In this document: piece after piece, positions 1-62,020 of the stretch
How the letters are laid out: each line of letters starts with the position of its first letter
Numbering within the stretch: the first letter of the stretch is position 1
Source of the DNA: a virus
Taxonomy: Duplodnaviria > Heunggongvirae > Uroviricota > Caudoviricetes
DNA: 62,020 nt
Virus record (IMG/VR): IMGVR_UViG_3300023082_000008
Coordinates: 64,001 to 126,020 of that record
Reading direction: 5' to 3' (one strand)
Made by a program: the position numbers and the translations under genes
The notes under the pieces: generated by a model
Databases searched by the model: none
Told to the model about the DNA's origin: nothing
Seen by the model: the letters and a program-made list of their open reading frames with translations, nothing else

Positions 1-643
1 GCATCTTCTCTTCGAAAATCTTGCCCATAGGCTTCGCTACCTGCTCACGAATCTCGTACAACGCTTGGTCATCTTCTCGCAGCGTCAAAAACGCCATGAG
101 GTTGCGTGGATTAACTGTAGCATAGAATGAGGTCATCAGATTAAGGGGGAGGTACTGACGGGCAACCTCGTTCGCCATACCGGCATCCTTGAGGCGCATG
201 TAGCGGTTCCAGTCCTCTTCTGCTGCGGTCTGACCCTCATTGACGAGCAGGGTATAGTCATTAGGACCGCCCGGTACAAAGGTGTAGGCACCGATCTTAC
301 CAGACTGAACCAACGGACGCTCAGGTGGGGCAATGTAGAAATATGGCTCCATGGTCTTGTATCGACCAGAGGTTTCATTGTATCCCCACGTGCGGTGTCT
401 GTGAAATTCTCTTGCCACAAAGATTGGGCACTCAACAAAAAACGTAAACTGCCCGTGCTCGAATGGAGAATTGTGTGAGTTAGAATACAGGAAGTTGATG
501 AGTCCACCAATACGTTCTTCCTGCTCTGTTTCCAAAGCCTCACGTCCAAGATTTGAAACCCATGCTGCACGTGCCACCATCTCATCTCCGCCGGTAAAGT
601 TAATCAACTTCACTGACGAAGTGTTAGTAAATTGTATGGTCAC
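1..643 (-). CDS. thyX: FAD-dependent thymidylate synthase (3' end runs off the window; absent from the ORF track)
   Basis: Hand translation from GTG at 643: MTIQFTNTSSVKLINFTGGDEMVARAAWVS...SPFEHGQFTFFVECPIFVAREFHRHRTWGYNETSGRY...EVARQYLPLNLMTSFYATVNPRNLMAFLTLR. It carries the ThyX RHRx7S motif. The GTGA overlaps the HIT stop codon. Confidence 0.93.
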   Translation of the reverse strand, partial: MTIQFTNTSSVKLINFTGGDEMVARAAWVSNLGREALETEQEERIGGLINFLYSNSHNSPFEHGQFTFFVECPIFVAREFHRHRTWGYNETSGRYKTMEPYFYIAPPERPLVQSGKIGAYTFVPGGPNDYTLLVNEGQTAAEEDWNRYMRLKDAGMANEVARQYLPLNLMTSFYATVNPRNLMAFLTLREDDQALYEIREQVAKPMGKIFEEKM

Positions 644-993
644 TTGATTTGTCCTGTCCATGGTAGATGTAGGCCATCATTTGGTCTGCGGGGTACGTAG
701 TGTACGTGTAAATGAAATACTGTTTGTGTTGCATTAGTACCGGCGCTGGTGATCAAATTAAAATCGCTGGCGTTACGCTTCTTTTCATTAGCGTAGTCAG
801 CCGCGCGGTAGAAAACATTCGCAGTGACTATTGGTTCTTCTGATGCACTTTCAACATGCTGTTTGGGAACGAACAGCATGTGACCCGGTGTCACTGGATT
901 AAGGGGTTCAAAATGAACGACACTGCCGGGATGATGACGAAAAACCTTTTCACTATTACCATTAGCAAGGTCGCAGAATACGCAATTAGTCAT
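640..993 (-). CDS. HIT-family nucleotide hydrolase
   Basis: N-terminal CVFC and HxHxH motif (FHLHVHYVPR). Likely start is ATG 993 (MTNCVFC) rather than 1026. Confidence 0.9.
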   Translation of the reverse strand: MTNCVFCDLANGNSEKVFRHHPGSVVHFEPLNPVTPGHMLFVPKQHVESASEEPIVTANVFYRAADYANEKKRNASDFNLITSAGTNATQTVFHLHVHYVPRRPNDGLHLPWTGQIK

Positions 994-1264
994 GTATAAT
1001 TTCCAAATCTGATAGTTGTGTTCCACGGCTCCAACACTGGGCCATGAATGTTTCGATCATGTTAACAGTCGTGCCATATCCAAACAAGACTTTGTCTCCC
1101 TTAAGGATGTTTCTGCCTTCAAGAATATGGGTTTGTGGTCCAATCCATATCACATTAGTGAAATAAGAGCCATTTCTCATACGGTCTGAAATCTCTTGAA
1201 AACCGTGTTTTCTCAATTCATCTGTAGCAATTTTGTGGCTACCGGCCAGTACGTATGTTGTCAT
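986..1264 (-). CDS. hypothetical protein
   Basis: 92-aa ORF tightly packed and overlapping both neighbours in the leftward operon. Confidence 0.7.
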   Translation of the reverse strand: MTTYVLAGSHKIATDELRKHGFQEISDRMRNGSYFTNVIWIGPQTHILEGRNILKGDKVLFGYGTTVNMIETFMAQCWSRGTQLSDLEIIHD

Positions 1265-1455
1265 TTTAAATCCTTAGAGGATTGTTGTTCGTCTAACGCA
1301 AACAGTAATTGAATACACCAAGGTTGTGTACCGATGATGTCAGAAATTTGATCAATATCAAAACCCTGTTCAAAAAGATCATAGATATAATTCAACTGAA
1401 CCTTACCTTCATGTGTAACTGTCCAGTTACTTGTACCCTCAGTTGAGTCTTGCAA
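1261..1455 (-). CDS. hypothetical protein
   Basis: 64-aa ORF with ATGA-type overlap into the next gene. Confidence 0.65.
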   Translation of the reverse strand: MQDSTEGTSNWTVTHEGKVQLNYIYDLFEQGFDIDQISDIIGTQPWCIQLLFALDEQQSSKDLK

Positions 1456-1660
1456 GGTTCTCTCTCATCTGTTCAAGTGCATCAAGTCCCGGAATGATTG
1501 TTGACTCACAAACATAGCAAGTCAAGGCCGGTATAGGATCGTCACTTTTAAGATTCAATCCTACTGTATAAAGTCTAGCACCATCATTAGGACATGGAAT
1601 TGGTTGTAACAACCCTTCGTCAACCATTCGCTGGTAACGATGAAAAAGTTTGAAAGTCAT
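1439..1660 (-). CDS. small zinc-ribbon-like protein
   Basis: CPND...CYVC motif. Preceded by extended -10 TGTTAGAAT with a 7-nt spacer to ATG (leaderless geometry). Confidence 0.75.
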   Translation of the reverse strand: MTFKLFHRYQRMVDEGLLQPIPCPNDGARLYTVGLNLKSDDPIPALTCYVCESTIIPGLDALEQMRENLARLN

Positions 1661-1667
1661 AATCTCT

Positions 1668-1676
1668 ATTCTAACA
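1668..1676 (-). promoter_or_regulatory. extended -10 promoter of the leftward operon
   Basis: Minus strand TGT-TAGAAT, 7 nt before ATG 1660. Confidence 0.65.
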
Positions 1677-1682
1677 TGCGTT

Positions 1683-1726
1683 GCCGCCCTGCGGGCGGTG
1701 CGCCTTCGGCGGGTCGCTTCGCTCCC
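1683..1726. other. three adjacent GC-rich mini-hairpins with GNA triloops on the minus strand
   Basis: CCGCCC-GCA-GGGCGG (1684-1698), CGCC-GAA-GGCG (1701-1711) and GC-GAA-GC (1716-1722), followed by an AT-rich tract at 1727-1744. Confidence 0.7.
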
Positions 1727-2118
1727 ATGATTTTTTAAATTTTAGGGAAGACATAACCCAGAACAAGACATAGTTCGGCTTAAAGAAAGGTACGACCACA
1801 AACCAGTGAAAGCCTAAGCCCGGTACGGTGTTTGTACTCACCTTACGTTGGTCCGGTACCCGTCAGGTCTCCCTATAACGGCCCTAATCTACCAACCACC
1901 GGTTGAATCTCTCCAACCCTAAGTGGAAGCCTCGCACTGGGGGAAAAAGAACGATCCCCAGCGGAGGAGTGCAGTTTTAGAACCGTCAAGTAGAAAAACA
2001 CAACATCTCAACACTGGGGACCAGATTGGGAAATCAAATTTGTTTAACTGCTTGACGGTTCCTGCCCACCAAGTGTAACACAACTGATTTCCCAAACGCA
2101 AACAAGCGCTCTCGTGCT
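1727..2118 (-). ncRNA. candidate large structured non-coding RNA (unknown family)
   Basis: Own -35/-10 promoter, no credible ORF. Helices 2026-2036/2085-2095 (11 bp perfect), 1980-1990/2051-2061 (11 bp perfect, crossing the first), 1937-1942/1956-1961, and 1743-1752/1867-1875. Confidence 0.5.
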
Positions 2119-2123
2119 CTATA

Positions 2124-2152
2124 AGTATAGCACTTTCAGACCGGGATCGCAA
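2124..2152 (-). promoter_or_regulatory. sigma-70-type promoter pointing into the non-coding region
   Basis: Minus strand TTGCGA-17 nt-TATACT with extended TG. Predicted TSS about 2117-2118. Confidence 0.75.
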
Positions 2153-2156
2153 GGTG

Positions 2157-2165
2157 TGGTACTCT
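2157..2165 (+). promoter_or_regulatory. extended -10 promoter (leaderless) for the glycosyltransferase
   Basis: TGG-TACTCT, 6 nt, then ATG 2172. Confidence 0.6.
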
Positions 2166-2171
2166 AGAAAG

Positions 2172-3098
2172 ATGGAATTAGAAATGTATGGAATCTCTGC
2201 CCGTAATGACGGTTTTGGTACTGCTGGCAGACAAATTATGGCATCTATGGAACGTTGTGGAATTGATATTGTTAAGAAATCTGATGTTTCCTTAACGTTT
2301 TCTCAGCCTCATCAGTTCAAGGCTCCGAGCAAGTATAACATTGGTTATTTTCCTTGGGAGTCCAGTGAGCCTTGGCATAAGATGAACTGGTTACCGCGCC
2401 TTGAGAAACAGGACGAGTTGTGGGTCACATCACGCTGGCAGCGAGACATTGTTGGCGAGTGGGGATACGATAACATTTATGTCTACGAGCATGGCATAAA
2501 TCCGATCTGGGAGCCTGTAAAAAGATCGGTGGGGGATAAGGTCACTTTCCTTTTCATGGGCCTTGAGGCGCTTAGGAAGGGCGGTATAGAGGCTATTAGA
2601 GCCTTTAACACGGCCTTTAAGGGAGTAGATGACGTAGAACTGATTGTCAAGACCCAAGGCTCCATCATGCAATCACCATTCCCTAAGATCAGATTTATCA
2701 ATCAAGATATGAGTTTTCCAGACTTGGTTCAACTTTATGGGAATTGTCATGTGTTTGTAGCACCAACATATGGCGAGGGATTTGGACTACCGGCCCGAGA
2801 TGCAGCCGGTACAGGTATGCCAGTCATTGCTACCTCGGGATTCCTACCTTACGAAAAACTACTATCAGACAAATTGCTTATCAAATCAGGTTTAATTGAC
2901 TCTCCATGGCCAGATATTCATCCGGGAAAAATGTTCAAGCCAGACCTTGATGATTTGGTGGGACGGTACCGGTATGCTTATGAACATATTGAGGAACAAA
3001 TTGACGAGGCCCATAGAAAAGCACCACGCATTCATGCCCAATACAATTGGGATTCTTTGACACAAGAAGCCTTTTCACGCTTGGCTTTAAGAATCTGA
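2172..3098 (+). CDS. glycosyltransferase, GT-B fold (family 1/GT4-like)
   Basis: EGFGLPARDAAGTGMPVIAT motif, YFPWESS, HGINP, RKGG. Start moved to ATG 2172 by promoter geometry. Confidence 0.88.
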   Translation: MELEMYGISARNDGFGTAGRQIMASMERCGIDIVKKSDVSLTFSQPHQFKAPSKYNIGYFPWESSEPWHKMNWLPRLEKQDELWVTSRWQRDIVGEWGYDNIYVYEHGINPIWEPVKRSVGDKVTFLFMGLEALRKGGIEAIRAFNTAFKGVDDVELIVKTQGSIMQSPFPKIRFINQDMSFPDLVQLYGNCHVFVAPTYGEGFGLPARDAAGTGMPVIATSGFLPYEKLLSDKLLIKSGLIDSPWPDIHPGKMFKPDLDDLVGRYRYAYEHIEEQIDEAHRKAPRIHAQYNWDSLTQEAFSRLALRI

Positions 3099-3148
3099 CA
3101 ATGCTAGACTTGACATAACAAATCTTTTATGAAAGGTGGGAAATACTC

Positions 3149-3571
3149 ATGGCAAATCCTCCAAGTGAATCGGCTGAATCTCGTTTCAACCGTGATTGGG
3201 AAAATATTGGCGACTCTCGTAAGCAGCGTGGCTGGGATATGCAGCCAGCAGGACGACGTAACCGTCGTTATGTCCGTGCTGATGGATCAGCAGTTGAGTT
3301 GTTCGCTTCCGTTGCACCAGCCATTACCGGCTCTGCACGTGTAGGTCAGACACTAACTGTTGACAACGGCACATGGAACGTATCTGGCGTAACTTACACA
3401 CGTAAGTGGTACGCCGCAGGTACTGAGATTTCTGGTCAGACCGGTACAACGTACACGGTTCAGGCTGGCGATCTAGGCAAGCAGATTACTGCTCGCGTAA
3501 CCGGCACAAAGTCCGGCTACGGCAACCGTTCCGTTCTGACTGCACCAACCTCTGCTGTAATCGCAGCGTAA
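3149..3571 (+). CDS. Ig-like domain protein, probable virion decoration protein
   Basis: PAITGSARVGQTLTVDNGTW...YTVQAGDLGKQITARVTG...GY Ig-like module after a charged ~50-aa N-terminus. SD AAAGGTGG. Confidence 0.7.
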   Translation: MANPPSESAESRFNRDWENIGDSRKQRGWDMQPAGRRNRRYVRADGSAVELFASVAPAITGSARVGQTLTVDNGTWNVSGVTYTRKWYAAGTEISGQTGTTYTVQAGDLGKQITARVTGTKSGYGNRSVLTAPTSAVIAA

Positions 3572-3614
3572 GTCCCACCCGCAACACAAATTTAGAGTAT
3601 GAGGAGGTCACACA

Positions 3615-3905
3615 ATGACTGACGAAACCAAGAATGACAAGCCAGAAGAGGCAACAGACAAGTCCGTAGACAAGGGCGAGTTCGTTGCTCCAGAATCGGG
3701 CAACGCACCAACCGCTACCGCTTACCTAGGTAATGACGAGTGGACTGGTACTGAGCCAATTCTACAGGGGTCACCTTACTACCACAATGGTCGTCTGATT
3801 ACCACTCAGGAAGAACTTGACGCAATTCGCAAGGAATTCGACGAGTACGCTAAGAACGACGAAAATGTAGTTAACCCCGGCGGCGATCCAAAGCCAAAGA
3901 AGTAA
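3615..3905 (+). CDS. acidic hypothetical protein
   Basis: Strong SD GAGGAGGT, 96 aa, followed by a terminator. Confidence 0.75.
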   Translation: MTDETKNDKPEEATDKSVDKGEFVAPESGNAPTATAYLGNDEWTGTEPILQGSPYYHNGRLITTQEELDAIRKEFDEYAKNDENVVNPGGDPKPKK

Positions 3906-3910
3906 TTACT

Positions 3911-3977
3911 AAAAGTAAGACCCGGCTGAGCCCCCACTTCACTCGTGGAATAAGGGAGAGCCGGGTCTTACTTTTTA
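3911..3977 (+). terminator. intrinsic terminator with a 31-nt internal loop region
   Basis: 17-bp perfect inverted repeat AAAAGTAAGACCCGGCT (3911-3927) / AGCCGGGTCTTACTTTT (3959-3975). Confidence 0.8.
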
Positions 3978-4076
3978 TGTTGCGAACAATACACCCAAAA
4001 CTCTTCAAAAATTATGAGATGAGGTTGGTCGGGTGGTACACTTGTAGAACACCAAATTTATATGGAAGGGGCGATT

Positions 4077-4304
4077 TTGACTGTGATTACAGTATATTCA
4101 CAACCAAACTGTGTTCCCTGCAAGAAGGTCAAGACATGGCTGGACAGCAAGGAAATCGCATACGTCGAGAAGGACGTAACCGCTGATGTAGCAGCGTTTA
4201 ATGAACTACAGGCACTAGGATACAACAGTACACCCGTTGTGTCTACACCGACCCGAGCATGGGCCGGTATTGACTTGGCCAAGATGAAGTCGTTGCTAGT
4301 ATGA
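4077..4304 (+). CDS. nrdH: NrdH-like glutaredoxin
   Basis: VYSQPNCVPC redoxin motif and STPVV. TTG start after GGAAGGGG. Overlaps nrdJ (ATGA-type). Confidence 0.88.
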   Translation: MTVITVYSQPNCVPCKKVKTWLDSKEIAYVEKDVTADVAAFNELQALGYNSTPVVSTPTRAWAGIDLAKMKSLLV

Positions 4305-6220
4305 GTCTAGTAAAGGGTGAAATTGAGAATCCGTACCAGTCGTTTATCAGCAAGTCCAGATATTCGAAATGGATTCCAGAAGAGACGCGTCGTGAGACGT
4401 GGCACGAAACGGTTAGCCGATATGTGACATACATGTCTAAGACGGACGCCGGTAGGAGACTAGGCAAGGCATTCTGGAACGATGCAGAAGTTGCTATCGA
4501 GAACCTAGACGTAATGCCCTCAATGCGTGGGCTTATGACCGCTGGTCCTGCACTAGAACGCGAAAACCTAGCGCAGTTTAACTGTTCATTCATTTCAGTT
4601 GATGACCCACGAGCGTTTGATGAGGCTCTGTACATTCTGATGAATGGTGTAGGCCTAGGATTCAGTGTTGAATCCCAGTACACATCACAGTTGCCAACCA
4701 TTCCTGTAACCCTTGAAAAGGTACAGACAGTTGTACGCCCCGGAGACAGCAAGGCTGGTTGGGCTCGCGGATTCCGTCAACTGATTACCCAGTTGTACTC
4801 AGGACAGATTCCGAAGTTCGACTTCCAAGACATTCGCCCCGCAGGCGCACGTCTAAAGACATTTGGTGGTCGCGCAAGCGGACCACAGCCTCTGTTTGAC
4901 CTGTTCCAGTTTACTGTGGACATGTTCGTGAATGCAGCAGGACGCAAGTTGACACCATTTGAGTGCCACCGCATTATGTGCAAGGTGGGTGAGGTCGTGG
5001 TTGTTGGAGGCGTTCGTCGTTCAGCACTGATCAGCCTGTCCGATCTTGGAGATTACGAAATGTCCAAGGCAAAGTCCGGTGCATGGTGGGAGTCAATGCC
5101 TGAATTGGCACTGGCAAACAACTCTGCTGTTTACAACAAGCAGCCTTCGATTGGTCAGTTCCTCACCGAGTGGGGTAACCTGTATGAGTCAAAGTCAGGC
5201 GAGCGCGGTATCTTCAATAAGGAATCTGCTGTGCGTGGCTCAAACGACCGTAGAGACTGGACAAAGATCGAGGGTACGAACCCTTGTGGAGAAATCCTAC
5301 TTCGCTCTAAGGGCCTATGCAACCTTACTGAGGTTATTGTTAAGTCCGAGGACACTGTTACAACTCTACAGCGTAAGGTTGAATTGGCTACCGCGTTGGG
5401 AACAGTGCAATCCAGCCTAACTAACTTTAAGTACCTGCGCAAGGCATGGCGTGACAACGCTGAGGAAGAGCGTCTTTTGGGCGTATCTCTCACAGGACAG
5501 TTTGGTCACACACTCTTGAATGGTTCTGAGGGACTAGACAAGTTGGCCGATGTACTCGACCTTCTTCGTTTGACCTCGATTGCAACCAACAAGGTTTACG
5601 CACGAAAGATTGGCATTAACCCATCGCAGGCAATTACCACGGTAAAGCCAAGCGGTACGGTTAGCCAGTTGACTGCATCAAGTTCAGGTATGCACCCATG
5701 GTACAGCGAGTTTTACATTCGTTCAGTCCGTGGAGATAACAAGGACCCACTGACCCAGTTCCTTATCGAGGCAGGCGTTCCCAACGAGCCAGACGTGATG
5801 AAGCCGAATGCAACAACTGTATTCTACTTCCCACAGAAGGCACCAGAGGGCGCGGTAACTCGAAAGGACTTGACTGCTATCCAGCACCTAGAGGTCTGGA
5901 AGGTATACAAACAGCACTGGACGGAGCACAACCCATCCATTACCATCAACCTCCACGAGGAAGAATGGATCAATGGCGCAGACTGGGTATACGACAACTG
6001 GGACAGCGTCGGTGGCTTGAGTTTCTTGCCATACGATTCCGGTACGTACAAGCAGGCCCCTTATCAGGAATGCAGTGAGCACGAGTACAACGAATTCATG
6101 AGCGGAATGCCAGCCATTGACTGGGATGACCTCAGCCTATTCGAAGAAGAGGACACGACGACCGGTAGTCAGACATTGAACTGCACGAGCGGTAACTGTG
6201 AACTTGTGGACATCTCCTAA
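4301..6220 (+). CDS. nrdJ: class II (B12-dependent) ribonucleotide reductase
   Basis: FNCSF, GGVRRSA, TNPCGEI, TTVKPSGT and C-terminal CTSGNC. No beta subunit nearby. Confidence 0.93.
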   Translation: MSLVKGEIENPYQSFISKSRYSKWIPEETRRETWHETVSRYVTYMSKTDAGRRLGKAFWNDAEVAIENLDVMPSMRGLMTAGPALERENLAQFNCSFISVDDPRAFDEALYILMNGVGLGFSVESQYTSQLPTIPVTLEKVQTVVRPGDSKAGWARGFRQLITQLYSGQIPKFDFQDIRPAGARLKTFGGRASGPQPLFDLFQFTVDMFVNAAGRKLTPFECHRIMCKVGEVVVVGGVRRSALISLSDLGDYEMSKAKSGAWWESMPELALANNSAVYNKQPSIGQFLTEWGNLYESKSGERGIFNKESAVRGSNDRRDWTKIEGTNPCGEILLRSKGLCNLTEVIVKSEDTVTTLQRKVELATALGTVQSSLTNFKYLRKAWRDNAEEERLLGVSLTGQFGHTLLNGSEGLDKLADVLDLLRLTSIATNKVYARKIGINPSQAITTVKPSGTVSQLTASSSGMHPWYSEFYIRSVRGDNKDPLTQFLIEAGVPNEPDVMKPNATTVFYFPQKAPEGAVTRKDLTAIQHLEVWKVYKQHWTEHNPSITINLHEEEWINGADWVYDNWDSVGGLSFLPYDSGTYKQAPYQECSEHEYNEFMSGMPAIDWDDLSLFEEEDTTTGSQTLNCTSGNCELVDIS

Positions 6221-6261
6221 CTCTGGTAGACTTTACAAGAGTTAGAGGCAGCACTATCCAG

Positions 6262-6299
6262 CCCCCATCCGAACAACTGAAGCCTCGGATGGGGGTTTC
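6262..6299 (+). terminator. intrinsic terminator
   Basis: CCCCCATCCGA / TCGGATGGGGG 11-bp stem followed by TTTCT. Confidence 0.8.
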
Positions 6300-6333
6300 T
6301 GCATTAGAATTATTGAAGGCGTACAATTATGGT

Positions 6334-7176
6334 ATGAGCAAACCAATTAATGGAACCCAACTAAAGGCCGCTTTCAAGAAGTGGGACGTAGACGCTGAGT
6401 ATCTTAGCGGATTCGAGACCCGTGGCCGACCAGCAAGCCTCGGATGGGGCGACGTCAAGGGCATCGTCATTCACCACACTGCTGATGAAACTCAGTCAGA
6501 ATCTTATGTGAATTGGCTATTCAAGACAGGTCGAGCAGACCTCCCAGCCCCATTGTGCCACTTTGCAACAAACAAGAAGGGCAAGACATATGTAGGAGCC
6601 CTTGGTCGTGCAAATCACGCCGGTAAAGGATCAGCAAGCGTACTAGACCTAGTAAAGTCAGAAAAGTATGACGGATTTAATAAAGAACTAAAGGGCGGTA
6701 ATTCCAAGGATGGAAACGCAGTCTTTTACGGTAATGAAGTTATGTACCGTGGAGTTAACGGTTTCCACATGACTAATGAACAGTATCAGGGAGTTCTCAA
6801 GTTTTGTGCCGCGTTGTGCGACTTCCACGGATGGTCAGCACTTAGCATCATTGGACACCGAGAGTGGGCATCTACCAAGATTGACCCTGGCTATGTTGAC
6901 ATGGCCAAGTTGCGTCGCGACGTGCAGAAATTGCTAGACAGTAAGGATTCAGCACCAGCGCCGGTAGAAGTAGATAGCCCAACAACCCTCAAGGTTCAGA
7001 CATATTACGTAAACAAAGACGTAGTCAACGGTTACGACAAGCCCAATGGTAAATCAAAGAAGCAGCGCTCACGCAACTTCAAGTTGTACACCGTAGCCTA
7101 CAAAATTGTTAATGGCGAAACATGGGTGCGTCATCCAGCGGGACTATGGTATCGAGAAGCGGGTCTTCGTAAGTGA
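6334..7176 (+). CDS. endolysin, N-acetylmuramoyl-L-alanine amidase (Amidase_2) with C-terminal SH3-like region
   Basis: GIVIHHTA, GRANHAG, IGHREW, KIDPG. Start ATG 6334, 6 nt after TACAAT. Confidence 0.9.
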   Translation: MSKPINGTQLKAAFKKWDVDAEYLSGFETRGRPASLGWGDVKGIVIHHTADETQSESYVNWLFKTGRADLPAPLCHFATNKKGKTYVGALGRANHAGKGSASVLDLVKSEKYDGFNKELKGGNSKDGNAVFYGNEVMYRGVNGFHMTNEQYQGVLKFCAALCDFHGWSALSIIGHREWASTKIDPGYVDMAKLRRDVQKLLDSKDSAPAPVEVDSPTTLKVQTYYVNKDVVNGYDKPNGKSKKQRSRNFKLYTVAYKIVNGETWVRHPAGLWYREAGLRK

Positions 7177-7928
7177 CTCAAAAATGGTTTACTTTGATGA
7201 GTTGGAACATTGCTCATCTCAATTCAACCGGGGTTCGCACATGGGCAACCCGACGCGGTACAGTTGTTCGAAAGATTAAGAATGTAGCGCCAGATGTGTT
7301 CTGTTCACAGGAGAACGTCAAAACGGTTGGTAGGCTAAGTGGTTATGGATATATTGATTCTAAATTGTCATCATATGAGCGTGTGGCGGGTTCTGATGGT
7401 CGTTATATCTACATTCGTCAACAGACTGTAAAATACATTGCTGGTGGAGTCTTTCAACTCACGCCCAAGTACAAAGGTGATGACAAGCAGGCTGCATGGG
7501 CTATCCTACAGATGCGCTCAGGCGGCGAGCCATTCCTCGTTACCTCGTACCACTTGGAAAACGAGGGTATGTCAGACCTTATTCGTTACAAGCAAATGAA
7601 GTCATGTCTGTCACAGGCTAAGGCAAAAGCAAGCGTGCGCGGTATTCCTACAAGCCGAATTTTCCACGCGGGAGATACGAATTTCCAGACAGCCGGTGCG
7701 ATTAACAAGGTTAAAGCGTTGGGATATGCTGATGCATTCGACAAGGCAAAGACAGTTAAGAAGAAGAGTTACCGTTCTTTCAATGACTGGCGCGCAACTC
7801 GTGTTGGATTCCGCATTGATCGTATTTGGATCAATGCTAGCCGACCTATCATTCTTGCGCAGCAAATTACTAGTCTTTTCCGTGCAGCGGACCACAACCC
7901 ACAGGTGGTTGTAGTAGGAAAAACATAG
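7173..7928 (+). CDS. endonuclease/exonuclease/phosphatase (EEP) family protein
   Basis: LMSWNI, PDVFCSQE, TSYHL, AGDTN, RIDRIW and ADHNP catalytic motifs. GTGA overlap with the endolysin. Confidence 0.88.
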   Translation: MTQKWFTLMSWNIAHLNSTGVRTWATRRGTVVRKIKNVAPDVFCSQENVKTVGRLSGYGYIDSKLSSYERVAGSDGRYIYIRQQTVKYIAGGVFQLTPKYKGDDKQAAWAILQMRSGGEPFLVTSYHLENEGMSDLIRYKQMKSCLSQAKAKASVRGIPTSRIFHAGDTNFQTAGAINKVKALGYADAFDKAKTVKKKSYRSFNDWRATRVGFRIDRIWINASRPIILAQQITSLFRAADHNPQVVVVGKT

Positions 7929-7940
7929 TGATATAATAGA

Positions 7941-8095
7941 ACTATCCAGATGGGACATAGGTGCCCGTCGCGATTCGTACGAGTCCACCGAGACAGCGTG
8001 CTAGTCGTTCACTCCGGTCGCTATCAATGATTACGGCTAGGATGGTATAGTTACAGAAGGACCCGAGGCTAGGTGCTCTCGGGTCCTTCGCTATT
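7941..8095 (+). ncRNA. candidate small structured RNA
   Basis: Promoter TGA-TATAAT (7929-7937). No ORF. Closing stem 7941-7947/8040-8046 with three internal hairpins. Terminator at 8056-8089. Confidence 0.5.
8056..8095 (+). terminator. intrinsic terminator-like hairpin
   Basis: GAAGGACCCGAG / CTCGGGTCCTTC 12-bp perfect stem. Confidence 0.75.
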
Positions 8096-8122
8096 TAGAC
8101 CCATGAATGCTACAATAGCAAC

Positions 8123-9706
8123 ATGAGTTATTACGACGAAGTCATCAGAGACGCCCCCGATTCCATTTTTATGATGGATGATAATTTTCTCAATGCGTCA
8201 GGAAGATCAGTTGCGACCCAATTCACCGGGGCGGTAGACGACACCGGACCGGCACTGGTTGCTGGAGCGTCTAAAGCAAGTTTGTGGAATGCTAGTGCTT
8301 CTCTTCAAATCACTTTTCCCCTAATGAAGGAAGGAAAAGAAAGAGAACCCTTTACACTTGAATCCTGGTTTAGGCCAGTTGCTGGCGCAGGTCAATTTTC
8401 CATTGCGACCAATTCTTTTACTTATGATGGTCTATTTTGGAATGGCACGTCATTAACTTTTTCTTTGAAATTATCAACAGGATATGTAGGAGTAGAGTAT
8501 ACTCCTTTAGTCTTGTCAAATATGCACATTGTGGGTGTTTACAGTGGAACGGCATTGACTCTTTTTGTTAATGGAAATCCTGTAGCCAGTAGACAACTTA
8601 CAATAGCAGAACAAGCCCTCAAATTTTCTCCTGTTTCTACTACTCAATATATTTATCACGGAACCGGAGTTGGACTTTCCAACGCCTTGGCTGCGTATTG
8701 TCTTGTTCTACCAGCCGATCGTATTCGCGCACATTACGCCGCCGGTATAGATACGCGTCCGATGGATGCCGCAGGCACTATGCATGGTGGAATGTTTGAA
8801 AAGATCAATCTTGATCAGGGAGAAACATTCTTGAATAGAACTTTCAATGATCAGATTACTTATGAAAATGCAATTTTTACATGTTCTGTAACTGATGTTT
8901 TGGCACCCAAGCAAGACGACGACGGTACATATCTTGCGGGAGAGTGGCAAACTGCTGTGCCATTGGGTCAAGGTGGTACTAGCATTAACGGCATTAAATT
9001 AAGTTGGGTTGGCACGGGCATATTTTCTATTTCTACTTCTATTGATGGAATCTCATGGGACCAAGCGACCAAGAATGATTTCAAAGTATCTACAATTGCT
9101 CCGGGCTTTGATGGTACCGGAAAATGGATATACCTAAAAGTTAACTTTGCTGCTGATTTTGCAAGTGAAATTAAAAGCATTTCTTTGGTGGGATACAAGG
9201 ACATGGGCATTAAAACGCTCAAGCGTGCTATTACTTTGCCGGACGATGCGGTCTTGTTTAGCGACGATCAGGTGATCACCTATTCGGATGCCAATGGACT
9301 TTACACTCCTACTGGATTGACAATTGGAGCAACAGAAGAGGCTGACCCGGTATACGCTTTAGGTTTTTGGTATAACTCTCCAATCGGTAATGTGACAGTA
9401 AATGTGACTCCCACAGCGTTTTATGAAAACTCTATTCTTCGCTCCCCACGCACAGTAAATGGACGATGGACGTATGCGGTTTATGTGTTCCCGGCCACCA
9501 CAACTGAAATAGTGATTACTGGTAATACAAATATTGTGGCACCGGTGCTATATTCAGCATCAATTGATGCCCAACAAGTTAAAGAAATCTATTACTCGTA
9601 CACAGGTTATCCAAAACTATCTCTTGCATCTTCTGGAGTTTTTTCTATCAATACTCCCACGGCCAAAATTTATAGCAACGATTGGACAAGTTCCGGTACA
9701 GGCTAG
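8123..9706 (+). CDS. LamG/concanavalin-A-like lectin domain virion protein
   Basis: FTLESWF...MHIVGVYSGTALTLFVNG...RIRAHY LamG signature. Leaderless promoter TGC-TACAAT, 6 nt, ATG. Confidence 0.8.
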   Translation: MSYYDEVIRDAPDSIFMMDDNFLNASGRSVATQFTGAVDDTGPALVAGASKASLWNASASLQITFPLMKEGKEREPFTLESWFRPVAGAGQFSIATNSFTYDGLFWNGTSLTFSLKLSTGYVGVEYTPLVLSNMHIVGVYSGTALTLFVNGNPVASRQLTIAEQALKFSPVSTTQYIYHGTGVGLSNALAAYCLVLPADRIRAHYAAGIDTRPMDAAGTMHGGMFEKINLDQGETFLNRTFNDQITYENAIFTCSVTDVLAPKQDDDGTYLAGEWQTAVPLGQGGTSINGIKLSWVGTGIFSISTSIDGISWDQATKNDFKVSTIAPGFDGTGKWIYLKVNFAADFASEIKSISLVGYKDMGIKTLKRAITLPDDAVLFSDDQVITYSDANGLYTPTGLTIGATEEADPVYALGFWYNSPIGNVTVNVTPTAFYENSILRSPRTVNGRWTYAVYVFPATTTEIVITGNTNIVAPVLYSASIDAQQVKEIYYSYTGYPKLSLASSGVFSINTPTAKIYSNDWTSSGTG

Positions 9707-9769
9707 TATATTTAGAACCACAATAAGACAGTTTGGCCATTAAAACCAGCAATGTGGTAAAATCTAAAT

Positions 9770-10087
9770 ATGAAGACAACACATATTGAAGACACAAACC
9801 TTGGTGTTTACCTTGCAAAGTCTGAGGGAAACTACATCATCAATGAAGATGAAGAGTTTTTGCTTATTTATGGTATGCGAAACGACAAGCGAAAGGTCGT
9901 TGAACTTATCAAAGTAGCAAAGAGTTTTGGTCTGCCCGACATTACAGTTGAATTTCGTCCAGACCAACGCCCAGTGTCTCACGAAGAATATGATGAACAG
10001 ATGGAACGTCTCAAGAATGGTATCACTCCCGATCCCTACGATCTTGGTCACTTAATTGATCAGTACAATGAGGCGAACGGCAAATGA
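9770..10087 (+). CDS. hypothetical protein preceding portal
   Basis: Leaderless promoter TGG-TAAAAT, 6 nt, ATG. Coupled to the portal gene by overlap. Confidence 0.75.
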   Translation: MKTTHIEDTNLGVYLAKSEGNYIINEDEEFLLIYGMRNDKRKVVELIKVAKSFGLPDITVEFRPDQRPVSHEEYDEQMERLKNGITPDPYDLGHLIDQYNEANGK

Positions 10088-11793
10088 GTGAAATTAGAGT
10101 CACGGCGGTAGAGGATGACAATCCAGAAGACTACAGGGTAGTTAAGCGAATTGTCACTGGCGTACGTACCGGTCCTTCACACGTAGATAAGGCGACTGGA
10201 GGAGAAGACCCATTCCTTAAAAAGGTTAGTGAACTTAAGTTAAAGACATCCGGCAAGAACTCAATTAAGCCGTCACTTCACAAAAAGGCCCAGCGTCTTG
10301 AAAAGGTATATCAAGGAAAAACAGGTTCTGGCGAAAAAGTCCAATCTAAGCAGAAGTTTGAAGAAACTGCTTCCGGGTATGGATATCTTGAAGTAGTTCA
10401 GCCGTTCTATAATCTAGACTATCTTGCCAAGTTGTATGAGGCGTCTTCTACAAACTCCGCAGCCATTAGAGCAAAGGCAGCAAACGTAGTTGGCCTTGGG
10501 TATACGCTTGTTGAGTCAAATAAGACCAAGCGTAGGTTTGATGATCTTCAAAGTGACAAGGATGGTCTAGCCAAGTACCGTGTCAAAGTGAACAAGATTC
10601 GTGACAATGTCATGGATATGCTTGACGAATTTAATGAAGAGGATGACTTCAATGAAGTTCTTCTGAAAGCCTACATTGACTACGAAGCAACTGGTCAGGG
10701 TTATATTGAAATTGGTCGTGGAGACGACGGACAAATTGGAATGATCGCGCACGCGCCTGCCACCACAATTCGCGTACGTCGTGCTCGTGACGGTTTTGTA
10801 CAAATTGTCTCCAATGATGCGGTGTTCTTCCGCAATTTTGGAGACACTACCACACCCAACCCAATTGGTAATGATCCTGAGCCAAACGAACTTATTGTTA
10901 TCAAAAAGTACACACCAACAAACACTTACTACGGTATTCCAGATATTATTTCTGCAAAGGAAGCGCTGGCCGGTAACGCGTTTGCAGCGAAGTTCAATCT
11001 TGATTACTTTGAGAACAAGGCCGTGCCACGCCACTTGATCATTCTCAAGGGTGCAGAGTTTAGTCCAGCCGCAGAGCAATCTATTGTCGAATTCTTCGAA
11101 ACGGGACTTAAGGGCAAGAACCACCGCTCTCTGTACGTGCCTCTACCGGGTGACTCACCTGACGAGAAGGTTGAATTTGATATCAAGCCTGTTGAGGCCG
11201 GTATTCAGGATCAGTCCTTCCAGAAGTACCACGATTCTAATCAGAGCGAAATACTAATGGCCCACGGAGTCCCACCAAACAAGGTAGGTATCTCTGCGGG
11301 TGTATCCGTTGCGTCTGCACTAGAAGCGTCACGTACATTCAAAGACCAAATTTCTACGCCAGAGCAGCGTCGCTGGTCAAAGAAGATTACACGCATCATT
11401 AAGGAATTGACTGAGGCATGGATTTTCAAATTCAACGAAATGTCACTTACCGACGAAGATACTCAAAGTAAGATTGATGAGCGAAACGTCCGAAACTCTA
11501 TTGAAATGGCAAATGAAATTCGTGCACGTAAGGGTCTTCCTGCAATTGAAAAGGGTGATCAAACAGTTGTGGACATTGCAGAAGAGGAGCGTCTCGCCGC
11601 TGAAAAGTTAGCGAAGGAGCAGTCAGAGGCACAGATAAAGGCCGGTGAATCACAGGCTAAAATTGATGCACAGGCCGCTCACGCGAAACAAAATGCTACA
11701 GGCGACGGTGCTCGCGGAGCAGAGAGAAGTGCTGCAACTTCAACGACTTCTGCTCAAGGGCGTGCTCCAAAAGGCGAGGGTAGACGTAGTTAA
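10084..11793 (+). CDS. portal protein (PBSX-like)
   Basis: DYEATGQGYIEIGR, YYGIPDIISA, DYFENKAVP, EILMAHGVPP, NEIRARKGLP. Confidence 0.92.
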   Translation: MSEIRVTAVEDDNPEDYRVVKRIVTGVRTGPSHVDKATGGEDPFLKKVSELKLKTSGKNSIKPSLHKKAQRLEKVYQGKTGSGEKVQSKQKFEETASGYGYLEVVQPFYNLDYLAKLYEASSTNSAAIRAKAANVVGLGYTLVESNKTKRRFDDLQSDKDGLAKYRVKVNKIRDNVMDMLDEFNEEDDFNEVLLKAYIDYEATGQGYIEIGRGDDGQIGMIAHAPATTIRVRRARDGFVQIVSNDAVFFRNFGDTTTPNPIGNDPEPNELIVIKKYTPTNTYYGIPDIISAKEALAGNAFAAKFNLDYFENKAVPRHLIILKGAEFSPAAEQSIVEFFETGLKGKNHRSLYVPLPGDSPDEKVEFDIKPVEAGIQDQSFQKYHDSNQSEILMAHGVPPNKVGISAGVSVASALEASRTFKDQISTPEQRRWSKKITRIIKELTEAWIFKFNEMSLTDEDTQSKIDERNVRNSIEMANEIRARKGLPAIEKGDQTVVDIAEEERLAAEKLAKEQSEAQIKAGESQAKIDAQAAHAKQNATGDGARGAERSAATSTTSAQGRAPKGEGRRS

Positions 11794-11841
11794 TAATTAG
11801 CAGTTTTGTATCATAATATGAGACACGCTACAATAGGGTAT

Positions 11842-13083
11842 ATGGAAATGAACAAGGCATCGCTAACCATTAATGGAGAAGGAACCCAATTAAACATTGG
11901 CTCCCCCATTGTTAAGATCGACAAATCACGTCGTCTTGTATCTGGTTATGCTACAGCCAATAATGTTGATAGCCAAAAAGATATTGTTACTACAGAGGCC
12001 TCACTAAAAGCATTTGAAGAAGCGAGAGGTAATATTCGTGAAATGCACGGGACAGAGGCTGTTGGTAAAGTTGTTGACTACAAGGTTGATAAGTTTGTAG
12101 CAAAAGACGGTAATACCTACGAAGGTATCTATGTAACAGCGTATATCTCCAAGGGTGCCCCAAACGCTTGGGAAAAGGTTTTAGATGGAACCTACACCGG
12201 TTTTTCAATTGGTGGAAACATTACAGACTCAGAGTCCGAATGGCGAAAGGATGCCGATGGTACAGTTCGAATTGTTAAAGGATACGATTTGATCGAACTT
12301 TCTATTGTTGATAATCCCGCCAATCAAGAGGCTAATATTTTTTCAATTCAGAAAGCAATGACCGGCCAACAGCCAGAACATGCTATTGAATTGGAGCAAG
12401 CATTCGTGTGTCGCACGGATGAGGTTGCACGAACCAGCAAGTCAGACACATTAACATGCGTGACTTGCAAGGAAGACATGGAGCCCATGGGATGGGTGGA
12501 GACGGCTGGTGATAAGACTAAGGCTGTTAAGTCACTCATGACTAAGTTCCTAACTCCCGACACAAATGAGGGAGGTGTAACGAAAATGACAGATGAAAAC
12601 AAGACCACAGCGGATTCCACAGTGGGAGACCTTGGAATCACTGATCCAGAAGTTGTAGAAGCGCCATCGCCAGAGGACGTAGCGGTAGAGACTCCTGAGT
12701 CAGATGAAACTCCAAAGGAAGAAACCACAACGGAAGAGCCAACAGTATCCGAGGACGTGAACACTGACGAGCCAGACTTCGAAAAGATGCTTGCCAGCGT
12801 TAAGGACGCGGTAACCAAGGAAGTGGCATCCTTAGAAGGCAAGATCGAGGATATGAAGAAGGCAGCAGATAGCCGCCTTTCTGAACTCGACGGCAAGTTG
12901 ACGGATGCTATGCAAAAGTTTGATAGCGCAAAGAATGAAATCAATAGCGTAACAAAGCGATTGAAAGTAGTTGAAGGAAAGAGTGCTATTCGCAAGTCTG
13001 CTGACGTATCGTCAGTAAGTAATGAGAGTTCTGAACCAGATAATATCTGGACGGGCGCTCTCTTGGACAGGGATTTGAACTAA
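11842..13083 (+). CDS. prohead (capsid maturation) protease fused to an acidic scaffold-like C-terminus
   Basis: VSGYATANNVDSQKD, NIREMH, GFSIGG, ELSIVDNPANQ (HK97-type protease) followed by an acidic and coiled-coil tail. Start ATG 11842, 7 nt after TACAAT. Confidence 0.88.
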   Translation: MEMNKASLTINGEGTQLNIGSPIVKIDKSRRLVSGYATANNVDSQKDIVTTEASLKAFEEARGNIREMHGTEAVGKVVDYKVDKFVAKDGNTYEGIYVTAYISKGAPNAWEKVLDGTYTGFSIGGNITDSESEWRKDADGTVRIVKGYDLIELSIVDNPANQEANIFSIQKAMTGQQPEHAIELEQAFVCRTDEVARTSKSDTLTCVTCKEDMEPMGWVETAGDKTKAVKSLMTKFLTPDTNEGGVTKMTDENKTTADSTVGDLGITDPEVVEAPSPEDVAVETPESDETPKEETTTEEPTVSEDVNTDEPDFEKMLASVKDAVTKEVASLEGKIEDMKKAADSRLSELDGKLTDAMQKFDSAKNEINSVTKRLKVVEGKSAIRKSADVSSVSNESSEPDNIWTGALLDRDLN

Positions 13084-13144
13084 GGTTCATTGAACTTTCA
13101 TTACAAATGCAATGAAATTAAATTTTGACGGAGGTGAATAAATT

Positions 13145-14149
13145 ATGAGTAACGAACTAATCGAAAAGGTCATTCGCACGAACGAAGTAGCGAGTGGCGG
13201 TGGTGGTCTTCTCTCACCAGAGCAGACAAACACATTTATCGACTACATGTGGGACTCAACTGTTCTTGGTAAGCAGGTCCGTAAGGTACCAATGCGCGCC
13301 AACGAGGCAGAGATTGATAAGATCAATGTCGGACAGCGAATCGTACGCCTTGCAACCGAGGCTGTCGACGACGGTGTGAACGCAGGTGCAACATTCTCGA
13401 AGATTTCTTTGACAACAAAGAAGTTGCGTCTTGACTGGGAACTTTCTACGGAAAGCCTTGAGGACAACATCGAGGGTAATAACCTTGAGGAACACATCGC
13501 TCGTCTCATGGCAACTCAGGCCGGTAACGACATTGAGGACCTGGCAATCAACGGAGATACGTCTTCTGCTGACCCACTACTTAAGTCATTTGACGGTTAC
13601 AAGAAGTTGCTAGAGGCAGGAGCAAACGTTGTTGACGCTAACGGCGGCTACTTCTCTCGCGCTACACTAAACCGTGCGCTTAAGACAATGCCACGTAAGT
13701 TCCTACAGCGTCGTGGAGAGTTGAAGTTCTTCGCAGGTTCAGGAGTCGTTCAGGATTACATCTACAGCCTACAGCAGGTAGAGAATGGTCTGATCAGCCC
13801 CGAGGCATCGGCTCTTGCAGGTATCAACCAGGCTAACCAGCCTAATGGTGCAGCAGGATTCGTCACGGGCAACGCTTTCGGTCTGTCTATCAACGAGGTA
13901 CCCCTCTTTGATGAACAGCGCAAGTTGAACGACACTGGCAGCGGCGCTTCCGACCACACTTCCGTCTGGCTACTCGACCCAAAGAACCTTCTATGGGGCG
14001 TGAAGCGTGAGATTAAGGTGTACCGCAAGTTCGCTGAGAAAAAGGATACAACGGAATGGACCCTATACACACGTGTAGGTGTTCAGGTTGAAAACCTCTC
14101 AGCCGTAGTCGTGGTAAAGAATATTAAGGCAGCAGCGCTAAGCGTCTAA
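13145..14149 (+). CDS. major capsid protein (HK97 fold)
   Basis: Position after the protease. GGLLSPEQ...LRLDWELSTESLEDNIEG...GNDIEDLAING. SD GGAGGTGA. Strong terminator downstream. Confidence 0.92.
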   Translation: MSNELIEKVIRTNEVASGGGGLLSPEQTNTFIDYMWDSTVLGKQVRKVPMRANEAEIDKINVGQRIVRLATEAVDDGVNAGATFSKISLTTKKLRLDWELSTESLEDNIEGNNLEEHIARLMATQAGNDIEDLAINGDTSSADPLLKSFDGYKKLLEAGANVVDANGGYFSRATLNRALKTMPRKFLQRRGELKFFAGSGVVQDYIYSLQQVENGLISPEASALAGINQANQPNGAAGFVTGNAFGLSINEVPLFDEQRKLNDTGSGASDHTSVWLLDPKNLLWGVKREIKVYRKFAEKKDTTEWTLYTRVGVQVENLSAVVVVKNIKAAALSV

Positions 14150-14165
14150 TGCTTGAGTATTCCTG

Positions 14166-14194
14166 AAAAGCCCCCGGTTTTCCGGGGGCTTTTT
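14166..14194 (+). terminator. intrinsic terminator after capsid gene
   Basis: AAAAGCCCCCGG-TTTT-CCGGGGGCTTTTT. Confidence 0.9.
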
Positions 14195-14227
14195 GCTTCA
14201 TAAAGAATGTACTGATACACTATTTGC

Positions 14228-14602
14228 ATGAAGTGTATATTTACAGATTGCGGAAGAGATGCCCAGACCGCCGGATTGTGCTGGGGTCATTACAAACAAA
14301 AGGTTCAGGGCCGAACACTCAAGGCATTGAGGAAGCAAGGTCCAAAGGGCGACGGTAGTCCAGATGAAAGAGGATACATCAGAGTCAAGATAAAGGGGAA
14401 GATGTACCTCAAGCACAGACTGGTCATGGCCAAGCATCTAGGCAGAGAACTTCGTCTTTTCGAAAACGTTCACCACAAGAATGGCAACAAGGGAGATAAC
14501 ACTATCGAGAACCTTGAACTTTGGGTTACAAAACAACCCGCAGGCCAACGGCCAGAAGACCTCGTAGCCTATGCGCGAGAGATTCTTGAACTGTACGGCT
14601 GA
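14228..14602 (+). CDS. free-standing HNH homing endonuclease
   Basis: [37 protein letters not shown] plus an N-terminal CxxxxC...CxxH. Own leaderless promoter TGA-TACACT. Confidence 0.9.
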
Positions 14603-14646
14603 AACATGCTACAATAGATACTAACTAGTTAGAAGGAGTTGTACAC

Positions 14647-15135
14647 GTGTCACTTATTGACAAGATGAACAAGAAGGACTTGCAGGGCCTAGCCCGCAGT
14701 ATCTTCGTAGAGTTGCCCGAGGGTGCCAATCTCGCTGAGATTCGCGCAATCCTCCACCAAGAAAATTTGACGGACGATGATATCGAGAACATTGAAATCG
14801 TTCCTGAGGTTGATCCGAACAAGCCACTCGTGGCTGAGGCTGATGGTAGTGTCGTTACGACGAACACTCTTCGTGCTGAGGAAGAAGCAGCACCCGAGCC
14901 TGAAATTGTAGCAGTCGTTGAGCCCGAGTATCAGCGCGGTGCGCCAGCGCCGGTAAAGACCGATGTGCTTATCAAGTATGAGCGTCTTAATCCTTCCTTT
15001 GAGATACTAACATATAAGTTTACTAGCGAGCACCCATTTTTGCTAGTACGCCCAGAGGACGCGGACTACATCGTCCGTAACATTCCAGGATTCCGTCCAG
15101 CACTAGAGTCAGAAGCACAGGAGTTCTACTCCTAA
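14647..15135 (+). CDS. acidic head-associated hypothetical protein
   Basis: GTG start with SD AAGGAG. Own promoter TGC-TACAAT at 14607-14615. Terminator downstream. Confidence 0.75.
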   Translation: MSLIDKMNKKDLQGLARSIFVELPEGANLAEIRAILHQENLTDDDIENIEIVPEVDPNKPLVAEADGSVVTTNTLRAEEEAAPEPEIVAVVEPEYQRGAPAPVKTDVLIKYERLNPSFEILTYKFTSEHPFLLVRPEDADYIVRNIPGFRPALESEAQEFYS

Positions 15136-15148
15136 TCAGGCCGCATCG

Positions 15149-15180
15149 AGACCCTTCATCCTAATGGATGGAGGGTCTTT
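15149..15180 (+). terminator. intrinsic terminator
   Basis: AGACCCTTCATCC-TAAT-GGATGGAGGGTCT followed by TTG. Confidence 0.8.
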
Positions 15181-15213
15181 GTGTTTGAATTGGAGCAGTG
15201 ATACACTGTAGAT

Positions 15214-16119
15214 ATGGACGTGCCAAAGGGTTATATCTCAAAGATCAAAATTCCTGTACCGGGTGATGTAGACGCATTTATTGGTGTCACTCGCTCGGAT
15301 ATGGTCATTGGGCCAGCACTACAGGTCACTGCATCGGGTGGAGTACTAGAAGTAACTCTACCGTACAAGGCTACGCACGACGAAGGCGTTGTCAACCTTT
15401 TGGTTACATTCGAGATTGACGGGGAAGAATTCAATCGTTCTCTTGACGTCAATGTTGTCACTCCATACATTGAACTTCACGAAATCAAGGATATTTTGGG
15501 TGATGCAGCAGACGACCAAGAATGCTTTGACGCAGAGGCCGCAGCCCGTCAGATCATTAATGCTCACACGGGTCAGGAGTTTGGTTTGTTTGTAGGAACG
15601 GTCAAAGTTCTTTCAAATTATGATGAAGCGCTTCCATTGCCACGTCGTTTGATTGAGCCAACCAAGATCGTGGCCGGTACCATTCCGATCTTTGATCGTG
15701 ACACACCCACCTCATACCTAAACTTCCTAGGAGAGAATCAATTTGTGACTACCGGCTCAGGTTGGTTCCTCAAGCGTCCAATCTGGTCATCTTCCATCAT
15801 TGTGGGAGACATGTACTCGTCCGATCCAATTGAGGCTCCACGCTTTACTGGTGTACACAAGTTCGACAACGATGTTGAATACACCATCACAGGCAAGTTT
15901 GGATACGAATCTGTTCCAGAGCCAGTACGTCAGGCAGCGAAGATTCTCACTGAACAGTACGAATGTGCAGACCGTGAGTACCGCGAGCAGTACCTAGAAT
16001 CTATCAAGAGTGCAGACTGGCGCATCCAGTTTAATTCTGGCGCATACCGTCGCACGGGCAATGCTCGTGCTGACAAGTTGCTGTCACCATATGTAATTAA
16101 CCGCGCCAAGGTGATTTAA
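15214..16119 (+). CDS. head-to-tail adaptor/connector
   Basis: AEAAARQIINAHTGQEF...GKFGYESVPEPVRQAAKIL...ADKLLSPY, plus position in the head-tail block. Confidence 0.75.
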   Translation: MDVPKGYISKIKIPVPGDVDAFIGVTRSDMVIGPALQVTASGGVLEVTLPYKATHDEGVVNLLVTFEIDGEEFNRSLDVNVVTPYIELHEIKDILGDAADDQECFDAEAAARQIINAHTGQEFGLFVGTVKVLSNYDEALPLPRRLIEPTKIVAGTIPIFDRDTPTSYLNFLGENQFVTTGSGWFLKRPIWSSSIIVGDMYSSDPIEAPRFTGVHKFDNDVEYTITGKFGYESVPEPVRQAAKILTEQYECADREYREQYLESIKSADWRIQFNSGAYRRTGNARADKLLSPYVINRAKVI

Positions 16120-16634
16120 TGGGTTGTCTTACAAGCGCGCGCTACACGATGCTGGCAGACGTGCTACGACAGGGTGCCGGCTCAGATGTTCCTGTAAATC
16201 TTTCAGATCAGGGAACATGGGTTTCAAGCCAGGACCCAATTACACTTGAGATTGTTCGCAAGTGGGTTCCAGTAACCGATGACAGCAATCCGGGCAAGCC
16301 ACTGGTATGGTCGATTCCTTGTCAAGTAAATGGAATCATTGATGGTGGTATCCGTGTGGCTGGTACAACCGAGCGCTTTGAAAAAGAATACCAAAACATC
16401 GACTATGTTCGCATGCTGTTTGGGCCCGGAGAGGTTCTGACCAAGCGTGACCGTATTACCAACATACGCAATCGCCGTACAGGACAGATCATTTGGAAGG
16501 ATGAGGAAGTCGGATTTGACGGTACAGGAGACTACCGTGCAACGGTATTCAACGTCAACGGCGTAACTCCAATTGCAAACTACAAGGGTCGTCACATTGA
16601 AAATTTTGCCAACTTGGAGCGTGCAGACGGATGA
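16119..16634 (+). CDS. head-to-tail stopper-like protein
   Basis: Position. LTKRDRITNIRN motif. One-base overlap with the upstream gene. Confidence 0.6.
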   Translation: MGCLTSARYTMLADVLRQGAGSDVPVNLSDQGTWVSSQDPITLEIVRKWVPVTDDSNPGKPLVWSIPCQVNGIIDGGIRVAGTTERFEKEYQNIDYVRMLFGPGEVLTKRDRITNIRNRRTGQIIWKDEEVGFDGTGDYRATVFNVNGVTPIANYKGRHIENFANLERADG

Positions 16635-17464
16635 GTCGACAGGGTCTGAGTGCAGACTTCGCGCCGGTAGCAGATGCTCTTGGTAGAGTAGAGGGAATCA
16701 CAGGGTACCTTAAAACTAATCAGCATATCTCTAAGGCTGTTCGTACACTGGCTACTGCCGCAGCAAATGACGTAGGAACTATGATGGACGAGCAGACTCG
16801 CGCAATGGGATACGCCTACGCACCGTTAAGTCACGTTTACGAGTACCAGGCGTTCCGTACGGGGGACATGAAAAACAATCGGCTCTTCCGGTTCAATGTA
16901 AATACTGGAGGCTCTAGAAACGCTGTTGTGTCATTCATGTTCAGAGATTCCCGCTTCCCTATCGCCACGCCCCGTGAAAATGTAGAGCAAGGACTCATCA
17001 GTCTACGTCAAGAGTCTATTGATGCCTTTGAGGCAGCAGGAGACAAGCGCTACATCTTTCGTACTCAGGCAGCATCTTTTGAGTACGGAGCGGATGTAAC
17101 TGTTCGATCACAGGATGGAGCCAATGGATGGCTGGCGGTTCCTCAAAAGTTCAACCCCCGCCCAAGATTTTTTCAAGGATCGTACGAGCGTGATTTGGCA
17201 AATGAATATAACGGAATTCACTTTGGTGCCTTTACAGATACATGGATTCAATTGAACAGCACGGTAAATAAGAGCAATCTAGAAAAATTGGACGCCGGTA
17301 TCGGTAAGATTATGAAACAAAACACAGCCCGAAGTGGGAAGGTTTCTAAAAAGGGATTTTCAATTGCTTTTAGGGCAGCAGAAAAGCAGGGTATGGATTT
17401 TGCGAAGAGACAAACTGACAGAATGTACTCAGACGTGATACAAGACAAGGGAGGGCTACTATGA
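16631..17464 (+). CDS. neck/tail-completion region protein
   Basis: Overlap-coupled ORF between the stopper-like and tail-terminator-like genes. Confidence 0.6.
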   Translation: MSRQGLSADFAPVADALGRVEGITGYLKTNQHISKAVRTLATAAANDVGTMMDEQTRAMGYAYAPLSHVYEYQAFRTGDMKNNRLFRFNVNTGGSRNAVVSFMFRDSRFPIATPRENVEQGLISLRQESIDAFEAAGDKRYIFRTQAASFEYGADVTVRSQDGANGWLAVPQKFNPRPRFFQGSYERDLANEYNGIHFGAFTDTWIQLNSTVNKSNLEKLDAGIGKIMKQNTARSGKVSKKGFSIAFRAAEKQGMDFAKRQTDRMYSDVIQDKGGLL

Positions 17465-17952
17465 GCGCATCGGATTCTGTAATTGATTACGCATGGAACA
17501 TTTTGCGTCAAGAAAATGGTTGGACAAAAATTAATGGTAAGATTCCTGGGTTGCCAACTAATGAGCAGCCCGAGTTTGATTCCCAAAAGTCCCCGTACTT
17601 TTTGTATGCAGATAGCCGTGAGACTGGACGTGGCGACCTATCACCACTTCGTCTTGGTACGATCAGTTTCCTTATTTTTGGTGATGGAACAGGCGTTGTG
17701 GATAAGGCACTTGATACTTTAGAGGCCGCATTTGATCGCCGCGACGAGTCGGCCCAAGACATTAACCGCAGTGCCTATAATCCATCCAATCCACGTAGAG
17801 TGGCATTCCTAGACACACACCTGACTTGGACTCAGGTAACAAATACTTTGTCGGCGAAACCTGCTGACACCGAGGGCGGTAAGGCTCAGGGACTAATTGT
17901 TGTACGCTATCAGTTTACAGTGACAGAGCGTCCTTACACCGTTTCGTTTTAA
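17461..17952 (+). CDS. tail terminator-like protein
   Basis: Position immediately before the major tail gene. RRDESAQDIN motif and C-terminal beta-strand pattern. Confidence 0.55.
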   Translation: MSASDSVIDYAWNILRQENGWTKINGKIPGLPTNEQPEFDSQKSPYFLYADSRETGRGDLSPLRLGTISFLIFGDGTGVVDKALDTLEAAFDRRDESAQDINRSAYNPSNPRRVAFLDTHLTWTQVTNTLSAKPADTEGGKAQGLIVVRYQFTVTERPYTVSF

Positions 17953-18023
17953 GAAGCAAGTCACGCTACAATAGAGTCTAGAGAGCGTTCGAACAAAATA
18001 CCCATTGCCGGAGGTGAAAAAAT

Positions 18024-18650
18024 ATGGCAGATAAGTTGAACATTATTGTCGGTGCAGCACAGTTCTGGATCGGCACAGCAGCAGCAACGAAGCCAGCCTT
18101 TGTGCTAGCAACTAACTACAACACTACGCTAAATGCAGCGGCAGGTTGGACAAACGTTGGCTACACTCAGGAAGGCGTCGAAATTCAGTACTCACCAGAG
18201 TTTGGTGAGGTATCCGTTGATCAGTTGATGGATGCAGCCAAGATGCACAAGACGGGTCAGACCCTTATGATTAACACCACATTTGCAGAGGCAACTCTTG
18301 AAAACCTACTCGTAGTTTGGGGTCAGGCAACCAACACTCTAACGAGTTCTGGTACCGGCGACAACGCGGTAAAGGACTTGATCTTTGTGGGTGGTGAACT
18401 GGGAACGGCTCCTATTGAGCGTCAGATCATCGCAGTCGGCAATGGAACAGAGAAGTCTGGTGCAGGTTACTACAATGAGCGTACGTACCACGCGACTCGC
18501 GCATTGAGCATTGAGCAGTCTTCACACGCTCTACGCAAGACCGAGGCTACCGTTCTACCAGTATCGTTCCGTCTACTTCCGAATGATGCGGGTCAGGGTA
18601 ACCCCTACGGTTCAATCCACGATCGTGTCCGCACGAACGTCTGGGCTTGA
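18024..18650 (+). CDS. major tail (tube) protein
   Basis: NIIVGAA, VGYTQEGVEIQYSPEFGEVSVDQLMDAAK, TVLPVSFRLLP. SD GGAGGTGA. Terminator downstream. Confidence 0.88.
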   Translation: MADKLNIIVGAAQFWIGTAAATKPAFVLATNYNTTLNAAAGWTNVGYTQEGVEIQYSPEFGEVSVDQLMDAAKMHKTGQTLMINTTFAEATLENLLVVWGQATNTLTSSGTGDNAVKDLIFVGGELGTAPIERQIIAVGNGTEKSGAGYYNERTYHATRALSIEQSSHALRKTEATVLPVSFRLLPNDAGQGNPYGSIHDRVRTNVWA

Positions 18651-18675
18651 TCCTAGCATAACAGAATCATCCGGC

Positions 18676-18702
18676 AAAGCCGCCTCCTCAGGAGGCGGCT
18701 TT
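18676..18702 (+). terminator. intrinsic terminator
   Basis: AAAGCCGCCTCC-TCA-GGAGGCGGCTTT. Confidence 0.88.
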
Positions 18703-18752
18703 GTTGTATGTAAAAGACATACCATGTTAGAATTAGAACAACACAGAAGGAA

Positions 18753-19193
18753 GTGAGAACAATCGCAAACAGAGTTTATACTCAGGAGGATATTATCCTC
18801 AATAATGAAGTAGATGACGTAACCGTTACGCTTCGTCCATTACCTATTGCACGTCTACGTGAATTTATGGGGCAATGGGAAAAGATGCAAGAGGTTGATA
18901 AAAAGGGTGAAGATGCGACAGAAGAAGAAATTTTTGCCGTTTATGTCAATTGCTGCGCGGTAGCGTTACGTAAGCAGTTATCAGATAAAGTCGGAGGACG
19001 AATCTATGATGACAAGCATGATTTTACCGCAGAATATATTGAACTTTTAGAAGACTATTTGGATTTGCAGTCAGTCATTAAGATTCTTGACATCTGCGGC
19101 GGTGTTAAGTTGGGAAACCCAAAATTGATGGAGACCCTGGACTCAATTCTGGAAGCGGAGACGGAAAGTCTGCCGGAGGATGGGACGAACTAG
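18753..19193 (+). CDS. tail assembly chaperone (G)
   Basis: Between major tail and tape measure genes. Contains the slippery heptamer. True start may be ATC 18762. Confidence 0.85.
   Translation: MRTIANRVYTQEDIILNNEVDDVTVTLRPLPIARLREFMGQWEKMQEVDKKGEDATEEEIFAVYVNCCAVALRKQLSDKVGGRIYDDKHDFTAEYIELLEDYLDLQSVIKILDICGGVKLGNPKLMETLDSILEAETESLPEDGTN
19112..19118 (+). promoter_or_regulatory. programmed -1 ribosomal frameshift site G GGA AAC
   Basis: X XXY YYZ heptamer in the G frame. The -1 frame is open from here through 19498. Confidence 0.85.
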
Positions 19194-19498
19194 ACATTGT
19201 GGCCCTTGAGCGTGAAGTGATGCTAACCGGTATGTTCAAAAATTTTGAAGAACTGGAAGAATCACTCACGGTCGAGGAACTACTTGAACTAGTAAAAGGT
19301 AGATCAGATGAAGAGTATAGAGGATTCAGATTTGCTGCATCATTAAAGGGCATTGACTTAGATGAAGAACACCGCAAGGAACAGGGTTCGTCATTTGATC
19401 AAATCAAAGCCCGAGCAGAAGCAAGACTAGCAGGAAAAAGCGAAGAAGAAATGTCGCTTGAAACGATGGGAATTTCCATCACTAAAATTGAGGAGTGA
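19112..19498 (+). CDS. tail assembly chaperone frameshift extension (T part of G-T)
   Basis: The -1 frame reads GKPKIDGDPGLNSGSGDGKSAGGWDELDIVALEREVMLTGMFKNFEELEESL... without a stop. Confidence 0.8.
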   Translation, partial: GKPKIDGDPGLNSGSGDGKSAGGWDELDIVALEREVMLTGMFKNFEELEESLTVEELLELVKGRSDEEYRGFRFAASLKGIDLDEEHRKEQGSSFDQIKARAEARLAGKSEEEMSLETMGISITKIEE

Positions 19499-19504
19499 AT
19501 TTGA

Positions 19505-22500
19505 ATTACTAACATTGACCTACGCTTTAGCGGTTATGCTGACTTTCGTCAGGTACACCGCGAAGTAACGAAATTGGAAGCGGAAGTTGCAGGCTTAAAT
19601 AAGCAACTACAGTCGCAAGCATTTACCAATACAGCCCGCACACAGGCAGCCCAGTTTGCTGAAACACGCAAGCAGGCAAATCTTATGCAGCGTACATGGT
19701 CCGATGCAGCGGCATCAACTGGTATGTTTGACGTTTCCAGTCGAAAAATTCGTTCTCACACGGACGAATGGGTCAAGAACGTACAGCGCCAGCGCCTTTC
19801 ACTCCGAGACCTGATGTCTGATATGGGCTCATACAAGGCTGCTAGAAATGAGCAAATGCGTATGCAGCAGATGTCAATTGCATCTTTTGCGTCTGATAAA
19901 AACGGTAATCCATTAGCGTCTATTGCTATTCCACGTACTGCTCTTCGAGACACAATGTCTCTTCGTCAAGAACTAGGGTTTGCTGCACATGCTGCGGAGT
20001 CCATCGGTGTGCAAATGATCAACTCCGGAAAGAACATGCAGTGGGCCGGTAGACAATTGAGTATGGGATTTACAGCCCCACTTCTAGCAGCAGGTGCGCT
20101 ATCTGCGAAGTTTGCTTTAGATGTAGATAAGCAACTTGTTAACGTTCAGAAGGTTTATGACACTTACGCACAAACGCAGGCTGGACAGGAGAAGGAACTT
20201 GTTAAACTACGTCAAGACTCCCTGAGCCTTGCTAAGCAAACAGCCAAGGAATACGGTATGGCTGCGACCGATACTATCAGCATTATGAGCCAGTTGGCCT
20301 CTGCCGGACAGCGTGGAGATGCGCTACAAAAGAACACTAAAGAAACAGCACGTTTTGCAACACTTGGTGATTTTGACTCTGATAGCGCTGTTAACGCTAC
20401 CCGTACGCTTAAGGCAGTATTTGGTATTCAAAACGAAGAACTAGCCAAGTCCGTTGATTTCATGAACAACATTGAAAACTCAACTTCTCTCACCATGTCT
20501 GACATGGCCGAGGCTATTCCTACTGCATCAGCAGCCGTAAAGAATCTAAATGGTTCATACAAGGACATGCTTATTCTTTTGACTGCCATGAAGGAGCGTG
20601 GATTTGATCCTGGTGAGTCTGCAAACGCCCTCAAGGCCGCAGGTACTCGTTTGATTCGTCCATCCGGCAAAGTACAAGAAGAATTCCAATCTTTGACGGG
20701 TCAATCAATTACAGAAATACGTGACCGTAATCAGGGCGATTTGATTAAGACTTTGCTAGACGTAGGTAAGGCAACTGAAAATCTAGGAACTGCGCAGAAG
20801 CAGCAGGCAAGAGCAGCATTGTTCGGAACTGAACAGGCAGCCCGTCTGGGCGGTGCAATGGATGGTTTGATTGCAGCACAATCAGGAGTTGGTGAAACTG
20901 CAAAGGCAATGGAAGTTGCGCAAATGTCTGCCGCAGAGAATGCTGCAATTGCTGAGAAGGAAATGCGTCGTCAAACAGAGTCACTTTCGGGCAAGTGGAA
21001 GCGCGCGGTAGAAACCATTAAGGTACAACTACAGGGAATGGGAGAAGCCTTCATCGGTGCGGGAACGACTGTACTGACGGTTCTATCTACCCTGATTGAT
21101 ATGTTTGGTAGCCTACCAGAAGGAGCCAAGAAAAGTCTCGTATTTGTAGCCCTTCTTGCCGCCGCTGCTGGTCCCTTGCTTATGCTCATCGGTCTATCTC
21201 GAAATCTTGGTGGACAAGTAATTAAGTTGGCCGCTATGATGGTTCAGGGTGCCACCCGATTCAAACTGATGACAACTGAGCAGACAGTTGCAGCCAAGGC
21301 TGCCGAATGGTCCACACAAGTATTGAAGAAGGAAGGCGACACGGTCCAGATTTTGACACAACAGTTGACTGGATTGAGCAACGCATTCCGCGAAGCAGCA
21401 ACCGCTCAGGGACTCTTGAAGCCAACGACAACCCCAGTTGCTACAGGTCCAGTCGGTAAGAACGGACGACCACTTGCTGGCGCAGCATTAGCATCACATA
21501 ATGCACGTCTAGAGCGCGATCAGTATGGCACAAATAACCGCACTGAGATTATGGGAATGCAGTCCCGTGAACCCGGTGGCGTGAACAACCCAGAACGTTT
21601 GGCAGCAGCCGCTGATGAAGAACGCGCCTTGAAGTCAGCCCGAATTCGAAGCGCTGTAAACAAGGCGTCAGGCGCAGCCGGTATCGCTGCAATGGCCACA
21701 ATGATGACAACCTCTAACGGTGTAGCAAACAACATCGCTAAGTGGGGAATGCTTGCGGCTCTAGTTGTTCCAGCAATGGCAGGACTGCCTGGACTCATTA
21801 AACAGGGCGCTACTCGAATGGGTGCAATCGGTGTTCTGTCTCGTGCTGCCATGAACCCATGGACTGCTGGTGTGGCTGTAGTCGGAGTAGGTTTGTACGC
21901 ATGGTACAAGCATATGAAAAAGGCTCGTCAGGAAATGGACGATATCTACAACAATTCTGACAAATTGGCAAAGATTCTAGGTGCAGACCCACAGAAGAAG
22001 GCTGGCCCTGGAGCCGGTATTGGGAATGAACTTTCCGAAGCCCAGAAAGAGCAGGTTAAACTTAACAAGGAAACCGAAAAGGCCGCTAATTTGGCAGACA
22101 AGTTAGAAAAGGCATATCCAAAGGTTGTTGAGCGAATCAAGGAAGCAAGTACTCCACAGGACAAGTACAATGAGGCTCTACGTCAGGGTCTCAAGGTAAT
22201 CACTGACTTGGGTCTAAAGGGAGATGAAGCACAAAAGGTCGTTAAGGGTTTCCTAGACGCTGCCGACAAGGCTGCCTCTGAGCCCATTATGCTAAGATAC
22301 GGAATCAACCTAGATGATGGAAAAGAAGTAGAAAAGGCTCTTAAGGATCAGAATGCTCGCATTGCTAATGAGTTGAAGATGGACCTAGACTCATTGCCTG
22401 AGCGCCGCAGAAATGCAGCCAGCAATGATGTTATTGCTCCTATTCCAAAGATCACCGACGAGGACAAGTCTAAGTTGAAAGCAATTGGAAAGAACATGGG

Positions 22501-25351
22501 AGCCATTTTGTATTCAAACATGGCAACAGAAGGTCAGGCCGGTATTGAAGTATTTGCTGGTCAAGAAAAGCAGTGGAAGAGTCTACAAGCCTCAATTGGT
22601 GACAACGAGGGTCTTCGTGAGTCTGCTATTCGATCAATGCTTAAGGGATACAACGTTACCGGCAAGGCTGCGGATCAAGCCATCGAAAAATTGAAAGATC
22701 AAAATGATGGACTCAAAGAAAGCGTTACACTTTACAACGCTCTTGAGGCTGCTGGCGTTAAGGCAAATGTGGCAGTTACTGCAAAGACTGAACTTGGAGT
22801 CAAGAATTATACCACTGATCAACAGGGCAAGATGCAGTCTCTTTACAACGATACCTTCATCAAGACTCAAGGTGATAATATTCAAAAGCAGGCTGCTGCT
22901 GTGGCAGCGGTACGCAAGGAAGTTGAAAAGGCCAATGGTGGATCGCTCAAATTCAAGAATATTTGGGGTCAAACTGCTAGCACGCTATCAAACGGCGTAA
23001 GCATTATGAACGCCCTGGGGGTTTCTGTTGCAAACTCTGCTGCTATGATGAGCAAACTCAAGAGTGCTGCTTCTGGTATTCAGTCGGGTGCTGTCGCAGA
23101 CGCAAATAGCGCTTTCCAGACTGGAACATCTGATTCAATGGCTGCTGGTCACACCGCCGCCCTGGAGGGCATCGAGAAGGCCGGAGAGGCGTCTTCTGAG
23201 GCCTTTGAAAAGAAGTCTCAGGCATTGTCCGATCGACAGGCTGCACGCTCTCAGGCGCTAGAAGATAAGCAGGCAAAGCGTGCCGCTACCCTTGAGCGCG
23301 CCCAAGATCGTGTACAGAAGAAGTTTGAAGATCGCTGGACCAAGCGCAAGAAGATTCTAGAAGACGAAGAAGCAGCCCGTCAAAAGGCATTCGATGCTGA
23401 AAAGACTCGAATCGAACGAATGAAGGAACTCAACAATGACAAGGTTGACCTCAAGGTTGCACTTGATACTGGTCAACTAGATCAGGCTGCAAAGATTCAA
23501 GGAGAAATGACTGCAAAGCAGCAGACATGGGCTCTTGAAGATTCACAATCAGCGACCGGCGATCAGTTTACAGCAGCCAAGGAAGCCCTCGACGCCCAAG
23601 AAGCCAAGGAAAAAGACAAGTTGGATCGTACGCTCAAGATTCAGCAAGAGGCTCTTGCAAAGCGCGAGCAGGCAGAAGACCGCGCTCTTGAAAAGCGTAA
23701 TCAAAATGAGCAAAGAGGGCTAGATGCTCAAAAGGCAGCGGCAGCGAAGTCTGTTGCAATCGCAACTGAGGCTGAAAACAAGAAGTATGCTGCTCAGAAG
23801 AAGGCGGTAGACGACGGTATTGCATGGATCATTTCTAAAAACCCACAAACACAAGCACAACTTGATGATCTTGTAACTAAGGCCCAAGATCGTTTTGGTA
23901 TTATGGGCAACTACCTACGAGAGAATGCAGACACATGGGGCAAGAATATGGTCGACTCCATGGCTAAGAGAACCCTTGAAGCGTACAAGGAAATTACGGG
24001 TGCAGACTTCGTAAACAGTGGAGAAAAGATTTCAGCAGACTTCATGAAGGGTATGACTGGTGGTCAGATTACAACTGCTCAATTGATTACTTACATGCAA
24101 ACAGGAAAGTTGCCAGCAGCAGCACAGCCAGGTGGTAACCAGGGAAGTCCAGACGCTAAGCGTAAGTCGGGCAAGAGTAATCCAGACGACGGACCAGCAC
24201 CAAAGGCCGGACGTCACAAGGGCGGTCCAGTTGGACCGGTGAATCTTAGTGATGGAGACCGCACTGGATATCCAGCCAATGCCGAAAAGTATCCAAGCGA
24301 GAAATGGATTCTAGCCAAGAATGACGAATATGTTATTAGTGGTAAGGCTCATCGTGAAATTGGAACATCTGCTCTTGATGCGATGAACGGTGGTAAGGGA
24401 GCCCTTGCACGTCCTCGCCCTGCTGCCAATGGGGGTTTGATGGGCGGACGACACAGTGGTGGTGGAGTTGGCGGTAAGAGCATTAGCGCCGGACTCACAG
24501 GAATTCCACAGGCAGCCATGGGTAGAACCACGGCGTATTCACTTATTACGGGAGCGTTGGACCTAGCCAATGCCAACATGAAGGCTAAGCAGGATGAAAT
24601 CAACGCGGCAGCGGCAGCGAAGGCTGCCGCCAAGACCGGTAAGGCTGGTCCCGGAGGCGGTACAGTAGGAGGTGCTCCGATGGGGGCCGTTGATCCAAAT
24701 GGCTGGAACCGACCATGGAAGAAGGCTTATGGCGTTCAGAGCGGACACGACTTCCCAGTTCCATCAAACACTCCAATCTATGCGCCTCATTCTGGTATTG
24801 CACGCGGACACGATATTCCTGGATTCGAGCCACGCCAGAGGTCTGGTGGAAACGGTTATAGATCATACGGTCGTATCATGGAAGTAACCGGTGGTGGAGC
24901 AAACATCATGTTTGCCCACATGAACTCGCGAGCATTTGACGGACCCAAGAAGGTTTCCGCTGGTGACTTCCTAGGTCTTTCAGGTGTAACGGGTAATTCC
25001 AGCGGTCCTCACGTTCACATGGAGTTGAATCATGGTGGAGATAATTCAGGAGTTGGTGGATTCTTTGCAGCGCGAGGAGTCAAGTTGAAAACGGGCGGAA
25101 CAATTCGCTATGACAATACACCTGCTGTACTGCACGCTGACGAAAGAGTACTTAAGGCAACCAATACTCAAAAGTTGGATGAGGGTATTGACAGAATTGC
25201 AACAGGTGACGTTGGCGGGTATACTATTAATCAGATGACAATTCAGGTTGATGGCACAAATATTGATCCAAAGGACATTCCAGCCCTCGCCAAGGAAATC
25301 AAAAAGGAGTTTGAGAAGGACGATTCACGCCATTCGCGTCGTCCAAAGTAA
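19505..25351 (+). CDS. tape measure protein with C-terminal M23 peptidase domain
   Basis: ~1950 aa Ala-rich helical protein with TP901-like core. M23 motifs HDFPVPSNTPIYAP, FAHM and GNSSGPHVHME. Frame is open from ATT 19505; the ORF track starts at TTG 19574. Confidence 0.92.
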   Translation: MTNIDLRFSGYADFRQVHREVTKLEAEVAGLNKQLQSQAFTNTARTQAAQFAETRKQANLMQRTWSDAAASTGMFDVSSRKIRSHTDEWVKNVQRQRLSLRDLMSDMGSYKAARNEQMRMQQMSIASFASDKNGNPLASIAIPRTALRDTMSLRQELGFAAHAAESIGVQMINSGKNMQWAGRQLSMGFTAPLLAAGALSAKFALDVDKQLVNVQKVYDTYAQTQAGQEKELVKLRQDSLSLAKQTAKEYGMAATDTISIMSQLASAGQRGDALQKNTKETARFATLGDFDSDSAVNATRTLKAVFGIQNEELAKSVDFMNNIENSTSLTMSDMAEAIPTASAAVKNLNGSYKDMLILLTAMKERGFDPGESANALKAAGTRLIRPSGKVQEEFQSLTGQSITEIRDRNQGDLIKTLLDVGKATENLGTAQKQQARAALFGTEQAARLGGAMDGLIAAQSGVGETAKAMEVAQMSAAENAAIAEKEMRRQTESLSGKWKRAVETIKVQLQGMGEAFIGAGTTVLTVLSTLIDMFGSLPEGAKKSLVFVALLAAAAGPLLMLIGLSRNLGGQVIKLAAMMVQGATRFKLMTTEQTVAAKAAEWSTQVLKKEGDTVQILTQQLTGLSNAFREAATAQGLLKPTTTPVATGPVGKNGRPLAGAALASHNARLERDQYGTNNRTEIMGMQSREPGGVNNPERLAAAADEERALKSARIRSAVNKASGAAGIAAMATMMTTSNGVANNIAKWGMLAALVVPAMAGLPGLIKQGATRMGAIGVLSRAAMNPWTAGVAVVGVGLYAWYKHMKKARQEMDDIYNNSDKLAKILGADPQKKAGPGAGIGNELSEAQKEQVKLNKETEKAANLADKLEKAYPKVVERIKEASTPQDKYNEALRQGLKVITDLGLKGDEAQKVVKGFLDAADKAASEPIMLRYGINLDDGKEVEKALKDQNARIANELKMDLDSLPERRRNAASNDVIAPIPKITDEDKSKLKAIGKNMGAILYSNMATEGQAGIEVFAGQEKQWKSLQASIGDNEGLRESAIRSMLKGYNVTGKAADQAIEKLKDQNDGLKESVTLYNALEAAGVKANVAVTAKTELGVKNYTTDQQGKMQSLYNDTFIKTQGDNIQKQAAAVAAVRKEVEKANGGSLKFKNIWGQTASTLSNGVSIMNALGVSVANSAAMMSKLKSAASGIQSGAVADANSAFQTGTSDSMAAGHTAALEGIEKAGEASSEAFEKKSQALSDRQAARSQALEDKQAKRAATLERAQDRVQKKFEDRWTKRKKILEDEEAARQKAFDAEKTRIERMKELNNDKVDLKVALDTGQLDQAAKIQGEMTAKQQTWALEDSQSATGDQFTAAKEALDAQEAKEKDKLDRTLKIQQEALAKREQAEDRALEKRNQNEQRGLDAQKAAAAKSVAIATEAENKKYAAQKKAVDDGIAWIISKNPQTQAQLDDLVTKAQDRFGIMGNYLRENADTWGKNMVDSMAKRTLEAYKEITGADFVNSGEKISADFMKGMTGGQITTAQLITYMQTGKLPAAAQPGGNQGSPDAKRKSGKSNPDDGPAPKAGRHKGGPVGPVNLSDGDRTGYPANAEKYPSEKWILAKNDEYVISGKAHREIGTSALDAMNGGKGALARPRPAANGGLMGGRHSGGGVGGKSISAGLTGIPQAAMGRTTAYSLITGALDLANANMKAKQDEINAAAAAKAAAKTGKAGPGGGTVGGAPMGAVDPNGWNRPWKKAYGVQSGHDFPVPSNTPIYAPHSGIARGHDIPGFEPRQRSGGNGYRSYGRIMEVTGGGANIMFAHMNSRAFDGPKKVSAGDFLGLSGVTGNSSGPHVHMELNHGGDNSGVGGFFAARGVKLKTGGTIRYDNTPAVLHADERVLKATNTQKLDEGIDRIATGDVGGYTINQMTIQVDGTNIDPKDIPALAKEIKKEFEKDDSRHSRRPK

Positions 25352-25357
25352 TCATAT

Positions 25358-25759
25358 ATGGGTAATTACAAAACCAATCAAATAATGTATTGGGGCACGA
25401 GTAAGGTTACTGACCACAACCGTGCCCCTCTGCAAGTTTCTTATGAGTTCATTGAGCGCAAGTCTCGCATGGCCAAAGGCACTCTTAGAAAGTACATTGT
25501 TGCGAAGAAACGCACATGGTCAACTTCATGGGATATGTTACCAACATATCTAGCGGAAGTAGTCGACGGCGGTATGACAGCAGCAGCGATGGAAACTTTT
25601 GTAAACAATAATCCTGGTGCATTTACTCTAACACTTAGAGATGGACAAGGTAACCAAGAAACGACCAAAGCAATGATTACAGACTTTTCCAAAGAAATTC
25701 AAATTCGTGGAACTATCAATGATTTTTGGTCTGTATCAGTAACACTAGAGGAGGTATAA
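25358..25759 (+). CDS. distal tail (Dit)-like minor tail protein
   Basis: Small beta-rich ORF directly after the tape measure, ending WSVSVTLEEV. Confidence 0.6.
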   Translation: MGNYKTNQIMYWGTSKVTDHNRAPLQVSYEFIERKSRMAKGTLRKYIVAKKRTWSTSWDMLPTYLAEVVDGGMTAAAMETFVNNNPGAFTLTLRDGQGNQETTKAMITDFSKEIQIRGTINDFWSVSVTLEEV

Positions 25760-28700
25760 ATGAAGCAGAATACACCAGTACAAAACACTATTCGAAAGTC
25801 CCACTCAGTTAAGGCTTTGCCTCGTCTATGTGCAGAATTTAATTGGAATAGATACTCTACTCCCACGGCAGACAACACCCCTCCACACACGACTGTTGCG
25901 CGTGACCCTGACTTTTACCCTGCCGAATCTATGACAAGACCTAACCGTCCTAAAAAGGGGCACGTAAAAGCACAGTTGGATTATTCAATTCTGTCTGAAA
26001 CTTATTCTCCTGCTCCACCGCCTGTACGACACCACATCGCAGAGGTAGAGGACGTTTACAAGTATTGGTCAAGCCCAGAGCCTACCAAGGCAGGTATTAT
26101 GGCTACAAACCTAGCCATTAATCCGTCTTTTGAAAAGGCCCAGTACACAAACACAGCGGAACGGTTTAGAAATCTAGTTAAAAACCCTGTGCCTATTATC
26201 AATACAGCAACCTGGAATTTGGCAGGAAACGTTAGTGCTATTTCGTCTTCTCCGTTGAGTGTCCCTGCTTTTGTATTTAGACGCCGCGCTGGTGCTTTAG
26301 CAATTGTTTATACAAATGACCAGTCGGCATTTGCTGTCAAGGGTGGTCAGTATTACTCTCTGTCTGCACTTGCAATGGTTTACAGTGGCCAGACACTTTC
26401 AATGGATATTCAGTGGCTAGACTCCAATGGTGCTTTGATTTCATATTCTCCAAGAGCCTTTATGTATGGACCTGGTACAACTGTTGGTGCTCCAGTAGAC
26501 AATAAGTTTTATCCAGTACCGTCTGGCACGCCCACTTGGTTCAATCATTCAGTTATTGCTCCCGCCAATGCTACTTCGGGCATTGTCCGTATATTCCGAG
26601 ACGCTGGTGCTGACGGAGATGCCTATGTCACATTTATTCAAGTTACAAGAACTCGTTTTGCTTTACCATATTTTGACGGCGGTGGTGCAAATGGTCTGGG
26701 CCTCGATCACTCAATTAGTTGGGCAGGCACGCCATATGCATCAGAAACAATCAATGTTGGTCCAGTAGCCGATCAAGAAATTATTCGAAACCTTGTTCCC
26801 GATCCACAAACCAAAAGTGGTTTTGGTTGGAGTGCACAGTGGTACGGCACAGGAGGGGCCGGTACAGATACAGTAATAACGGACACCGTCAATCTAACAC
26901 CAGTAGGAGGAACTACCTTTCGTAGAAAGAGATGGACTACTGCACCAACAACAAGTTCTGATATTGGATGGTCTTTTCGTAATTCAAATACAGCCAACGA
27001 TTACTTTGCTGTTACTCCGGGAGAGTATGTTTCTGCTTCTGCCTATCATCGTACAAGCATGCCCTCTACTTTGGTTAGAATTAATTTTTCTTGGTACAAC
27101 GCATCTAATGTACAGGTGGGCACGACTGTTTCGGGAACTCCAGTAACAGGAACTTCTACTTGGAACCGTGTCACCGGAATTAGCCCAGTTGCCCCAGCAG
27201 GAGCAACTAAAGTACGTGTTGACCTTCGAATTGATCGCACACCTGGTCTCCCAGTTGTTAATGATACTTTTGATGCAACTGGAATTATGGTGACAAAATC
27301 AACTGCTATTCCAGACTTTTTTGATGGTACTGGAGCGTCCCCTGGCGGGTATTTTGACGATCCAGATTTTCAGTTTGCATGGATCGGTACAGCCAATGCA
27401 AGTCAGAGTGTTGCAAGAGGAATTTCTGTAGCCAACACGTCAAGAAGTACGGCCTCTTTTGCTATTCAATCAGTGAGAGAAGACAAAAAGTGGTTGAGAA
27501 TTACCACTATTGGATCGTCTCTCGATTCTTACGCTGACGTTGCGCAGATGATGGGTGGATTTGTAGACGGAAAAACTTATACAGTAATGGCAACATCAAG
27601 ACAAGAAGGGGCAATTACCAATTCAACTGGTGGTAATAAACCTCGTGCAATGTGGGCCATTAGCACTGGAATCACACCTGCCATTTCCGCTCAAAGCACA
27701 GCAGGAGCCAATGCGGCTGGAACAACCAGTCATCTGATGACAGTTACTGTGCCACCAAGTACTGCTGGTGCAACCTACAAGGGAATGAGGTTGATCAACG
27801 GCGGTGCCGTATTTGGCGGCGACATTTGGTGGGATAATCTTACGGTTGTTGAGGGCATTTACGATGGACCGGCCTTCAATGGAAATACAGTAGGTACTTC
27901 ACAAATTAATCACGCCTGGACTGGAACACCAAGCGCTTCTACATCTATCCGTACAGATGCCTTGGCATTTGGACCTTTGAATGGTGCATCTAGTTCAGCA
28001 AACCCACAGGTCACATATGACCGCTTAGTGCGAACAAATAAAATTCTTGTTGGTCTAGAAACGTCTCTCAATTATCCTGTTATTTATGAAGTTTCAATTA
28101 AGGAAACAATGAATGGTTCATGGATTAAAGTAGCAGATCAGGATAGTGCTATTATTGACGCAGATGGCAGAATCGCTTTGTACTATAACGGTACGTCATG
28201 GACACCAACCAAAACACTTGCGTATAACAAGCAAATTGCCGGTATCCAGTTTAAGGCTGTTAAAATGAATCTTAGTGGATTCCTGAACGTTATTGAAATT
28301 GCAGCCATTCTTGAAATGGATTTGACAGACTATCTTACAACGGTAACCGATCAATTTGATCTTGGAGATTCAAATGTTTTGTCTCCAATAGGGAAGATTT
28401 CTTCTAACACCGCAACGGTGACTCTGTTTAACGGACTAGTAGATGAAGATGATTTCACAAAGGGACTTATGTTTAATCAAGGAAATCTAAACTCTCCCCT
28501 TTATGGTCTCATGAAAGAAAACGTTAAATTTACTCTTGACTATCTTTATGATGCTTCCGCATTCAGTGGCTCTACTACCGAGCCAATTCGCCAGTTTGTT
28601 ATGTATGCTGAGCAAGACTGGGGCGCTGATCTACAAGAAACTGTTTCGGTTAGCCTGCGCGATGGATCAAAATTCTTGCAAGAAATTAAATGCCCTGAAA

Positions 28701-30844
28701 CTTTCTATGTTGCAAATGGCAAGATGACAATTGGAGAACTTATCTGGAGACTTCTTGATAATGTAGGATTTCTTGACTACAATATTGATCAACCTGATCT
28801 TGATTCTCCTATGGCGATTAACTATTTTTGGGTTAAAACAGACAAGTACGTTTGGGAAACTCTTGCTGAACTAGCAGATGCGACACAAACTGCAATCTAC
28901 TTTGACTCATATGGAGTGCTTCAAATCAAGACAAAAGAAGAAGCATTCAAGCCTACGGCAACGCCGGTATGGACAATTCGTGGAGAAACATCTGGACTAG
29001 AACTAGAAGACCTTGTAGCAGACAGTCTACAAAATGAACGCAAGGATATTTCAAATACCTTTACCGTTAATTATAGACCCGTTGATTTTGAGAAGTCATC
29101 AAATGACAACTTTATTTCTCAAATGGTTTGGCAACCCGAGGGAGATGTAACCATGCTTCGTTCAAGCGATCTAGCATCAAACTTCCTTGCCAATGACACC
29201 ATGTTTCATATCCCTCAGCCAGAGGCAGCCTCATGGCCTTACAGCGGTATGATTCAGATTGAGGGAGAGGTTATCGAATACGATGGTAAGGAGTATGGTT
29301 ACTTTGATGATACAGACAACGGTATTTTCAAAACGGCAATTGTAAGGTCGCTTTCCGACTATCAAATGTATTATTGGAAGACTAACACAGCAAATCAGTA
29401 CCGTAACTACTTTAGCGGACTATTTGTTGTAAAGCAGCGCGGTATGATGAACACAAACGTTCGCGATCATAAGATTGGAGCGTACCCATATGAGTTTAAA
29501 ACCGTTAGAGGAGCGGGTACTGCTGATGGAGTTTATGGTGCATACACAACAAAGCCTGCCAACCAATCTGCGTACCTTCGCTTGCAATCCTCTATTTACA
29601 CCCCTGCTGACAAGTATCACACAGCAACCCGAGGCAGTACCGGAGGAGACGCACCAAACTTCTATGGTACAAGATTGCGTTTCCCAAGTACTGGTCAGAG
29701 AGACAACTGCGGAGGACTGCTCATTAATGCAACAGGGCCTAACCTATCTGGTTACTATGTAGAAATGAAGCCTAGCACCAATGCTACTGCACAGTGGAGA
29801 GAGGTGTATGTATATGTCAAAGATGGCAATGGAGCACTCCTCCAAATCGGAAACTGGAGCGCAAATATTGCAAGAGATGTATGGTATTCACTGGATGTAC
29901 AGTTAAGTCGCGGAGACTCGGACCAGGACGGCGGAAAGGGAAACAGCGTACACTATATTTGGGTATGGCTTGACGGACGACTTTTGGGTGTTTGTGGAGT
30001 TCCTACATCTTGGCGTCGCACCAACTCCGATCGCTTCGGTATGCAACTTCATGCAAGTTCTGCAATTGACTACGACTATCTATATGCATATGAGCGTAGA
30101 GATGTAGGAGAGGAACAATTCTACGGTGATGACGTTTCTTTCTACGACCGTGTTCTTGGTGGCTACTATGCTAACCAGTCACTGGATGACTTTACTGAAA
30201 AGTATCGTCGCGCACGTCGACGCGTAGGAGATAAAAACGAATACTTTACGCAGCGTTACGATACAAAATTTTATGATGAATTTTCTCCTGTAGTTCATGA
30301 AATTCGTAAATATGAAGTGAAGTTTGATGAATCTCTACCAGGACTGGCACCGAAACTGATTGCTACAAATGAATCTCAAGCGAAGTATATTAACTTTCGA
30401 TCTACTGCCTTTAGTGCAGAGTTTTATGCTATTAATGCGTCTCATGACGATGTAAATATTAATGGTTCATATAATGGTATTGACCATAGTCTGGGAATTG
30501 CCATGCAGGCGTTGAAGCAATCAGAAGGAGATAAAATTGTTGTTGAAAATACTTCTGCAATACGTGCTGGTGGAAAGAAGGACCTGGAGATTACCTCAGA
30601 CCTAATTCAAAGTAAAGATCAGGCGACAAATATTGGAGAGTGGATTAAGAATCACTGGGACGACGGTACGGATGAAATCAGTGTAGAGATTTTTGGCAAC
30701 CCACTATTAGAATTGACTGATATTGTATATCTAGATGATCCTCAAACAAATCGAACAATGGTAAAATATTTTGTAATTGCTCTAGGAACATCATTCGATC
30801 AGGGCCTGAGCACCACCGCGCGTCTACGCAAGGTCCGTGTTTGA
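25760..30844 (+). CDS. minor tail/tail-tip hub protein with inserted carbohydrate-binding-like modules
   Basis: 1694 aa. Repeated NL(V/A)xNP ... (Y/F)FDG ... WxGTxxAS modules. Hub-like region (VWETLAELADATQTAIYFDSYGVL) and C-terminal VEIFGNPLLELTDIV. Confidence 0.8.
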   Translation: MKQNTPVQNTIRKSHSVKALPRLCAEFNWNRYSTPTADNTPPHTTVARDPDFYPAESMTRPNRPKKGHVKAQLDYSILSETYSPAPPPVRHHIAEVEDVYKYWSSPEPTKAGIMATNLAINPSFEKAQYTNTAERFRNLVKNPVPIINTATWNLAGNVSAISSSPLSVPAFVFRRRAGALAIVYTNDQSAFAVKGGQYYSLSALAMVYSGQTLSMDIQWLDSNGALISYSPRAFMYGPGTTVGAPVDNKFYPVPSGTPTWFNHSVIAPANATSGIVRIFRDAGADGDAYVTFIQVTRTRFALPYFDGGGANGLGLDHSISWAGTPYASETINVGPVADQEIIRNLVPDPQTKSGFGWSAQWYGTGGAGTDTVITDTVNLTPVGGTTFRRKRWTTAPTTSSDIGWSFRNSNTANDYFAVTPGEYVSASAYHRTSMPSTLVRINFSWYNASNVQVGTTVSGTPVTGTSTWNRVTGISPVAPAGATKVRVDLRIDRTPGLPVVNDTFDATGIMVTKSTAIPDFFDGTGASPGGYFDDPDFQFAWIGTANASQSVARGISVANTSRSTASFAIQSVREDKKWLRITTIGSSLDSYADVAQMMGGFVDGKTYTVMATSRQEGAITNSTGGNKPRAMWAISTGITPAISAQSTAGANAAGTTSHLMTVTVPPSTAGATYKGMRLINGGAVFGGDIWWDNLTVVEGIYDGPAFNGNTVGTSQINHAWTGTPSASTSIRTDALAFGPLNGASSSANPQVTYDRLVRTNKILVGLETSLNYPVIYEVSIKETMNGSWIKVADQDSAIIDADGRIALYYNGTSWTPTKTLAYNKQIAGIQFKAVKMNLSGFLNVIEIAAILEMDLTDYLTTVTDQFDLGDSNVLSPIGKISSNTATVTLFNGLVDEDDFTKGLMFNQGNLNSPLYGLMKENVKFTLDYLYDASAFSGSTTEPIRQFVMYAEQDWGADLQETVSVSLRDGSKFLQEIKCPETFYVANGKMTIGELIWRLLDNVGFLDYNIDQPDLDSPMAINYFWVKTDKYVWETLAELADATQTAIYFDSYGVLQIKTKEEAFKPTATPVWTIRGETSGLELEDLVADSLQNERKDISNTFTVNYRPVDFEKSSNDNFISQMVWQPEGDVTMLRSSDLASNFLANDTMFHIPQPEAASWPYSGMIQIEGEVIEYDGKEYGYFDDTDNGIFKTAIVRSLSDYQMYYWKTNTANQYRNYFSGLFVVKQRGMMNTNVRDHKIGAYPYEFKTVRGAGTADGVYGAYTTKPANQSAYLRLQSSIYTPADKYHTATRGSTGGDAPNFYGTRLRFPSTGQRDNCGGLLINATGPNLSGYYVEMKPSTNATAQWREVYVYVKDGNGALLQIGNWSANIARDVWYSLDVQLSRGDSDQDGGKGNSVHYIWVWLDGRLLGVCGVPTSWRRTNSDRFGMQLHASSAIDYDYLYAYERRDVGEEQFYGDDVSFYDRVLGGYYANQSLDDFTEKYRRARRRVGDKNEYFTQRYDTKFYDEFSPVVHEIRKYEVKFDESLPGLAPKLIATNESQAKYINFRSTAFSAEFYAINASHDDVNINGSYNGIDHSLGIAMQALKQSEGDKIVVENTSAIRAGGKKDLEITSDLIQSKDQATNIGEWIKNHWDDGTDEISVEIFGNPLLELTDIVYLDDPQTNRTMVKYFVIALGTSFDQGLSTTARLRKVRV

Positions 30845-30869
30845 CGTTTATTCTAAGTGCCTGTAGAAT
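30841..30869 (+). promoter_or_regulatory. promoter whose -35 contains the upstream stop codon
   Basis: TTGACG-17 nt-TAGAAT, then 6 nt, then ATG 30876. Confidence 0.75.
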
Positions 30870-30875
30870 GAATGT

Positions 30876-31166
30876 ATGCCAAAAGATTATACATTTGATC
30901 CCGAGACTGGTGACTTTGTCGCAACGAGAGATTTCAACTCAGGAAACCCCAGCGCCCCATCATCAAATTCTTTTACAATAATTGACCGACTAACTGATAA
31001 TGGTGGAACAAATTTGGGACTTCAACCCCCAGGTAATTTCTTTGTTGATTCGTTTACAGGTCAGGACATTAGAGTGAGTCCGGACGGTAAGGTTACGGTT
31101 GATGTAACTATTGTTGTAGAGGATGGACTAGACTCTGCCGAATATGAGGTACGAGTAACTAAGTGA
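30876..31166 (+). CDS. small minor tail protein
   Basis: Leaderless promoter geometry. Position in the tail block. Confidence 0.7.
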   Translation: MPKDYTFDPETGDFVATRDFNSGNPSAPSSNSFTIIDRLTDNGGTNLGLQPPGNFFVDSFTGQDIRVSPDGKVTVDVTIVVEDGLDSAEYEVRVTK

Positions 31167-31993
31167 TTACACAAAACGGTAGATATCACATCAAAAGATT
31201 TTTTGGTGGTCAAGTAGCCTCAATTGGCTCTTCCATTGCTATGGGAATTGGAGCGTCAACTCCAGGTATTGATGATAGTAAATTGAACTTTGAGGTTAGC
31301 CGAGCAGACGTAACAAGTACGTCATTTAATTTTGCTACCAATTCTTTGACATGGAAGGCAAAAGTACCAGAGGCATTATCCGCTAAAATTTACGAATTGG
31401 CGCTCTTTAGCCTATCAGTAAATACCTCAGCAAATGATGCTGGCGATAAAATGCTAGTTTCTTTTGATTCTGCATTCGAATCCTGGGGAGATGCAACCTG
31501 GTCAACGGTCAATACGCGTGTTGGTACTGATTCTTTGCGACAGGCTCCTACGGGAGGGGCAACCGTGACCAACGAGTTTATCGGTTCATTTAATTTTGGT
31601 GTTTATTCTGATGCAGATCAATTCATTATTGCTTACAATAATGCAGATACTAATACGGCGGCGGTAGAAGTAAGATTTGAAGTAGACGATACAAACTACT
31701 ATCGTTACACTGTGACGAATCCAACCGCTGGCTACAAAATTGCTACTATTGTAAAAGCAAACATGGTATCGGTAGGCACTCCCTCATGGGACAAAGTTGT
31801 TAAAATTCAAGTATCCACCACATCTAAGGCGGGTGTGGTGAGCACTGTAGACTGGGACGGTATCCGAGTGGCAGATACAGATACGGTAAACCCAAACTAC
31901 GTTTTGGTAGCAAGAGAAACATTAGAAACACCATTCATTATTAAGGGAGGTAGCGTCAGCGAGATTGAATTCTCTATGGCTATCACAGTATGA
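31163..31993 (+). CDS. minor tail protein
   Basis: MITQNGRYHIKRF...LNFEVSRADV...YELALF...LVARETL...EIEFSM. Overlap-coupled on both sides. Confidence 0.7.
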   Translation: MITQNGRYHIKRFFGGQVASIGSSIAMGIGASTPGIDDSKLNFEVSRADVTSTSFNFATNSLTWKAKVPEALSAKIYELALFSLSVNTSANDAGDKMLVSFDSAFESWGDATWSTVNTRVGTDSLRQAPTGGATVTNEFIGSFNFGVYSDADQFIIAYNNADTNTAAVEVRFEVDDTNYYRYTVTNPTAGYKIATIVKANMVSVGTPSWDKVVKIQVSTTSKAGVVSTVDWDGIRVADTDTVNPNYVLVARETLETPFIIKGGSVSEIEFSMAITV

Positions 31994-34900
31994 CACGCAT
32001 TCTACTTCGCGATCTAGCACCCGGAACTAAGTATCAAATTCAACTTCGCAGCAAGTATGGAAACAATACTTCTGACTGGTCACCAGTTTATGACTTCACA
32101 ACTAATCTCGACGCGATTCTACCAACGCAGCCTACAAACATCATGTGGAACTCTGTTGGTCGTTCGTTCCTAGCAACTTGGGAGGCACCTACTGTCGATA
32201 CAACCGGAGGCGTCCTTTACAATCTAGGTGGGTACCGTGTTCGCATCAGTCACGTACCCTCCAACAAGAGCGTTACCTATGTCATCAATGACACTCGATT
32301 CGACTTCACGTATGAAATGAACGAGGCAGCCTTCGGAAAGGCTCGCTCTCCATTGAACTTTGAAGTACAGTCGCTCAGCGCGACTAATCCGCTAAACAAC
32401 TCTCAATTTACCTCTCCTGTAACTGGTCAAAACCCAATTCCAACTGCACCGGTGATGGACCCTGCACGTACAGCAATTGATATGGTTGAATTTTCGTGGT
32501 CAGCAGCACCGGACCTTGATCTTGTTGGGTACAATGTTTACGCTTCTCAGACCAATGGATTTTCTCCCGGACCCACCAACTTACGATCATTTGTAAACGG
32601 CTTACAGTACAACCTCGTAAGCCCAAGCACTGCTCCTTGGTATGTACACGTGCGTTCTGTTGATATTTTTGGTCAAGAATCAATTTCGTCTCAGGTTTCT
32701 GGAACAATTACGTCGAGTGCTAAGGATACGACTGCTCCAGCGAATGCAACTGCACTAGCAGCAACCACTGCATACGATACTACGCGCAATAGATCATACA
32801 TCACTACTACCTGGACCAAGTCAACTGATGACGGCGCGGGAGCAAGAGATGTCCAGCAGTACATCATTCGCTACAGTTCGAACGGTGGCACAAACTGGAA
32901 TTACCTATACGTTCCAAGCAACACCACTACAGCGCGTCTTGACGTTGATCCTGCTACGGCCTACACAATTCAGATTGCGACGCAGGATTATTCTGGAAAT
33001 ACCAGTGTTTTCTTGGCAACTTCCCCTACCTCAATTACTTCTGCGGCTGACACTACCGCTCCAAGCACTCCATCCGCGCCGGTAGCAACTGGTGGAGTCT
33101 TCCAAGTATTCGTAAACCAAGCAAACACCAAGGCAGCCGGTGGAGCGATGGAATCAGATGTTGACCACTATGACGTATACATGTCAACGACAAACAACTT
33201 TACAACCTACGACGCCACAACTCTTAAGGGATCAATTCAGGTTGGCACAGTAATCGGCGCGGTATTTACAATTCCCGCAGCAACGACAAACACCACATGG
33301 TACGTAAAGACTGTTGCTGTAGACAAGTCTAACCTCCGTTCACCAGCATCAGCACAGGCAACGGCAACGGTATCACTAATTAACTCAACGTCTATTGACA
33401 ACGCAATCAACCTTGCTATCAGCAACGCACAGACCACTGCAACAAATGCTGGCAACGCTGCGGCGGTAGCAATCAAGTCATACGTCAATGAGTATTCAGT
33501 AAACTCTTCTGAGACAGTGGCCCCAACGACAGGCTGGTCAACGTCGACGCCAACCCGCACACCGGGCTCATTTATTTGGTTCCGTACAACTGTTACCCTG
33601 AATAACAACACGACCTCTACGACCAACCCTGCACTTCTGACGGGTAACGCAGGCTCAACTGGTTCACAGGGTATTCCCGGAACTCCTGGCTCCAACGGCC
33701 AGAGTCTTTATACATGGCTCAAGTACGCAGATACTCCTACAACGGGAATGAGTGATGATCCAACTGGTAAAACATATATGGGTATTGCTTATAACAAGTC
33801 AACTGCTACAGAGTCAAGCACATACACTGATTATGAGTGGACCCTTATCAAGGGCGCTGACGGCACAGACGGTAAGGGAATCTCCAACACAGTTGTTACA
33901 TATCAGATAGCATCGTCTGGAACAGTAGCCCCAACTGGTACTTGGAATGCAGCCCCAACTGCTACAACTCCCGGCCAGTTCCTTTGGACACGTACAGTAA
34001 CCACATACACTGATGCTACCACGACCACGGCGTATGCAGTTTCTGCTCACGGTGCTACTGGTTCAACTGGTAATACAGGTGCTACGGGTACTGGTATTTC
34101 AGGTACTTCCGTTATGTACCAAGTAGGAAATAGTGGAACTACAGCCCCAACAGGCACATGGTCTGCTGCTCCTGTAGCGACAACCACAGGTCAGTTCCTC
34201 TGGACCCGCACGATTACTACATACACTGACGCGACCACCGCAACGGCATACTCTGTATCCGCACATGGTGGTACTGGTGCTGCCGGAAAGGGCATTTCTT
34301 CAACAGCAGTTACCTATCAAACCGCAACCAGCGGAACTGTCGCACCTACAGGAACGTGGTCAGCGAGTCCAACGGCTACGACCACGGGTCAATTCTTGTG
34401 GGTCCGCACCATTACGACTTACACGGATGCTTCAACCGTTACCGCATATGCTGTTTCAGCACACGGCGCGACAGGTAGTACAGGAAGCACGGGAGCAGCC
34501 GGTAGAGGCGTTAGCGGAACGACAGTAACTTACCAAGTAGGAAATAGTGGAACAGTAGAGCCTACTGGTACATGGTCAACTTCTCTTGTTGCTACGACAG
34601 CACCCGGACAGTTCTTGTGGACACGAACGATTACCACATACACGGATTCCCTCAACCCAACGACGGCATACGCTGTTTCGGCGCACGGTTCAACTGGCCC
34701 ACAGGGTAACCAAGGTATCCAGGGTCCTATTGGTCCAAATGGTCTACCAACCTACACATGGATCAAGTATGGTACTTCTGCAACTGGTGCTGGATTTGCC
34801 GATTTGCCAGATGGTAAGACATACATCGGTATTGCATACAACAAGACAACTCAGACTGAGTCTGAAACTCCATCCGATTACGAATGGTCATTGATCCAAG

Positions 34901-37900
34901 GACCACAGGGTGTGCCCGGAACACCAGCAGCGTCAATTAGTCTTACTTCAACGACACAGGTTCTCACCGCTCCTGCAACCGGTGGAGCAACGACTCCAGC
35001 CACTGCGGTAGTAACAGGAAACGCTGTCAATACAACAATCTCAGCATGGGAGTACAGCGTAGACGGTGGAGCATTCTCCGCAACCGTTCCTGCCGGTGCG
35101 TCTCGTACAGGTAATGTAGTTACCATCACTGGCGCTACAATGACTGCTAGAACAATTGCGGTACGAATGGCAGACGCCAACGGTATTGCAGATACACTCA
35201 CGGTCGCTGAGGTTTCCAACGGTGCTACAGGAGCAACTGGTAACACTGGTTCGACAGGTGCTGCCGGTGCAGACGCCTATACAGTAATTCTTACCAATGA
35301 GGCCCAGGTCTTTTTGGGATCAACTACATCTGCCAATGCAGGCTCAACTACTACATCTGTTATTGCTTACAAGGGTGCGGTACAGCAGACTGCGACTATT
35401 GGTACTATCACTGGTCAGGTAACAGGACTAACAACTGCTATCACAAACAATGGTACGAACAATGCTACGGTAACGGTTACTGTCACAACTGCATTGACTA
35501 CTTTGAGTGGGACTCTTACCATTCCTATCACAGTGGACGGAAAGTCATTCACAAAGACTTTCTCCTGGTCTGTTGGTCTTGCTGGCGCCCAGGGTACTAC
35601 AGGTAACACTGGTTCTACAGGCGTTAGCGTCACGGCAGTTACACCATTTTATGCACAGGTAACAACTGGGTCAGCCGCACCCGCCAGCCCTGGAACAGTA
35701 GCAGCCCCTCCCGCACCTTGGGTAGCGACAGAACCTACATATGTCGCCGGTACTGAACTCTACACAACAAATCGTATTACATTTAGTAATACAACTTACG
35801 CTTATACAGCAGTTGTTAAATCATCTTCATACGCAGCGGCGGTAGTGGCTCTTACTACTGCTAACGGTAAGAACAAGATTAATTACTCAACGTCAGCACC
35901 TACATCGTCATCAGTTGGCGCGGTAGGAGACTTTTGGATGGTTCGTGACGCTACTACGGGTGTTATCTCAGGACAGTATGAACTAAAGACTGTTGCTGGC
36001 TCTGTTTACACGTGGGCTTCACAAACTATTGGTAACGATGTAGTAGCCGCCGGTATTAATGCTGGTAAGATCACAGTGGGTGAAATGAGCGGTGACCGAA
36101 TCACTGCTAACACCCTTACCATTAATAAGACTACTGGACTACAGTCAACTCTGGATGCCGCACTAAACGCTAATCCTAATCTCTTTCCAAATTCATCCTT
36201 TGAAAAGGATGACGCGAGTGCATCGAATGTTGTTACAGTTACTTACCCAGCAACACCGCTCATTCACGGGACTCGCAGCATGCGCGTTACACGCTCTGCC
36301 ACGGGTGATGCTTACAAATTAAGCCCATACAATGTTCCTGGTGCCATTGTTGGTGGTAAGACTGTTACTATTTCATGGACCGCCAGAGGAACTGCCGGTA
36401 CTGTTACTGGAAATCAAAACACTATCCAACTACAGCGTGAAGGTGATGGAAACATTCCTGCTGTTAATACTGTAACTCCAGCAGCACTTACATCAAATGC
36501 TCAGCGTTTTTCATATACAACAACTATTCCTGCAAGCGCCTCCAACTATCGTCTAGTCTTTCGTACAGGAGCCAATGTAAATGATTACATTGAATATGAC
36601 GCGGTGCAAGTTGAGGTTGGAGATAAGGCAACCCCTTGGGGTCTAACGCCTACAGAAGCCGCAGAGAATGCTCAAAACGCCGCTATTCAATCTTTCTTCA
36701 TTAATTCAAATTCTACCTTCTCTGACTGGACTGGCTCTTGGCCCGAAGGTTCGGGGGTATGGGGTACAGGCGCTCCAATTAAGGAAACAGTTCTCGTCCG
36801 CACCCCACCAAATGCCGTTCGATTCACAAACTCTGTAGTTGGCGATCAATGGGGAATGACATATAATACTCCATTAAGCACCCTTCCTTACTCAGAATAT
36901 GTGGTAATGGAAGCAGATGTAATGCTTACGTCTGGAAACTTTAATGGGTCTGGACTTCTATTGGACTGGATGGGCGTTACTGGAAATCCACGCTCTTCCA
37001 TGCATTTTGCCACTTTAGAGCCTTCCCCGGCACTTAATAAGTGGTATAAGTTTACTCAGGTGTTTAAGCGACCAACAGCCACAGGAACATGGACTGGCTG
37101 GAACGGCTATGTCATGGGAAACTATTCTGGTCTTGCTGGAGGAAACTCGGCAAAGAGTATTATTTTTGATAAAGTTGGATTGCGTCCAGCGACACAAGAA
37201 GAAATTACAGCATTTAATGCTCCTGCCAACCTAGCCGCCGGTATGACCACAGCGTCAAACAACGCGGTAGCGAGCCTTAAGACACTTTGGGGTCACCCAC
37301 TAGATCAAACACGTATTGATGGTGGGGATATTTATACGCAAACAATCAAGGCCAACAGCCTTACTCTAGGTGACTTCACTAACTACATTGCTGATGCAGA
37401 CCTAACCGATTCGTCATTTTCAAACTGGTCAATTACAAATGGATTAACTCGAATTGCAGCAGCAGATATAAACAATCCTGCTTACATTCAATGGGTTACT
37501 GCTAGCGGTGGCAACGCTCATATTTACAATAACAATTACTTTGAGGTAAATCCAGGAGATAAGTTTTTCTTTAAGTGTGAAGTTTCTGCTCCTTCATCAA
37601 ATACAAATGCAGTAAATCTTTCGGGAGCCATGCATGCATACGGTCCTACAGGAGCGACCACTACATGGCCACAACTATCACCTGTTGCAGTTACCCCTGG
37701 ACAGGGTTGGACTAGTTACTCAGGAATTATTGAAATTCCAGCCGGTGTATCATCTAGAGCACAGTTTGATCCATTTGCACAATCTAATAGTGGAACAGTA
37801 GCCGGTCAGGTAATCCGTATGCGTAGAATGAGTCTACGTCGAATGAATGGCGCAGAACTAATTGTCGATGGTTCTATCACTGCTACCAAGGTTGGTACTA

Positions 37901-40860
37901 ATGAAATTATTACAAATCAGGCCAACATTAAGAACGGTACGATCACTACCGCTCACATCACCAATGCTACAATCGGTGAAGCACAGATCACTGGTGGAAT
38001 TAGCGCAAACAAGTTGACCGCCGGTACCGGTATCATCACTGACCTACAGGTAGGTAATGGTTCTAACAAGGGAAGTCTAAGGTCTGCTGATTACGTCGCC
38101 GGTACATCAGGATGGAAGATCGGTTATGATAATACTCTTCCAGCAGGGCAGAAGAACCTTCTTGAAATCAACGATGGTCTTATCAAGGCTCGCACACTAG
38201 AATTGCGTAATTCGCTCAACCTTATGCCTTCATCGTTTACAGATTTTGAAGGCCGCGCTTCATTCTATGATTCGTTGTTCCGATCTACAGACTGTGTTAT
38301 TACAGTTGGAGCGGGCGGTATGAATAGTACTCAAGCACTAATTATTAACCCTAATACGAGTACTGCGGGCTGGAAAGCGGGTCTCGCCACAGTAGATATT
38401 CCTTATAACATTGATGTTGAGTCAGGAAAGCAGTACATTATTTCTGGCTATCTAAGAAGTGCTTCTGCATGCACGGTAAAAATTGGTCTTGAATTTAACA
38501 CGCTAGAAACGGCGGCTTCGTCCGATCTCGCTATTACTACTACATACCAAAGATTTTCATTTTTGGCAACAGCAACAAGCACCGCTCAAAAGGCTGCTTT
38601 TATTATTGCAGGGACACAAGATGTAAACGTTTATGTAGATCGAGTAATGGTTGAGGAGCGCTTGGGAGCGTTAACGACTCCTTCCGTTTGGTCCCCACCA
38701 AGTTCTACGGTAATCGACGGAGGTCAGATTAAGACCAATAGCATTACTGCAAGTGAAGTGAACTCTAGCATCATTACCGCTGGCGATGTGTATTCAACAA
38801 CCGGATATATTGGAAAACTTACCTTTGATCAACTAGAAGGTGGAACAATTAAGGCCGCTGTTTCCATGGCAACAGAAGGCCGACTGAACGTTGGAAGCCG
38901 CATCACAATTGAAGAGCCAAAATCCAACGGTACAGGTGGTATTACCATTTGGGGAGACGATTCCCACACGATTGCTAAGGCACGTCTCCACCCAGACGGT
39001 AACTATCTTGATGGTATTTTGGTTGCTCAAGACATTACCGTTATTAAGGCCTTGCGCCTAACGGGTACTGGTTCTGCTATCGCATCAGAAGCACAAGTTA
39101 AACTAGAAAACGGTGTCTCTGATCCACCAGCACCCACCCTTACAGCAGGAACTATCATGTCCAACTGGCCTTATGTACCTGAAAACATGGAAGAAAGAGG
39201 GGTTACATGGGATTCTGTAACTGGACAGTGGTACCGTTTGCTATGGAGACTTGCTGATCGTGCGACGTTTATTCAGACAGTTTCTATGTCGGGTGTTGCT
39301 GGGTCTGTAATTCGTTTGGCAGAAACACCAGAACAGCCAGCAGTGCCAGGAAATCCCGGTTCTGGAGGGTTTGGAAGCGGCACATGGGATACACCAGCAG
39401 TACCTAAGCCGTACACTCTTGAGGCGGCAAACGGTATCGCAATTATTGGAGATTGGGTTTACACACACCAGCGTTTTGTATTCACTGGTGATGGGTCATA
39501 TCGTCGACAGTGGTACATTAACAAGCACATGAAGACCAATGGATCACTTGTTAGTTACATTGATTCTTGTGCTGTCGGCGCTGCAACCACGGACCACTAT
39601 CCTACCCTTGCTACTGATGGAGGCAACAATCTTTATTCTCTAGATTACATTGACCCCAACTATGTAAGAGTTAATAAGAGAAATCTGGACAACTTCTCTA
39701 TTTCTGCTGAGACTTGGATTTCAACAAGTACTTTGCCAGATTATCTTACTTCTGCGACGGTAACCACACAGGGAGCAACGACAAACGTGCTTTCTGTTCA
39801 AAATCATCAGGGACTCGTTACTCATTTTGATTTGACAAACCTAGGTTCTCAGTTGACTGCTATGCCACAATACGATTTCACCACGGACGCCAATTCATGG
39901 CTCGGTTACAAATATGGTACTGGTGCAGCATTCTATTCCTTTAAGGCCAATGATCGTAAGATGAGTCAGTACTCTAGTTATTACCCCACCAACTCAGAGA
40001 AATGGTGGGCACAGACAACTGACTACTCTGCTTCTGGTAGTACCAAGGCATCTCCTGAGTCGCTTGGCCTTTCCGTACCAGCCAGACGCTTTGTGACGGT
40101 TAAATTGGCACCACAGCCACCAGGAACCACTGGTTCTAGAGTTTACGTTGGTTATGGAGTTGTGTCTCCCGGAACTACAAAGAAGTTGCGCACCGAGGCA
40201 ATCGTTGATAGATCAATGACATTGACCAATCTCAAGGTAACAGGGTCAGATACGATGTCAACTTCCAACACCATGGGAGGAACCGCTCCAGCCAAACTAT
40301 GGGACGGATTTAATAACTCTTGGAATGGCAACGGTAATGGTACTTTGGGTTCTATTCAGTTCTCGGGAAGCGGTGCTAGTGCAACGGTAACCGATCCATT
40401 ACAACCAACGGACATTGCCAACAAAAGATATGTAGATTCTTCTACGAATGTTGTCAATCGAGTTACTACTGGTTTGTGGAATCGCAATGTTATTTATCCG
40501 AATAACACAAGTGACATGATGATGGGTCCATGGAACATAACGACGGCAGAAAAAAATGGGTCAACCAAGGCGCATATTGTCGCAGAGATTTCTTGTTATG
40601 CTGGTGGCAGCGGCGGTTCCCTACAAGACTGCGACCACAGATTGCAGGTTCAAATTAACGGGGGTGCTTGGACAGACATTTCGAGCAAGTACGTTACCAA
40701 CAACAACGTATACTGGTTGACTTTGGGCGGTGTTCTTAGCGGCTGGATTAATTACGCTGCTTCTGACACAGTATCAGTTAGATTGAAAACCAACGTTGCT
40801 GGTGGTGGATTCAACGTAGGTGTCGCAGGCGGTAACTTCATGGGAACATTCTTCAAGTAA
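31990..40860 (+). CDS. giant tail fibre / host-specificity protein (2956 aa)
   Basis: N-terminal FN3-like domains, collagen-like Gly-X-Y linkers, tandem repeat modules, several carbohydrate-binding-like modules, beta-helix-like spacers, and the PTDIANKRYVD fibre motif. Confidence 0.85.
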   Translation: MTRILLRDLAPGTKYQIQLRSKYGNNTSDWSPVYDFTTNLDAILPTQPTNIMWNSVGRSFLATWEAPTVDTTGGVLYNLGGYRVRISHVPSNKSVTYVINDTRFDFTYEMNEAAFGKARSPLNFEVQSLSATNPLNNSQFTSPVTGQNPIPTAPVMDPARTAIDMVEFSWSAAPDLDLVGYNVYASQTNGFSPGPTNLRSFVNGLQYNLVSPSTAPWYVHVRSVDIFGQESISSQVSGTITSSAKDTTAPANATALAATTAYDTTRNRSYITTTWTKSTDDGAGARDVQQYIIRYSSNGGTNWNYLYVPSNTTTARLDVDPATAYTIQIATQDYSGNTSVFLATSPTSITSAADTTAPSTPSAPVATGGVFQVFVNQANTKAAGGAMESDVDHYDVYMSTTNNFTTYDATTLKGSIQVGTVIGAVFTIPAATTNTTWYVKTVAVDKSNLRSPASAQATATVSLINSTSIDNAINLAISNAQTTATNAGNAAAVAIKSYVNEYSVNSSETVAPTTGWSTSTPTRTPGSFIWFRTTVTLNNNTTSTTNPALLTGNAGSTGSQGIPGTPGSNGQSLYTWLKYADTPTTGMSDDPTGKTYMGIAYNKSTATESSTYTDYEWTLIKGADGTDGKGISNTVVTYQIASSGTVAPTGTWNAAPTATTPGQFLWTRTVTTYTDATTTTAYAVSAHGATGSTGNTGATGTGISGTSVMYQVGNSGTTAPTGTWSAAPVATTTGQFLWTRTITTYTDATTATAYSVSAHGGTGAAGKGISSTAVTYQTATSGTVAPTGTWSASPTATTTGQFLWVRTITTYTDASTVTAYAVSAHGATGSTGSTGAAGRGVSGTTVTYQVGNSGTVEPTGTWSTSLVATTAPGQFLWTRTITTYTDSLNPTTAYAVSAHGSTGPQGNQGIQGPIGPNGLPTYTWIKYGTSATGAGFADLPDGKTYIGIAYNKTTQTESETPSDYEWSLIQGPQGVPGTPAASISLTSTTQVLTAPATGGATTPATAVVTGNAVNTTISAWEYSVDGGAFSATVPAGASRTGNVVTITGATMTARTIAVRMADANGIADTLTVAEVSNGATGATGNTGSTGAAGADAYTVILTNEAQVFLGSTTSANAGSTTTSVIAYKGAVQQTATIGTITGQVTGLTTAITNNGTNNATVTVTVTTALTTLSGTLTIPITVDGKSFTKTFSWSVGLAGAQGTTGNTGSTGVSVTAVTPFYAQVTTGSAAPASPGTVAAPPAPWVATEPTYVAGTELYTTNRITFSNTTYAYTAVVKSSSYAAAVVALTTANGKNKINYSTSAPTSSSVGAVGDFWMVRDATTGVISGQYELKTVAGSVYTWASQTIGNDVVAAGINAGKITVGEMSGDRITANTLTINKTTGLQSTLDAALNANPNLFPNSSFEKDDASASNVVTVTYPATPLIHGTRSMRVTRSATGDAYKLSPYNVPGAIVGGKTVTISWTARGTAGTVTGNQNTIQLQREGDGNIPAVNTVTPAALTSNAQRFSYTTTIPASASNYRLVFRTGANVNDYIEYDAVQVEVGDKATPWGLTPTEAAENAQNAAIQSFFINSNSTFSDWTGSWPEGSGVWGTGAPIKETVLVRTPPNAVRFTNSVVGDQWGMTYNTPLSTLPYSEYVVMEADVMLTSGNFNGSGLLLDWMGVTGNPRSSMHFATLEPSPALNKWYKFTQVFKRPTATGTWTGWNGYVMGNYSGLAGGNSAKSIIFDKVGLRPATQEEITAFNAPANLAAGMTTASNNAVASLKTLWGHPLDQTRIDGGDIYTQTIKANSLTLGDFTNYIADADLTDSSFSNWSITNGLTRIAAADINNPAYIQWVTASGGNAHIYNNNYFEVNPGDKFFFKCEVSAPSSNTNAVNLSGAMHAYGPTGATTTWPQLSPVAVTPGQGWTSYSGIIEIPAGVSSRAQFDPFAQSNSGTVAGQVIRMRRMSLRRMNGAELIVDGSITATKVGTNEIITNQANIKNGTITTAHITNATIGEAQITGGISANKLTAGTGIITDLQVGNGSNKGSLRSADYVAGTSGWKIGYDNTLPAGQKNLLEINDGLIKARTLELRNSLNLMPSSFTDFEGRASFYDSLFRSTDCVITVGAGGMNSTQALIINPNTSTAGWKAGLATVDIPYNIDVESGKQYIISGYLRSASACTVKIGLEFNTLETAASSDLAITTTYQRFSFLATATSTAQKAAFIIAGTQDVNVYVDRVMVEERLGALTTPSVWSPPSSTVIDGGQIKTNSITASEVNSSIITAGDVYSTTGYIGKLTFDQLEGGTIKAAVSMATEGRLNVGSRITIEEPKSNGTGGITIWGDDSHTIAKARLHPDGNYLDGILVAQDITVIKALRLTGTGSAIASEAQVKLENGVSDPPAPTLTAGTIMSNWPYVPENMEERGVTWDSVTGQWYRLLWRLADRATFIQTVSMSGVAGSVIRLAETPEQPAVPGNPGSGGFGSGTWDTPAVPKPYTLEAANGIAIIGDWVYTHQRFVFTGDGSYRRQWYINKHMKTNGSLVSYIDSCAVGAATTDHYPTLATDGGNNLYSLDYIDPNYVRVNKRNLDNFSISAETWISTSTLPDYLTSATVTTQGATTNVLSVQNHQGLVTHFDLTNLGSQLTAMPQYDFTTDANSWLGYKYGTGAAFYSFKANDRKMSQYSSYYPTNSEKWWAQTTDYSASGSTKASPESLGLSVPARRFVTVKLAPQPPGTTGSRVYVGYGVVSPGTTKKLRTEAIVDRSMTLTNLKVTGSDTMSTSNTMGGTAPAKLWDGFNNSWNGNGNGTLGSIQFSGSGASATVTDPLQPTDIANKRYVDSSTNVVNRVTTGLWNRNVIYPNNTSDMMMGPWNITTAEKNGSTKAHIVAEISCYAGGSGGSLQDCDHRLQVQINGGAWTDISSKYVTNNNVYWLTLGGVLSGWINYAASDTVSVRLKTNVAGGGFNVGVAGGNFMGTFFK
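33871..34700 (+). repeat. four tandem ~65-70-codon modules within the tail fibre gene
   Basis: Consensus G(I/V)SxTxVxYQxxxSGTxAPTGTWSxxPxATTxGQFLWxRTITTYTDxxxxxAYxVSAHG. Copies 2 and 4 share an identical 23-mer (34117-34139 and 34531-34553). Confidence 0.9.
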
Positions 40861-40887
40861 TTCGTTGTGAGCATGGTATAATCAATT

Positions 40888-41136
40888 ATGGATAAAAATG
40901 AATTGAAAGTCGTAGCACTAAAAGAGTCAATTTCTGAAATTGTTGCTCAATACGAGGACCGTATCGCAACTCTCAGGGCAGACCTGACGATTCAGGGAAC
41001 AGAAATTACTCAACTTACAGATCAAGTGAATTCTCTGAACTCAGTTGTGAACGAATATCAGCAAAAGGAAAATGAGAAAAATGTTTCGAAAGAAGAAGTT
41101 TCAAGCAGTAAAACTTCCAACGATCCGTCAGCCTAA
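40888..41136 (+). CDS. small coiled-coil hypothetical protein
   Basis: Heptad pattern. Promoter TGG-TATAAT 5 nt before ATG. Confidence 0.75.
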   Translation: MDKNELKVVALKESISEIVAQYEDRIATLRADLTIQGTEITQLTDQVNSLNSVVNEYQQKENEKNVSKEEVSSSKTSNDPSA

Positions 41137-41500
41137 GGACATTACCGATCTTCCTACGGGCACTGTTATCGAAACAGTGAATGGCGATTACTTTTACATT
41201 AAAGGCAGCAAAAAATTTCGAATTATTTCTGATCGCATTCTGTTCTCATGGTCGTTTCCCAGAACTGTATACGTTACTCAAGCGTGTGCAGATCGCTACA
41301 AAACATTTGGTAGATTGGGTTTTCGAGAAGGCACCATTATTCGCGATATTACCACTTCTGCAATATACTTGATTAGTGAGAACAAAAAGCGTTTGGTCAC
41401 AACACCAGACGCTCTTGATAATTTAGGCGTCGCCACAGACGGGATAATGCTCGTCTCACCCGAAGAGGCCGGTATTCATGAAGGAGGAGAAGACATATAG
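41072..41500 (+). CDS. hypothetical protein with two internally similar halves
   Basis: LPTGTVIETVNGDYFYIKGSKKFRI and FREGTIIRDITTSAIYLISENKKRLV resemble each other. Confidence 0.7.
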   Translation: MRKMFRKKKFQAVKLPTIRQPKDITDLPTGTVIETVNGDYFYIKGSKKFRIISDRILFSWSFPRTVYVTQACADRYKTFGRLGFREGTIIRDITTSAIYLISENKKRLVTTPDALDNLGVATDGIMLVSPEEAGIHEGGEDI

Positions 41501-41514
41501 CAAACTATATTAAA

Positions 41515-41937
41515 GTGACATGGAACAATGGAGAAACACTGTCTCGTGACTCACTGACTACCCTGTCCAACAACCAGGACTGGCTCAAGTCAAACATGGC
41601 CAAAACAAGATACATTGGAAGCCCAGGATTTCCACAAAGAGATGGAGCAAAAATTCTTGCGGGTATTTCTTATTTTCCCGGCACCTCGGGATCGTCACTG
41701 TTTTATATTCCCGTGAGTTTTGGTGACTATTTTAGCCCTGACTGTTACCCCGTGGTGACAACAGCGTTGCGCTCGGTTGGTGAAGACAGACTGTTCCACA
41801 GAATTTATGCGCTTGATGGTTCACACTGGATTACTTCCAGTGGTTTTATGATTGCTGGTTACGCTTACACTAACCCGGGCTGGGACAAAAACACTGTTGA
41901 CAACCTACACGTAGACTACATTGCCGTTGGATATTAA
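41515..41937 (+). CDS. hypothetical tail-associated protein
   Basis: Follows the fibre genes and ends VDYIAVGY, like fibre-associated beta domains. Confidence 0.6.
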   Translation: MTWNNGETLSRDSLTTLSNNQDWLKSNMAKTRYIGSPGFPQRDGAKILAGISYFPGTSGSSLFYIPVSFGDYFSPDCYPVVTTALRSVGEDRLFHRIYALDGSHWITSSGFMIAGYAYTNPGWDKNTVDNLHVDYIAVGY

Positions 41938-41959
41938 ATCGTAGTATAATTGTCTTAGC

Positions 41960-42310
41960 ATGCCTAAGACAAAGATTGCAAAAGTTAAGACGGCCAAGGC
42001 CGTTAAAATGTATTCGGCAAAACGCAGAGCGATTTATCATGCGGGTGAACAGATTGACCCACTTGTTGTTTTTGAAAGAGACAACTGGTTGTGTGGAATT
42101 TGCGGTAACATAATTAACCGCCGCCTGCATCACCCCGCCTGGGCCTGTGCTACCATTGATCACGTGGTTCCGATTAGCAAGGCCCTGGAATTGGGCTGGC
42201 CGGTTAACATGATCCACACGTATGATAATGTGCAGGCAGCGCACCGTCGCTGCAACGAACTCAAGTCGAACACCATTGACGGGACCTTGGTCCCCGTGGT
42301 AGACTTGTAG
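41960..42310 (+). CDS. HNH endonuclease
   Basis: ERDNWLCGICG...TIDHVVPISK...NVQAAHRRCNELK. Own promoter TATAAT at 41945-41950. Confidence 0.9.
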   Translation: MPKTKIAKVKTAKAVKMYSAKRRAIYHAGEQIDPLVVFERDNWLCGICGNIINRRLHHPAWACATIDHVVPISKALELGWPVNMIHTYDNVQAAHRRCNELKSNTIDGTLVPVVDL

Positions 42311-42330
42311 TCGACAACCGGAAGGTATAC

Positions 42331-43137
42331 ATGCCAGACACTATGCACTGGGCATTCGTGGGGGACCTACAAATTCCCTACCATGACCCAAGAGCCGTAA
42401 CCCTGTGGATGGACGTCATGAAATGGTGGCGACCAAAGGCTATTGATTTCACAGGCGACATTGATGATCAACTGTGTTACAGTTCTTTCTCGGACGGTAC
42501 CACGGATGAATTCTTCTCTATCATCAAAAAGGCTGAGAACGATTCTCCTATGCCGTATGTAAAAGAGCAGGCACACGAAGCCAAGAAGTTTTACGAGGAC
42601 GTGCGCGGTAGCCACAAGAAGGCTGATCTACACTCTTCTTTAGGCAATCATGACGTGCGCATCAACAAGTACATCGACAAGAAAGCGCCCGGCTATCTTG
42701 ATCAAATCACACCAGAGAATATGTGGGGGTTGGATTCACTTGGAATTTCATGGAGAACCTACGACGATGTACCTTTTCAACGATATGGAGACATATACGT
42801 CCACCATGGAGCAACTACGACAACTACAGGACTGGCTGTCAAATCCGATATTGAATCATACAACATCTCGCTCGTCCGTGGTCACGACCATCGAGGTGGA
42901 GTAGTCTACAAGACTTATCCGATGACCGGTAGGGTATTGCAGGGCATGGGCACAGGCCACATGTGCAACCCTAAGGCGTATGGTCTACGGTACACTATTA
43001 ATCCTTCATGGGAACTTGGGTTTGGTATTGGTCACGTTTACGACAACAGTCAAGGCATCGAAGAAGTCAAGTTGGACTTTGTCCGTATTACCCCAGACTA
43101 TACTTGTGTAGTTGATGGAAAACTTTTTAGGGGTTAG
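42331..43137 (+). CDS. calcineurin-like metallophosphoesterase
   Basis: GDLQIPYHD, GDIDD, LGNHD, VHHG and GHDH motifs. Confidence 0.88.
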   Translation: MPDTMHWAFVGDLQIPYHDPRAVTLWMDVMKWWRPKAIDFTGDIDDQLCYSSFSDGTTDEFFSIIKKAENDSPMPYVKEQAHEAKKFYEDVRGSHKKADLHSSLGNHDVRINKYIDKKAPGYLDQITPENMWGLDSLGISWRTYDDVPFQRYGDIYVHHGATTTTTGLAVKSDIESYNISLVRGHDHRGGVVYKTYPMTGRVLQGMGTGHMCNPKAYGLRYTINPSWELGFGIGHVYDNSQGIEEVKLDFVRITPDYTCVVDGKLFRG

Positions 43138-43140
43138 GCA

Positions 43141-43196
43141 ATAGATTTTCCTCCATTGTATAATGGGAGTATCCCAATGCATTGGAGGAAAACTAT
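43141..43196 (+). promoter_or_regulatory. SD-sequestering hairpin containing an internal promoter (holin leader)
   Basis: TTTTCCTCCA (43146-43155) pairs perfectly with TGGAGGAAAA (43183-43192). TATAAT at 43159-43164 lies inside the 5' arm. Confidence 0.75.
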
Positions 43197-43415
43197 ATGT
43201 GGACAAAGTTGTTCTGGAAAGACGCGGTAGAGCGCGTCATTTCAACCGCTGCGCAGGCAGCACTCGGCGTTATTGTAGCCGGTGGTATTGTAGGTTTAGC
43301 GACCTCCGCAGGTTGGATCATCATCGGCTCAGCAGCCGCAGCATCCTTGCTCAAGGCTCTTATCGCTGTGACCGTAGCAAGCAACGATATTTCACCGGCC
43401 TCACTGGCTAAGTAA
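43197..43415 (+). CDS. holin (r1t-like)
   Basis: MWTKLFWKDAVERVISTAAQAALGV... with two hydrophobic segments. SD GGAGG 8 nt before ATG 43197. Confidence 0.85.
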   Translation: MWTKLFWKDAVERVISTAAQAALGVIVAGGIVGLATSAGWIIIGSAAAASLLKALIAVTVASNDISPASLAK

Positions 43416-43416
43416 T

Positions 43417-43659
43417 ATGTTGACGTGTCAGAGGTGCCGAGGCAGAGTGTTCCTCGACCGTGATATAATGGACCATGACGGATACGAAACCGTCTGTGTT
43501 AATTGCGGCGAGAGGACCTTTGTCTCGGCCCGAAGCAAACTAGGGAATTGGATAACCAAGACAGAATATGAAGCGCGGAGACCGAAAGCAAAAAATACAT
43601 CGCGACAACGTTCCAGTGTACGTTATCCTGAACAAGAAATTGTACAAGGTACTGAGTAA
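43417..43659 (+). CDS. small zinc-ribbon protein
   Basis: CQRCRGRVFLDR...CVNCG. Confidence 0.7.
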   Translation: MLTCQRCRGRVFLDRDIMDHDGYETVCVNCGERTFVSARSKLGNWITKTEYEARRPKAKNTSRQRSSVRYPEQEIVQGTE

Positions 43660-44083
43660 GACTAAATCGACTGATCGCGCGGTACTTTGGAATTTTGAAG
43701 AAAAGACTCGTGAGGTGCACAGTTACGTAGCAGTCGCGAGGTATGGGGAAAAGGCCTACTCCCCGTATGAGATTGGAAATTTGTTAAACCGATCAAAGTA
43801 CACAATTAAGGCACTGTTCCACGAACTACCGGAACCATACCGTATTTATGCATTTACATCTGGCGAGCCCATTGGCCGCAGATGGGATGCTGATGGTGTC
43901 ATGGAGATTAGAGACGTACTCGCATCTAAACACTATGGTCACCCTAGAAACGATGGGGAAATTGTCCCCATGGCACTACCATCGCGCACAGAACTGCGCG
44001 CTATGCTCAATCAGGAGGCCGTCTACTATGTTAAGACAGAAAATGGAAGCGTTATTCCAACATGGAAAGCACACGATTTCTAA
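43568..44083 (+). CDS. probable DNA-binding protein
   Basis: AYSPYEIGNLLNRSKYTI helix-turn-helix-like segment. Basic composition. Confidence 0.55.
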   Translation: MKRGDRKQKIHRDNVPVYVILNKKLYKVLSKTKSTDRAVLWNFEEKTREVHSYVAVARYGEKAYSPYEIGNLLNRSKYTIKALFHELPEPYRIYAFTSGEPIGRRWDADGVMEIRDVLASKHYGHPRNDGEIVPMALPSRTELRAMLNQEAVYYVKTENGSVIPTWKAHDF

Positions 44084-44351
44084 ATCACGAGGCCTTAGGT
44101 ATCTTCCTCTTGATTACCAGGGAGGATACGTTTTTTCTTCGGGCGTTGCATACGGCCAGTTAAATCAAGTGCTTGATCTTGCAGCCAAAAAGCCTAGAAA
44201 AGCACCCGCTTTGCTGATGGTAGCGGAGGGTTGGTTAAAGGTAATCGAGAAACTAGATGAAGAGGGCGAATCGCCCAGACAGCCAATTGGTTTTCAGGTA
44301 AACGCACATCGAGAGGAGGAAACAGATGACAGCAACCAGAGTCAAGAGTGA
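44043..44351 (+). CDS. hypothetical protein (start uncertain)
   Basis: The 3' part of track ORF 43848-44351 fills the gap; its 5' part shadows the upstream gene. Confidence 0.55.
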   Translation: MEALFQHGKHTISKSRGLRYLPLDYQGGYVFSSGVAYGQLNQVLDLAAKKPRKAPALLMVAEGWLKVIEKLDEEGESPRQPIGFQVNAHREEETDDSNQSQE

Positions 44352-44550
44352 ATTGTCATACAAGTTAAATATTGGAAACTATGAGTCTTTCGACATTCTT
44401 GTAGGAATTGAGGCTGATGCACAGGATGGAGAGTCCGTGGTAGACGCTGAAAAGCGTGTCTCAGACCTCGTAGAAGCGATCCTGATGGAGCGCGTAACAG
44501 CAGCGACCAATCAGTTCATCCACAAAAAGAAGGCACCGGTGGAGGGATGA
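44326..44550 (+). CDS. hypothetical protein
   Basis: SD GAGGAGG. LSYKLNIGNYESFDI motif. Confidence 0.75.
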   Translation: MTATRVKSELSYKLNIGNYESFDILVGIEADAQDGESVVDAEKRVSDLVEAILMERVTAATNQFIHKKKAPVEG

Positions 44551-44918
44551 CACCTACACAAGAGGCCCACATGCTCACCACAGGTTACATCAACCTATGG
44601 AAAGCAAAGTACCCAAACGCAGGACAGCCCAACTTCAATCGAAATAAGGCCACTTTTGGCTGGAAGACGATGAAGATGGACATGTCCGTGGACGAAATCA
44701 AGGAACTGGTGGAGTTCTTTTTCACCATTCCAGACGCCAAGCAGCACGACCTGTCTAATTTCCACTGGAACTATGACCAGATTGTTGAGCGCTTTGCAGA
44801 AGTAAAGAAAGATAGAGCGCACCGTAAAGTGCTAGCCAAGCAGTCAGAACAACGAGTTAAGGAGCATGAGGAGAGACTTGCACGAATTAAAAGCGATCAG
44901 CGCAGTTCTGATCAATAA
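44547..44918 (+). CDS. hypothetical protein directly upstream of helicase
   Basis: Overlap-coupled ORF of 123 aa. Confidence 0.7.
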   Translation: MTPTQEAHMLTTGYINLWKAKYPNAGQPNFNRNKATFGWKTMKMDMSVDEIKELVEFFFTIPDAKQHDLSNFHWNYDQIVERFAEVKKDRAHRKVLAKQSEQRVKEHEERLARIKSDQRSSDQ

Positions 44919-46086
44919 AGACGCAGAAACCCTCTTTGGTTCCAATCTGGATGACTTTTTTGTAGAGTATGGTGACGTGTGGGGCGGTATTAAGGAATAC
45001 TACAACCGCCACCGCGAGATGCCAACCCCCGAGGTTGTTCATGAAATGTATGGACATTTCAAGGCAGCCGACGTAACGGGCGCGGTAGAGTTTTACATAG
45101 ATTCCCTAAGAGCAAACTTCCTAAAGAACAAGGGCAAAAACATTGCTATGGTGGCTGATGGTCTTTTCGAGCAGGCACCAGCAGAAGAAGTTATCGACGC
45201 TCTAATGGCCAAGTTGCAGGAATTGCGATCATATTCGATCACAGCAACAGATCACAACATTATGGACTTTGACGCAGCAGAAGAACGTTACGAGCAAGTT
45301 CGTGCCAAGGTAGCAGCCATGAACGGTGTTCCCGGTATTCCTTCGGGAGTTAAGACAATTGACGCTTCATACCCTACCGGCTGGGCTGGTGGAGACTTGA
45401 TTATTCTGCTGGGTTACACCGGTAGAAAAAAGTCATTCTTTTCAGCCCTGCTAGCCTGTGAGGCATTCCAGCGTGGCTATAAGCCGATGTACGTGTCTCT
45501 TGAAATGAAGGCTGACAAGGTACAGGATCGTATTTTCACGATCATGGGATCGGGCATGTTCCAAAACTCTGGGCTGTCATTGGGTGATATTCGCAAAGAT
45601 TCATTCGATACTTTCCGTGAACAGTGGGAGGGCAAGGGAGAGTTCATCGTTGTTAACAGCGACGGACGATCAGCCATTACTCCAAACGTGCTACAAGCCA
45701 AGATTGACCAGCACAAGCCTTCCATGCTTATTCTTGACTATGCTCAGTTGATGAGCGATAATGGTCAGAATGACAATATGACAATCAAGATGATGAACCT
45801 GTCAGTTCAACTTAAGTCTTTGGCTGTGGCGAACGACATTCCCATCATTCTGATTTCATCTGCAACACCAGACGGTAAGGTCGGAGACGACCCACCAACG
45901 ATTGAGCAGGTTGCATGGTCAAAGCAGTTGGCGTTTGACGCCGACCTAGCCTTCGCGGTACATGGTAGCGACGAAGGCGACATTGTTAGAATTGTGTGTA
46001 GAAAGAACAGAAACGGCCCACAGTTCGACCTTAGTCTTGACTGGGATATCAACAATGGTATTTGGAAGGAATTCTATTTGTCATGA
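44878..46086 (+). CDS. dnaB: DnaB-like replicative helicase
   Basis: Walker A variant GYTGRKKS, YVSLEM, LILDYAQLM, KNRNGP. Likely TTG start at 44878 after GAGGAG. Confidence 0.9.
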   Translation: MHELKAISAVLINKDAETLFGSNLDDFFVEYGDVWGGIKEYYNRHREMPTPEVVHEMYGHFKAADVTGAVEFYIDSLRANFLKNKGKNIAMVADGLFEQAPAEEVIDALMAKLQELRSYSITATDHNIMDFDAAEERYEQVRAKVAAMNGVPGIPSGVKTIDASYPTGWAGGDLIILLGYTGRKKSFFSALLACEAFQRGYKPMYVSLEMKADKVQDRIFTIMGSGMFQNSGLSLGDIRKDSFDTFREQWEGKGEFIVVNSDGRSAITPNVLQAKIDQHKPSMLILDYAQLMSDNGQNDNMTIKMMNLSVQLKSLAVANDIPIILISSATPDGKVGDDPPTIEQVAWSKQLAFDADLAFAVHGSDEGDIVRIVCRKNRNGPQFDLSLDWDINNGIWKEFYLS

Positions 46087-46388
46087 GTTATATTCATAAA
46101 GATGTGCACAAGATCACCGTGGATGGAGACATCGCAGAGATGGACATGGAGCGCCACAAGTCAGAACTTATCAGGACAATGCAGGACCAGTTGAGGGTAG
46201 ATGGTCACATTCCTCTGCTTGACATGGACCCTCAGTTCAGTGTAGGCTATGACTTTGAGCGTGACGTGCGCACCTTCACGTTGAGCGTGTTTGGAATTAA
46301 GGGAGATAATCCGTGGGACTACAGCGGGGTCTTGAGTGGCCGAGCGATCAAGAAGTCTACAACGAATCCCAAATCGCCGCAGTCCTAG
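46083..46388 (+). CDS. hypothetical protein between helicase and primase
   Basis: ATGA overlap with the helicase stop. Confidence 0.7.
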   Translation: MSYIHKDVHKITVDGDIAEMDMERHKSELIRTMQDQLRVDGHIPLLDMDPQFSVGYDFERDVRTFTLSVFGIKGDNPWDYSGVLSGRAIKKSTTNPKSPQS

Positions 46389-47362
46389 AAGAAATTGGTG
46401 TGGAGGTAAAGGGAGAGACCGAGAACGTTTTCTTGTGTCTCTGCCCTTTCCACAACAACTTCCATTCGCCTGCCATGGTTGTCAGTAAGTTCAAGGGATT
46501 GTACTACTGCAACAATGGTGGCTGTGGAGCGCGCGGTAATCTCAAGAAACTCATTGCAGAACGTTCTAACATGGACGAGTTTGCAGTTAACCGTATGCTC
46601 AACAAGTACAAGGAAGACGTTGACTTCCTAGAAGCAAGACGTCAAAGAGTAGAGGATTTCAAGTTTGAGGCTTATACCACGCACGATCTATCCCTACTCC
46701 GCTCTGCGTTCCCTTGTTCTAGAGCCCACGAATACATGCGTGGACGTGGTTTTGAAGACGACACCCTCAGGTCGTTCGATTGTGGGTACTCCGAGGATGA
46801 CCCAAGAGACATGGTCGTTGTGCCGGTACACGATCCAGACGGCATGGCAATCGGATTCGTTGGTCGTTCCGTGGGGGACAAAAGATTTCAGAATAGTGAC
46901 AATCTACCAAAGTCAAAAACCCTGTTCAATTACCATAACGCTAAACGAACGGGCGGTACAGTCGTTGTTGTGGAAGCGTCGTTTGACACCATGGCGGTAC
47001 ATCAAGCAGGATACCCAAACGTTGTGGCTACACTGGGATCAAGCCTCTCTAACAACCAAAGAGAAATCCTAGGAAGAACATTTGATACCATCATTGTTTT
47101 AACTGACTGGGACAAGGCTGGTCGTAAACTGGGCGAGCAGATTGAGTCCAAGTTCCGTCACAAGACGGTCAAGTGGGCTGCCATGGAGAACGGTTACTAC
47201 CCCCTCCTGCCGTCTGGGAAGATGTGTAAGGACGCCGCAGAAATGTTAGAGGAATTGGGTCCAGAGGCAATTAGACAGGTGCTTAGAAACGCCATGTCGC
47301 CCATCAACTACCATGCCATGATTGACGAGGATGCTGAAAAGCATGGCTACAGCATGGTATAA
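46313..47362 (+). CDS. dnaG: DNA primase (zinc finger plus TOPRIM)
   Basis: CPFH...CNNGGC zinc finger, VVVEASFD, LTDWDKAG. Confidence 0.9.
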   Translation: MGLQRGLEWPSDQEVYNESQIAAVLEEIGVEVKGETENVFLCLCPFHNNFHSPAMVVSKFKGLYYCNNGGCGARGNLKKLIAERSNMDEFAVNRMLNKYKEDVDFLEARRQRVEDFKFEAYTTHDLSLLRSAFPCSRAHEYMRGRGFEDDTLRSFDCGYSEDDPRDMVVVPVHDPDGMAIGFVGRSVGDKRFQNSDNLPKSKTLFNYHNAKRTGGTVVVVEASFDTMAVHQAGYPNVVATLGSSLSNNQREILGRTFDTIIVLTDWDKAGRKLGEQIESKFRHKTVKWAAMENGYYPLLPSGKMCKDAAEMLEELGPEAIRQVLRNAMSPINYHAMIDEDAEKHGYSMV

Positions 47363-47370
47363 TTGAGGTT

Positions 47371-47886
47371 ATGGTAGGACTTGCAGATTTCCAAAAGAGA
47401 ATGGGCACCACAACGGTGCGACCATCATGGCTCACTATCAAAAATGGTGAATCAAAGCAGTTGACGTTCCTCGGAGAGCCGAAGGATTTTAAGATTGTCG
47501 TAGAGCACGTTTCGCCAGAAGACTGGAAAAAGCGCGGTATCTGTACATACAATACCGGCCACTGCTTCGCCTGTGAGCAGAGAGCGTATGGATGGAATCA
47601 GAACATCAGAATCTACATTCCGGTGCTCATGAATCAGCGTCCATACGTGATCGCACAGGGCATTGGAGCCAATTCAGTATTGCACGATTTGGTGCAGGCC
47701 AAGCGAGAACGTGGTATAATTAGAGATGTAGTATTCGATGTGTCACGTAAAGGTGAGGGCAAGAGAAGCGCATATAGCGCAGTTCCCACAGACACACCCG
47801 CACCGCTATACAAGACACAAGTTGACATTGAATCATTGTTAAACAACATCACATACGACAAACAAAAAACATATTACAAGGAGTAA
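47371..47886 (+). CDS. single-stranded DNA-binding-like protein, Cys-containing copy
   Basis: gp32-like pattern (RIYIPVL...SRKGEG...Y) with CTYNTGHCFAC. Alignable by eye to the next gene. Confidence 0.6.
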   Translation: MVGLADFQKRMGTTTVRPSWLTIKNGESKQLTFLGEPKDFKIVVEHVSPEDWKKRGICTYNTGHCFACEQRAYGWNQNIRIYIPVLMNQRPYVIAQGIGANSVLHDLVQAKRERGIIRDVVFDVSRKGEGKRSAYSAVPTDTPAPLYKTQVDIESLLNNITYDKQKTYYKE

Positions 47887-47892
47887 CACAGA

Positions 47893-48687
47893 ATGCCATT
47901 TGAAGGACTAAGCGGTTTCCGCGAGCAGCAGGAGAAGAAAACGGTTGAAGAATCACCGTTTTTTAAGTTGACAGAAAAGGGCCAGAAGGCTCTTATTCGT
48001 CCACTAGTTGAGTTGGATAAGGAATCCATCAACTACTCAGAGGGTCGCCTCCCCCTCTTCACACAGGAGTTTGCAAATCCTCAGAAGTTCTGGCTGTCTA
48101 TTGAAGACACCCGTACTGATGAGGACCAGTCTGTCGGCTGGGAAATGATCGCAAAGTACGGCTGGTACGTACAGGACGCATCAAAGATTGATCCGAAGAA
48201 GAAGCAGCATTCGGACGGTAAGTTCAACTGGAACCCACAGCAGTTCGTTTACCTGCCTGTTCTAGTAAAGGACAAGCCAAGCGATGACCCTCGCGTCGAG
48301 GTAATGCGCGTTAAGTACCGTGGTGGTGAGGCTACAACCCTTATCGACTACGCAAACAGCGAACGTGAGTTCGACCCGGACGGTAATTCGTCTGATCCAT
48401 TCAAGTCAATTACTGACCGCTGGTGGAACTACAGCCGTAACAACGAGAGCGGTTTTGCAGTGCGCTACAACCTATCACCAAAGGATGCGTCGGATGACGT
48501 AAACGTATTGGATTTTGAGGTTCCTGACCTTAGCCAGTTCGTCAAGAGTATTCCCTATGGTGCTGATGGTTCCGAACAGCGTGCTTACCTACAGGTTGCG
48601 TCCAACACGGAGCCTCAGGCAGAGCAGGCTCCGATTGTAGCCGACACAGGCACGTCAAGTTCTGCGATTACCAAGGCAAACTGGTAA
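47893..48687 (+). CDS. single-stranded DNA-binding-like protein with low-complexity C-terminal tail
   Basis: Paralog of the preceding gene. Tail ends in W. Strong SD and downstream terminator. Confidence 0.65.
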   Translation: MPFEGLSGFREQQEKKTVEESPFFKLTEKGQKALIRPLVELDKESINYSEGRLPLFTQEFANPQKFWLSIEDTRTDEDQSVGWEMIAKYGWYVQDASKIDPKKKQHSDGKFNWNPQQFVYLPVLVKDKPSDDPRVEVMRVKYRGGEATTLIDYANSEREFDPDGNSSDPFKSITDRWWNYSRNNESGFAVRYNLSPKDASDDVNVLDFEVPDLSQFVKSIPYGADGSEQRAYLQVASNTEPQAEQAPIVADTGTSSSAITKANW

Positions 48688-48702
48688 TCTATTGAGCCAG
48701 TT

Positions 48703-48736
48703 AGTCCCAGCCGCCTTAACCCCGGCTGGGGCTTTC
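48703..48736 (+). terminator. intrinsic terminator
   Basis: AGTCCCAGCCG / CGGCTGGGGCT stem followed by TTCT. Confidence 0.8.
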
Positions 48737-48743
48737 TGATTTT

Positions 48744-49049
48744 ATGGATAACTTTTGGCAAGAATATTCAGCCTATTTGAAGAGCCCAACATGGAAATTG
48801 GTTCGTGAAAGGCTCATGGCCGTGCACGGACACCGATGCTGGTGCTGCCGGGTCACATATGGTACCATGAATGTGCACCACTTGACCTATGCACGCTGGC
48901 GCAACCCCATGGTGGGCGATGTGCGCGTGCTGTGCAAGGCCTGCCACGCAGACGTTACGGCCCTACAGAGGGCGCGCGGTAAATCAACCGACCCAGTCAT
49001 CGTGCTGGGTATTCACAGACAACAATGCAAGAGGAGAAAGAGCCGTTAA
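48744..49049 (+). CDS. small HNH endonuclease
   Basis: YLKSPTWKLVR...CWCC...VHHLTY...LCKACH. Confidence 0.85.
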   Translation: MDNFWQEYSAYLKSPTWKLVRERLMAVHGHRCWCCRVTYGTMNVHHLTYARWRNPMVGDVRVLCKACHADVTALQRARGKSTDPVIVLGIHRQQCKRRKSR

Positions 49050-52000
49050 CTACGTCAACCTACACGCCCACTCTCACTACTCAGTACTAGACGGTCACGC
49101 CACGGCAGACGAATATGCTGCTCGTGTTAGCGAACTGGACATGAAGTACCTTGCCACAACTGAGCACGGTACCCTGACAAGTCACCGAGACTTCCAGCGC
49201 ACTGCTGAGAAGAACGGACTTACGCCAATTCTAGGTGTTGAGGCGTACTGGACAGCAGACCGCTTCGACAGAACTTCCAAAGCCAAGCGTGCTGAGGGAG
49301 ATTCGGTATACAACCACGTCATCCTGCTCGCAGAAAACGCGGTAGGGCTAAAGAACCTACAGTACATTAACAAGGATTCACACCTTGCAGGATTCTACAA
49401 CAAGAACCGTACAGACAACACTGTGCTGCAAGAGTACAGCGAGGGCATCATCACGCTCTCGGGCTGCCTTAACTCTCCTATTGCCAAGGCTTTCGAGTAC
49501 GACAACCCACAAAAGGCTCGTTCACTAGCACTTGAATTCAAGGAAATCTTCGGGGACAACTTCTATATGGAAGTTCAGACCCACAACGGTGCTGAGATGA
49601 ACGGCAAGTTGTTGGCTTTGGCTGACGAACTCAAGATCAAGCCCGTCATCACCTGTGACTGCCACACCTCAAACGAGGAATTCCAGTGGGTTCAGGAAGC
49701 CCTTCTGTTGCTCAACACAAATCCCAAGAAGGCCACTGGTGTGGACTTTTCCAAGTCACAGCGTATGGACTTCTACGAGCGTATGAACTACCTGTACCCT
49801 GATCGCAAGATGACCTTTGAGCACCTAGAGTTATACCTCAAGGATTACGTCGATTTGCGTACAGAAATGGCTGCTCAGGGATTTGACCGTGAGGACTTGT
49901 TCGCAAACACGGTTGAGATTGCAGAGAAGATTGGTGACTACCCTTATCAGGAGGGTCTCGACCTGCTGCCACGACCAAACAACGGCAACCCCAACGTCAT
50001 TCTCAAGAACAACGCCTACGCAGGCCTACAGGCGCGCGGTATCTCCAAGACAAATTCCAAGTACATGGATCGTCTCAAGAGAGAACTGGACGTCATTACA
50101 GAGAAGGACTTTGGAACATACTTCCTTATTGTTGCTGACCTGATTGAGTGGGCCAAGGAACAGAAGATTCCTATGGGCTTCGGTCGTGGTTCGGCTGCTG
50201 GTTCTTTGGTGTGCTGGGCTCTGGGAATCACAGAAATTGACCCTATGCCATTCAACCTGCTATTTGAGCGATTCCTAGACGCAGAGCGTGACGATATCGT
50301 GGATATTGATATCGACATTGCTGATACGGAGCGCGGTAAGGTCAAGGAATACCTTGAGCGAAAGTTCACCAATGTTGGTCACCTGATGACATTCAGCATG
50401 ATGGACGGTAAGAGTCTCCTAAAGGACGCTGCACGCGTTTACAGTATTCCTTTGGGCGAGGTTAATGCTCTAACCAAATTGTTTGTTACATGGGAAGAGT
50501 ACTGCACGTCCAAGGCTACCGAGCATTTCCGCATGAAGTACCCTGAGGTCAAGGTGCTGGGAGATGCTCTGCGCGGACGTATCCGTACTCGTGGCGTTCA
50601 CGCTGGTGGATTCGTGCTGTCCAGCATTCCTCTTGAGGACGTTGTTCCTATTGAGTCTGCAACCAACAAGGATGATGCATCTAAGGATCGTATCCCTGTT
50701 GTGGCTATGGACAAAAAGGAAGCAGCCAAGGTTGGTCTGGTCAAGATCGACCTTCTGGGACTCAAGAACCTCGGCGTTATCTCAGAAGTTCAACGTCTCG
50801 TCAAGGAACGCTACAACCGTGACTTTGATATGTACGCAATCAAGCCTACAGACAAGGCTGTGTTGGCGTCGATCACCAAGGAAAATGCCTCTGGTATCTT
50901 CCAAGTGGATGGTAACGCATTCCGAAACATTCTGCCTGATTACCCAGTCAAGTCATTTGAGGACATTTACAACCTTACGGCTCTGATTCGTCCTGGTGCT
51001 GCAAACTCCGAGTTTGGTAAGCAGTACTACGATTTCAAGAATTCAGGCACCCGCACCAGCATCCACAAGGACGTGGACTGGATTACGTCAAAGACAGGCG
51101 GCGCGGTACTGTTTCAGGAGGACGTTATGCTCCTATGCCAGCACCTAGCAGGCATGACAGCGGGAGAGTCGAATAAGGTCCGTAAGACAATTGGTGACAA
51201 GGACAAGGAAGCACTTGATGAATGGCGCGAAGCATTCGTTGAGGGAGCCTCAGAAAAGATTGGCCATCAAAAGGCTGAAAGACTATGGAAGAACATTGAG
51301 GCTTCGGCTGATTACTCGTTCAACCTGTCTCACGCTGTGGCCTACTCCATGCTCACCTACATCACGGCGTACCTAAAGTTCTACTACCCGCTTGAGTACA
51401 GTCTTGCACTCATTAAGGTAGAAAAGGACACGGCCAAGAAGATTGAATACCTTTTGGATGCCAAGCGTCGTGACCTTACCGTCCGCATGCCACACGTCAA
51501 CGTGAGTGAGGCCGACCTGTCGATTAAGGAAGATTACATGATCTTCGGTCTGACGGACATCAAGGGCATTGGTGAGGCTGGTGCTCGCAAGATCATCGAG
51601 AAGCGTCCGTTTGAGTCGTGGGCTCAGTTCACAGAGGTGGCTGAGACGAAGTACAGCGGCATTCCAGCCAACGCTGTAAAGGCGTTGGACCTAGTGGGCG
51701 GCGGTGTTTTTGCAGACCACCCGCTGCGCGGAGACGAGTCTGAGTACTACTACGAATACCTCAACCTTCCATCTTTCGACACAACCAAGATGCCGCAGCA
51801 TGTCATTGACAGACTGCGCTCGGTGGACGAGTACGACGAAGAGGGAACATTCATGCTCATGGGCTTGGCTCAGAAGATTGAGCGAAAGAATGGCTGGGCT
51901 CGTGCTGACATTATTGACGGCACCGGCGCGGTGGGAATCTTTTTTGATCCAAAATATGAAATTGACAAGGGCAAGTTCTACATCTTCATGGTCCACAATA

Positions 52001-52326
52001 AGTCTATTGTTGAATTTATGGAATTGAGTGAATTAGATGAGATGCAGCGCACTATGAGTCTGTATCTGATGACAGATCAGTTTAGTCCTTTTGAGGGTTA
52101 CCGAGTCATGGCATTCAAGCCGCGTCAGACAAAGGCTGGTAAACTGATGGGTACGTTGATCGTTACAGATCAATACAAAAATCTGACGGGCATGCTTGTG
52201 TGGCCTAGAGAGTTCTCCAAGACCCACACGGTTGCTCAGCCTGGAGTAATTGTCGATCTAAGCATCGGCACAAAGTACGACAACGGTAAGGAAACCGTTT
52301 ATTTAGATAGAATTGGAGTAATGTAA
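49045..52326 (+). CDS. dnaE: DNA polymerase III alpha subunit (family C)
   Basis: PHP motif NLHAHSHYSVLDG, GRGSAAGSLV, DIDID, HAGG, KIDLLGL, YSFNLSHAVAY, OB-fold C-terminus. No intein-sized insert. The SD-positioned codon is GTT. Confidence 0.95.
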   Translation, partial: VNYVNLHAHSHYSVLDGHATADEYAARVSELDMKYLATTEHGTLTSHRDFQRTAEKNGLTPILGVEAYWTADRFDRTSKAKRAEGDSVYNHVILLAENAVGLKNLQYINKDSHLAGFYNKNRTDNTVLQEYSEGIITLSGCLNSPIAKAFEYDNPQKARSLALEFKEIFGDNFYMEVQTHNGAEMNGKLLALADELKIKPVITCDCHTSNEEFQWVQEALLLLNTNPKKATGVDFSKSQRMDFYERMNYLYPDRKMTFEHLELYLKDYVDLRTEMAAQGFDREDLFANTVEIAEKIGDYPYQEGLDLLPRPNNGNPNVILKNNAYAGLQARGISKTNSKYMDRLKRELDVITEKDFGTYFLIVADLIEWAKEQKIPMGFGRGSAAGSLVCWALGITEIDPMPFNLLFERFLDAERDDIVDIDIDIADTERGKVKEYLERKFTNVGHLMTFSMMDGKSLLKDAARVYSIPLGEVNALTKLFVTWEEYCTSKATEHFRMKYPEVKVLGDALRGRIRTRGVHAGGFVLSSIPLEDVVPIESATNKDDASKDRIPVVAMDKKEAAKVGLVKIDLLGLKNLGVISEVQRLVKERYNRDFDMYAIKPTDKAVLASITKENASGIFQVDGNAFRNILPDYPVKSFEDIYNLTALIRPGAANSEFGKQYYDFKNSGTRTSIHKDVDWITSKTGGAVLFQEDVMLLCQHLAGMTAGESNKVRKTIGDKDKEALDEWREAFVEGASEKIGHQKAERLWKNIEASADYSFNLSHAVAYSMLTYITAYLKFYYPLEYSLALIKVEKDTAKKIEYLLDAKRRDLTVRMPHVNVSEADLSIKEDYMIFGLTDIKGIGEAGARKIIEKRPFESWAQFTEVAETKYSGIPANAVKALDLVGGGVFADHPLRGDESEYYYEYLNLPSFDTTKMPQHVIDRLRSVDEYDEEGTFMLMGLAQKIERKNGWARADIIDGTGAVGIFFDPKYEIDKGKFYIFMVHNKSIVEFMELSELDEMQRTMSLYLMTDQFSPFEGYRVMAFKPRQTKAGKLMGTLIVTDQYKNLTGMLVWPREFSKTHTVAQPGVIVDLSIGTKYDNGKETVYLDRIGVM

Positions 52327-52601
52327 TGGAAGAGTATGCAGACTATCTCGGACGCTTGATCGGACACGTCCTACTCAAAACCGGGCCGGTACTCATTGAG
52401 AAAGATCAATGGGAAGCAGGGCTACCGGAAGACATTCAAGGTGTCATGGTAGAAGACACACAAGAGGGATACCTCGTATTTTTAACAGATAAGGATTTCA
52501 CAAATGACACAGAAGACATTGATGGAAATGGTGAAGGAGTTTCACCAGACGTACAAACTGACGATGAATCAGACCCCGACGTTGAGAGTGCCAGCAACTG
52601 A
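52326..52601 (+). CDS. acidic hypothetical protein
   Basis: Starts at the dnaE stop. Its last 98 nt overlap the next gene. Confidence 0.6.
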   Translation: MEEYADYLGRLIGHVLLKTGPVLIEKDQWEAGLPEDIQGVMVEDTQEGYLVFLTDKDFTNDTEDIDGNGEGVSPDVQTDDESDPDVESASN

Positions 52602-53073
52602 GCGTCAGATGCGCATTGACCTCATTATCGAGGAATTGGACGAACTTCAAACCGCTCTTGATGAAGAGGATATTGTGGAGGTAGCCGACGCACTGGCCGA
52701 CCTTCTTTATGTTGTGGCTGGCGCGGGGTTGGTATTCGGCATCGACCTTGACGCGGTATTGCAGGAGGTACATCGCTCTAATATGAGCAAGTTGCATCAT
52801 GAAACCAATCTTCCCATTTATCGTGAAGATGGTAAGGTTCTCAAGGGGGAGAATTTTTCCGAGCCTGACATTGGTTCTGTGCTGCATAAGCAGATGATGG
52901 ATCATGGTTTGGCAAATCGGCACATTCCAAAACCTAGAATTACTAGAAATGATATCAAGGTGGGAAAGATTTTAACTGGTGTTATCAGTGCTAACAAGAT
53001 TACAAACTCAGTACTTACGTTAAAGCCAGTCAACGGCACAGATGGAAAATGGAACCTTCGCGACATGGTATAA
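52504..53073 (+). CDS. MazG-like / PRA-PH nucleotide pyrophosphohydrolase
   Basis: IIEELDEL...EVADALADLLYV...EVHRSNMSK...DGKVLKG. Confidence 0.88.
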   Translation: MTQKTLMEMVKEFHQTYKLTMNQTPTLRVPATERQMRIDLIIEELDELQTALDEEDIVEVADALADLLYVVAGAGLVFGIDLDAVLQEVHRSNMSKLHHETNLPIYREDGKVLKGENFSEPDIGSVLHKQMMDHGLANRHIPKPRITRNDIKVGKILTGVISANKITNSVLTLKPVNGTDGKWNLRDMV

Positions 53074-53080
53074 TTGGTTT

Positions 53081-54079
53081 ATGCCAACAATGAATGAAAT
53101 CCTTGCTTCTCTGGACAAGGACACACAAAAGAGTATCCAGATTGCATCAAAGGTAGAAGTCCGCCGCCTGCCCAACCCGTCTATCGGTATCACAAAAGAA
53201 CTGAGAGGCGGGTTGCGGTTTGGTGGCGTACACCTGTTTTGGGGGCCAACCGGCTCCGGTAAGACACTGAACGCTTACGAGACGCTAGCCTTGGCCCAAA
53301 AGATGGGCTATACGTGCGCTCTGGTAGATTCAGAAACAGCGTTTACAAATGAGTGGGCAAGTGAATTAGGAATTAATACTGAGGAACTAGCAATCATCAC
53401 AACGAAATCCATGGAACTAGCAACAAACCAAGTAATGAAACTTTTGAAGGCTGGCGTAGATGTTGTTTTGATTGATTCTGTGTCAGAACTCACACCTCCC
53501 GGTGAGTTTGAGAAGGATTCGGGGGAATTGAAGGAAATGAGTGGCGTCGGAGCCATTGGAGCACAGGCTCGTGGTATCCGCGCAATGCTAGGAAAGATCA
53601 CGAACGTGCTGGGAGACTCCCTCGTTCTGATGATTAGCCAGCAGACCACGGAGATTACGCAAAACGGCGGTATCCAGAAGCCACAGGGCGGTAACCGCAT
53701 GGCTCACGTAGCCTCTACCTCCATTAAGTTCGGATCACCCATGGCTGAGAAGAACCGAAAGATGGGCGATGTAACAGAGGGAGACTTGATTTTCCAAAAG
53801 GTTACCGGTCGTCCTGTCAACTGGCAGATCACCAAGGAACGTGGCCCCGGAATGCACGCAAAGGGAAACTACGATATCTACTTTGCTGGTGATTTTGTGG
53901 GAATTGATAAGGTGGGTGAACTTGTTGACTATGGTATCCACTACGGCATTATTGCCAAGGGTGGATCGTGGCTGACTATTTACGATCACCGCGTACAGGG
54001 TCGTGACAACGCTATCAAGTATGTTCGTGAGAACAAGGAAGTCCAAGACACGTTGGAGGCTGAACTCCTTGCCAAGTAA
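53081..54079 (+). CDS. recA: RecA-like recombinase
   Basis: Walker A GPTGSGKT, LVDSE, LIDSV, QKPQGG. Start ATG 53081, 6 nt after TATAAT. Confidence 0.92.
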   Translation: MPTMNEILASLDKDTQKSIQIASKVEVRRLPNPSIGITKELRGGLRFGGVHLFWGPTGSGKTLNAYETLALAQKMGYTCALVDSETAFTNEWASELGINTEELAIITTKSMELATNQVMKLLKAGVDVVLIDSVSELTPPGEFEKDSGELKEMSGVGAIGAQARGIRAMLGKITNVLGDSLVLMISQQTTEITQNGGIQKPQGGNRMAHVASTSIKFGSPMAEKNRKMGDVTEGDLIFQKVTGRPVNWQITKERGPGMHAKGNYDIYFAGDFVGIDKVGELVDYGIHYGIIAKGGSWLTIYDHRVQGRDNAIKYVRENKEVQDTLEAELLAK

Positions 54080-54266
54080 GTTTTTCAGATATCTCGATGG
54101 TATGGAGGGACTTCCTTCCACGCCAAAGCAAGAGGCAGAAGGCTTATTCGAATGTTCGAATGGCTGTTTTTCATCCACGACTACCGCAGTTGTTCAGGGT
54201 AATTTTGTCTACTTCACATGCCCTAATGGCCACGAGAATAAGGAGCCATATAATGGATTACAATAA
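54069..54266 (+). CDS. small zinc-binding protein
   Basis: TTG start 9 nt after GGAGG. FECSNGC...CPNGH. Confidence 0.6.
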   Translation: MPSKFFRYLDGMEGLPSTPKQEAEGLFECSNGCFSSTTTAVVQGNFVYFTCPNGHENKEPYNGLQ

Positions 54267-54579
54267 GTTGGAAATCGCTGAGGCCAAGCACATCGGTGCA
54301 ACGCCTCACCCGAACAGCGGGCGGGGTACAAAGAAGGGTGACGCAAGTTACCCCGGAATCACCATTGATTTTAAATTTGGAGAAAAGTCATTCTCATTCA
54401 ATAAGGACGTTTGGCGAAAGATTTGTTCAGACGCACACTCAAATCATCAAAGCCCCGCTATTGCTATCGTAATGGGCGCTCGGGACGAGCCCAAGACTAG
54501 ACTCTGGGTGATTGACGACGGACTCTTTCAAGAAATGCGAGAACTATGGGAAGAGCATAACAGGGAGTTTATTCAGTGA
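54253..54579 (+). CDS. PD-(D/E)xK nuclease, Holliday-junction-resolvase-like
   Basis: PNSGRGTKKGD...IDFK...WRKICSDA. ATG 54253 after AGGAG. Confidence 0.7.
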   Translation: MDYNKLEIAEAKHIGATPHPNSGRGTKKGDASYPGITIDFKFGEKSFSFNKDVWRKICSDAHSNHQSPAIAIVMGARDEPKTRLWVIDDGLFQEMRELWEEHNREFIQ

Positions 54580-54896
54580 AGTTTGTAAAGAAACCAATCG
54601 AGGTAGAGGCAATTCGCTTTACTTACCTGTCTGGAGACGAAATTGCCGAATGGGCAAAAGATGACAAAGGTGATCAAAAGTTCAATTGGGGTTATGATGA
54701 AGGACCAGAGGGAGACCTTTGGGGGCAAATCTATATTGACCACAGTGACACATGGGCACCAGTACAGCCTGGAGAATGGGTTGTTAAGGATGTTAAGGGT
54801 GCCTACTATCCTTGCGATAATGAGGTCTTTCGTGAGGGCCACGATCCAAAGCCTGAGACTCTGGGCGGTATTACGGAAGGAGAATGGACTAAATGA
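54576..54896 (+). CDS. conserved phage hypothetical protein
   Basis: MKFVKKPIEVEAIRF...GEWVVKDVKGAYYPC...VF, a pattern common in phages. Confidence 0.75.
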   Translation: MKFVKKPIEVEAIRFTYLSGDEIAEWAKDDKGDQKFNWGYDEGPEGDLWGQIYIDHSDTWAPVQPGEWVVKDVKGAYYPCDNEVFREGHDPKPETLGGITEGEWTK

Positions 54897-55243
54897 TTGA
54901 TGAAGAAATTAGTGAAAATGAACCGGCGGTAAAGGCACTAAAGGCTATTGATTTTATTCAGACGGCTAAGGATTTCATTGATGACCCTGACTTTACTGAC
55001 TGCGTTGACATGGCCCTAACCCTAATCGTAAATCCAGATGCAGCATCAGTTAGAACGAGTCAACTAATCGTTAAACTGGAGGCTTACGCCTTAATTTTTC
55101 GTCTAGGATTTGCTTCTCACATGGGAATTGCGTCGATCAAGAACTCCGCACGCAAAAATATGTACAAGGAACTTTATCAGGGGCTAGATAAACTAGCCGA
55201 TTCTCTAAAATATATGGTCAAGAATTGGAATGATTTTCAGTGA
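54893..55243 (+). CDS. hypothetical protein
   Basis: Overlap-coupled. Ends DKLADSLKY. Confidence 0.7.
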   Translation: MIDEEISENEPAVKALKAIDFIQTAKDFIDDPDFTDCVDMALTLIVNPDAASVRTSQLIVKLEAYALIFRLGFASHMGIASIKNSARKNMYKELYQGLDKLADSLKYMVKNWNDFQ

Positions 55244-56019
55244 GTAAGTTGGAGGTAAGCATTCCAATTAGCGACGAGTATTTTAATTTTGATGTGGCTG
55301 GTCTAGGAGATAAACTAGAGGCCGCATATCTTGAACTTGGATATAAGAACACGGGCAAAGCAAAGATTTCATTTGCTCCATCATCTCTCGGGTATGGATC
55401 GGGCAGGTGTGCTCGTAACTGGTATTACAAGTTGACCGGTGGAATCGAACAGAAGGACGACGTAGACGCTCTACAGATTTCAAACATGGAAAATGGCACA
55501 GAGACACACGCTCGTATTCAAAGGATTTTTGAAATCTCAGGCACGTTGATTGAGGCCGAGAGAGAACTTAACACAATGGAAGACAAGGCTCTTCCTCCAA
55601 TTCGTGGTTTTGTTGACTTGATTGTTGATTGGAACGGCGAGGCGGTAGGGGAAATCAAAACAACAAAACAGGAAGCCTTCACTCTAAGAAAGGCAGAGGG
55701 CAAGCCTCTTGACTATCACGTCATTCAGTTGCTCATCTATATGCGTATTCTTGGAATCAACCGAGGCTTTATTCTGTACGAAAATAAGAATACAGGTGAG
55801 TGGCTCATCTTCCCAGTGATGATGACACCTGAGAACGAGCGAATTATCGAGGAGGCATTCGAATGGATGCGAGTCACTTATCAGTCTTATCAAGAAGAGC
55901 AGTTGCCAATGCGCCCATTCGAAAAAAGTTCCAAAGAATGTCTTTATTGCCCGTTCAAGAAATTTTGCTGGAAGGACGAGGCCGGGGTCAACCCCTTGCC
56001 GATTCTGCAAATTACATGA
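55240..56019 (+). CDS. Cas4/RecB-like exonuclease
   Basis: CARNWYY, GTETH, GFVD, EIKT, QLLIY and C-terminal CLYCPFKKFC. Confidence 0.88.
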   Translation: MSKLEVSIPISDEYFNFDVAGLGDKLEAAYLELGYKNTGKAKISFAPSSLGYGSGRCARNWYYKLTGGIEQKDDVDALQISNMENGTETHARIQRIFEISGTLIEAERELNTMEDKALPPIRGFVDLIVDWNGEAVGEIKTTKQEAFTLRKAEGKPLDYHVIQLLIYMRILGINRGFILYENKNTGEWLIFPVMMTPENERIIEEAFEWMRVTYQSYQEEQLPMRPFEKSSKECLYCPFKKFCWKDEAGVNPLPILQIT

Positions 56020-56315
56020 TAGAGGAAACGAGGGTCTGTGCAAAGGATGACTGCGATGTCGTCTTCAAGCCAAAATCCCACAATCAGTGCTATTGCTCTA
56101 AGGCACATCAAAAGATTGAAACTAATCGCAAAATCATGGTCAAGTACTATGAGAAAAAAAGTAGGCTCAAAGGCGATACAAGGATTTGCAACGTATGCAA
56201 CACTACAGAATTAAGTCAATATAATCCGAGTTTAATATGTCGCAGTTGTGAAGTTAAGGCCAGGGAATTAAGGGATCAAAAGGCTCTTGACGAATTGGGT
56301 AAATTTCTAGTATGA
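56016..56315 (+). CDS. Cys-rich hypothetical protein
   Basis: CAKDDC...YCSKAH...CNVC...CRSC. ATGA overlap with the upstream stop. Confidence 0.7.
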   Translation: MIEETRVCAKDDCDVVFKPKSHNQCYCSKAHQKIETNRKIMVKYYEKKSRLKGDTRICNVCNTTELSQYNPSLICRSCEVKARELRDQKALDELGKFLV

Positions 56316-56875
56316 GAGACTGGTCGCAAGTGAAAAAGGTAGCAGGCAAGATCGTTATGGGCTTGGACATTAGCACCAAGTCCATCGCTTTTGCAATCTT
56401 TGACGAGGGAAAGCCGGTACGATGCGGAGAAATCTTCCTCAACGGAGCAGACGAGTACGAACGTGCGCAGGATGCCCGCCTTAAGGTGACAGCCCTTGCA
56501 CAGGCTGGTATACTTAAGGCTGACTACATCGCCATTGAGCGAGCAGTATTTGTAAACAATATGAGCGTGGCTTTGAAATTGGCCACCGTGTTCGGCGCGG
56601 TGGTGGGAAGTTTGCCCGGTAAGGTGTACGGTTTCACTCCCCTAGAGTGGCAAAGTGGCATTGGCAATCCTTCTTACAAAAAGAAGGATAAAGACGCTTT
56701 CAAGTTGGCTCATCCCGACAAGTCAGAAACATGGTACAAGGCTCAGATCAGAGAGATTCGCAAGCAAAAAACTTTGGCTTTTGCTCGTCAGTACTTTTTG
56801 ATCGACAGCGACTCCGATAATGTTGGTGACGCTATTGGTGTCGCTTATTTCTGCGTCTTGGAGAAAGTGCTGTGA
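56312..56875 (+). CDS. ruvC: RuvC-like Holliday junction resolvase
   Basis: MGLDIST, IAIER, DNVGDAIG acidic catalytic motifs. Confidence 0.85.
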   Translation: MRDWSQVKKVAGKIVMGLDISTKSIAFAIFDEGKPVRCGEIFLNGADEYERAQDARLKVTALAQAGILKADYIAIERAVFVNNMSVALKLATVFGAVVGSLPGKVYGFTPLEWQSGIGNPSYKKKDKDAFKLAHPDKSETWYKAQIREIRKQKTLAFARQYFLIDSDSDNVGDAIGVAYFCVLEKVL

Positions 56876-57018
56876 GTAAGCATAGAAGGCTATCTAGACG
56901 CAAGTGTCTGCACCATAATCACCGTACCGGCCAGACTTGGATTCATCAGTTCATGATCAATGTAGGAATGAACAAGAAGTTGTGGTGCGAACGGTGTGGT
57001 AAGGTGTGGATTATATGA
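56872..57018 (+). CDS. 48-aa Cys/His hypothetical protein (not in ORF track)
   Basis: Hand translation MSKHRRLSRRKCLHHNH...WCERCGKVWII. GTGA and ATGA overlaps on both sides. Confidence 0.5.
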   Translation: MSKHRRLSRRKCLHHNHRTGQTWIHQFMINVGMNKKLWCERCGKVWII

Positions 57019-57161
57019 AAGGCCGCTGGTACACTAGTCAGCAATGGTTGGAGCGAAGATTGTACCGAGACGGAAAAACCGTCCAGCAGATTGCAGATGA
57101 GTGTGGAGTCAGCAAGGTAGTTGTGTACAAGTACATAAAGCGTTTTGGAATCCGTACTTAA
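57015..57161 (+). CDS. 48-aa helix-turn-helix protein (not in ORF track)
   Basis: Hand translation MKGRWYTSQQWLERRLYRDGKTVQQIADECGVSKVVVYKYIKRFGIRT. Confidence 0.75.
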   Translation: MKGRWYTSQQWLERRLYRDGKTVQQIADECGVSKVVVYKYIKRFGIRT

Positions 57162-57185
57162 CAAAATCTGTGCTATACTTTGTTT

Positions 57186-57737
57186 ATGACAGGTAAGCCT
57201 CAGCCACCACGCACTAGTGTTGGAGAAAAGTTTGGACAATGGACTGTCGTTGATCCCGGTCCCATTTATTCAAATGGCAGCCAGAACCGAAAGGTATCTT
57301 GTGTTTGCTCATGTGGGGAGAGTGGTCTACCCATGGAGGCGACCTTGCTAGATGGTCGTTCTGTTAGATGCAAGTTGTGCAAGCAACTTCGTCACGGATC
57401 AACTTTGATTAAGGAAAACACTGGTTGGCGAGTTCACATGTACAAATATGTGTATAGTGCACAGAAGAGAAAGATTGATTGGGAGTTAAGCATTGATCAG
57501 TTCATGTCTCTTTGCCAGAGCGACTGCAACTATTGTGGAGCAACGCCGGTACAGCGAGTGATGAACCGTCATACGATTAATGCGAATGGTATCGACCGCG
57601 TAGATTCCGACAAGGGATACGTTGTCGGAAATACAGTACCGTCTTGTGGTCTGTGTAACAAGATGAAGATGAAACTTACTAGGGAAGAGTTCCTAGAGCA
57701 CATTGAGAAAATTTACAGATTTGGAATTAGAACATGA
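57186..57737 (+). CDS. HNH-type homing endonuclease
   Basis: GEKFGQWTV...CVCSCG...CKLC N-terminus and CNYCG...NGIDRVDSDKGYVVGNTVPSCGLCNKMK. Leaderless promoter TGC-TATACT. Confidence 0.85.
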   Translation: MTGKPQPPRTSVGEKFGQWTVVDPGPIYSNGSQNRKVSCVCSCGESGLPMEATLLDGRSVRCKLCKQLRHGSTLIKENTGWRVHMYKYVYSAQKRKIDWELSIDQFMSLCQSDCNYCGATPVQRVMNRHTINANGIDRVDSDKGYVVGNTVPSCGLCNKMKMKLTREEFLEHIEKIYRFGIRT

Positions 57738-58498
57738 TCCCCAGCAAGCGACATGAAATCGAGGCGCTCCCATTTGAGGGTGCGGCGGTAGGAGAACAAC
57801 TTACAAGGGTGCCTTGTCTCGGTGGAGCATTCGATCTATTCCTATACAACACAGACCGATCCCTAACAAATGCTATTGCATCCACAGGTTACTGGGAGTC
57901 ATGGGTGACGGCATGGCACGTCCAAAACATCGGTGAGGGGGATATTTACATTGACCTAGGTGCCAATGCAGGTTACTTCTCGTTCCTTGCCGAAAGCCTA
58001 GGAGCCGTTCCTATTGCCTTTGAGGCCAACCCTCAGTACTGTGCGCTGATGGACAAATCGGCTCTGTACAATGGAGTGGAGTTCTCAGTTTTCAACTGGG
58101 CAGTTTCAGATGAAGAGGGCTCGGTCAAGTTGAATTTTTACGGTGACCACGATGGATCAGCCAGCATTGTTGGACCCGGCTGGGACGGTAAGTCAATGGA
58201 TGTAAAGGCTTGCCGTTTGGACTCATGGAGATTCCCCGCAGGCAAGATGATCGTAAAGATGGATATTGAAGGTGCCGAGGAAAAAGCGTGGGACGGTATG
58301 AACGAATTACTCAAGACTCGCAAGCCTGTCATTATCCTAGAGTACACACCCGGAGCGTACTCAGACGAGTTCTGGGACAAGTTGACGACCTATGGAAAGG
58401 TTTCGAAGTTGAGTTTTGACACATACGAAGAGATGACTTCACGTAAGCACGTGGAGTCTTTGGACGACTGGTGCACATTGGTCGTGCGAGCATGGTAA
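57734..58498 (+). CDS. FkbM-family SAM-dependent methyltransferase
   Basis: IDLGANAGYFS, AFEANP, KMDIEGAE. Confidence 0.88.
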   Translation: MIPSKRHEIEALPFEGAAVGEQLTRVPCLGGAFDLFLYNTDRSLTNAIASTGYWESWVTAWHVQNIGEGDIYIDLGANAGYFSFLAESLGAVPIAFEANPQYCALMDKSALYNGVEFSVFNWAVSDEEGSVKLNFYGDHDGSASIVGPGWDGKSMDVKACRLDSWRFPAGKMIVKMDIEGAEEKAWDGMNELLKTRKPVIILEYTPGAYSDEFWDKLTTYGKVSKLSFDTYEEMTSRKHVESLDDWCTLVVRAW

Positions 58499-59130
58499 CG
58501 ATTAGACCAAGCATGATTGGGCCAGCACACCCATCCTACAAGGCTGAAAACGTTATCATCGGTGTTAGCGGATACGCCCGCGCCGGTAAGGATACAATTG
58601 GTGACATTCTAGTAGAGAAGCACGGATTCACCAAGTTCGCATTCGCAGACAAGTTGCGTGATGTGGTTTACGAATTCAACCCAATGGTGGGTATCGAGGG
58701 CGAGCCTTATGAGGGTGGACTGACAGAGATTGGCGTCAAGGACGTAATCGACCGCTACGGCTGGGACGGATACAAAGAAACCGAATACGGTCCTATCATC
58801 CGTACGTACCTGCAACGCATGGGCACAGAGGTTGGTCGTGAAATGATCAGCGACACGATCTGGGTTGATGAGTTGGCCAAGGTGAGCGGTAGGATCGTAG
58901 TAACAGACATGAGATTCCCTAATGAATATGACAAGGTAAAGTCACTAGGCGGTCATGTATGGCGAGTAGAGCGCCCTAACACTAAGCCTGCTAATCCTCA
59001 TAGGTCAGAGATTGCAATTGACGATAAGGAATTCGATTACATTCTTCACAACGACGCAGAGGTTAATGATTTGGCTCGTTCGGTTGGTTTCATCCTCGAC
59101 TCATACGGAATCACTGGTACTGTGCTATAA
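58492..59130 (+). CDS. deoxynucleoside monophosphate kinase
   Basis: IIGVSGYARAGKDT, FAFADKLR, LQRMGTEVGR, VVTDMRFPNE, HRSE. Confidence 0.9.
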   Translation: MVTIRPSMIGPAHPSYKAENVIIGVSGYARAGKDTIGDILVEKHGFTKFAFADKLRDVVYEFNPMVGIEGEPYEGGLTEIGVKDVIDRYGWDGYKETEYGPIIRTYLQRMGTEVGREMISDTIWVDELAKVSGRIVVTDMRFPNEYDKVKSLGGHVWRVERPNTKPANPHRSEIAIDDKEFDYILHNDAEVNDLARSVGFILDSYGITGTVL

Positions 59131-59138
59131 TTGAAACA

Positions 59139-59678
59139 ATGAATGCTATTGTTCCCGCTGAAACTCATAGATTTGAGGAAGCAAATACAGTTATGGCATG
59201 GTACGGAAAAGGATATAAGCCTTTCCAGATTGCCAAGGAAATGGGCATCAAGCGTGCTCTTGTAGATGAACACATTGCTGAATGGAAAGAGTCCGTTCGT
59301 GATACTTCCTTTATTCGGGATCGAGTCAATGAGCACCTTGCCCAGATGGACGATCACTTTGACGAATTGAATAAACACCTACACTACACGCTTGATGCCA
59401 TTCCAAAGAAAGAAAAAGACGCAGCCCTTCTGGGCCAGCGCACCGCTGCTGTCAAGGCTATCGCAGAGGTCACCACAAAGCGTATCGACGCTTTGCAGAA
59501 AGCAGGTCTACTAGACGCTGCTGATCTTGGTGACGAAATGGCAGAAACGGAAAAGAAAGTTGACGATATCAAGGAACTGTTGAAGTCGCTGATGGGTAAA
59601 GTGTGTCCAGCGGACGCAGTCCTTATTCGTGACGGACTTAACAAATTGTCCAAGGAATCTGTTGCTCTGCCAGAATGA
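59139..59678 (+). CDS. probable terminase small subunit
   Basis: N-terminal HTH-like segment (KGYKPFQIAKEMGIKR) and helical body. Coupled directly to the large terminase. Confidence 0.55.
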   Translation: MNAIVPAETHRFEEANTVMAWYGKGYKPFQIAKEMGIKRALVDEHIAEWKESVRDTSFIRDRVNEHLAQMDDHFDELNKHLHYTLDAIPKKEKDAALLGQRTAAVKAIAEVTTKRIDALQKAGLLDAADLGDEMAETEKKVDDIKELLKSLMGKVCPADAVLIRDGLNKLSKESVALPE

Positions 59679-61474
59679 CAGATGACTTTTTCAATGACAT
59701 TTTCAATACCATCTCGGGTGAAGATTTCGAAGAGCAGCCGGTAGAGATTGAGGAATTTGTACAGGATATCCTACATCACGTACCTCTGAGCCCAAACCAG
59801 TACAAGATCATCAAGGCCTCAAGCCAGATTTACAATCTGAGAACTCTCATCAGTCTGTATGGTGAAGAGCGCGGTAATGCTAGATTTAAAGAAACCTTTA
59901 ACGAAGTAATCTGTGCTCTAGGTAAGGCGTCCGGCAAGGATATGATGGCTCGTATTTCATGTGCTTACGTTATTTACCTCTTACTTTGTCTAAGAGACCC
60001 ACAAGCATACTTTGGCAAGCCTATGAACGATGCCATTGACGTTATGAATATCGCTATTAACGCTGATCAGGCCAACCGAGTTTTCTTCCGTCAGTTCGTT
60101 CAGTTGATCAAGGGTGCTGAATGGTTCAATGGCAAGTACGACGCCAAGCGTGGAGAAATTAATTTTGATAAGAACATCAACCTCGTTTCTGGTCACTCTC
60201 AGTCCGAATCCCTTGAGGGTTACAACGTAATCTTCGTTGTTCTGGATGAGATTTCAGGTTTCTCTGAAAATTCTGATTCAGGAAACAAAAAGGCTGTTAC
60301 GTCAGCCTCAGTTTACAATATGCACCGTGCATCCGTAGACTCTCGATTCCCGGTTGAAGGAAAAGTTATTTTGCTATCTTTCCCTCGCTATGAAAACGAC
60401 TTTATCACCCAGCGCTACGAGGACGTAGTGCAAGATAAGGTTGTCACAGTAAAGTCTCATACATTCAAGCGTGACCCTGAACTACCGGACGGCACCGAGG
60501 GTAACGAGTTTACTGTAGAGTGGGAAGAGGACACAATCCTCCGCTACAAGTATCCAAAGATGTTTGCACTCAAGTTGCCAACATGGGAAGTAAACCCAAC
60601 GCGTACTATTGATATGTTCACGCGTAACTTTGATGCAAATGTCGTTGACGCCTTGGCTCGTTTCGCGGCCCAGCCCTCAAAAGGTGGTGACGATGCCGTA
60701 TTCAAGAATCATGCGGCAATTGACGAATCGTTCGTTGCAACCAACGGTGTTGACAAGGATGGTATCTTCTGGGACGGTATGAAGCCAGACCCAACCAAGG
60801 AATACTTCATCCACGTCGACCTCGCACAAAAGCACGACCGCTGTGCTGTGGCCATGGCTCACGTAGAAAAGTTTGTTACCATTCAACTAGGTGGCTCTAA
60901 GATGCGTGAGATTCACCCAACGGTCAAGGTGGACGCGGTACGCTACTGGCAGCCTACCTCAGACATGACGGTAGACTTCAAATGGGTAACAGACTATATC
61001 AATCAACTCCGCGTTAGAGGTTTCAACATCCGGTTAACCACGTTCGACCGTTGGAACAGCCACGACACTCGAAACTTCCTAGAGTCGCGCGGTATGAAGA
61101 CAGACAACCTCTCAGTAGGCAACGATCACTATACTGATTTCATTTCAATCCTATATGATCAAAGACTCGTTGGCCCAGACTTGGAAGAACTGGTAGATGA
61201 AATGAAGAAGTTGCGTTGGATTAAGGGAAAGGTTGACCACGACCGTGACGGATTCAAGGACTTGTCAGATGCGACCTGTGGTGCTATATTCAATGCTGTG
61301 AAGCACACAGCACGACCTCGAAATAACACGGTGGAGGTTCATACCCTTCGCGATTTGTACCGCAAAGAACGTGAGTCTATCCACACTCAAGGCACCAACG
61401 TGATTGAAGCCCCACGCGGAGACACAGAGACCATGCCCGAGTCACTCAAGAACTGGCTCGGACGCGTTCTTTGA
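59675..61474 (+). CDS. terminase large subunit
   Basis: GKASGKD Walker A, VVLDEISG Walker B, LLSFPR, IHVDLAQKHD nuclease motif, KDLSDA. Confidence 0.9.
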   Translation: MTDDFFNDIFNTISGEDFEEQPVEIEEFVQDILHHVPLSPNQYKIIKASSQIYNLRTLISLYGEERGNARFKETFNEVICALGKASGKDMMARISCAYVIYLLLCLRDPQAYFGKPMNDAIDVMNIAINADQANRVFFRQFVQLIKGAEWFNGKYDAKRGEINFDKNINLVSGHSQSESLEGYNVIFVVLDEISGFSENSDSGNKKAVTSASVYNMHRASVDSRFPVEGKVILLSFPRYENDFITQRYEDVVQDKVVTVKSHTFKRDPELPDGTEGNEFTVEWEEDTILRYKYPKMFALKLPTWEVNPTRTIDMFTRNFDANVVDALARFAAQPSKGGDDAVFKNHAAIDESFVATNGVDKDGIFWDGMKPDPTKEYFIHVDLAQKHDRCAVAMAHVEKFVTIQLGGSKMREIHPTVKVDAVRYWQPTSDMTVDFKWVTDYINQLRVRGFNIRLTTFDRWNSHDTRNFLESRGMKTDNLSVGNDHYTDFISILYDQRLVGPDLEELVDEMKKLRWIKGKVDHDRDGFKDLSDATCGAIFNAVKHTARPRNNTVEVHTLRDLYRKERESIHTQGTNVIEAPRGDTETMPESLKNWLGRVL

Positions 61475-61499
61475 CATCCATGCCAAGGAAAGGTATACT
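61471..61499 (+). promoter_or_regulatory. near-consensus promoter whose -35 contains the terminase stop codon
   Basis: TTGACA-17 nt-TATACT, then 6 nt, then ATG 61506. Confidence 0.8.
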
Positions 61500-61505
61500 A
61501 GAGCC

Positions 61506-62020
61506 ATGACAAAATTATTCGTTCCACGCAGCGAACTCGTTGACGCCCTGGTCACACGAGACGGTTTGATTTGTCAGCACCCTGATTGTGGGCGCTCTCT
61601 TAGTCTTGCTGAGCCCGAGGGTCCGCTCCAAGTCACCGTCGATCACACCGAGCCTCAGGTTTGGTGTCGTGATAACGGTTGGACAGATGAGCAGATTTGG
61701 GCTCTTGACAATTTGACTCTTATGCACAAGAAGTGCAATGCAGACAAGGGCAGCCGTCGCTACATTGCGCCCGGTATCCTTGAGCCAAAGCCTGTCAACC
61801 GCCTCAAGTTCCGTAGGGACAAGGTGGCTCAGCGTCCAGAGGTATGTACCAAGTGTACTGCCGGTCGAGACCTTGGCCCAAACGAGGTGTGTGCGGCTTG
61901 TGGCTCTGGCCCTATGCCTGCAAGGTTCCCTCGCTGGGCAAAGGTTCCCTCCAAGGAATGCGACCACGAATTGTTTTGGTGCTGGCTATGCTCTTCTGGC
62001 CTTACCGAGCGTGTAGGTGC
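61506..62020 (+). CDS. HNH endonuclease with Cys-rich C-terminus (3' end runs off the window; absent from the ORF track)
   Basis: Hand translation MTKLFVPRSELVDALVTRDGLICQHPDCG...VTVDHTEP...NLTLMHKKCNADKG...CTKC...CAACG...CDH...CWLC, open to the window end. Confidence 0.85.
   Translation, partial: MTKLFVPRSELVDALVTRDGLICQHPDCGRSLSLAEPEGPLQVTVDHTEPQVWCRDNGWTDEQIWALDNLTLMHKKCNADKGSRRYIAPGILEPKPVNRLKFRRDKVAQRPEVCTKCTAGRDLGPNEVCAACGSGPMPARFPRWAKVPSKECDHELFWCWLCSSGLTERVG

Follow-up and report, generated by a model that had tools for sequence, protein, structure and literature searches.

The interval from 2117 to approximately 1944 on the minus strand of the window is probably an independent gene that encodes a structured small RNA (sRNA) not previously described, and the fold of this RNA may be switched by the choice of transcription start site. 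The RNA represents a new family of a familiar general kind, namely phage regulatory sRNAs with a terminator. The window, i.e. the whole 62,020-nt stretch analysed, makes up the right half of an IMG/VR virus record of 126 kb from a leaf litter sample. Its glycosyltransferase (GT) shares ~40% identity with the GT of Streptomyces cluster BE phages, in which the genes from GT to ribonucleotide reductase follow the same order; the phage is a soil actinobacterial relative of that group. The region of interest, 1661-2171, is the gap separating a leftward gene block from the rightward GT gene, whose ATG is at 2172 on the plus strand. The leftward block encodes a 73-aa protein (start 1660), two small proteins, a HIT protein and ThyX. 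Searches of the three small neighbouring proteins against Pfam and PHROGs gave no match, nor did a protein search with the 73-aa neighbour as query. The tmRNA and 36 tRNA genes of the phage are located in the other half of the genome, outside the window.

The sequence-only reading had proposed a leftward promoter, TTGCGA-17-TGC/TATACT at 2152-2124, and this was borne out by a promoter scan and by conservation in relatives. This promoter of the sigma-70 type, P1 (2124-2152, minus strand), comprises a -35 TTGCGA (2152-2147), a 17-nt spacer and TGC plus TATACT (2132-2124), with a predicted start at ~2117-2119. The TTG of the -35 and the pattern TGnTAnnnT are kept in all relatives, and one distant relative (L050) has hexamers identical to those of P1. 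An internal promoter, P1' (TGTTACACT, 2072-2080, minus strand), lies between the helix arms H2a and H1a described below, and its TGTGnTAnnCTT is invariant in 5/5 phages. The form of P1', TGnTAnnCTTG, also occurs upstream of the genes at window positions 3102, 4034 and 42297 (six sites found compared to 1.9 expected). P1' could be a conserved RNA motif instead of a promoter.

On the plus strand, the GT gene is preceded by an extended -10 read from the sequence, TGGTACTCT (2157-2165), in which TGnTAnnnT is kept at the same place in seven loci. As its hexamer is only 7 nt from the GT ATG, the GT mRNA would be leaderless. Sequence comparison revealed a further promoter, P2 (TGTTAGAAT, 1668-1676, minus strand), 7 nt ahead of the ATG (1660) of the 73-aa gene and kept as TGnTA(G/C)AAT in L008-L010. 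The mRNAs of the 73-aa protein and GT genes are probably both leaderless; leaderless mRNAs are common in actinobacteria. The presence of a non-coding stretch with its own promoters, followed by a separate leaderless P2, indicates that the next gene is independent and that the RNA would be its own transcription unit.

Contigs of relatives were reached via GT homologues in a large protein collection. A homologous block of ~190 nt, directly downstream of the leftward promoter, was present in four of these metagenomic phages, L007, L008, L009 and L010, whose GT proteins are 74, 69, 63 and 63% identical to that of the window, respectively. The block was absent from L011 (GT 63% identical) and from the more distant loci L012/L013, L014, L016, L050 and L051. 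In L012/L013 the distance between the start of the 73-aa gene and the GT gene is 53 nt, with nothing between, and the whole unit can therefore be regarded as an insert between two back-to-back leaderless promoters. A BLASTN search of the region against 50,697 phage records gave no match. Scans of IMG/VR and JGI metagenomes with the GT produced only two distant loci, both lacking the element, and a motif-pattern scan of IMG/VR gave 15 matches compared to ~18 by chance (our own estimate), none of which was confirmed by the covariance model.

The similar-sized intergenic region of Streptomyces phage EGole was considered as a counterpart and rejected, as it holds a bidirectional terminator and is unrelated in sequence. 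In this phage (L004), an annotated 95-nt tRNA-Arg at 3758-3852, called by ARAGORN and falling below the Rfam tRNA threshold, overlaps a large hairpin resembling a bidirectional terminator and is probably a false call. Separately, L016 carries a 108-aa RF-1-domain (ArfB-like ribosome rescue) gene at 2678-3004, directly upstream of GT and beside a 786-nt gene-free stretch.

The structure of the element is defined by three helices, all on the minus strand. Two perfect 11-bp helices had been proposed, 1980-1990 with 2051-2061 and 2026-2036 with 2085-2095; both were verified, with a chance expectation of ~0.01 for such an inverted-repeat pair here by our own estimate, and both are kept by compensatory change in relatives. 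The first, H1, joins H1a (GAACCGUCAAG, 2051-2061) to H1b (CUUGACGGUUC, 1980-1990), identified by inverted-repeat search and covariation. The second, H2, joins H2a (UUGGGAAAUCA, 2085-2095), which is present solely in transcripts starting at P1, to H2b (UGAUUUCCCAA, 2026-2036). A third covarying helix, Pb, had been missed. It pairs Pb-a (UGGUCCCCAGUG, 2012-2023) with Pb-b (CGCUGGGGAUCG, 1952-1963) over 12 bp, and H1b lies inside the loop that it closes. From 5' to 3' the order is H2a, P1', H1a, H2b, Pb-a, H1b, Pb-b and a U-rich tract, such that H2 crosses H1 and H1 crosses Pb, all three being supported by covariation. The pseudoknot inferred earlier is thus correct in that the two 11-bp helices cross, but they may belong to alternative folds and not to one static pseudoknot.

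Covariation was found in H2, H1 and Pb among the window and L007-L010. In this set of only five sequences, two of them 76% identical, aligned by a covariance model fitted to H2 and Pb, 92.3% of pair cells were paired compared to 75.4% in shuffles, and 18 of 32 pairs were changed on both sides compared to 7.8 in shuffles. Neither value was attained by any of 500 shuffles, and a control with partners slid by 1-3 columns gave 35-47% paired. When cognate arms were compared with arms swapped between phages, cognate pairing ranked first for H2, third for H1 and second for Pb among 120 permutations. MAFFT alignments misplaced H2 in all phages and H1b in L009 and L010; in the model alignment, H1b of L010 remains out of place, making the counts for H1 conservative.

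For H2, 8 of the 11 pairs change on both sides across the five phages, and L007 keeps the helix via two G-U pairs on the minus strand. The almost complete difference in H2 sequence between phages argues against a protein-binding DNA repeat. In Pb, pairing extends to 100% of the cells, and both sides differ in 6 of the 10 pairs that were counted; its three minus-strand G-U pairs in the window are A-U or G-C in the other phages. The core of H1 is the paired part with the highest sequence conservation, and the compensatory changes here were G>U with C>A in L008 and AAG>AGA with CUU>UCU in L009. In its extended form, H1 comprises 19-29 bp with 1-6 G-U pairs across the phages. The minimum free energy of the minus sense was below that of the plus sense in 5/5 phages (e.g. 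-62.3 compared to -50.2 and -66.7 compared to -45.5 kcal/mol). Together, the G-U pairs and the folding energies point to an RNA on the minus strand.

The RNA had been expected to span ~400 nt; the conserved and significantly structured unit proved to be the 5' ~170 nt only (about 2117-1944). This domain folded below 200/200 shuffles (z = -3.39). The 3' half (1677-1935) folded no better than shuffles (z = -0.72) and is without counterpart in L007-L010. Most of it is taken up by a variable region, D2 (1731-1934, minus strand; z = -0.72), which had no BLAST match among the loci and is common only to close relatives (88-96% identity) on short contigs from air, compost and wastewater runs. A 9-bp bulged helix suggested within it, 1743-1752/1867-1875, exists in the sequence but is unsupported; the region is unconserved and folds like shuffles. 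A relative from a compost metagenome shows changes and deletion at 1745-1756, with 1867-1875 free of listed changes. Of the four helices put forward originally, this one and the next do not pass comparison among relatives. The 6-bp helix reported at 1937-1942/1956-1961 is likewise present in the window but is weakly kept (cognate rank 19 of 120), the conserved partner of 1952-1963 being 2012-2023 and not the 1937-1942 side. In that hairpin the loop contains the U-tract, and Pb-b pairs with Pc (CCCCCAGUG, 1935-1943, minus strand), which may serve as its alternative partner. Pc forms 8 bp in the window, is weaker in L007 and L008, and is at best a weak alternative.

Downstream of D2, directly before P2 and after an A-rich tract, 1683-1730 (minus strand) contains three GC-rich hairpins with GNA triloops that abut P2 where a -35 would be. 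L008-L010 likewise have a GC hairpin here, adjoining the -10. These hairpins are possibly a second stop, a U-less terminator or an insulator. Within the variable 3' region, a further extended -10-like site (TGGTAGATT) was seen at 1886-1894 on the minus strand, where two environmental relatives have TAGACT and one has TAGATG; a second small transcription unit from this site is possible. In addition, a common block of 78 nt (77% identical) was observed in the variable 3' regions of L008 (2499-2576) and L016 (1987-2064). As the two intergenic inserts differ in other respects, this suggests that RNA-like modules at this slot are exchangeable.

The likely 3' end of the ~170-nt RNA is the U-rich tract UUCUUUUU (1944-1951, minus strand), which directly follows Pb. 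A U-rich run follows the 11-12 bp stem of Pb in 5/5 phages, and conservation among L008-L010 stops at the U-tract. The loop of Pb, however, is 48 nt, unusual for a terminator; a terminator scan flagged only a local 5-bp variant at Pb, and the U-tracts are imperfect in L008 and L009. At the same slot in L014, L050 and L051, a leftward promoter is followed within 70-100 nt by canonical terminators. L050 has TTGCGA-17-TATACT and then a 14-bp stem with a U-run, and the terminator of L051 has a stem of 11 bp and U5. In L014 the sequence of the Pb stem occurs as a homologous plain hairpin, CCCCCAGCG, an 11-nt loop and CGCUGGGGG, before a U-rich stretch. Based on these terminators of distant relatives and the L014 hairpin, Pb and the U-tract are read as a putative terminator, its loop enlarged to 48 nt and now holding H1b. 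The L014 slot (2700-3000) itself contains two tandem promoter-terminator units of ~75 and ~95 nt, the second of which closes with the Pb-like hairpin, immediately followed by the SD and ATG of an HTH_20 gene.

The stretch had been described as lacking a credible ORF, and no conserved ORF was found within 1661-2171. The longest reading frames differ between phages. An ORF at 1919-2152 was rejected as coding, since substitutions in the alignment of the window with L007 are spread evenly over codon positions (12/17/14) and the indels are of 3, 5, 1, 1, 1 and 2 nt. As in terminator-ended sRNA genes, a housekeeping-type promoter lies upstream and no conserved ORF is present. Apart from the promoter-like TGTGnTAnnCTT, no unpaired block is invariant; the loops and linkers differ in both length and sequence, and no conserved ligand-binding core, i.e. 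invariant unpaired junction nucleotides, was found in the five phages.

Searches of the whole window against Rfam 15 (4227 models) at the gathering threshold gave no match, including to riboswitch families. At E <= 10, the interval 1500-2400 matched only snoRNA and U11 models at chance level (E of 1 or more), and the loci of the relatives gave no Rfam match. The earlier statement that the element is not recognisable as a tRNA or tmRNA holds: ARAGORN found none in the window and RF00005 had no match. A tmRNA identity, considered because of the adjacent RF-1-domain gene in a relative, was rejected as RF00023 matches the whole record (G000) at 15204-15591, so that the tmRNA of this phage lies outside the window. 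Sequencing runs recorded as RNA were also searched for the window stretch, and none contains it. In one wastewater run labelled RNA-Seq cDNA, a close relative is represented by a contig of 201 nt across 1789-1933, which was rated as probably DNA.

How the fold might depend on the start site was explored with constrained nested folds. The P1 transcript prefers the fold with H2 and Pb in 4/5 phages, and the P1' transcript, which does not include H2a, prefers the extended H1 rod in 5/5 phages by 3-13 kcal/mol. The folds differ by 1-12 kcal/mol and the preference flips with the 5' end, a shift that is partly by construction because removing H2a removes H2. As these energies ignore pseudoknots, all three helices might coexist. 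With Pb and the U-tract acting as an intrinsic terminator, transcripts from P1 would form the H2 and Pb hairpins and then stop, giving the ~170-nt sRNA, whose two large loops would carry the complementary arms of H1. Transcripts from P1', without H2a, would instead fold into the long H1 rod with the 5' arm of the terminator in its tip. The rod would take up the sequence next to Pb-a and leave Pb-b for its weak downstream partner Pc, which may favour read-through into the variable 3' region. The RNA would in this manner be a fold switch set by its start site.

The core of H1 also recurs elsewhere in the genome. The sense form of H1a, GAACCGTC(A), occurs in 10 copies on the plus strand compared to 1.9 expected, and in 2 copies on the other strand. 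As (G)AACCGTCA(A), of 8-10 nt, left-arm copies are found at G000 6334, 11869, 18134, 26804, 29063, 34137, 37760 and 50659, and copies in the window at 1981 and 2060. Eight motif copies are located 2-33 nt upstream of plus-strand ORF starts, six of these being 5-98 nt after a tRNA gene, and the motif may be a processing, translation or sRNA-target signal. H1b is antisense to the GAACCGTC copies. Because the sense copy recurs upstream of at least eight phage ORFs, a role of the H1 sequence in trans is possible. In the most complete form of the fold-switch model, the long isoform would correspond to the terminator fold and a released ~170-nt sRNA, the short isoform to the anti-terminator rod and read-through, and the H1 motif would link the switch to a set of phage genes with the same motif of 10 nt shortly ahead of their start codons; as a whole, this model is put forward tentatively.

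The same motif data bear on a second explanation, that the element is a static, double-pseudoknotted RNA acting in trans, with H1, H2 and Pb formed together and two hairpins kissing via H1. Either H1b would be an antisense seed against GAACCGUCAA in 5' UTRs, or H1a would be a decoy for a motif-binding factor. The H1 core is the most sequence-conserved paired part, GAACCGTC is enriched on the plus strand with eight copies just ahead of ORF starts, and the best genome-wide duplex of the H1b region outside the locus is a motif site (-27.5 kcal/mol). That duplex, however, is barely beyond the random tail, where several reach -26, and H1b is buried in a helix of 11-29 bp. Furthermore, L008 has altered both arms of H1, yet a canonical GAACCGTCAAC copy remains in its leader, and a 20-kb stretch of a more distant relative is without motif enrichment. 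We regard a static trans-acting RNA as doubtful; if the 5'-UTR motif of L008 were to co-change with its H1b (e.g. GAACCTTCAAG), trans targeting would gain support.

It is unlikely that the element is a cis-acting leader of the leftward operon (73-aa protein, HIT and ThyX), i.e. a riboswitch-like or protein-dependent attenuator of transcription from P1. Its placement between P1 and the operon, the terminator-like Pb with alternative folds, and the Pb-like terminator of L014 directly ahead of the SD and ATG of the next gene are all consistent with such a leader. The operon, however, has its own conserved leaderless promoter with GC hairpins ahead of it, and 200-450 nt of unconserved sequence separate it from the element. 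The long helices and variable loops are also unlike ligand-binding aptamers, and no riboswitch family matches. Very improbable is an element acting at the DNA level or in priming at the site of divergent gene orientation, either a replication origin with a priming transcript or a set of protein-bound inverted repeats: the tandem promoters with an A/T-rich tract and stable GC triloop hairpins downstream of them, a cumulative GC skew minimum at ~1-2 kb of the window and the recurrence of the H1 motif in the genome would suit it, but the skew change is explained by the coincident change of gene orientation alone, the H2 arms diverge freely yet stay complementary where protein sites would keep their sequence, and the G-U pairs and energy asymmetry point to pairing in a minus-sense RNA.

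To our knowledge, hardly any non-coding RNAs have been charted in actinobacterial phages. In this case, five sequences sufficed for clear covariation of a large three-helix RNA outside the catalogued families, located at a divergent early control region in a group of relatives of the 130-kb Streptomyces cluster BE phages. The simpler promoter-terminator sRNA units at the same slot in distant relatives suggest a conserved position for regulatory RNA with exchangeable bodies. If the fold switch by start site is true, it would be an unusual and easily testable coupling of promoter choice to termination, and if the link to the H1 motif is true, a phage sRNA regulon would be defined.

Among known systems, the element resembles ColE1 RNA II and the T7 primary origin in that its promoters are in tandem, its predicted transcript is structured and untranslated, and an A/T-rich tract lies downstream; it differs in the putative U-tract terminator after the structured domain and in the lack of conservation of the downstream part. 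Like 6S RNA, it is ~180 nt, with tandem promoters (an abundant-type arrangement) and a -10-like sequence inside the RNA; unlike 6S RNA, it is not a rod with a central bubble, and there was no Rfam 6S match at E <= 10. Cluster BE-like phages carry tmRNA (PMC5764925). The element resembles tmRNA (RF00023) as a pseudoknot-rich RNA of a few hundred nt but is without a tRNA-like end or a tag frame.

The terminator-like helix with its Us, the competing helices and the near-equal fold energies are reminiscent of attenuators and riboswitch platforms (trp leader, PyrR or TRAP). In the element, however, the competing helices would exclude each other by crossing and have no common strand segment except Pb-b with Pc, and neither a leader peptide nor a conserved junction resembling a ligand pocket was found. 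The proposed trigger also differs, being start-site choice, which we do not know as a described attenuation signal in phages.

The small RNAs lambda OOP, P22 sar, DicF and IsrK are encoded by phages or prophages and end in an intrinsic terminator. The element is unrelated to them in sequence or by Rfam, its helices are much longer and cross, and it has an internal second promoter and no overlapping antisense partner gene. In common with these RNAs, it has its own promoter, no ORF, a length within 70-200 nt and hairpins of which the last is apparently a stem with a U-run, and it is located in an early regulatory region between divergent operons.

Follow-up and report, generated by a model that had tools for sequence, protein, structure and literature searches.

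A candidate family of phage small RNAs at the boundary between lysis and head genes in large Streptomyces-type siphophages

Small RNAs embedded in the 3' untranslated regions (UTRs) of bacterial transcripts are known to arise by one of two routes, either from an internal promoter, as for DapZ and MicL, or by processing, as for CpxQ and SroC. Two phage systems are also relevant to what follows. The PR'-tR' unit of phage lambda specifies a 194-nt "6S" late leader RNA and operates together with Q antitermination, and the put RNAs of phage HK022 are cis-acting processive antiterminators. The RNA element considered here, which occupies a spacer between the lysis and head genes of an uncultivated soil phage of the Streptomyces type, invites comparison with all three. 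Like the 3'-UTR-embedded small RNAs, it lies at the very end of a coding operon and shares the predicted terminator of that operon, its 3' segment is conserved while its upstream stems vary, and both biosynthetic routes have a counterpart, in that most lineages carry a promoter after the stop codon and one lineage does without. Unlike them, it is phage-encoded, belongs to an actinobacterial system lacking Hfq, has been predicted from sequence, and possesses a closing stem (P1) that overlaps the promoter itself and would form only in the read-through form. As in lambda PR'-tR', a predicted promoter would fire into a strong terminator and yield a short non-coding transcript just before the late morphogenesis genes; in contrast to that unit, a putative leaderless promoter beyond the terminator serves the first head-region gene, neither a Q-like gene nor a binding element was identified, and one lineage has no promoter. 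With put, as that element has been described, it shares at least two adjacent conserved hairpins that immediately precede a terminator at the border of an operon, and it departs from the same description in that the downstream genes appear independent of read-through and the interior is not conserved across lineages.

The window, by which we mean the whole stretch of 62,020 nt that was analysed, comprises bases 64001-126020 of a 126-kb IMG/VR phage record whose G+C content is 47.8% and in which ARAGORN detects 36 tRNA genes, all within the first 38 kb. A 194-nt spacer at 7929-8122 of the window separates the lysis genes from the head genes. To its 5' side lie an Amidase_2 endolysin gene (6289-7176) and, directly adjoining the spacer, a gene of the endonuclease/exonuclease/phosphatase (EEP) family (7173-7928, with its TAG stop at 7926-7928). 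To its 3' side lie, directly adjoining, a LamG-domain gene (8123-9706), then one small gene and the portal gene (10084-11793), and also a prohead protease gene. A previous sequence-only reading of this DNA had called the segment free of open reading frames (ORFs), and no conserved ORF is indeed present in 7929-8122; the single ORF on the plus strand, of 26 codons from the ATG at 7951, lacks its start in the related contig L002. From the comparisons set out below we regard two points as established at the level of sequence. The spacer holds what can be described as a selected, plus-strand, structured RNA element with a universal 3' module and a lineage-specific interior, and this predicted element has a fixed address between the endolysin cassette and the putatively leaderless LamG-portal block, which follows it directly.

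The core of the spacer (7938-8048, plus strand) is predicted to fold into a four-way junction of helices P1 to P4, the minimum-free-energy (MFE) and centroid structures being identical, and a long hairpin (8047-8094) follows the junction. P1 pairs ACUAUCC at 7941-7947 with 8040-8046, and P2 is a hairpin at 7949-7969 that is specific to the window clade; both had been proposed before, and both are present in the MFE and centroid folds. The two remaining hairpins of the earlier proposal, at 7972-7985 and 8001-8008/8033-8040, are replaced in all four phages of the clade by P3, a long hairpin at 7970-8008, and P4, a hairpin at 8016-8038, likewise on the plus strand. The upper part of P3 (7977-8001), which we call the GAGUCC hairpin, reads GUACG-A-GUC-CACCGA-GAC-AG-CGUGC. 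Between P3 and P4 the junction segment UCACUCC (8009-8015) is near-invariant in the window-clade alignment, and in the fold of an RNA starting at 7944, where P1 is incomplete, it becomes an alternative partner of GGAUGG. The pseudoknots that had been suggested fare poorly, as the ACCG loop of P3 becomes GAAA in L003 and UGAAAAC in L004 without a matching change in its partner. A longer outer helix, in which GUGAUA of the upstream promoter box (box A, below) would pair with UAUUAC of the tail, was also considered and dropped, there being no compensation where box A reads TGC.

Folding energy gives a mixed answer. The whole spacer reaches -73.4 kcal/mol on the plus strand (z -4.6 against shuffled sequences) and -62.8 kcal/mol on the minus strand (z -2.4); the core alone, at -38.5 kcal/mol on the plus strand, is only modestly better than its shuffles (z -1.9), 8 of 200 being as good, and the case for the structure consequently rests on comparison and not on energy. 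The duplex of P1 with the tail (-8.7 kcal/mol) is equalled or beaten by 9 of 200 shuffles. The plus-strand orientation, which had been argued from wobble pairs, is upheld: the energy is lower on that strand, and the G-U pairs, together with exchanges between U-G and C-G, fit the plus strand only.

Three relatives of the LamG protein, at 62-64% identity and encoded on the uncultivated contigs L002, L003 and L004, have the same gene order as the window and a spacer that can be aligned with it over the full length. In the resulting alignment, which comprises four sequences only, three of them close, 94.1% of cells are paired, compared with 29-46% when the partners are slid by 1-3 columns. P1 is 96.4% paired across the four phages, with U-G to C-G and C-G to U-G changes that make sense on the plus strand only, and P4 is 100% paired, with one double change from G-C to A-U. 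Pairs changed on both sides number four, three of them in P2 of L002 and one in P4 of L003. The four-way junction is the MFE structure in three of the four phages; in L003 the MFE structure opens P1 while the other helices stay, and an unrelated 11-bp hairpin stands at the P2 position of this phage. The strongest single result is that the spacer is constrained far more than neutral sites and is better kept than the adjoining genes. Pairwise identity of the spacer is 0.81-0.88 among the window, L002 and L004, and 0.65 between the window and L003, whereas at third codon positions the corresponding values, over all pairs, are 0.33-0.56 (EEP gene) and 0.35-0.43 (LamG gene). Because the spacer stands well above the neighbouring third codon positions, it must be considered to be under selection. 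The check for covariation in relatives came out in favour of the sequence-only reading to the extent that a four-way junction is kept in the window clade with compensatory changes, and the comparison as a whole shows strong purifying selection on an element with a probable plus-strand fold, the helices of which are maintained by compensatory substitution.

The window clade itself is small. A covariance model of it (R1) matches only the four clade members, with no further copy elsewhere in the window's own genome, in the genomes of phages Wofford and NootNoot, or in 40 distant LamG loci. Single-protein searches of IMG/VR for close relatives gave no match, a motif scan of IMG/VR returned 0 matches, and a motif scan of JGI metagenomes returned 6 chance matches that were rejected by the covariance model. 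More distant homologues of the EEP protein (P0009-P0011) are found in unrelated phages in which the element is absent.

The LamG gene leads to a much wider family. A tblastn search with the LamG protein found 127 records of cluster BE (Stanwilliamsviridae) Streptomyces phages at approximately 26% identity, in which an endolysin gene stands upstream, in some cases with an HNH gene after it. A blastn search with the NootNoot spacer located the element in 112 BE phage records, and none of the matches listed lay under an annotation as RNA or as any other non-coding feature. The BE element is shorter than that of the window and has the same flanks. It opens with TGnTAnnnT right after the endolysin stop codon, and six bases later comes a first hairpin, ACAGCC-UA-UGGA-AAUGAG-UCCG-GGUUGU, and then a second that contains CGUGC. 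On the 3' side of these hairpins are an invariant CUUAGGAUGG and the motif UAUAnUUAC, and the element closes with a long bipartite hairpin and UUUU, beyond which TAnAAT stands exactly 6 nt before the LamG ATG. Among 18 diverse BE phages, the first hairpin (P2) is 98.9% paired, with A-U to G-C changes in three phages, a C-G to U-A change in one, and alternation among G-U, G-C and A-U; G-U is found at one pair in 12 of the 18 sequences and U-G at another in 16. A 16-nt loop is all but invariant in the same 18 aligned phages, with one Y position.

A covariance model of the BE element (R2) recovered one new member, L007, which has the same flanks and a different interior of 105 nt, and it did not reach the window even at E ≤ 10. 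As such, the homology between the window and BE elements rests on shared flanks, tail, terminator and synteny; their interiors have GAGUCC, GAGAC and CGUGC in common, a partial sharing that carries no model score. A second protein-guided scan of IMG/VR added BE-like metagenomic copies, the lineages L074, L102 and L107, and a subfamily C (L095-L105). Subfamily C has neither the promoter box nor the 5' strand of P1. What it retains is a pair of hairpins, the tail CCUUAGGAUGAU(A/G)UAGUUAC, the terminator and then the leaderless promoter. Its first hairpin, GUCGC-GA-GUC-loop-GAC-AA-GCGAC, corresponds to 7977-8001 of the window, with three of the five lower-stem pairs changed on both sides. The interior folds vary by lineage, forming 3-way, 4-way or larger junctions. 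A promoter-type box precedes the element in most lineages, and the upstream gene is an endolysin wherever this was checked (BE loci, L007, L095 and L103; Amidase_2, PG_binding or as annotated), to which the window clade has added the EEP gene. The family appears to belong to large Streptomyces-type siphophages, namely Stanwilliamsviridae of cluster BE and their metagenomic relatives.

Several members carry an HNH gene between the terminator of the RNA and the LamG promoter, as in Wofford (L005, 3049-3438) and Tomas (L063, from 481), and also, according to the blastn listing, in Braelyn, Persimmon, Leo04 and Anedea. The Wofford insert has a promoter-like box and a second terminator-like hairpin of its own. 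These insertions leave the RNA and its terminator intact, and the gap in which they lie seems to be a site at which homing-type cassettes have repeatedly been inserted.

Common to all lineages is the 3' module, consisting of GGAUGR...UAGUUAC and a bipartite terminator, which can be aligned in 13 representatives covering every lineage, GG(A/G)UG and UU(A/G)C being invariant. The conserved tail of the window, AGGAUGG-UAUAGUUAC (8039-8055, plus strand), includes the 3' strand of P1 (8040-8046) and a second -10-like box. This box, TGGTATAGT at 8043-8051, is present as had been claimed, but its TG is displaced in L002 and L004 and its hexamer is TGTAGT or AGTAGT in subfamily C; judged from these relatives, the box is more aptly counted with the conserved tail than among the promoters. 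The tail motif lies 72-94 nt before the LamG start in most loci and 226-561 nt before it where an extra gene (e.g., HNH) has been inserted. Structure predictions leave the tail single-stranded in the BE forms and pair it, in the window form, within P1 or with the junction segment UCACUCC. Target sites with which a trans-acting small RNA might pair did not emerge: sites complementary to the tail are in no excess over a reversed-pattern control in the Wofford and NootNoot genomes, and the top matches in the window's own genome were unconvincing. Two other readings of this region were tried and rejected, namely a mini-ORF from the AUG of AGGAUGG, the frame and length of which are not kept across lineages, and a boxA/nut-like interpretation of CGCUAUUU, which is found in only two lineages. 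In L097 (1115-1145) the tail motif is tandemly duplicated (GATGTAGTTACATAGTTGCAC) by comparison with the near-identical relative L095.

The putative bipartite terminator hairpin (8047-8096, plus strand) is composed of a lower stem (8047-8051/8090-8094) and an upper stem (8056-8067/8078-8089) followed by UUU, the upper stem being the 12-bp G+C-rich terminator stem noticed earlier. The terminator stem shows compensatory changes among the window-clade phages. The U run of the window is UUU only, against UUUU after the homologous BE hairpins, and a simple terminator scan did not list the hairpin because this run is short. In its loop (8068-8077), CUAGGUG is invariant in all four clade members and is not found in the terminators of BE or of subfamily C.

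The other boundary of the RNA is set by box A, an extended -10 element, TGATATAAT, that stands at 7929-7937 (plus strand) directly after the EEP TAG stop, exactly where it had been pointed out. It conforms to the pattern TGn-TAnnnT of actinobacterial extended -10 promoters, which is a criterion of sequence only. TGnTAnnnT is kept at the box A site in the three close relatives, in nearly all BE-type elements, and in members of L007, L074, L102 and L107; Coruscant (L060) has a box A that lacks the TG. Leaderless mRNAs are common in actinobacteria, and in the window's own genome the placing of the motif suggests that many mRNAs begin without a leader, from extended -10 promoters. The coding strand has 236 copies of TGNTANNNT, where base composition predicts 130, and the opposite strand has 136; for long ORFs, the spacing between hexamer and first start codon has a sharp maximum at 6 nt (10 cases, all ATG). 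Instances of TGNTANNNT exactly 6 nt before the ATG of a long ORF are seen at 2157, 8108, 9755, 14213, 15199 and 53066 of the window, with others in the genome. The instance at 8108 is box C, TGCTACAAT plus 6 nt plus the ATG at 8123 (8108-8125, plus strand), a putative leaderless LamG promoter that lies outside the RNA and marks its downstream boundary. The hexamer-N6-ATG geometry of box C (occasionally N7) is kept in relatives, and the LamG gene would accordingly be served by a promoter of its own after the hairpin.

Following the geometry of the 10 leaderless genes, transcription from box A is predicted to start at A7944 (plus strand), the 7th base after the -10 hexamer; in BE phages the same rule makes +1 the base with which the first hairpin opens, an A in 17 of the 18 phages and a G in the other. 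The 5' strand of P1 lies upstream of this predicted start, wholly so in BE and partly so in the window, where AUCC (7944-7947) remains, and since P1 overlaps the box A promoter, the complete helix would be confined to read-through RNA. Despite this position, selection seems to act on P1. Pairing between the box A segment and the tail averages -9.6 kcal/mol in 35 distinct members, compared with -3.8 kcal/mol for the box C segments of those members and -5.1 kcal/mol for shuffles that keep the promoter consensus, and the register of P1 differs by lineage (CUAAGU:ACUUAG, CUAUCCU:AGGAUGG and UAUCCUAAGG:CCUUAGGGUG). The lack of box A in subfamily C implies that an own promoter is not essential to the family. 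The sequence-only reading had credited the RNA with a dedicated promoter and terminator, and of this description the two elements stand while the word "dedicated" does not: a promoter-type box and a terminator hairpin do flank the RNA, but the terminator would also end the lysis operon, the predicted start at A7944 falls inside the closing stem, and one lineage has the RNA without the promoter.

No catalogued RNA family accounts for the element. Rfam 15 at its gathering scores gave 0 matches in the whole window, and 4227 Rfam families searched at E ≤ 10 against the 451-nt region 7800-8250 gave only noise (mir-185, rimP and HOTAIRM1_3). The models for HDV-like, twister, twister-sister, pistol, hatchet and hammerhead ribozymes, Y RNA and riboswitches were included in the scan and yielded nothing, which agrees with the earlier failure to place the RNA in a family. 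Across eight loci holding family members, Rfam again had no match on the element, and ARAGORN predicts no tRNA or tmRNA gene in the window. We found in the literature no description of the spacer RNA and no transcriptome of a BE phage. The sequencing runs listed for this DNA were two leaf-litter metagenomes and included no RNA run, which is neutral as regards expression. That the RNA is a self-cleaving ribozyme, or a mimic of tRNA or Y RNA, is an idea to which we attach hardly any probability. It draws on nothing but the compact multi-stem shape with its 7-bp closing stem, and the ribozyme-like or tRNA-mimic character once suggested for the fold finds no counterpart in Rfam even at E ≤ 10, in the eight family loci, or in ARAGORN, which detects 36 tRNAs elsewhere in the genome. 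In addition, arms of 21, 39 and 23 nt are far from tRNA dimensions, the suggested pseudoknots do not covary, and the architecture of the core depends on lineage; an interior fold that is not kept between lineages is unlike a catalytic or tRNA-like core. A riboswitch is little better served, as the interior differs between lineages and no conserved antiterminator pairing was seen, and the notion is weakened further by the fact that the regulated gene would have its own promoter.

We favour the interpretation that the spacer RNA represents, for the window clade, an uncatalogued family of phage small RNAs, made in two forms that end at a shared terminator, and we judge its chances to be evenly balanced. 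A conserved tail and terminator, variable stems, and a promoter that follows the stop codon or is missing altogether make up the pattern of 3'-end small RNAs, and it is on this account that a small-RNA unit is preferred. Host RNA polymerase would start at box A (A7944) and stop at the hairpin 8047-8096, giving an RNA of approximately 150 nt, and in transcripts that run on from the endolysin and EEP genes this sequence would form the 3' end, termination again taking place at that hairpin. The interior hairpins, which vary, would act as a scaffold and the invariant tail as the working part, for example as a base-pairing or protein site. P1, complete only in the read-through RNA, would mask the tail, such that the two RNA forms may differ in function. 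The role of the RNA may relate to the switch from lysis/early expression to head-gene expression. A caveat to this small-RNA interpretation is that the tail of the window clade is modelled as paired, and is not obviously the free seed that it is in BE. A more elaborate possibility, which we hold to be doubtful, is a two-state device in which the start site of transcription decides whether P1 hides the tail or the tail is free. Were this true, a single locus would give rise to two RNAs, an inactive one in the 3' UTR and an active small RNA or, alternatively, one competent for antitermination and one not, and the phage would thereby time the hand-over from lysis/early transcription to head-gene expression. 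A promoter whose -10 element and discriminator double as the masking strand of its own RNA would be an unusual design.

The main rival to the small-RNA interpretation is a cis-acting RNA that controls read-through of the terminator into the LamG-portal block, by put-type antitermination or as an attenuator; once folded, the RNA, alone or together with a factor bound to it, would alter its own polymerase or switch the hairpin downstream. Such control is in keeping with the position of the element, immediately preceding, in every case, a strong hairpin and the gene that opens the head region, and with the presence of adjacent hairpins upstream of a terminator. It would also suit subfamily C, where the lack of a promoter means that the RNA exists only in transcripts from upstream, and the selection on P1, upstream of the box A start, which suggests that the read-through form matters. 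We nevertheless think it unlikely. Read-through seems unneeded for expression when LamG and many later genes have their own leaderless promoters, and in several phages the RNA and LamG are kept apart by HNH cassettes that bring a second terminator, two features that also speak against a put-like antiterminator in the narrower sense. Moreover, no conserved alternative pairing between the tail and a terminator arm was found by eye, and an interior fold that is unconserved between lineages would be unexpected for a polymerase- or ligand-binding core.

Two further explanations dispense with a functional RNA. The spacer might be no more than a dense array of DNA and RNA signals, with two or three promoters and a terminator, in which the hairpins protect the 3' end of the lysis mRNA. 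Promoter boxes and terminator do account for part of the conserved blocks, the folding energy of the core reaches only z -1.9, and the interior is replaceable between lineages, all of which this account would accommodate with ease. What it leaves aside is the conservation of loops and junctions well outside the boxes (the 16-nt loop in BE; UCACUCC and P4 in the window) while synonymous sites are near saturation, the retention in all lineages of a GGAUGR...UUAC tail that is mostly neither a consistent -10 box nor a terminator stem, and the maintenance of P1 complementarity through different registers; we consider it quite unlikely. A DNA-level element, be it a regulator-binding region with inverted-repeat half-sites or a packaging or replication signal, would sit well with the nearby portal region, the inverted repeats flanking the interior and the high sequence conservation. 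Yet the conserved G-U pairs of the plus strand are A-C mismatches on the other strand and would be meaningless in duplex DNA, the helices change by compensatory substitutions, and P1 varies both in register and in the spacing of its arms, from approximately 50 to 105 nt, all of which makes a DNA element very improbable.

More than 100 genomes have been sequenced from cluster BE, whose members are among the Streptomyces phages most frequently isolated, and the RNA family has cultured members in NootNoot, Samisti12 and Coruscant. The element is one of the best-conserved non-coding stretches of BE, yet it is without an RNA annotation in the records examined and without an Rfam match. It marks the boundary between endolysin and head genes across two subfamilies of the Stanwilliamsviridae and several uncultivated lineages, and a boundary so fixed and conserved provides a testable handle on gene control in large actinobacteriophages. 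The small-RNA interpretation would lengthen, by one clear example, the short list of phage small RNAs known from high-G+C Gram-positive systems; should the function prove trivial, the value of the element would be limited to better annotation.

Some observations from the surrounding genome deserve mention. ARAGORN finds no tmRNA in the whole genome to which the window belongs, against the 36 tRNAs it detects; a single tmRNA has been reported for phages of cluster BE1 (PMC5764925). The spacer between nrdJ and the endolysin gene (6218-6310) contains TGGTAGACT and then a hairpin, CCCCCATCCG...CGGATGGGGG (6263-6297), and the 9-mer ACTATCCAG at 6253-6261 is identical to the P1 5' strand at 7941-7949. 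Since the listed endolysin ATG at 6289 falls inside this hairpin, the true start of the gene may be later. Finally, an ORF-poor stretch between two ORFs at 15,130-15,460 of the same genome, approximately 48.6-48.9 kb before the window start, contains the hairpin GGCTA-TCC-TAGCC, which amounts to a 12-nt complement to the tail of the spacer RNA. This complement is partly palindromic and may therefore be due to chance; the stretch could be another non-coding RNA.

Follow-up and report, generated by a model that had tools for sequence, protein, structure and literature searches.

Candidate near-cognate start codons behind strong Shine-Dalgarno elements in the tape measure, tail chaperone and dnaE genes of an actinophage

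In Streptomyces, the sigR gene has a GTC start codon preceded by AGGAGGTG as an extended ribosome binding site, and IF3 represses its expression (Feeney et al. 2017, PMC5472188). In Escherichia coli, AUA, AUC, and AUU initiate at 1 to 2% of the AUG level, with a range of 0.02 to 3% across constructs, and other non-standard codons initiate at 0.01 to 1% (10.1101/063800). The infC gene encoding IF3, which begins with AUU, and the rare bacterial genes that begin with AUU, AUC, AUA, or CUG combine a conserved weak codon with a Shine-Dalgarno (SD) element, low efficiency, and discrimination by IF3. In the tail module of phage lambda (G, G-T, and H), translational dose is controlled through a slippery heptamer and a −1 T frame, and H has an ordinary start. 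Stop and start codons may also overlap, as ATGA or TTGA, in coupled genes.

The DNA examined here, referred to as the window, is a stretch of 62,020 nucleotides (positions 64,001 to 126,020 of IMG/VR record IMGVR_UViG_3300023082_000008) and forms the second half of a 126-kb metagenomic contig from an actinophage. The phage genome encodes 36 tRNAs, its G+C content is 0.41 to 0.52, and 48 pairs of open reading frames are collinear with those of Annadreamy at 23 to 64% identity. It thus displays the traits of Stanwilliamsviridae (synteny, protein similarity, a size of ∼125 to 135 kb, many tRNAs, and low G+C), and from sequence comparison the source phage is a relative of the Streptomyces phages in that family, too distant in similarity to be placed in any named genus. 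Relatives were found via an alignment query, a protein database, and a metagenome scan, and single-protein scans of viral contigs with the chaperone and tape measure returned no close relatives. The clade compared consisted of the window, L131, L036, L044, and L045, and the sister sequences L039 and L050 and the relative L040 were compared as well. The isolates Annadreamy, LukeCage, Wakanda, BillNye, and Stigma were also compared, as were 12 Stanwilliamsviridae GenBank records for the tape measure. The window's clade consists of metagenomic genomes throughout, and their viability is assumed. No Rfam families were found in positions 18000 to 50000.

A sequence-only reading of the window had picked out good SD elements pointing at AUU (tape measure), GUU (dnaE), and AUC (tail chaperone), and all three were found as described. 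Each of these codons occupies the exact position of the start codon of its orthologues. At these ortholog-fixed positions, SD strength falls in the top 1.6%, 2.4%, and 1.3% of 3,117 internal in-frame codons, versus the 23rd to 92nd percentile for the canonical rival codons. When a candidate fourth site, ATA 41497, is included, the four SD elements fall in the top 0.03 to 2.4%, stand 5 to 9 nt from their codons, and are stronger than those of ∼88% of confident canonical starts. We assign a probability of roughly 0.7 to the reading that the near-cognate codons are genuine initiation codons, serving as hard-wired attenuators with a compensating SD element; that initiation takes place at them is our prediction from sequence comparison. 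Initiator tRNA would read such codons at low efficiency, a strong and well-spaced SD element would partly offset each weak codon, and translation would be held low. The products had been proposed to be low-dose proteins, and they are plausibly needed in small amounts; weak starts behind strong SD elements probably keep the tape measure, chaperone, and DnaE proteins scarce. As in sigR, an unusually strong compensating SD element would accompany a stoichiometry-setting role and misannotation to a nearby canonical codon.

The tape measure region contains the following features.

19505..25351, + strand: tape measure protein gene, with the proposed start ATT 19505 as the first codon after the in-frame TGA 19502-19504
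19490..19498, + strand: tape measure SD element, overlapping the T-frame stop (dG −8.1)
19574..19576, + strand: TTG, the first canonical codon, rejected as the start (no SD, dG −1.5)

The ATT follows GGAG (19492-19495) by 9 nt. Homology to relatives starts at residue 1 of this frame (tblastn), and the 23 codons ahead of TTG 19574 are homologous to tape measure N termini. The third position accounts for 11 of the 18 variable sites in codons 2 to 23, and dozens of proteins of the wider family have a Met start at exactly this residue (M-x-N-I-x-V-R). ATT opens the frame in five clade members, the window, L131, L036, L044, and L045. In a census of 36 loci at the DNA level, the aligned codon was ATA in 24, ATT in 6, ATG in 2, and ATC, ACG, TTG, and GTG in 1 each, with an SD-like element ∼9 nt upstream of the start in all 36. 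At every one of the 32 near-cognate loci the frame is closed just upstream and the next canonical codon lies 16 to 55 codons downstream; in the window's gene and 31 related loci, conserved coding sequence precedes every canonical codon in a closed frame. In the 12 Stanwilliamsviridae phages the aligned codon is ATA without exception, in a frame that opens 2 to 15 codons upstream with no canonical codon between. Their annotated starts lie 30 to 57 codons downstream of the ATA in all 12 GenBank records, and by this alignment all 12 annotations are too short by that length. Tape measures of isolated Streptomyces phages are annotated short because gene callers and curators accept only ATG, GTG, and TTG, and metagenomic gene calls carry the identical error.

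Comparison across the family shows the weak start of the tape measure gene to be an ancient, selected trait of the whole family: the Stanwilliamsviridae have AUA, the window's clade has AUU, single lineages have AUC or ACG, and others have AUG, GUG, or UUG. The arrangement may be likened to infC and the rare AUU, AUC, AUA, and CUG genes, in that a weak AUH codon is kept across relatives behind an SD element and would initiate inefficiently under IF3 discrimination. Unlike infC, the gene encodes a phage structural protein, has no evident autoregulatory logic, and has a codon that drifts among AUA, AUU, AUC, and ACG over the family.

The chaperone gene lies just upstream, with these features.

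18762..19193, + strand: tail assembly chaperone G, proposed start ATC 18762, rival GTG 18753
18745..18756, + strand: chaperone SD element (∼10 nt), 5 nt ahead of the ATC and containing the in-frame GTG 18753
18668..18712, + strand: hairpin with a U-rich tail, a terminator-like attenuator (−31.2 kcal/mol, z −7.45)
18727..18732, + strand: TAGAAT, a −10-like hexamer read from the sequence, ∼20 nt before the SD-led chaperone start
19112..19124, + strand: two adjacent −1 slippery heptamers, GGGAAAC then CCCAAAA, in the G frame, the second kept in L036

The SD energy is −9.1 for ATC 18762 versus −1.6 for GTG 18753. The ATC aligns exactly with the TTG, TTG, and ATG starts of Annadreamy, LukeCage, and Wakanda, respectively, and with the ATG of L045. 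It is kept in L036 and the sister L131, a 21-nt block with the SD element and the ATC is identical in L036, and the SD element is nearer to consensus in the sister genome. GTG 18753, missed in the sequence-only reading, is in frame 3 codons (9 nt) upstream of the ATC, within the SD element; the chaperone is therefore a case with a canonical codon nearby. Comparison of the relatives shows that AUG changed to AUC and that a 2-nt length change put the GUG within the SD element into frame.

The hairpin directly follows the major tail protein gene (18024-18650) and precedes the chaperone and tape measure genes; a simple terminator scan did not call it. The hexamer equivalent to TAGAAT is TACAAT in L036 and L045, and its function as a −10-like element is putative, a strict promoter scan not having called TAGAAT at 18727..18732. 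A programmed −1 frameshift giving G and GT is indicated by the heptamers near the end of G and by a T frame with no start of its own. That frame is −1 relative to G and ends at TGA 19496-19498, 6 nt before ATT 19505; its homology starts 15 codons before its first canonical codon, and relatives are annotated with a joined chaperone CDS. Gene order, slippery heptamer, −1 T frame, and translational dose control all resemble the lambda tail module. Unlike lambda, the near-cognate start on the tape measure gene, and probably also that on G, would form an added layer of attenuation in tail-assembly stoichiometry, below two other dose-reducing devices, the terminator-like hairpin and the −1 frameshift. 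A start of ∼1% would fit a few tape measure copies per virion versus hundreds of tail-tube subunits, a ratio that we infer ourselves.

The dnaE region contains the following.

49045..52326, + strand: dnaE (DNA polymerase III alpha), proposed start GTT 49045
49031..49036, + strand: dnaE SD core GAGGAG, 8 nt ahead of the GTT (dG −9.4)
48744..49049, + strand: HNH-like gene, whose stop TAA 49047-49049 overlaps the dnaE start

The position of the HNH-like gene upstream of dnaE is conserved in six related genomes, and annotated HNH endonucleases precede dnaE in BillNye, Stigma, and Annadreamy. A PHP motif follows 5 codons after GTT 49045. Two in-frame ATG codons, 48889 and 48919, fall within the HNH gene, where they have a weak SD element or none, and both are missing from the sister genome, in which the dnaE frame opens only 19 codons before the PHP motif with no canonical codon there. 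Coding upstream of any canonical start is thus seen for dnaE in the sister genome, and the window has a non-conserved upstream ATG. The sister genome, 91% identical, has both the GTT and the TAA that overlaps it; conservation of the GTT rests on these two closely related genomes. Relatives at 71 to 83% identity have TTGA, L040 and the window differ by exactly the missing G, and BillNye and Stigma have TTG at equal spacing from an AGGAG that aligns with the window's dnaE SD element. This comparison shows that dnaE ancestrally began with a UUG that overlapped the UGA with which the HNH gene ended; a 1-nt deletion of the G changed the stop to UAA and left an in-frame GUU behind an unchanged SD element. 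The overlap known from ATGA and TTGA coupling is present in the dnaE relatives as TTGA with HNH and retained in the window, where, unlike in those systems, it reads GTTAA after the deletion and lacks a canonical start. The gene for an essential polymerase has apparently persisted after its canonical start was lost.

To our knowledge, GUU has not been documented as a start codon. It is two positions off AUG and, judged by the E. coli data, would initiate this essential polymerase very weakly. As with sigR, the start would be G-U-pyrimidine in the probable host group. Unlike the start of sigR, which encodes a host regulator and has an alternative isoform beginning at an upstream ATG, the phage dnaE GTT derives from a recent deletion. 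An out-of-frame ATG at 49025 has no SD element and a frame of 21 codons; the idea that a frameshifted dnaE might begin there was dropped.

The fourth candidate is the following.

41482..41499, + strand: AGGAGG, a 9-nt spacer, and ATA 41497 (dG −12.4, top 0.03%)

The ATA overlaps the stop TAG 41498-41500 of the upstream gene, and its ATA-GCA is matched in the alignment by ATG-GCT in Annadreamy gene 44. A rival GTG at 41515, without an SD element, lies 6 codons downstream, so the site falls outside a strict definition that allows no canonical codon nearby. The sister genome keeps the ATA and has ATG at the downstream rival.

Two systematic screens leave only 3 to 4 of ∼190 genes (∼2%) with such starts, and the earlier suggestion of genome-wide use is too strong; Annadreamy has only one near-cognate gene, the tape measure. 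Nor do the three cases share one history: the weak tape measure start is ancient and family-wide, and those of dnaE and the chaperone arose recently and are lineage specific.

A possible, though tentative, variant of the attenuator reading, and one that does not exclude it, is that the near-cognate codons serve only ribosomes that have just terminated on the neighboring frame upstream. Ribosomes from the T frame would then feed the tape measure, those from HNH would feed dnaE, and those from the upstream gene would feed ATA 41497, with output tied to upstream translation and not to free binding of 30S subunits. In every relative read, the T stop precedes the tape measure start by 2 to 22 nt; six genomes have an HNH stop that overlaps the start of dnaE, and ATA 41497 overlaps its TAG. 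Re-initiation in E. coli, moreover, uses initiator tRNA and is IF3 sensitive (PMC2268962). However, the chaperone ATC has no upstream frame and comes after the hairpin and promoter-like element. The canonical starts of the family are packed equally tightly, so proximity does not discriminate, and a conserved strong SD element would serve de novo initiation too.

We consider it unlikely that the canonical codons GTG 18753, ATG 48889 or 48919, TTG 19574, and GTG 41515 are the real starts. All exist in frame, GTG 18753 is kept in the three ATC genomes and entered the frame in the lineage that lost the ATG, and 41515 stays start-capable, as GTG in the window and ATG in the sister. Yet SD energies are at background for all four rivals, and GTG 18753 stands only 0 to 1 nt from the SD core. 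The conserved coding before TTG 19574, with homologues whose first Met aligns with the ATT, argues against a downstream tape measure start, and ATG 48889 or 48919, absent in the sister, would add 42 to 52 residues drawn from another frame of the HNH gene.

Start discrimination might instead be globally relaxed in the lineage or its host, or IF3 activity might be lowered by infection, with the near-cognate set turned on at one particular stage. We judge this idea, which goes back to the sequence-only reading, to be quite improbable. The window's lineage has 3 to 4 such genes versus one in Annadreamy, two canonical starts were lost on one branch, and the genomes of relatives are rich in tRNAs and ribosomal-protein-like genes (PMC12509530). 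Leaderless starts, said earlier to be numerous, are indeed frequent: TANNNT occurs 5 to 9 nt upstream of 26 of 109 confident starts versus 5.2% of internal canonical codons. Leaderless mRNAs are IF3 sensitive. Against this, the genome gave no match to IF3, S21, or L12 (PF00707, PF05198, PF01165, and PF00542), only ∼2% of genes are affected, and a gene-specific explanation is adequate for each case. The single tRNA-Met looks ordinary and family conserved, being 85 to 88% identical to annotated tRNA-Met of Streptomyces phages. It was rejected as an initiator, since the 1:72 mismatch reported by ARAGORN is paired in the Rfam alignment, which begins one base later; the anticodon stems of the phage Ile tRNAs lack the G-C run, and the genome yielded no convincing candidate for an initiator-like tRNA.

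The sequences gave no sign that the phage manipulates IF3, and with no phage IF3, S21, or L12 found, exploitation of IF3 by the phage stays speculative. By analogy with Streptomyces sigR, IF3 should limit the near-cognate starts (PMC5472188). A doubtful extension is that IF3 becomes limiting against the amount of ribosomes and phage mRNA, or is altered by an unrecognized phage factor, and that a near-cognate regulon (tape measure, chaperone, dnaE, and 41497) is boosted together with the leaderless mRNAs. If so, start-codon stringency would be a regulated variable and a translational timer, to which the window's lineage would have been recruiting more genes.

Recoding, whether by readthrough of TGA-NNN-TGA from the T frame into the tape measure or by a +1 shift at the HNH stop to give an HNH-DnaE fusion, is very improbable. 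The T frame and tape measure share one frame with two TGA codons between in all five clade members, and an SD-like element upstream of the HNH stop is superficially prfB-like. In the Stanwilliamsviridae, however, the two genes are in different frames at varying distance and the SD-9 nt-ATA geometry is constant, and two stops in succession after a −1 frameshift would give negligible yield. At the HNH stop, the P-site CGU cannot re-pair in +1, the SD spacing is 7 nt and not 3, and relatives simply have TTG.

Assembly or sequencing errors, or defective genomes, are effectively refuted: the contig comes from a metagenome and each of the three codons departs from ATG or GTG solely in its third base, but the codons recur in independent assemblies from other samples (L131, L039, and L050 for the sister, and L036, L044, and L045), with all three in the sister genome, and GenBank isolate genomes carry the ATA state, which bears out the earlier contention that a single sequence error is insufficient.

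Under the attenuator reading, the family would offer a natural series of AUA, AUU, AUC, ACG, and GUU starts beside AUG, GUG, and UUG at one homologous site in culturable phages. Culturable phages, together with a host for which IF3 mutants and the GTC precedent exist, make IF3-dependent start selection in infection directly testable.

A genome scan based on the ribosome binding site alone was too noisy because genes often contain SD-like strings internally and an SD element is absent at 45% of confident starts. Screening of gaps between genes gave candidates at genome positions 22531, 23858, 24643, 43964, 45491, 54255, and 56246, at window positions 4023, 42280, and 31969, and in one minus-strand open reading frame, each of which proved to have an ordinary start, ATG or GTG, served by an SD element or promoter of its own. 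GTT 58552 aligns with the start of the Annadreamy dNMP-kinase and was set aside, as ATG 58492 overlaps the upstream stop and a plausible N-terminal extension results. Inside the gene at 55240, an ATT at 55261 follows GGAGG, with GTG 55240 and TTG 55249 available as starts.

Comparative evidence strongly supports initiation of the phage tape measure gene at a near-cognate codon (one other than ATG, GTG, or TTG), and likewise the long retention of this weak codon although a single mutation would give ATG. The IMG/VR contig, 126,020 bp and an estimated 97% complete, has relatives at several distances. Nucleotide and protein searches identified Streptomyces phages of the Stanwilliamsviridae as distant relatives (23 to 64% protein identity), and 48 ORF pairs are collinear between one of them, Annadreamy, and the window (bases 64001-126020; G+C, 0.41-0.52; nearly all genes on the plus strand). 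Closer relatives come from metagenomes only: a 126,438-bp sister genome recovered from a different sample (loci L039, L050, and L131), with DnaE and tape measure proteins 91 to 92% identical; a second lineage (L040-L045; 74 to 83% identity); and contig L036 (77% identity). The contig half outside the window carries 36 tRNA genes; two tRNAs that ARAGORN draws there (contig positions 4727-4804 and 34044-34124) look odd: a tRNA-Ile (UAU) whose acceptor stem spans 8 bp and a tRNA-Ile (GAU) whose variable arm is long.

The tape measure frame begins with ATT at 19505, directly behind the TGA (19502-19504) that closes it upstream, and GGAG lies 9 nt 5' of the ATT. The first canonical codon, TTG at 19574, is 23 codons in and lacks a Shine-Dalgarno (SD) element. 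Homology to Streptomyces phage tape measures runs from residue 1 on (tblastn), and dozens of more distant homologs have a Met start at exactly the residue of the ATT. All four other members of the clade also have ATT right after TGA, and third positions make up 11 of the 18 variable sites in codons 2 to 23 within the clade. All 12 Stanwilliamsviridae genomes examined, which span both subfamilies, have the conserved N-terminal motif 30 to 57 codons 5' of the annotated start, with no canonical codon between frame opening and motif; the codon aligned with the ATT is an invariant ATA, set apart by a 9-nt spacer from an SD-like element upstream. Further loci were gathered by a profile-based scan of IMG/VR. 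In a census of 36 loci, some of whose IMG/VR entries duplicate isolates, the start position holds ATA (24), ATT (6), ATC (1), ACG (1), ATG (2), TTG (1), or GTG (1). At all 32 near-cognate loci the frame opens 0 to 15 codons upstream, with no canonical codon in that stretch, and the next canonical codon is 16 to 55 codons downstream.

The ACG (L052, position 1195) and ATC (L057, position 1201) each come from a single lineage; both stand 9 nt 3' of an SD-like element, and the frame is closed 6 codons before the ACG and 2 before the ATC. The tape measure coding sequence is mis-set in the GenBank records of Annadreamy, LukeCage, Wakanda, StarPlatinum, Francob, Moab, Daubenski, Tomas, Wofford, Yaboi, TunaTartare, and Faust (L020-L022, L027-L035), where the gap that separates the annotated tape measure from the chaperone T gene is marked noncoding and is really coding. 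At 19496-19507, the T frame is the tape measure frame, and a conserved TGA-NNN-TGA immediately 5' of the ATT separates the two in the window, L131, L036, L044, and L045.

The dnaE candidate, GTT at 49045, lies 8 nt 3' of GAGGAG and 5 codons 5' of the PHP motif, overlapping the TAA stop of the HNH-like gene that precedes it. At this position dnaE orthologs have ATG or TTG in IMG/VR relatives and TTG or ATG, with unchanged SD spacing, in Streptomyces phages. In L040-L043 the TTG is part of a TTGA shared with the HNH stop, and the sole difference between L040 and the window here is the missing G of TTGA; loss of this G converted the HNH stop to TAA and made GTT the codon in frame with dnaE. In the sister genome the GTT/TAA state is the same, the first canonical codon of the open frame comes 8 codons after the PHP motif (LHAHS) begins, and the ATGs upstream of the window's GTT are absent; the lineage thus appears to have persisted without a canonical dnaE start. 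Six related genomes conserve the small HNH-like gene (48744-49049; L039-L043) directly 5' of dnaE, and in each the HNH stop overlaps the dnaE start; the gene resembles a fixed partner under translational coupling more than it does a mobile homing endonuclease.

The chaperone ATC at 18762 aligns with TTG, TTG, and ATG starts in three Streptomyces phages and with ATG in L045. It is present in the sister genome, and a 21-nt block including SD and ATC is identical in the window and L036, with differing flanks. Initiation could instead occur at a GTG inside the SD, in frame 3 codons 5' of the ATC in the window, L036, and the sister genome and out of frame in L045. That GTG has 0- to 1-nt spacing and background SD energy, versus a dG of -9.1 for the ATC, and we consider it a possible but less probable start; from sequence, the ATC is modestly favored.

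When the 48 annotated Annadreamy starts were mapped to the window, only 18762, 19505, 49045, and 41491/41497 lacked a canonical codon nearby, and an ORF-level comparison was consistent with this. The fourth candidate, ATA at 41497, follows AGGAGG at a 9-nt distance, with an SD energy in the top 0.03%, and shares bases with the stop codon of the preceding gene; the sister genome also has ATA here, and Annadreamy has an aligned ATG-GCT start. A rival start is GTG at 41515 (ATG in the sister). Further candidates from gap and SD screens proved ordinary. Screens and mapping leave few sites; therefore, 3 to 4 of about 190 genes are affected, against 1 in Annadreamy, which does not bear out the genome-wide usage proposed by the sequence-only reading. 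Its argument that a single sequence error was an insufficient explanation held: independent assemblies carry the same codons, excluding errors. Comparison of orthologs upheld its tape measure case (32 of 36 loci near-cognate) and found canonical dnaE and chaperone starts in relatives that lack the GTT and ATC, respectively. At 55240-55263, GGAGG precedes by 4 to 5 nt an ATT that is in frame with, and 7 codons into, a gene with a GTGA overlap start; this ATT may be an internal start, an alternative one, or a chance match.

Most plausibly, initiator tRNA would read the near-cognate codon while the strong SD holds the complex in place, ribosomes arriving de novo or by reinitiation after the adjacent stop. 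Fusion by read-through or frameshifting is unlikely, because frame relations differ among relatives while SD-to-start geometry is constant. Codons of this kind support about 1% or less of the output of AUG in E. coli (10.1101/063800). The tape measure also lies downstream of two further attenuating devices, a hairpin 3' of the major tail gene (-31 kcal/mol) and a frameshift site:

19112-19124, plus strand: -1 frameshift site, two adjacent slippery heptamers in the chaperone G frame

In L036 the second heptamer (CCCAAAA) alone is conserved. A weak start codon as attenuator is of a known kind, and our literature search found no report of noncanonical tape measure starts in phages; new here are the gene concerned, how widely the trait is conserved, the GUU case, and the layering of a weak start on frameshift control.

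The closest precedent for the dnaE GTT is Streptomyces sigR, a gene with a GTC start behind AGGAGGTG and under repression by initiation factor 3 (IF3); near-cognate starts are expected to be IF3 sensitive (PMC5472188). Some relatives have ribosomal-protein-like genes (PMC12509530). A search of the phage genome found no IF3, S21, or L12 homologs, and its tRNA-Met is ordinary and family conserved. That the phage tunes or exploits IF3 state, as had been suggested, seems to us improbable.

The many leaderless AUG starts also proposed were corroborated: TANNNT precedes 26 of the 109 confident starts by 5 to 9 nt, versus 5.2% of internal canonical codons. Genome-wide, many ATG starts (e.g., 9770, 14228, 15214, 30876, 40888, and 56312) follow a -10-like hexamer by exactly 6 nt, often with TG in front of the hexamer and a TTGAC-like -35, and look like starts of leaderless mRNAs. 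Annadreamy shares this layout at its HNH gene corresponding to window position 57186.

Follow-up and report, generated by a model that had tools for sequence, protein, structure and literature searches.

A predicted translation lock set by the transcription start site at the holin gene of an uncultured actinophage

The holin gene and its genomic surroundings

The analysed window is the whole stretch of 62,020 nucleotides. It covers the latter half of a virus record of 126 kb, estimated as 97% complete and recovered from a leaf-litter metagenome. Gene order agrees with that of Streptomyces phages of clusters BE and BK (family Stanwilliamsviridae), of which the phage is an uncultured relative. 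A gene for a large minor tail protein is followed by three small genes, an HNH endonuclease gene, a metallophosphoesterase gene, the slot occupied by the holin and a further small gene; beyond the latter lie one gene (annotated as helix-turn-helix DNA-binding in cultured relatives) and then the genes of a DnaB helicase and a primase. The holin slot thus lies where structural genes give way to replication genes, and the genes upstream of it are tail genes of late type. Megablast of 6.6 kb and tblastn of the holin against the phage collection gave no match, and relatives were gathered by protein searches; even in the nearest of them the phosphoesterase protein is only ~68% identical. A search of sequencing runs for this DNA, made with a 4-kb stretch and with a single gene, listed no RNA run, the one sample found being leaf-litter DNA and probably the source.

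The holin gene (43197–43415, plus strand) encodes a protein of 72 amino acids with two hydrophobic helices. It matches the profiles PF16945 (E 2.4e-8; 34.4 bits against a cut-off of 26.9) and phrog_443 "holin" (E 3.8e-12), PF16945 being found in all 41 homologues, and the start codon (ATG 43197) is fixed by the alignment of 28 homologues. On these profile matches we assign the product to the r1t type of holins.

The metallophosphoesterase gene (42331–43137, plus strand; phrog_221, E 9.5e-55) is syntenic with the annotated metallophosphoesterase gene of BE/BK phages. It is preceded by a predicted promoter (42276–42305, plus strand) composed of TTGACG, a spacer of 17–18 nt and TGGTAGACT, which shares the form TTGAC...TGnTAnAnT with other promoters of this genome. 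The spacer also contains a GGGACC/GGTCCC hairpin. Given a consensus promoter upstream, and because no terminator-like site was found between it and position 43138, read-through RNA is expected to enter the holin leader, and this predicted promoter is its likely source.

A zinc-ribbon gene (43417–43659, plus strand; phrog_12850, E 1.6e-9) begins 1 nt past the holin stop codon and is probably co-expressed with the holin; its CxxC...CxxC protein is conserved in relatives. Inside this gene lies a further hairpin (43433–43531; −53.4 kcal/mol, z −4.71), whose 5′ arm includes TGATATAAT (43461–69) and whose apex forms a small hairpin of its own (43477–94). Equivalents with energies from −47 to −66 kcal/mol are present in the relatives L030, L032, L034, L035, L199, L200 and L201, where the protein is conserved too. 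Possible readings of the element are another promoter-in-hairpin module, a site of RNA processing, or insulation of the replication genes that follow.

An endolysin homologue is encoded at ~6334–7176, 36 kb upstream of the holin, and BillNye has the same arrangement. In its leader (window 6214–6336) a hairpin formed by CTCCTAACTCT and AGAGTTAGAGG encloses a −10 box, TGGTAGACT, at 6224–32, and past it 6261–6300 forms a second, strong hairpin that resembles a terminator, its tail being rich in U. A possible leaderless start, ATG 6334, lies 7 nt past TACAAT. The leader element could represent a small RNA or an attenuator before the lysin.

A hairpin with a putative promoter in the holin leader

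All 59 nt between the metallophosphoesterase stop codon (TAG 43135–37) and the holin start are occupied by a hairpin, which adjoins the stop codon directly. The original prediction had described it at 43141–43199, and the pairing as well as the positions of the Shine–Dalgarno (SD) sequence, the −10 box and the ATG given there all agree with the sequence. The anti-SD 5′ arm TTTTCCTCCA (43146–43155, plus strand), situated within the promoter spacer, is a perfect 10-bp complement of the 3′ arm TGGAGGAAAA (43183–43192, plus strand), and the latter carries the SD sequence GGAGG (43184–43188), 8 nt 5′ of the ATG. The stem is extended outward by pairing of ATAG (43141–44) with CTAT (43193–96) and inward by pairing of TGTAT (43157–61) with ATGCA (43177–81), one U·G pair among them. 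It is closed by the apical cap hairpin TGGGA-GTA-TCCCA (43164–43176, plus strand), and the axis of the hairpin coincides with the predicted transcription start site (TSS). RNAfold adds pairing of 43138–40 with 43198–43200, so the complete hairpin (43138–43200, plus strand) takes in the U and G of the holin start codon and amounts to a quasi-continuous helix of ~26 bp with small internal loops.

The RNAfold check suggested for this leader confirmed the SD-burying hairpin: its minimum free energy is −30.1 kcal/mol against −14.2 ± 2.9 kcal/mol for 200 dinucleotide shuffles (z −5.47), and 0 of 200 shuffles reach the same stability. Of 120 SD-plus-start sites in the 126-kb genome, none buries its SD in a more stable structure than the holin leader, and the predicted probability that the SD is paired in read-through RNA is 1.00. 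A search with Rfam 15 covariance models yielded a sole match, on the other strand and at chance level (E 0.54). Chance origin of the hairpin was considered as well and is ruled out by the z-scores together with the genome rank.

A −10 box, TATAAT (43159–43164, plus strand), lies in the 5′ arm exactly as had been claimed, and its position is kept in 38 relatives. The associated −35 element is weak (TAGGCA, 43135–40), and in the window and in L034 the hexamer is directly preceded by TTG, with no TGn extension. All 38 distinct relatives have a −10 box of the TGnTAnAAT type 20–36 nt ahead of the start codon of whichever gene fills the slot. At least 10 start codons in the genome also have an extended −10 box (TGnTAnAnT) exactly 7–8 nt upstream of them, for example at window positions 8108, 9755, 14213, 15199, 47355 and 59123. 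A −10 box 7–8 nt before a start codon is the signature of leaderless mRNAs in actinobacteria, and the pattern indicates, at the level of motifs, that putative leaderless mRNAs are widespread in this phage, its structural gene region included. The recurrence of the motif in front of at least 10 start codons argues that TGnTAnAAT is a working promoter type here. With a start 7 nt past the hexamer (~43171, in the apical loop), the predicted transcript would omit the whole 5′ arm.

Accessibility of the ribosome-binding site (RBS) was expressed as the opening energy, that is, the cost of holding single-stranded a segment that begins immediately 5′ of the SD and includes the start codon. For the holin this cost is 18.5 kcal/mol in read-through RNA versus 3.7 kcal/mol in RNA beginning at the predicted TSS, 7 nt past TATAAT. 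The former value is the highest among the 120 sites, for which the genome median is 7.9 and the 95th percentile 13.6 kcal/mol; the short RNA has no significant structure. The difference between long and short RNA is 14.7 kcal/mol for the holin, and it ranges from −1.9 to +3.7 kcal/mol in 11 further genes of this phage with an extended −10 box 20–57 nt upstream.

A strategy shared with two HNH genes of the same genome had also been proposed. Both sites do exist: in the two HNH endonuclease genes (PF13392 and PF01844; window 14213–14238 and 41945–41972) the AUG lies in the loop of a small hairpin just past a −10 box. The hairpins are weak (−5.6 and −9.3 kcal/mol), have no SD and stand on leaderless-type promoters, and in this respect the proposal was overstated. 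Read-through RNA of these genes would already be silent without any lock, because translation from an AUG that has no SD depends on its being 5′-terminal. The HNH genes would thus share the outcome with the holin but use a different device.

Leaders of related phages

Related phages have a common layout in which an anti-SD lies 5′ of the −10 box, the loop falls near the TSS and the 3′ arm consists of the leader including the SD, although stem sequences are wholly different between lineages. It is found in L204/L205 (a perfect stem of 17 bp, −33.8 kcal/mol) as well as in L206, L201–203, L200, L199, L196, L038, L029 and L035. The closest group of the window (L037, L032, L030 and L034) has the layout together with a cap comparable to TGGGA-GTA-TCCCA, and it also occurs in the BK-cluster isolates L021–27 and L172 (Karimac: −17.9 kcal/mol, z −4.08). 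Opening differences are ~7–14 kcal/mol in the window, L035, L201/203, L204, L206, L038, L093, L172, L021 and L023–27, and only 2–4 kcal/mol in the four closest relatives. At least 6 predicted pairs between promoter region and leader are present in 25 of 27 lineage representatives, and the outermost 3′ partner falls at −9 to +6 of the start codon in 19 of the 27.

About 30% of lineages, including the BillNye-like L008–L015, Beuffert, L005, L016 and L020, have either a hairpin around the −10 box that leaves the SD uncovered or one that is not significant. Their opening differences do not exceed 1 kcal/mol, with z of 0.38 and −0.44. Because the SD is uncovered in so many lineages, its occlusion cannot be the sole conserved role of the element. 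The claim that read-through RNA is silent and internally started RNA translatable fits the opening energies of the window (18.5 and 3.7 kcal/mol), and the uncovered SD in these lineages counts against it.

The gap between phosphoesterase and holin genes is uniform across relatives (46–64 nt). Among BK phages one and the same leader stands in front of genes for two unrelated small membrane proteins (L021 versus L022–27), and therefore the cassette outlived a gene swap. In L030/L031, a close relative, insertion of an extra HNH_3 endonuclease gene (1914–2441) has separated the phosphoesterase gene from the holin leader, whose hairpin persists downstream of the insertion.

Covariation in the leaders of relatives had been named as a check, and its outcome was divided. 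Column-wise analysis with RNAalifold on MAFFT alignments gave a weak consensus in which compensatory pairs were scarce or lacking (3 of 12 pairs in the window's group, 0 of 24 in the BillNye group). For the window's group such covariation is unscorable, since the pairing register slides by 2–4 columns between relatives. An alignment-free replacement test, in which each promoter region (−40 to −1) was duplexed with its own leader or with the leaders of permuted lineages, gave a summed energy of −442.8 for own pairs against −313.9 ± 15.7 for permuted ones (z −8.2; 0 of 100,000 permutations). The result holds when only 22 well-separated lineages are used (z −7.6) and when the SD-to-AUG part is removed (z ~−6; in this variant sentinel values for very short leader pieces distort the energy sums, and only z is meaningful). 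Three control pairings, with far-upstream sequence, coding sequence and the reversed leader, gave z of 0.12, 0.16 and −0.16. As own pairs surpass permuted pairs and the controls stay near zero, complementarity between promoter and leader is maintained lineage by lineage.

Burial of the SD of an r1t-type holin was also observed in metagenome contigs of unrelated high-GC phages (L100, L105 and L110), where CACCTCTGT is paired with ACGGAGGTG in a hairpin ~80 nt before the holin start. The loop in L105 (~10 nt) is too short for a promoter; those of L100 and L110 are longer. Judging by these contigs, SD occlusion may be common in the r1t-type holin family even without the promoter trick.

A candidate translation lock and its alternatives

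We propose that the element is a translation lock of the T4 gene e type, whose state would be set by the site of transcription start, and we estimate the probability of this reading at roughly 0.57. It is consistent with every computational test run. Computation shows the structure, its exceptional strength for this genome, the constant place of the −10 box and the lineage-specific match of promoter and leader; where transcription starts, whether read-through RNA is present, how translation responds and how timing follows from this are inferred, as set out next. RNA started upstream, at least from the promoter at 42276–42305 and probably from the tail genes too, would include both arms of the hairpin. 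These would fold upon transcription, burying the SD and part of the AUG in the ~26-bp helix, and 30S subunits would be barred from the RBS, so that read-through transcripts would yield no holin. The holin's own promoter, with its TATAAT inside the 5′ arm, would start RNA at ~43171 in the apical loop; lacking the anti-SD arm, such RNA would have a nearly open RBS and could be translated. The dose of holin, and hence the timing of lysis, would then be set by a weak internal promoter insulated from upstream transcription.

Sequestration of an RBS depending on the transcription start is documented for T4 genes e, soc, 49 and I-TevI in section 29 of PMC3014915, three of which (e, soc and I-TevI) had been named as established cases. 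The holin leader resembles this group in having the SD and/or AUG in a helix on transcripts started upstream (here predicted), and in placing a promoter in the DNA for the 5′ strand, so that transcripts lack that strand; for the window this second feature is read from a sequence motif and its conservation. The controlled product is likewise a lysis or otherwise harmful protein, and the arrangement is kept in related phages with varied sequence and is absent from some. Differences are also evident: the T4 late promoter TATAAATA needs a phage sigma factor, whereas the −10 boxes here are of host type (TATAAT; TGnTAnAAT in relatives), and gene e encodes the endolysin of a coliphage, unlike a holin acting in an actinobacterial host. 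The hairpin of the window, predicted from sequence, moreover fills the full intergenic gap and has its apex at the predicted TSS, unlike those of T4. Read-through in T4 comes from early genes, but here it would come from late-type tail and phosphoesterase genes. Silencing on late RNA reverses the T4 timing and therefore calls for a dose-insulation argument: the lock would shield the amount of holin from strongly transcribed late RNA rather than hold back an early transcript, as happens in T4.

The leaders of Aeromonas phage Aeh1 mobE and T4 segB also hide the RBS of a potentially harmful embedded gene in a hairpin, according to PMC3014915; there the genes encode homing endonucleases, and here a holin. 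The HNH genes of the window, with no SD and weak hairpins, are not close parallels of mobE and segB. In phage lambda the sdi stem-loop of gene S sets the ratio of holin and antiholin start codons on a single transcript, regardless of where the transcript starts; the window shares with it an RNA structure at the holin start that is predicted to tune holin production. The literature searched contained no study of transcription in Stanwilliamsviridae phages, nor any description of a hairpin that both buries the SD and holds a promoter at the holin of an actinophage.

The main rival of the lock is a terminator or insulator that would stop polymerase arriving from the tail and phosphoesterase genes; the nested promoter would escape it, and the presence of the SD in the 3′ arm would reflect nothing more than the compactness of the 59-nt gap. 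Like intrinsic (Rho-independent) terminators, the hairpin is stable and lies immediately 3′ of a stop codon, here at the point where the structural module meets the replication module. A U tract is missing from the window and from all 27 lineages, however (0–4 U in 8, the criterion being at least 5 U in 8), the bases past the SD-bearing 3′ arm are A-rich and run directly into the start codon, and a terminator scan of 38000–48000 did not have the holin hairpin among the sites found. Terminators without U have been reported for actinophage phiC31 (Ingham et al. 1995, as cited in PMC3993855), and in BillNye-like relatives the hairpin takes in nothing but the −10 box, the sequence past it being partly rich in U (4 U in 8). 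On the other hand, mycobacterial RNA polymerase is reported in PMC3993855 to need a U tract, and canonical U-tailed terminators are used in the same genome (window 3911–75, 14166–93 and 18668–710). The stems, which in 19 of 27 lineages span 17–26 bp up to the SD/AUG, exceed what a terminator needs, and an intrinsic terminator would have neither a promoter in its 5′ arm nor an SD in its 3′ arm. We regard this explanation as unlikely, although a terminator role could coexist with the lock. A function at the DNA level, with the inverted repeat serving as an operator or cruciform centred on the TSS and bound, for example, by the helix-turn-helix protein encoded downstream in relatives, appears quite improbable. 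Arms of 20–27 nt are wholly different between close relatives whose holins are 66–82% identical, which is not typical of a site bound by protein. Pairing also shifts in register from one relative to the next, the SD that makes up the 3′ arm is a signal read in RNA, and the arm sequence occurs once in the window, with no second copy. Such a function would nevertheless account for a dyad centred on the −10 box/TSS in nearly all lineages, including those with an uncovered SD, and no strand asymmetry was found that would speak for RNA. Counts of G·U and A·C mismatches in Watson–Crick-only arm alignments are ~7–11 and 11, respectively, and raw folding energies favour the plus strand (p 0.0004) but composition-corrected z-scores do not (−2.59 vs −2.53, p 0.58); as neither measure shows asymmetry, they leave a role in RNA unseparated from one in DNA. 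Among specific operators considered, a palindromic one was rejected, its half-site being neither conserved among relatives nor repeated in the window, although a regulator that co-evolves with its site could escape this argument, and a shared motif CTAACT...AGTTAG, derived from the endolysin and BillNye hairpins, was dropped with one site only.

It is also conceivable, though highly improbable in our view, that the hairpin is an RNase III-type processing site or a protective 3′ hairpin separating the upstream mRNA from the holin mRNA, in which case cleavage might free the SD. Long intergenic helices with small internal loops resemble the RNase III sites of phage T7, and the quasi-continuous ~26-bp helix has this appearance; a second, longer hairpin follows past the holin (43433–43531, −53.4 kcal/mol). 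Many of the related hairpins are shorter than 20 bp, however, and processing leaves unexplained why the −10 box is constantly placed in the 5′ arm. The least probable explanation, which we consider very doubtful, is translational coupling, whereby ribosomes that finish the phosphoesterase, whose stop codon lies 1 nt before the stem, would unwind the 5′ arm, so that holin output would track that of the upstream gene. The abutting stop codon and the uniform gap of 46–64 nt in relatives suit this idea, and the opening energy drops to 5.2–1.1 kcal/mol if unwinding extends to 43152–55. A realistic ribosome edge lies at 43146–48, however, and leaves 12.6–13.8 kcal/mol for opening the RBS, so coupling would be at most a leak. 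It is also at odds with the different gene, an HNH endonuclease, that precedes the same leader in L030/L031, and it leaves the conserved promoter unexplained.

Returning to the lock, we can sketch a broader version, which at present seems rather doubtful. Stanwilliamsviridae-like actinophages would carry a portable cassette in the holin slot, in which promoter–leader complementarity is continually re-made (sequence and register turn over, and pairing is kept) and which survives replacement of the holin. With similar modules at the endolysin leader (6214–6248) and at 43433–43531, translation that depends on the transcription start would be the general lysis timer of these phages, doing the work of an antiholin or of a late operon reserved for lysis.

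The time of lysis, which ranks among the main fitness traits of a phage, is set by the dose of holin. The computational case for a lock of the known T4-type principle at this actinophage holin is strong, the lock itself being a prediction from folding models. Cultured relatives offer a ready test system, as Karimac, StarPlatinum and LukeCage have the predicted lock and BillNye does not. If the lock works, it would be a compact natural "insulator" part, allowing a gene to be expressed only from its own promoter whatever the upstream transcription. It would also mean that a device so far documented in T4-type coliphages has been reached in actinophages too, where host-type promoters would serve it and continuing selection for promoter–leader complementarity would preserve it.
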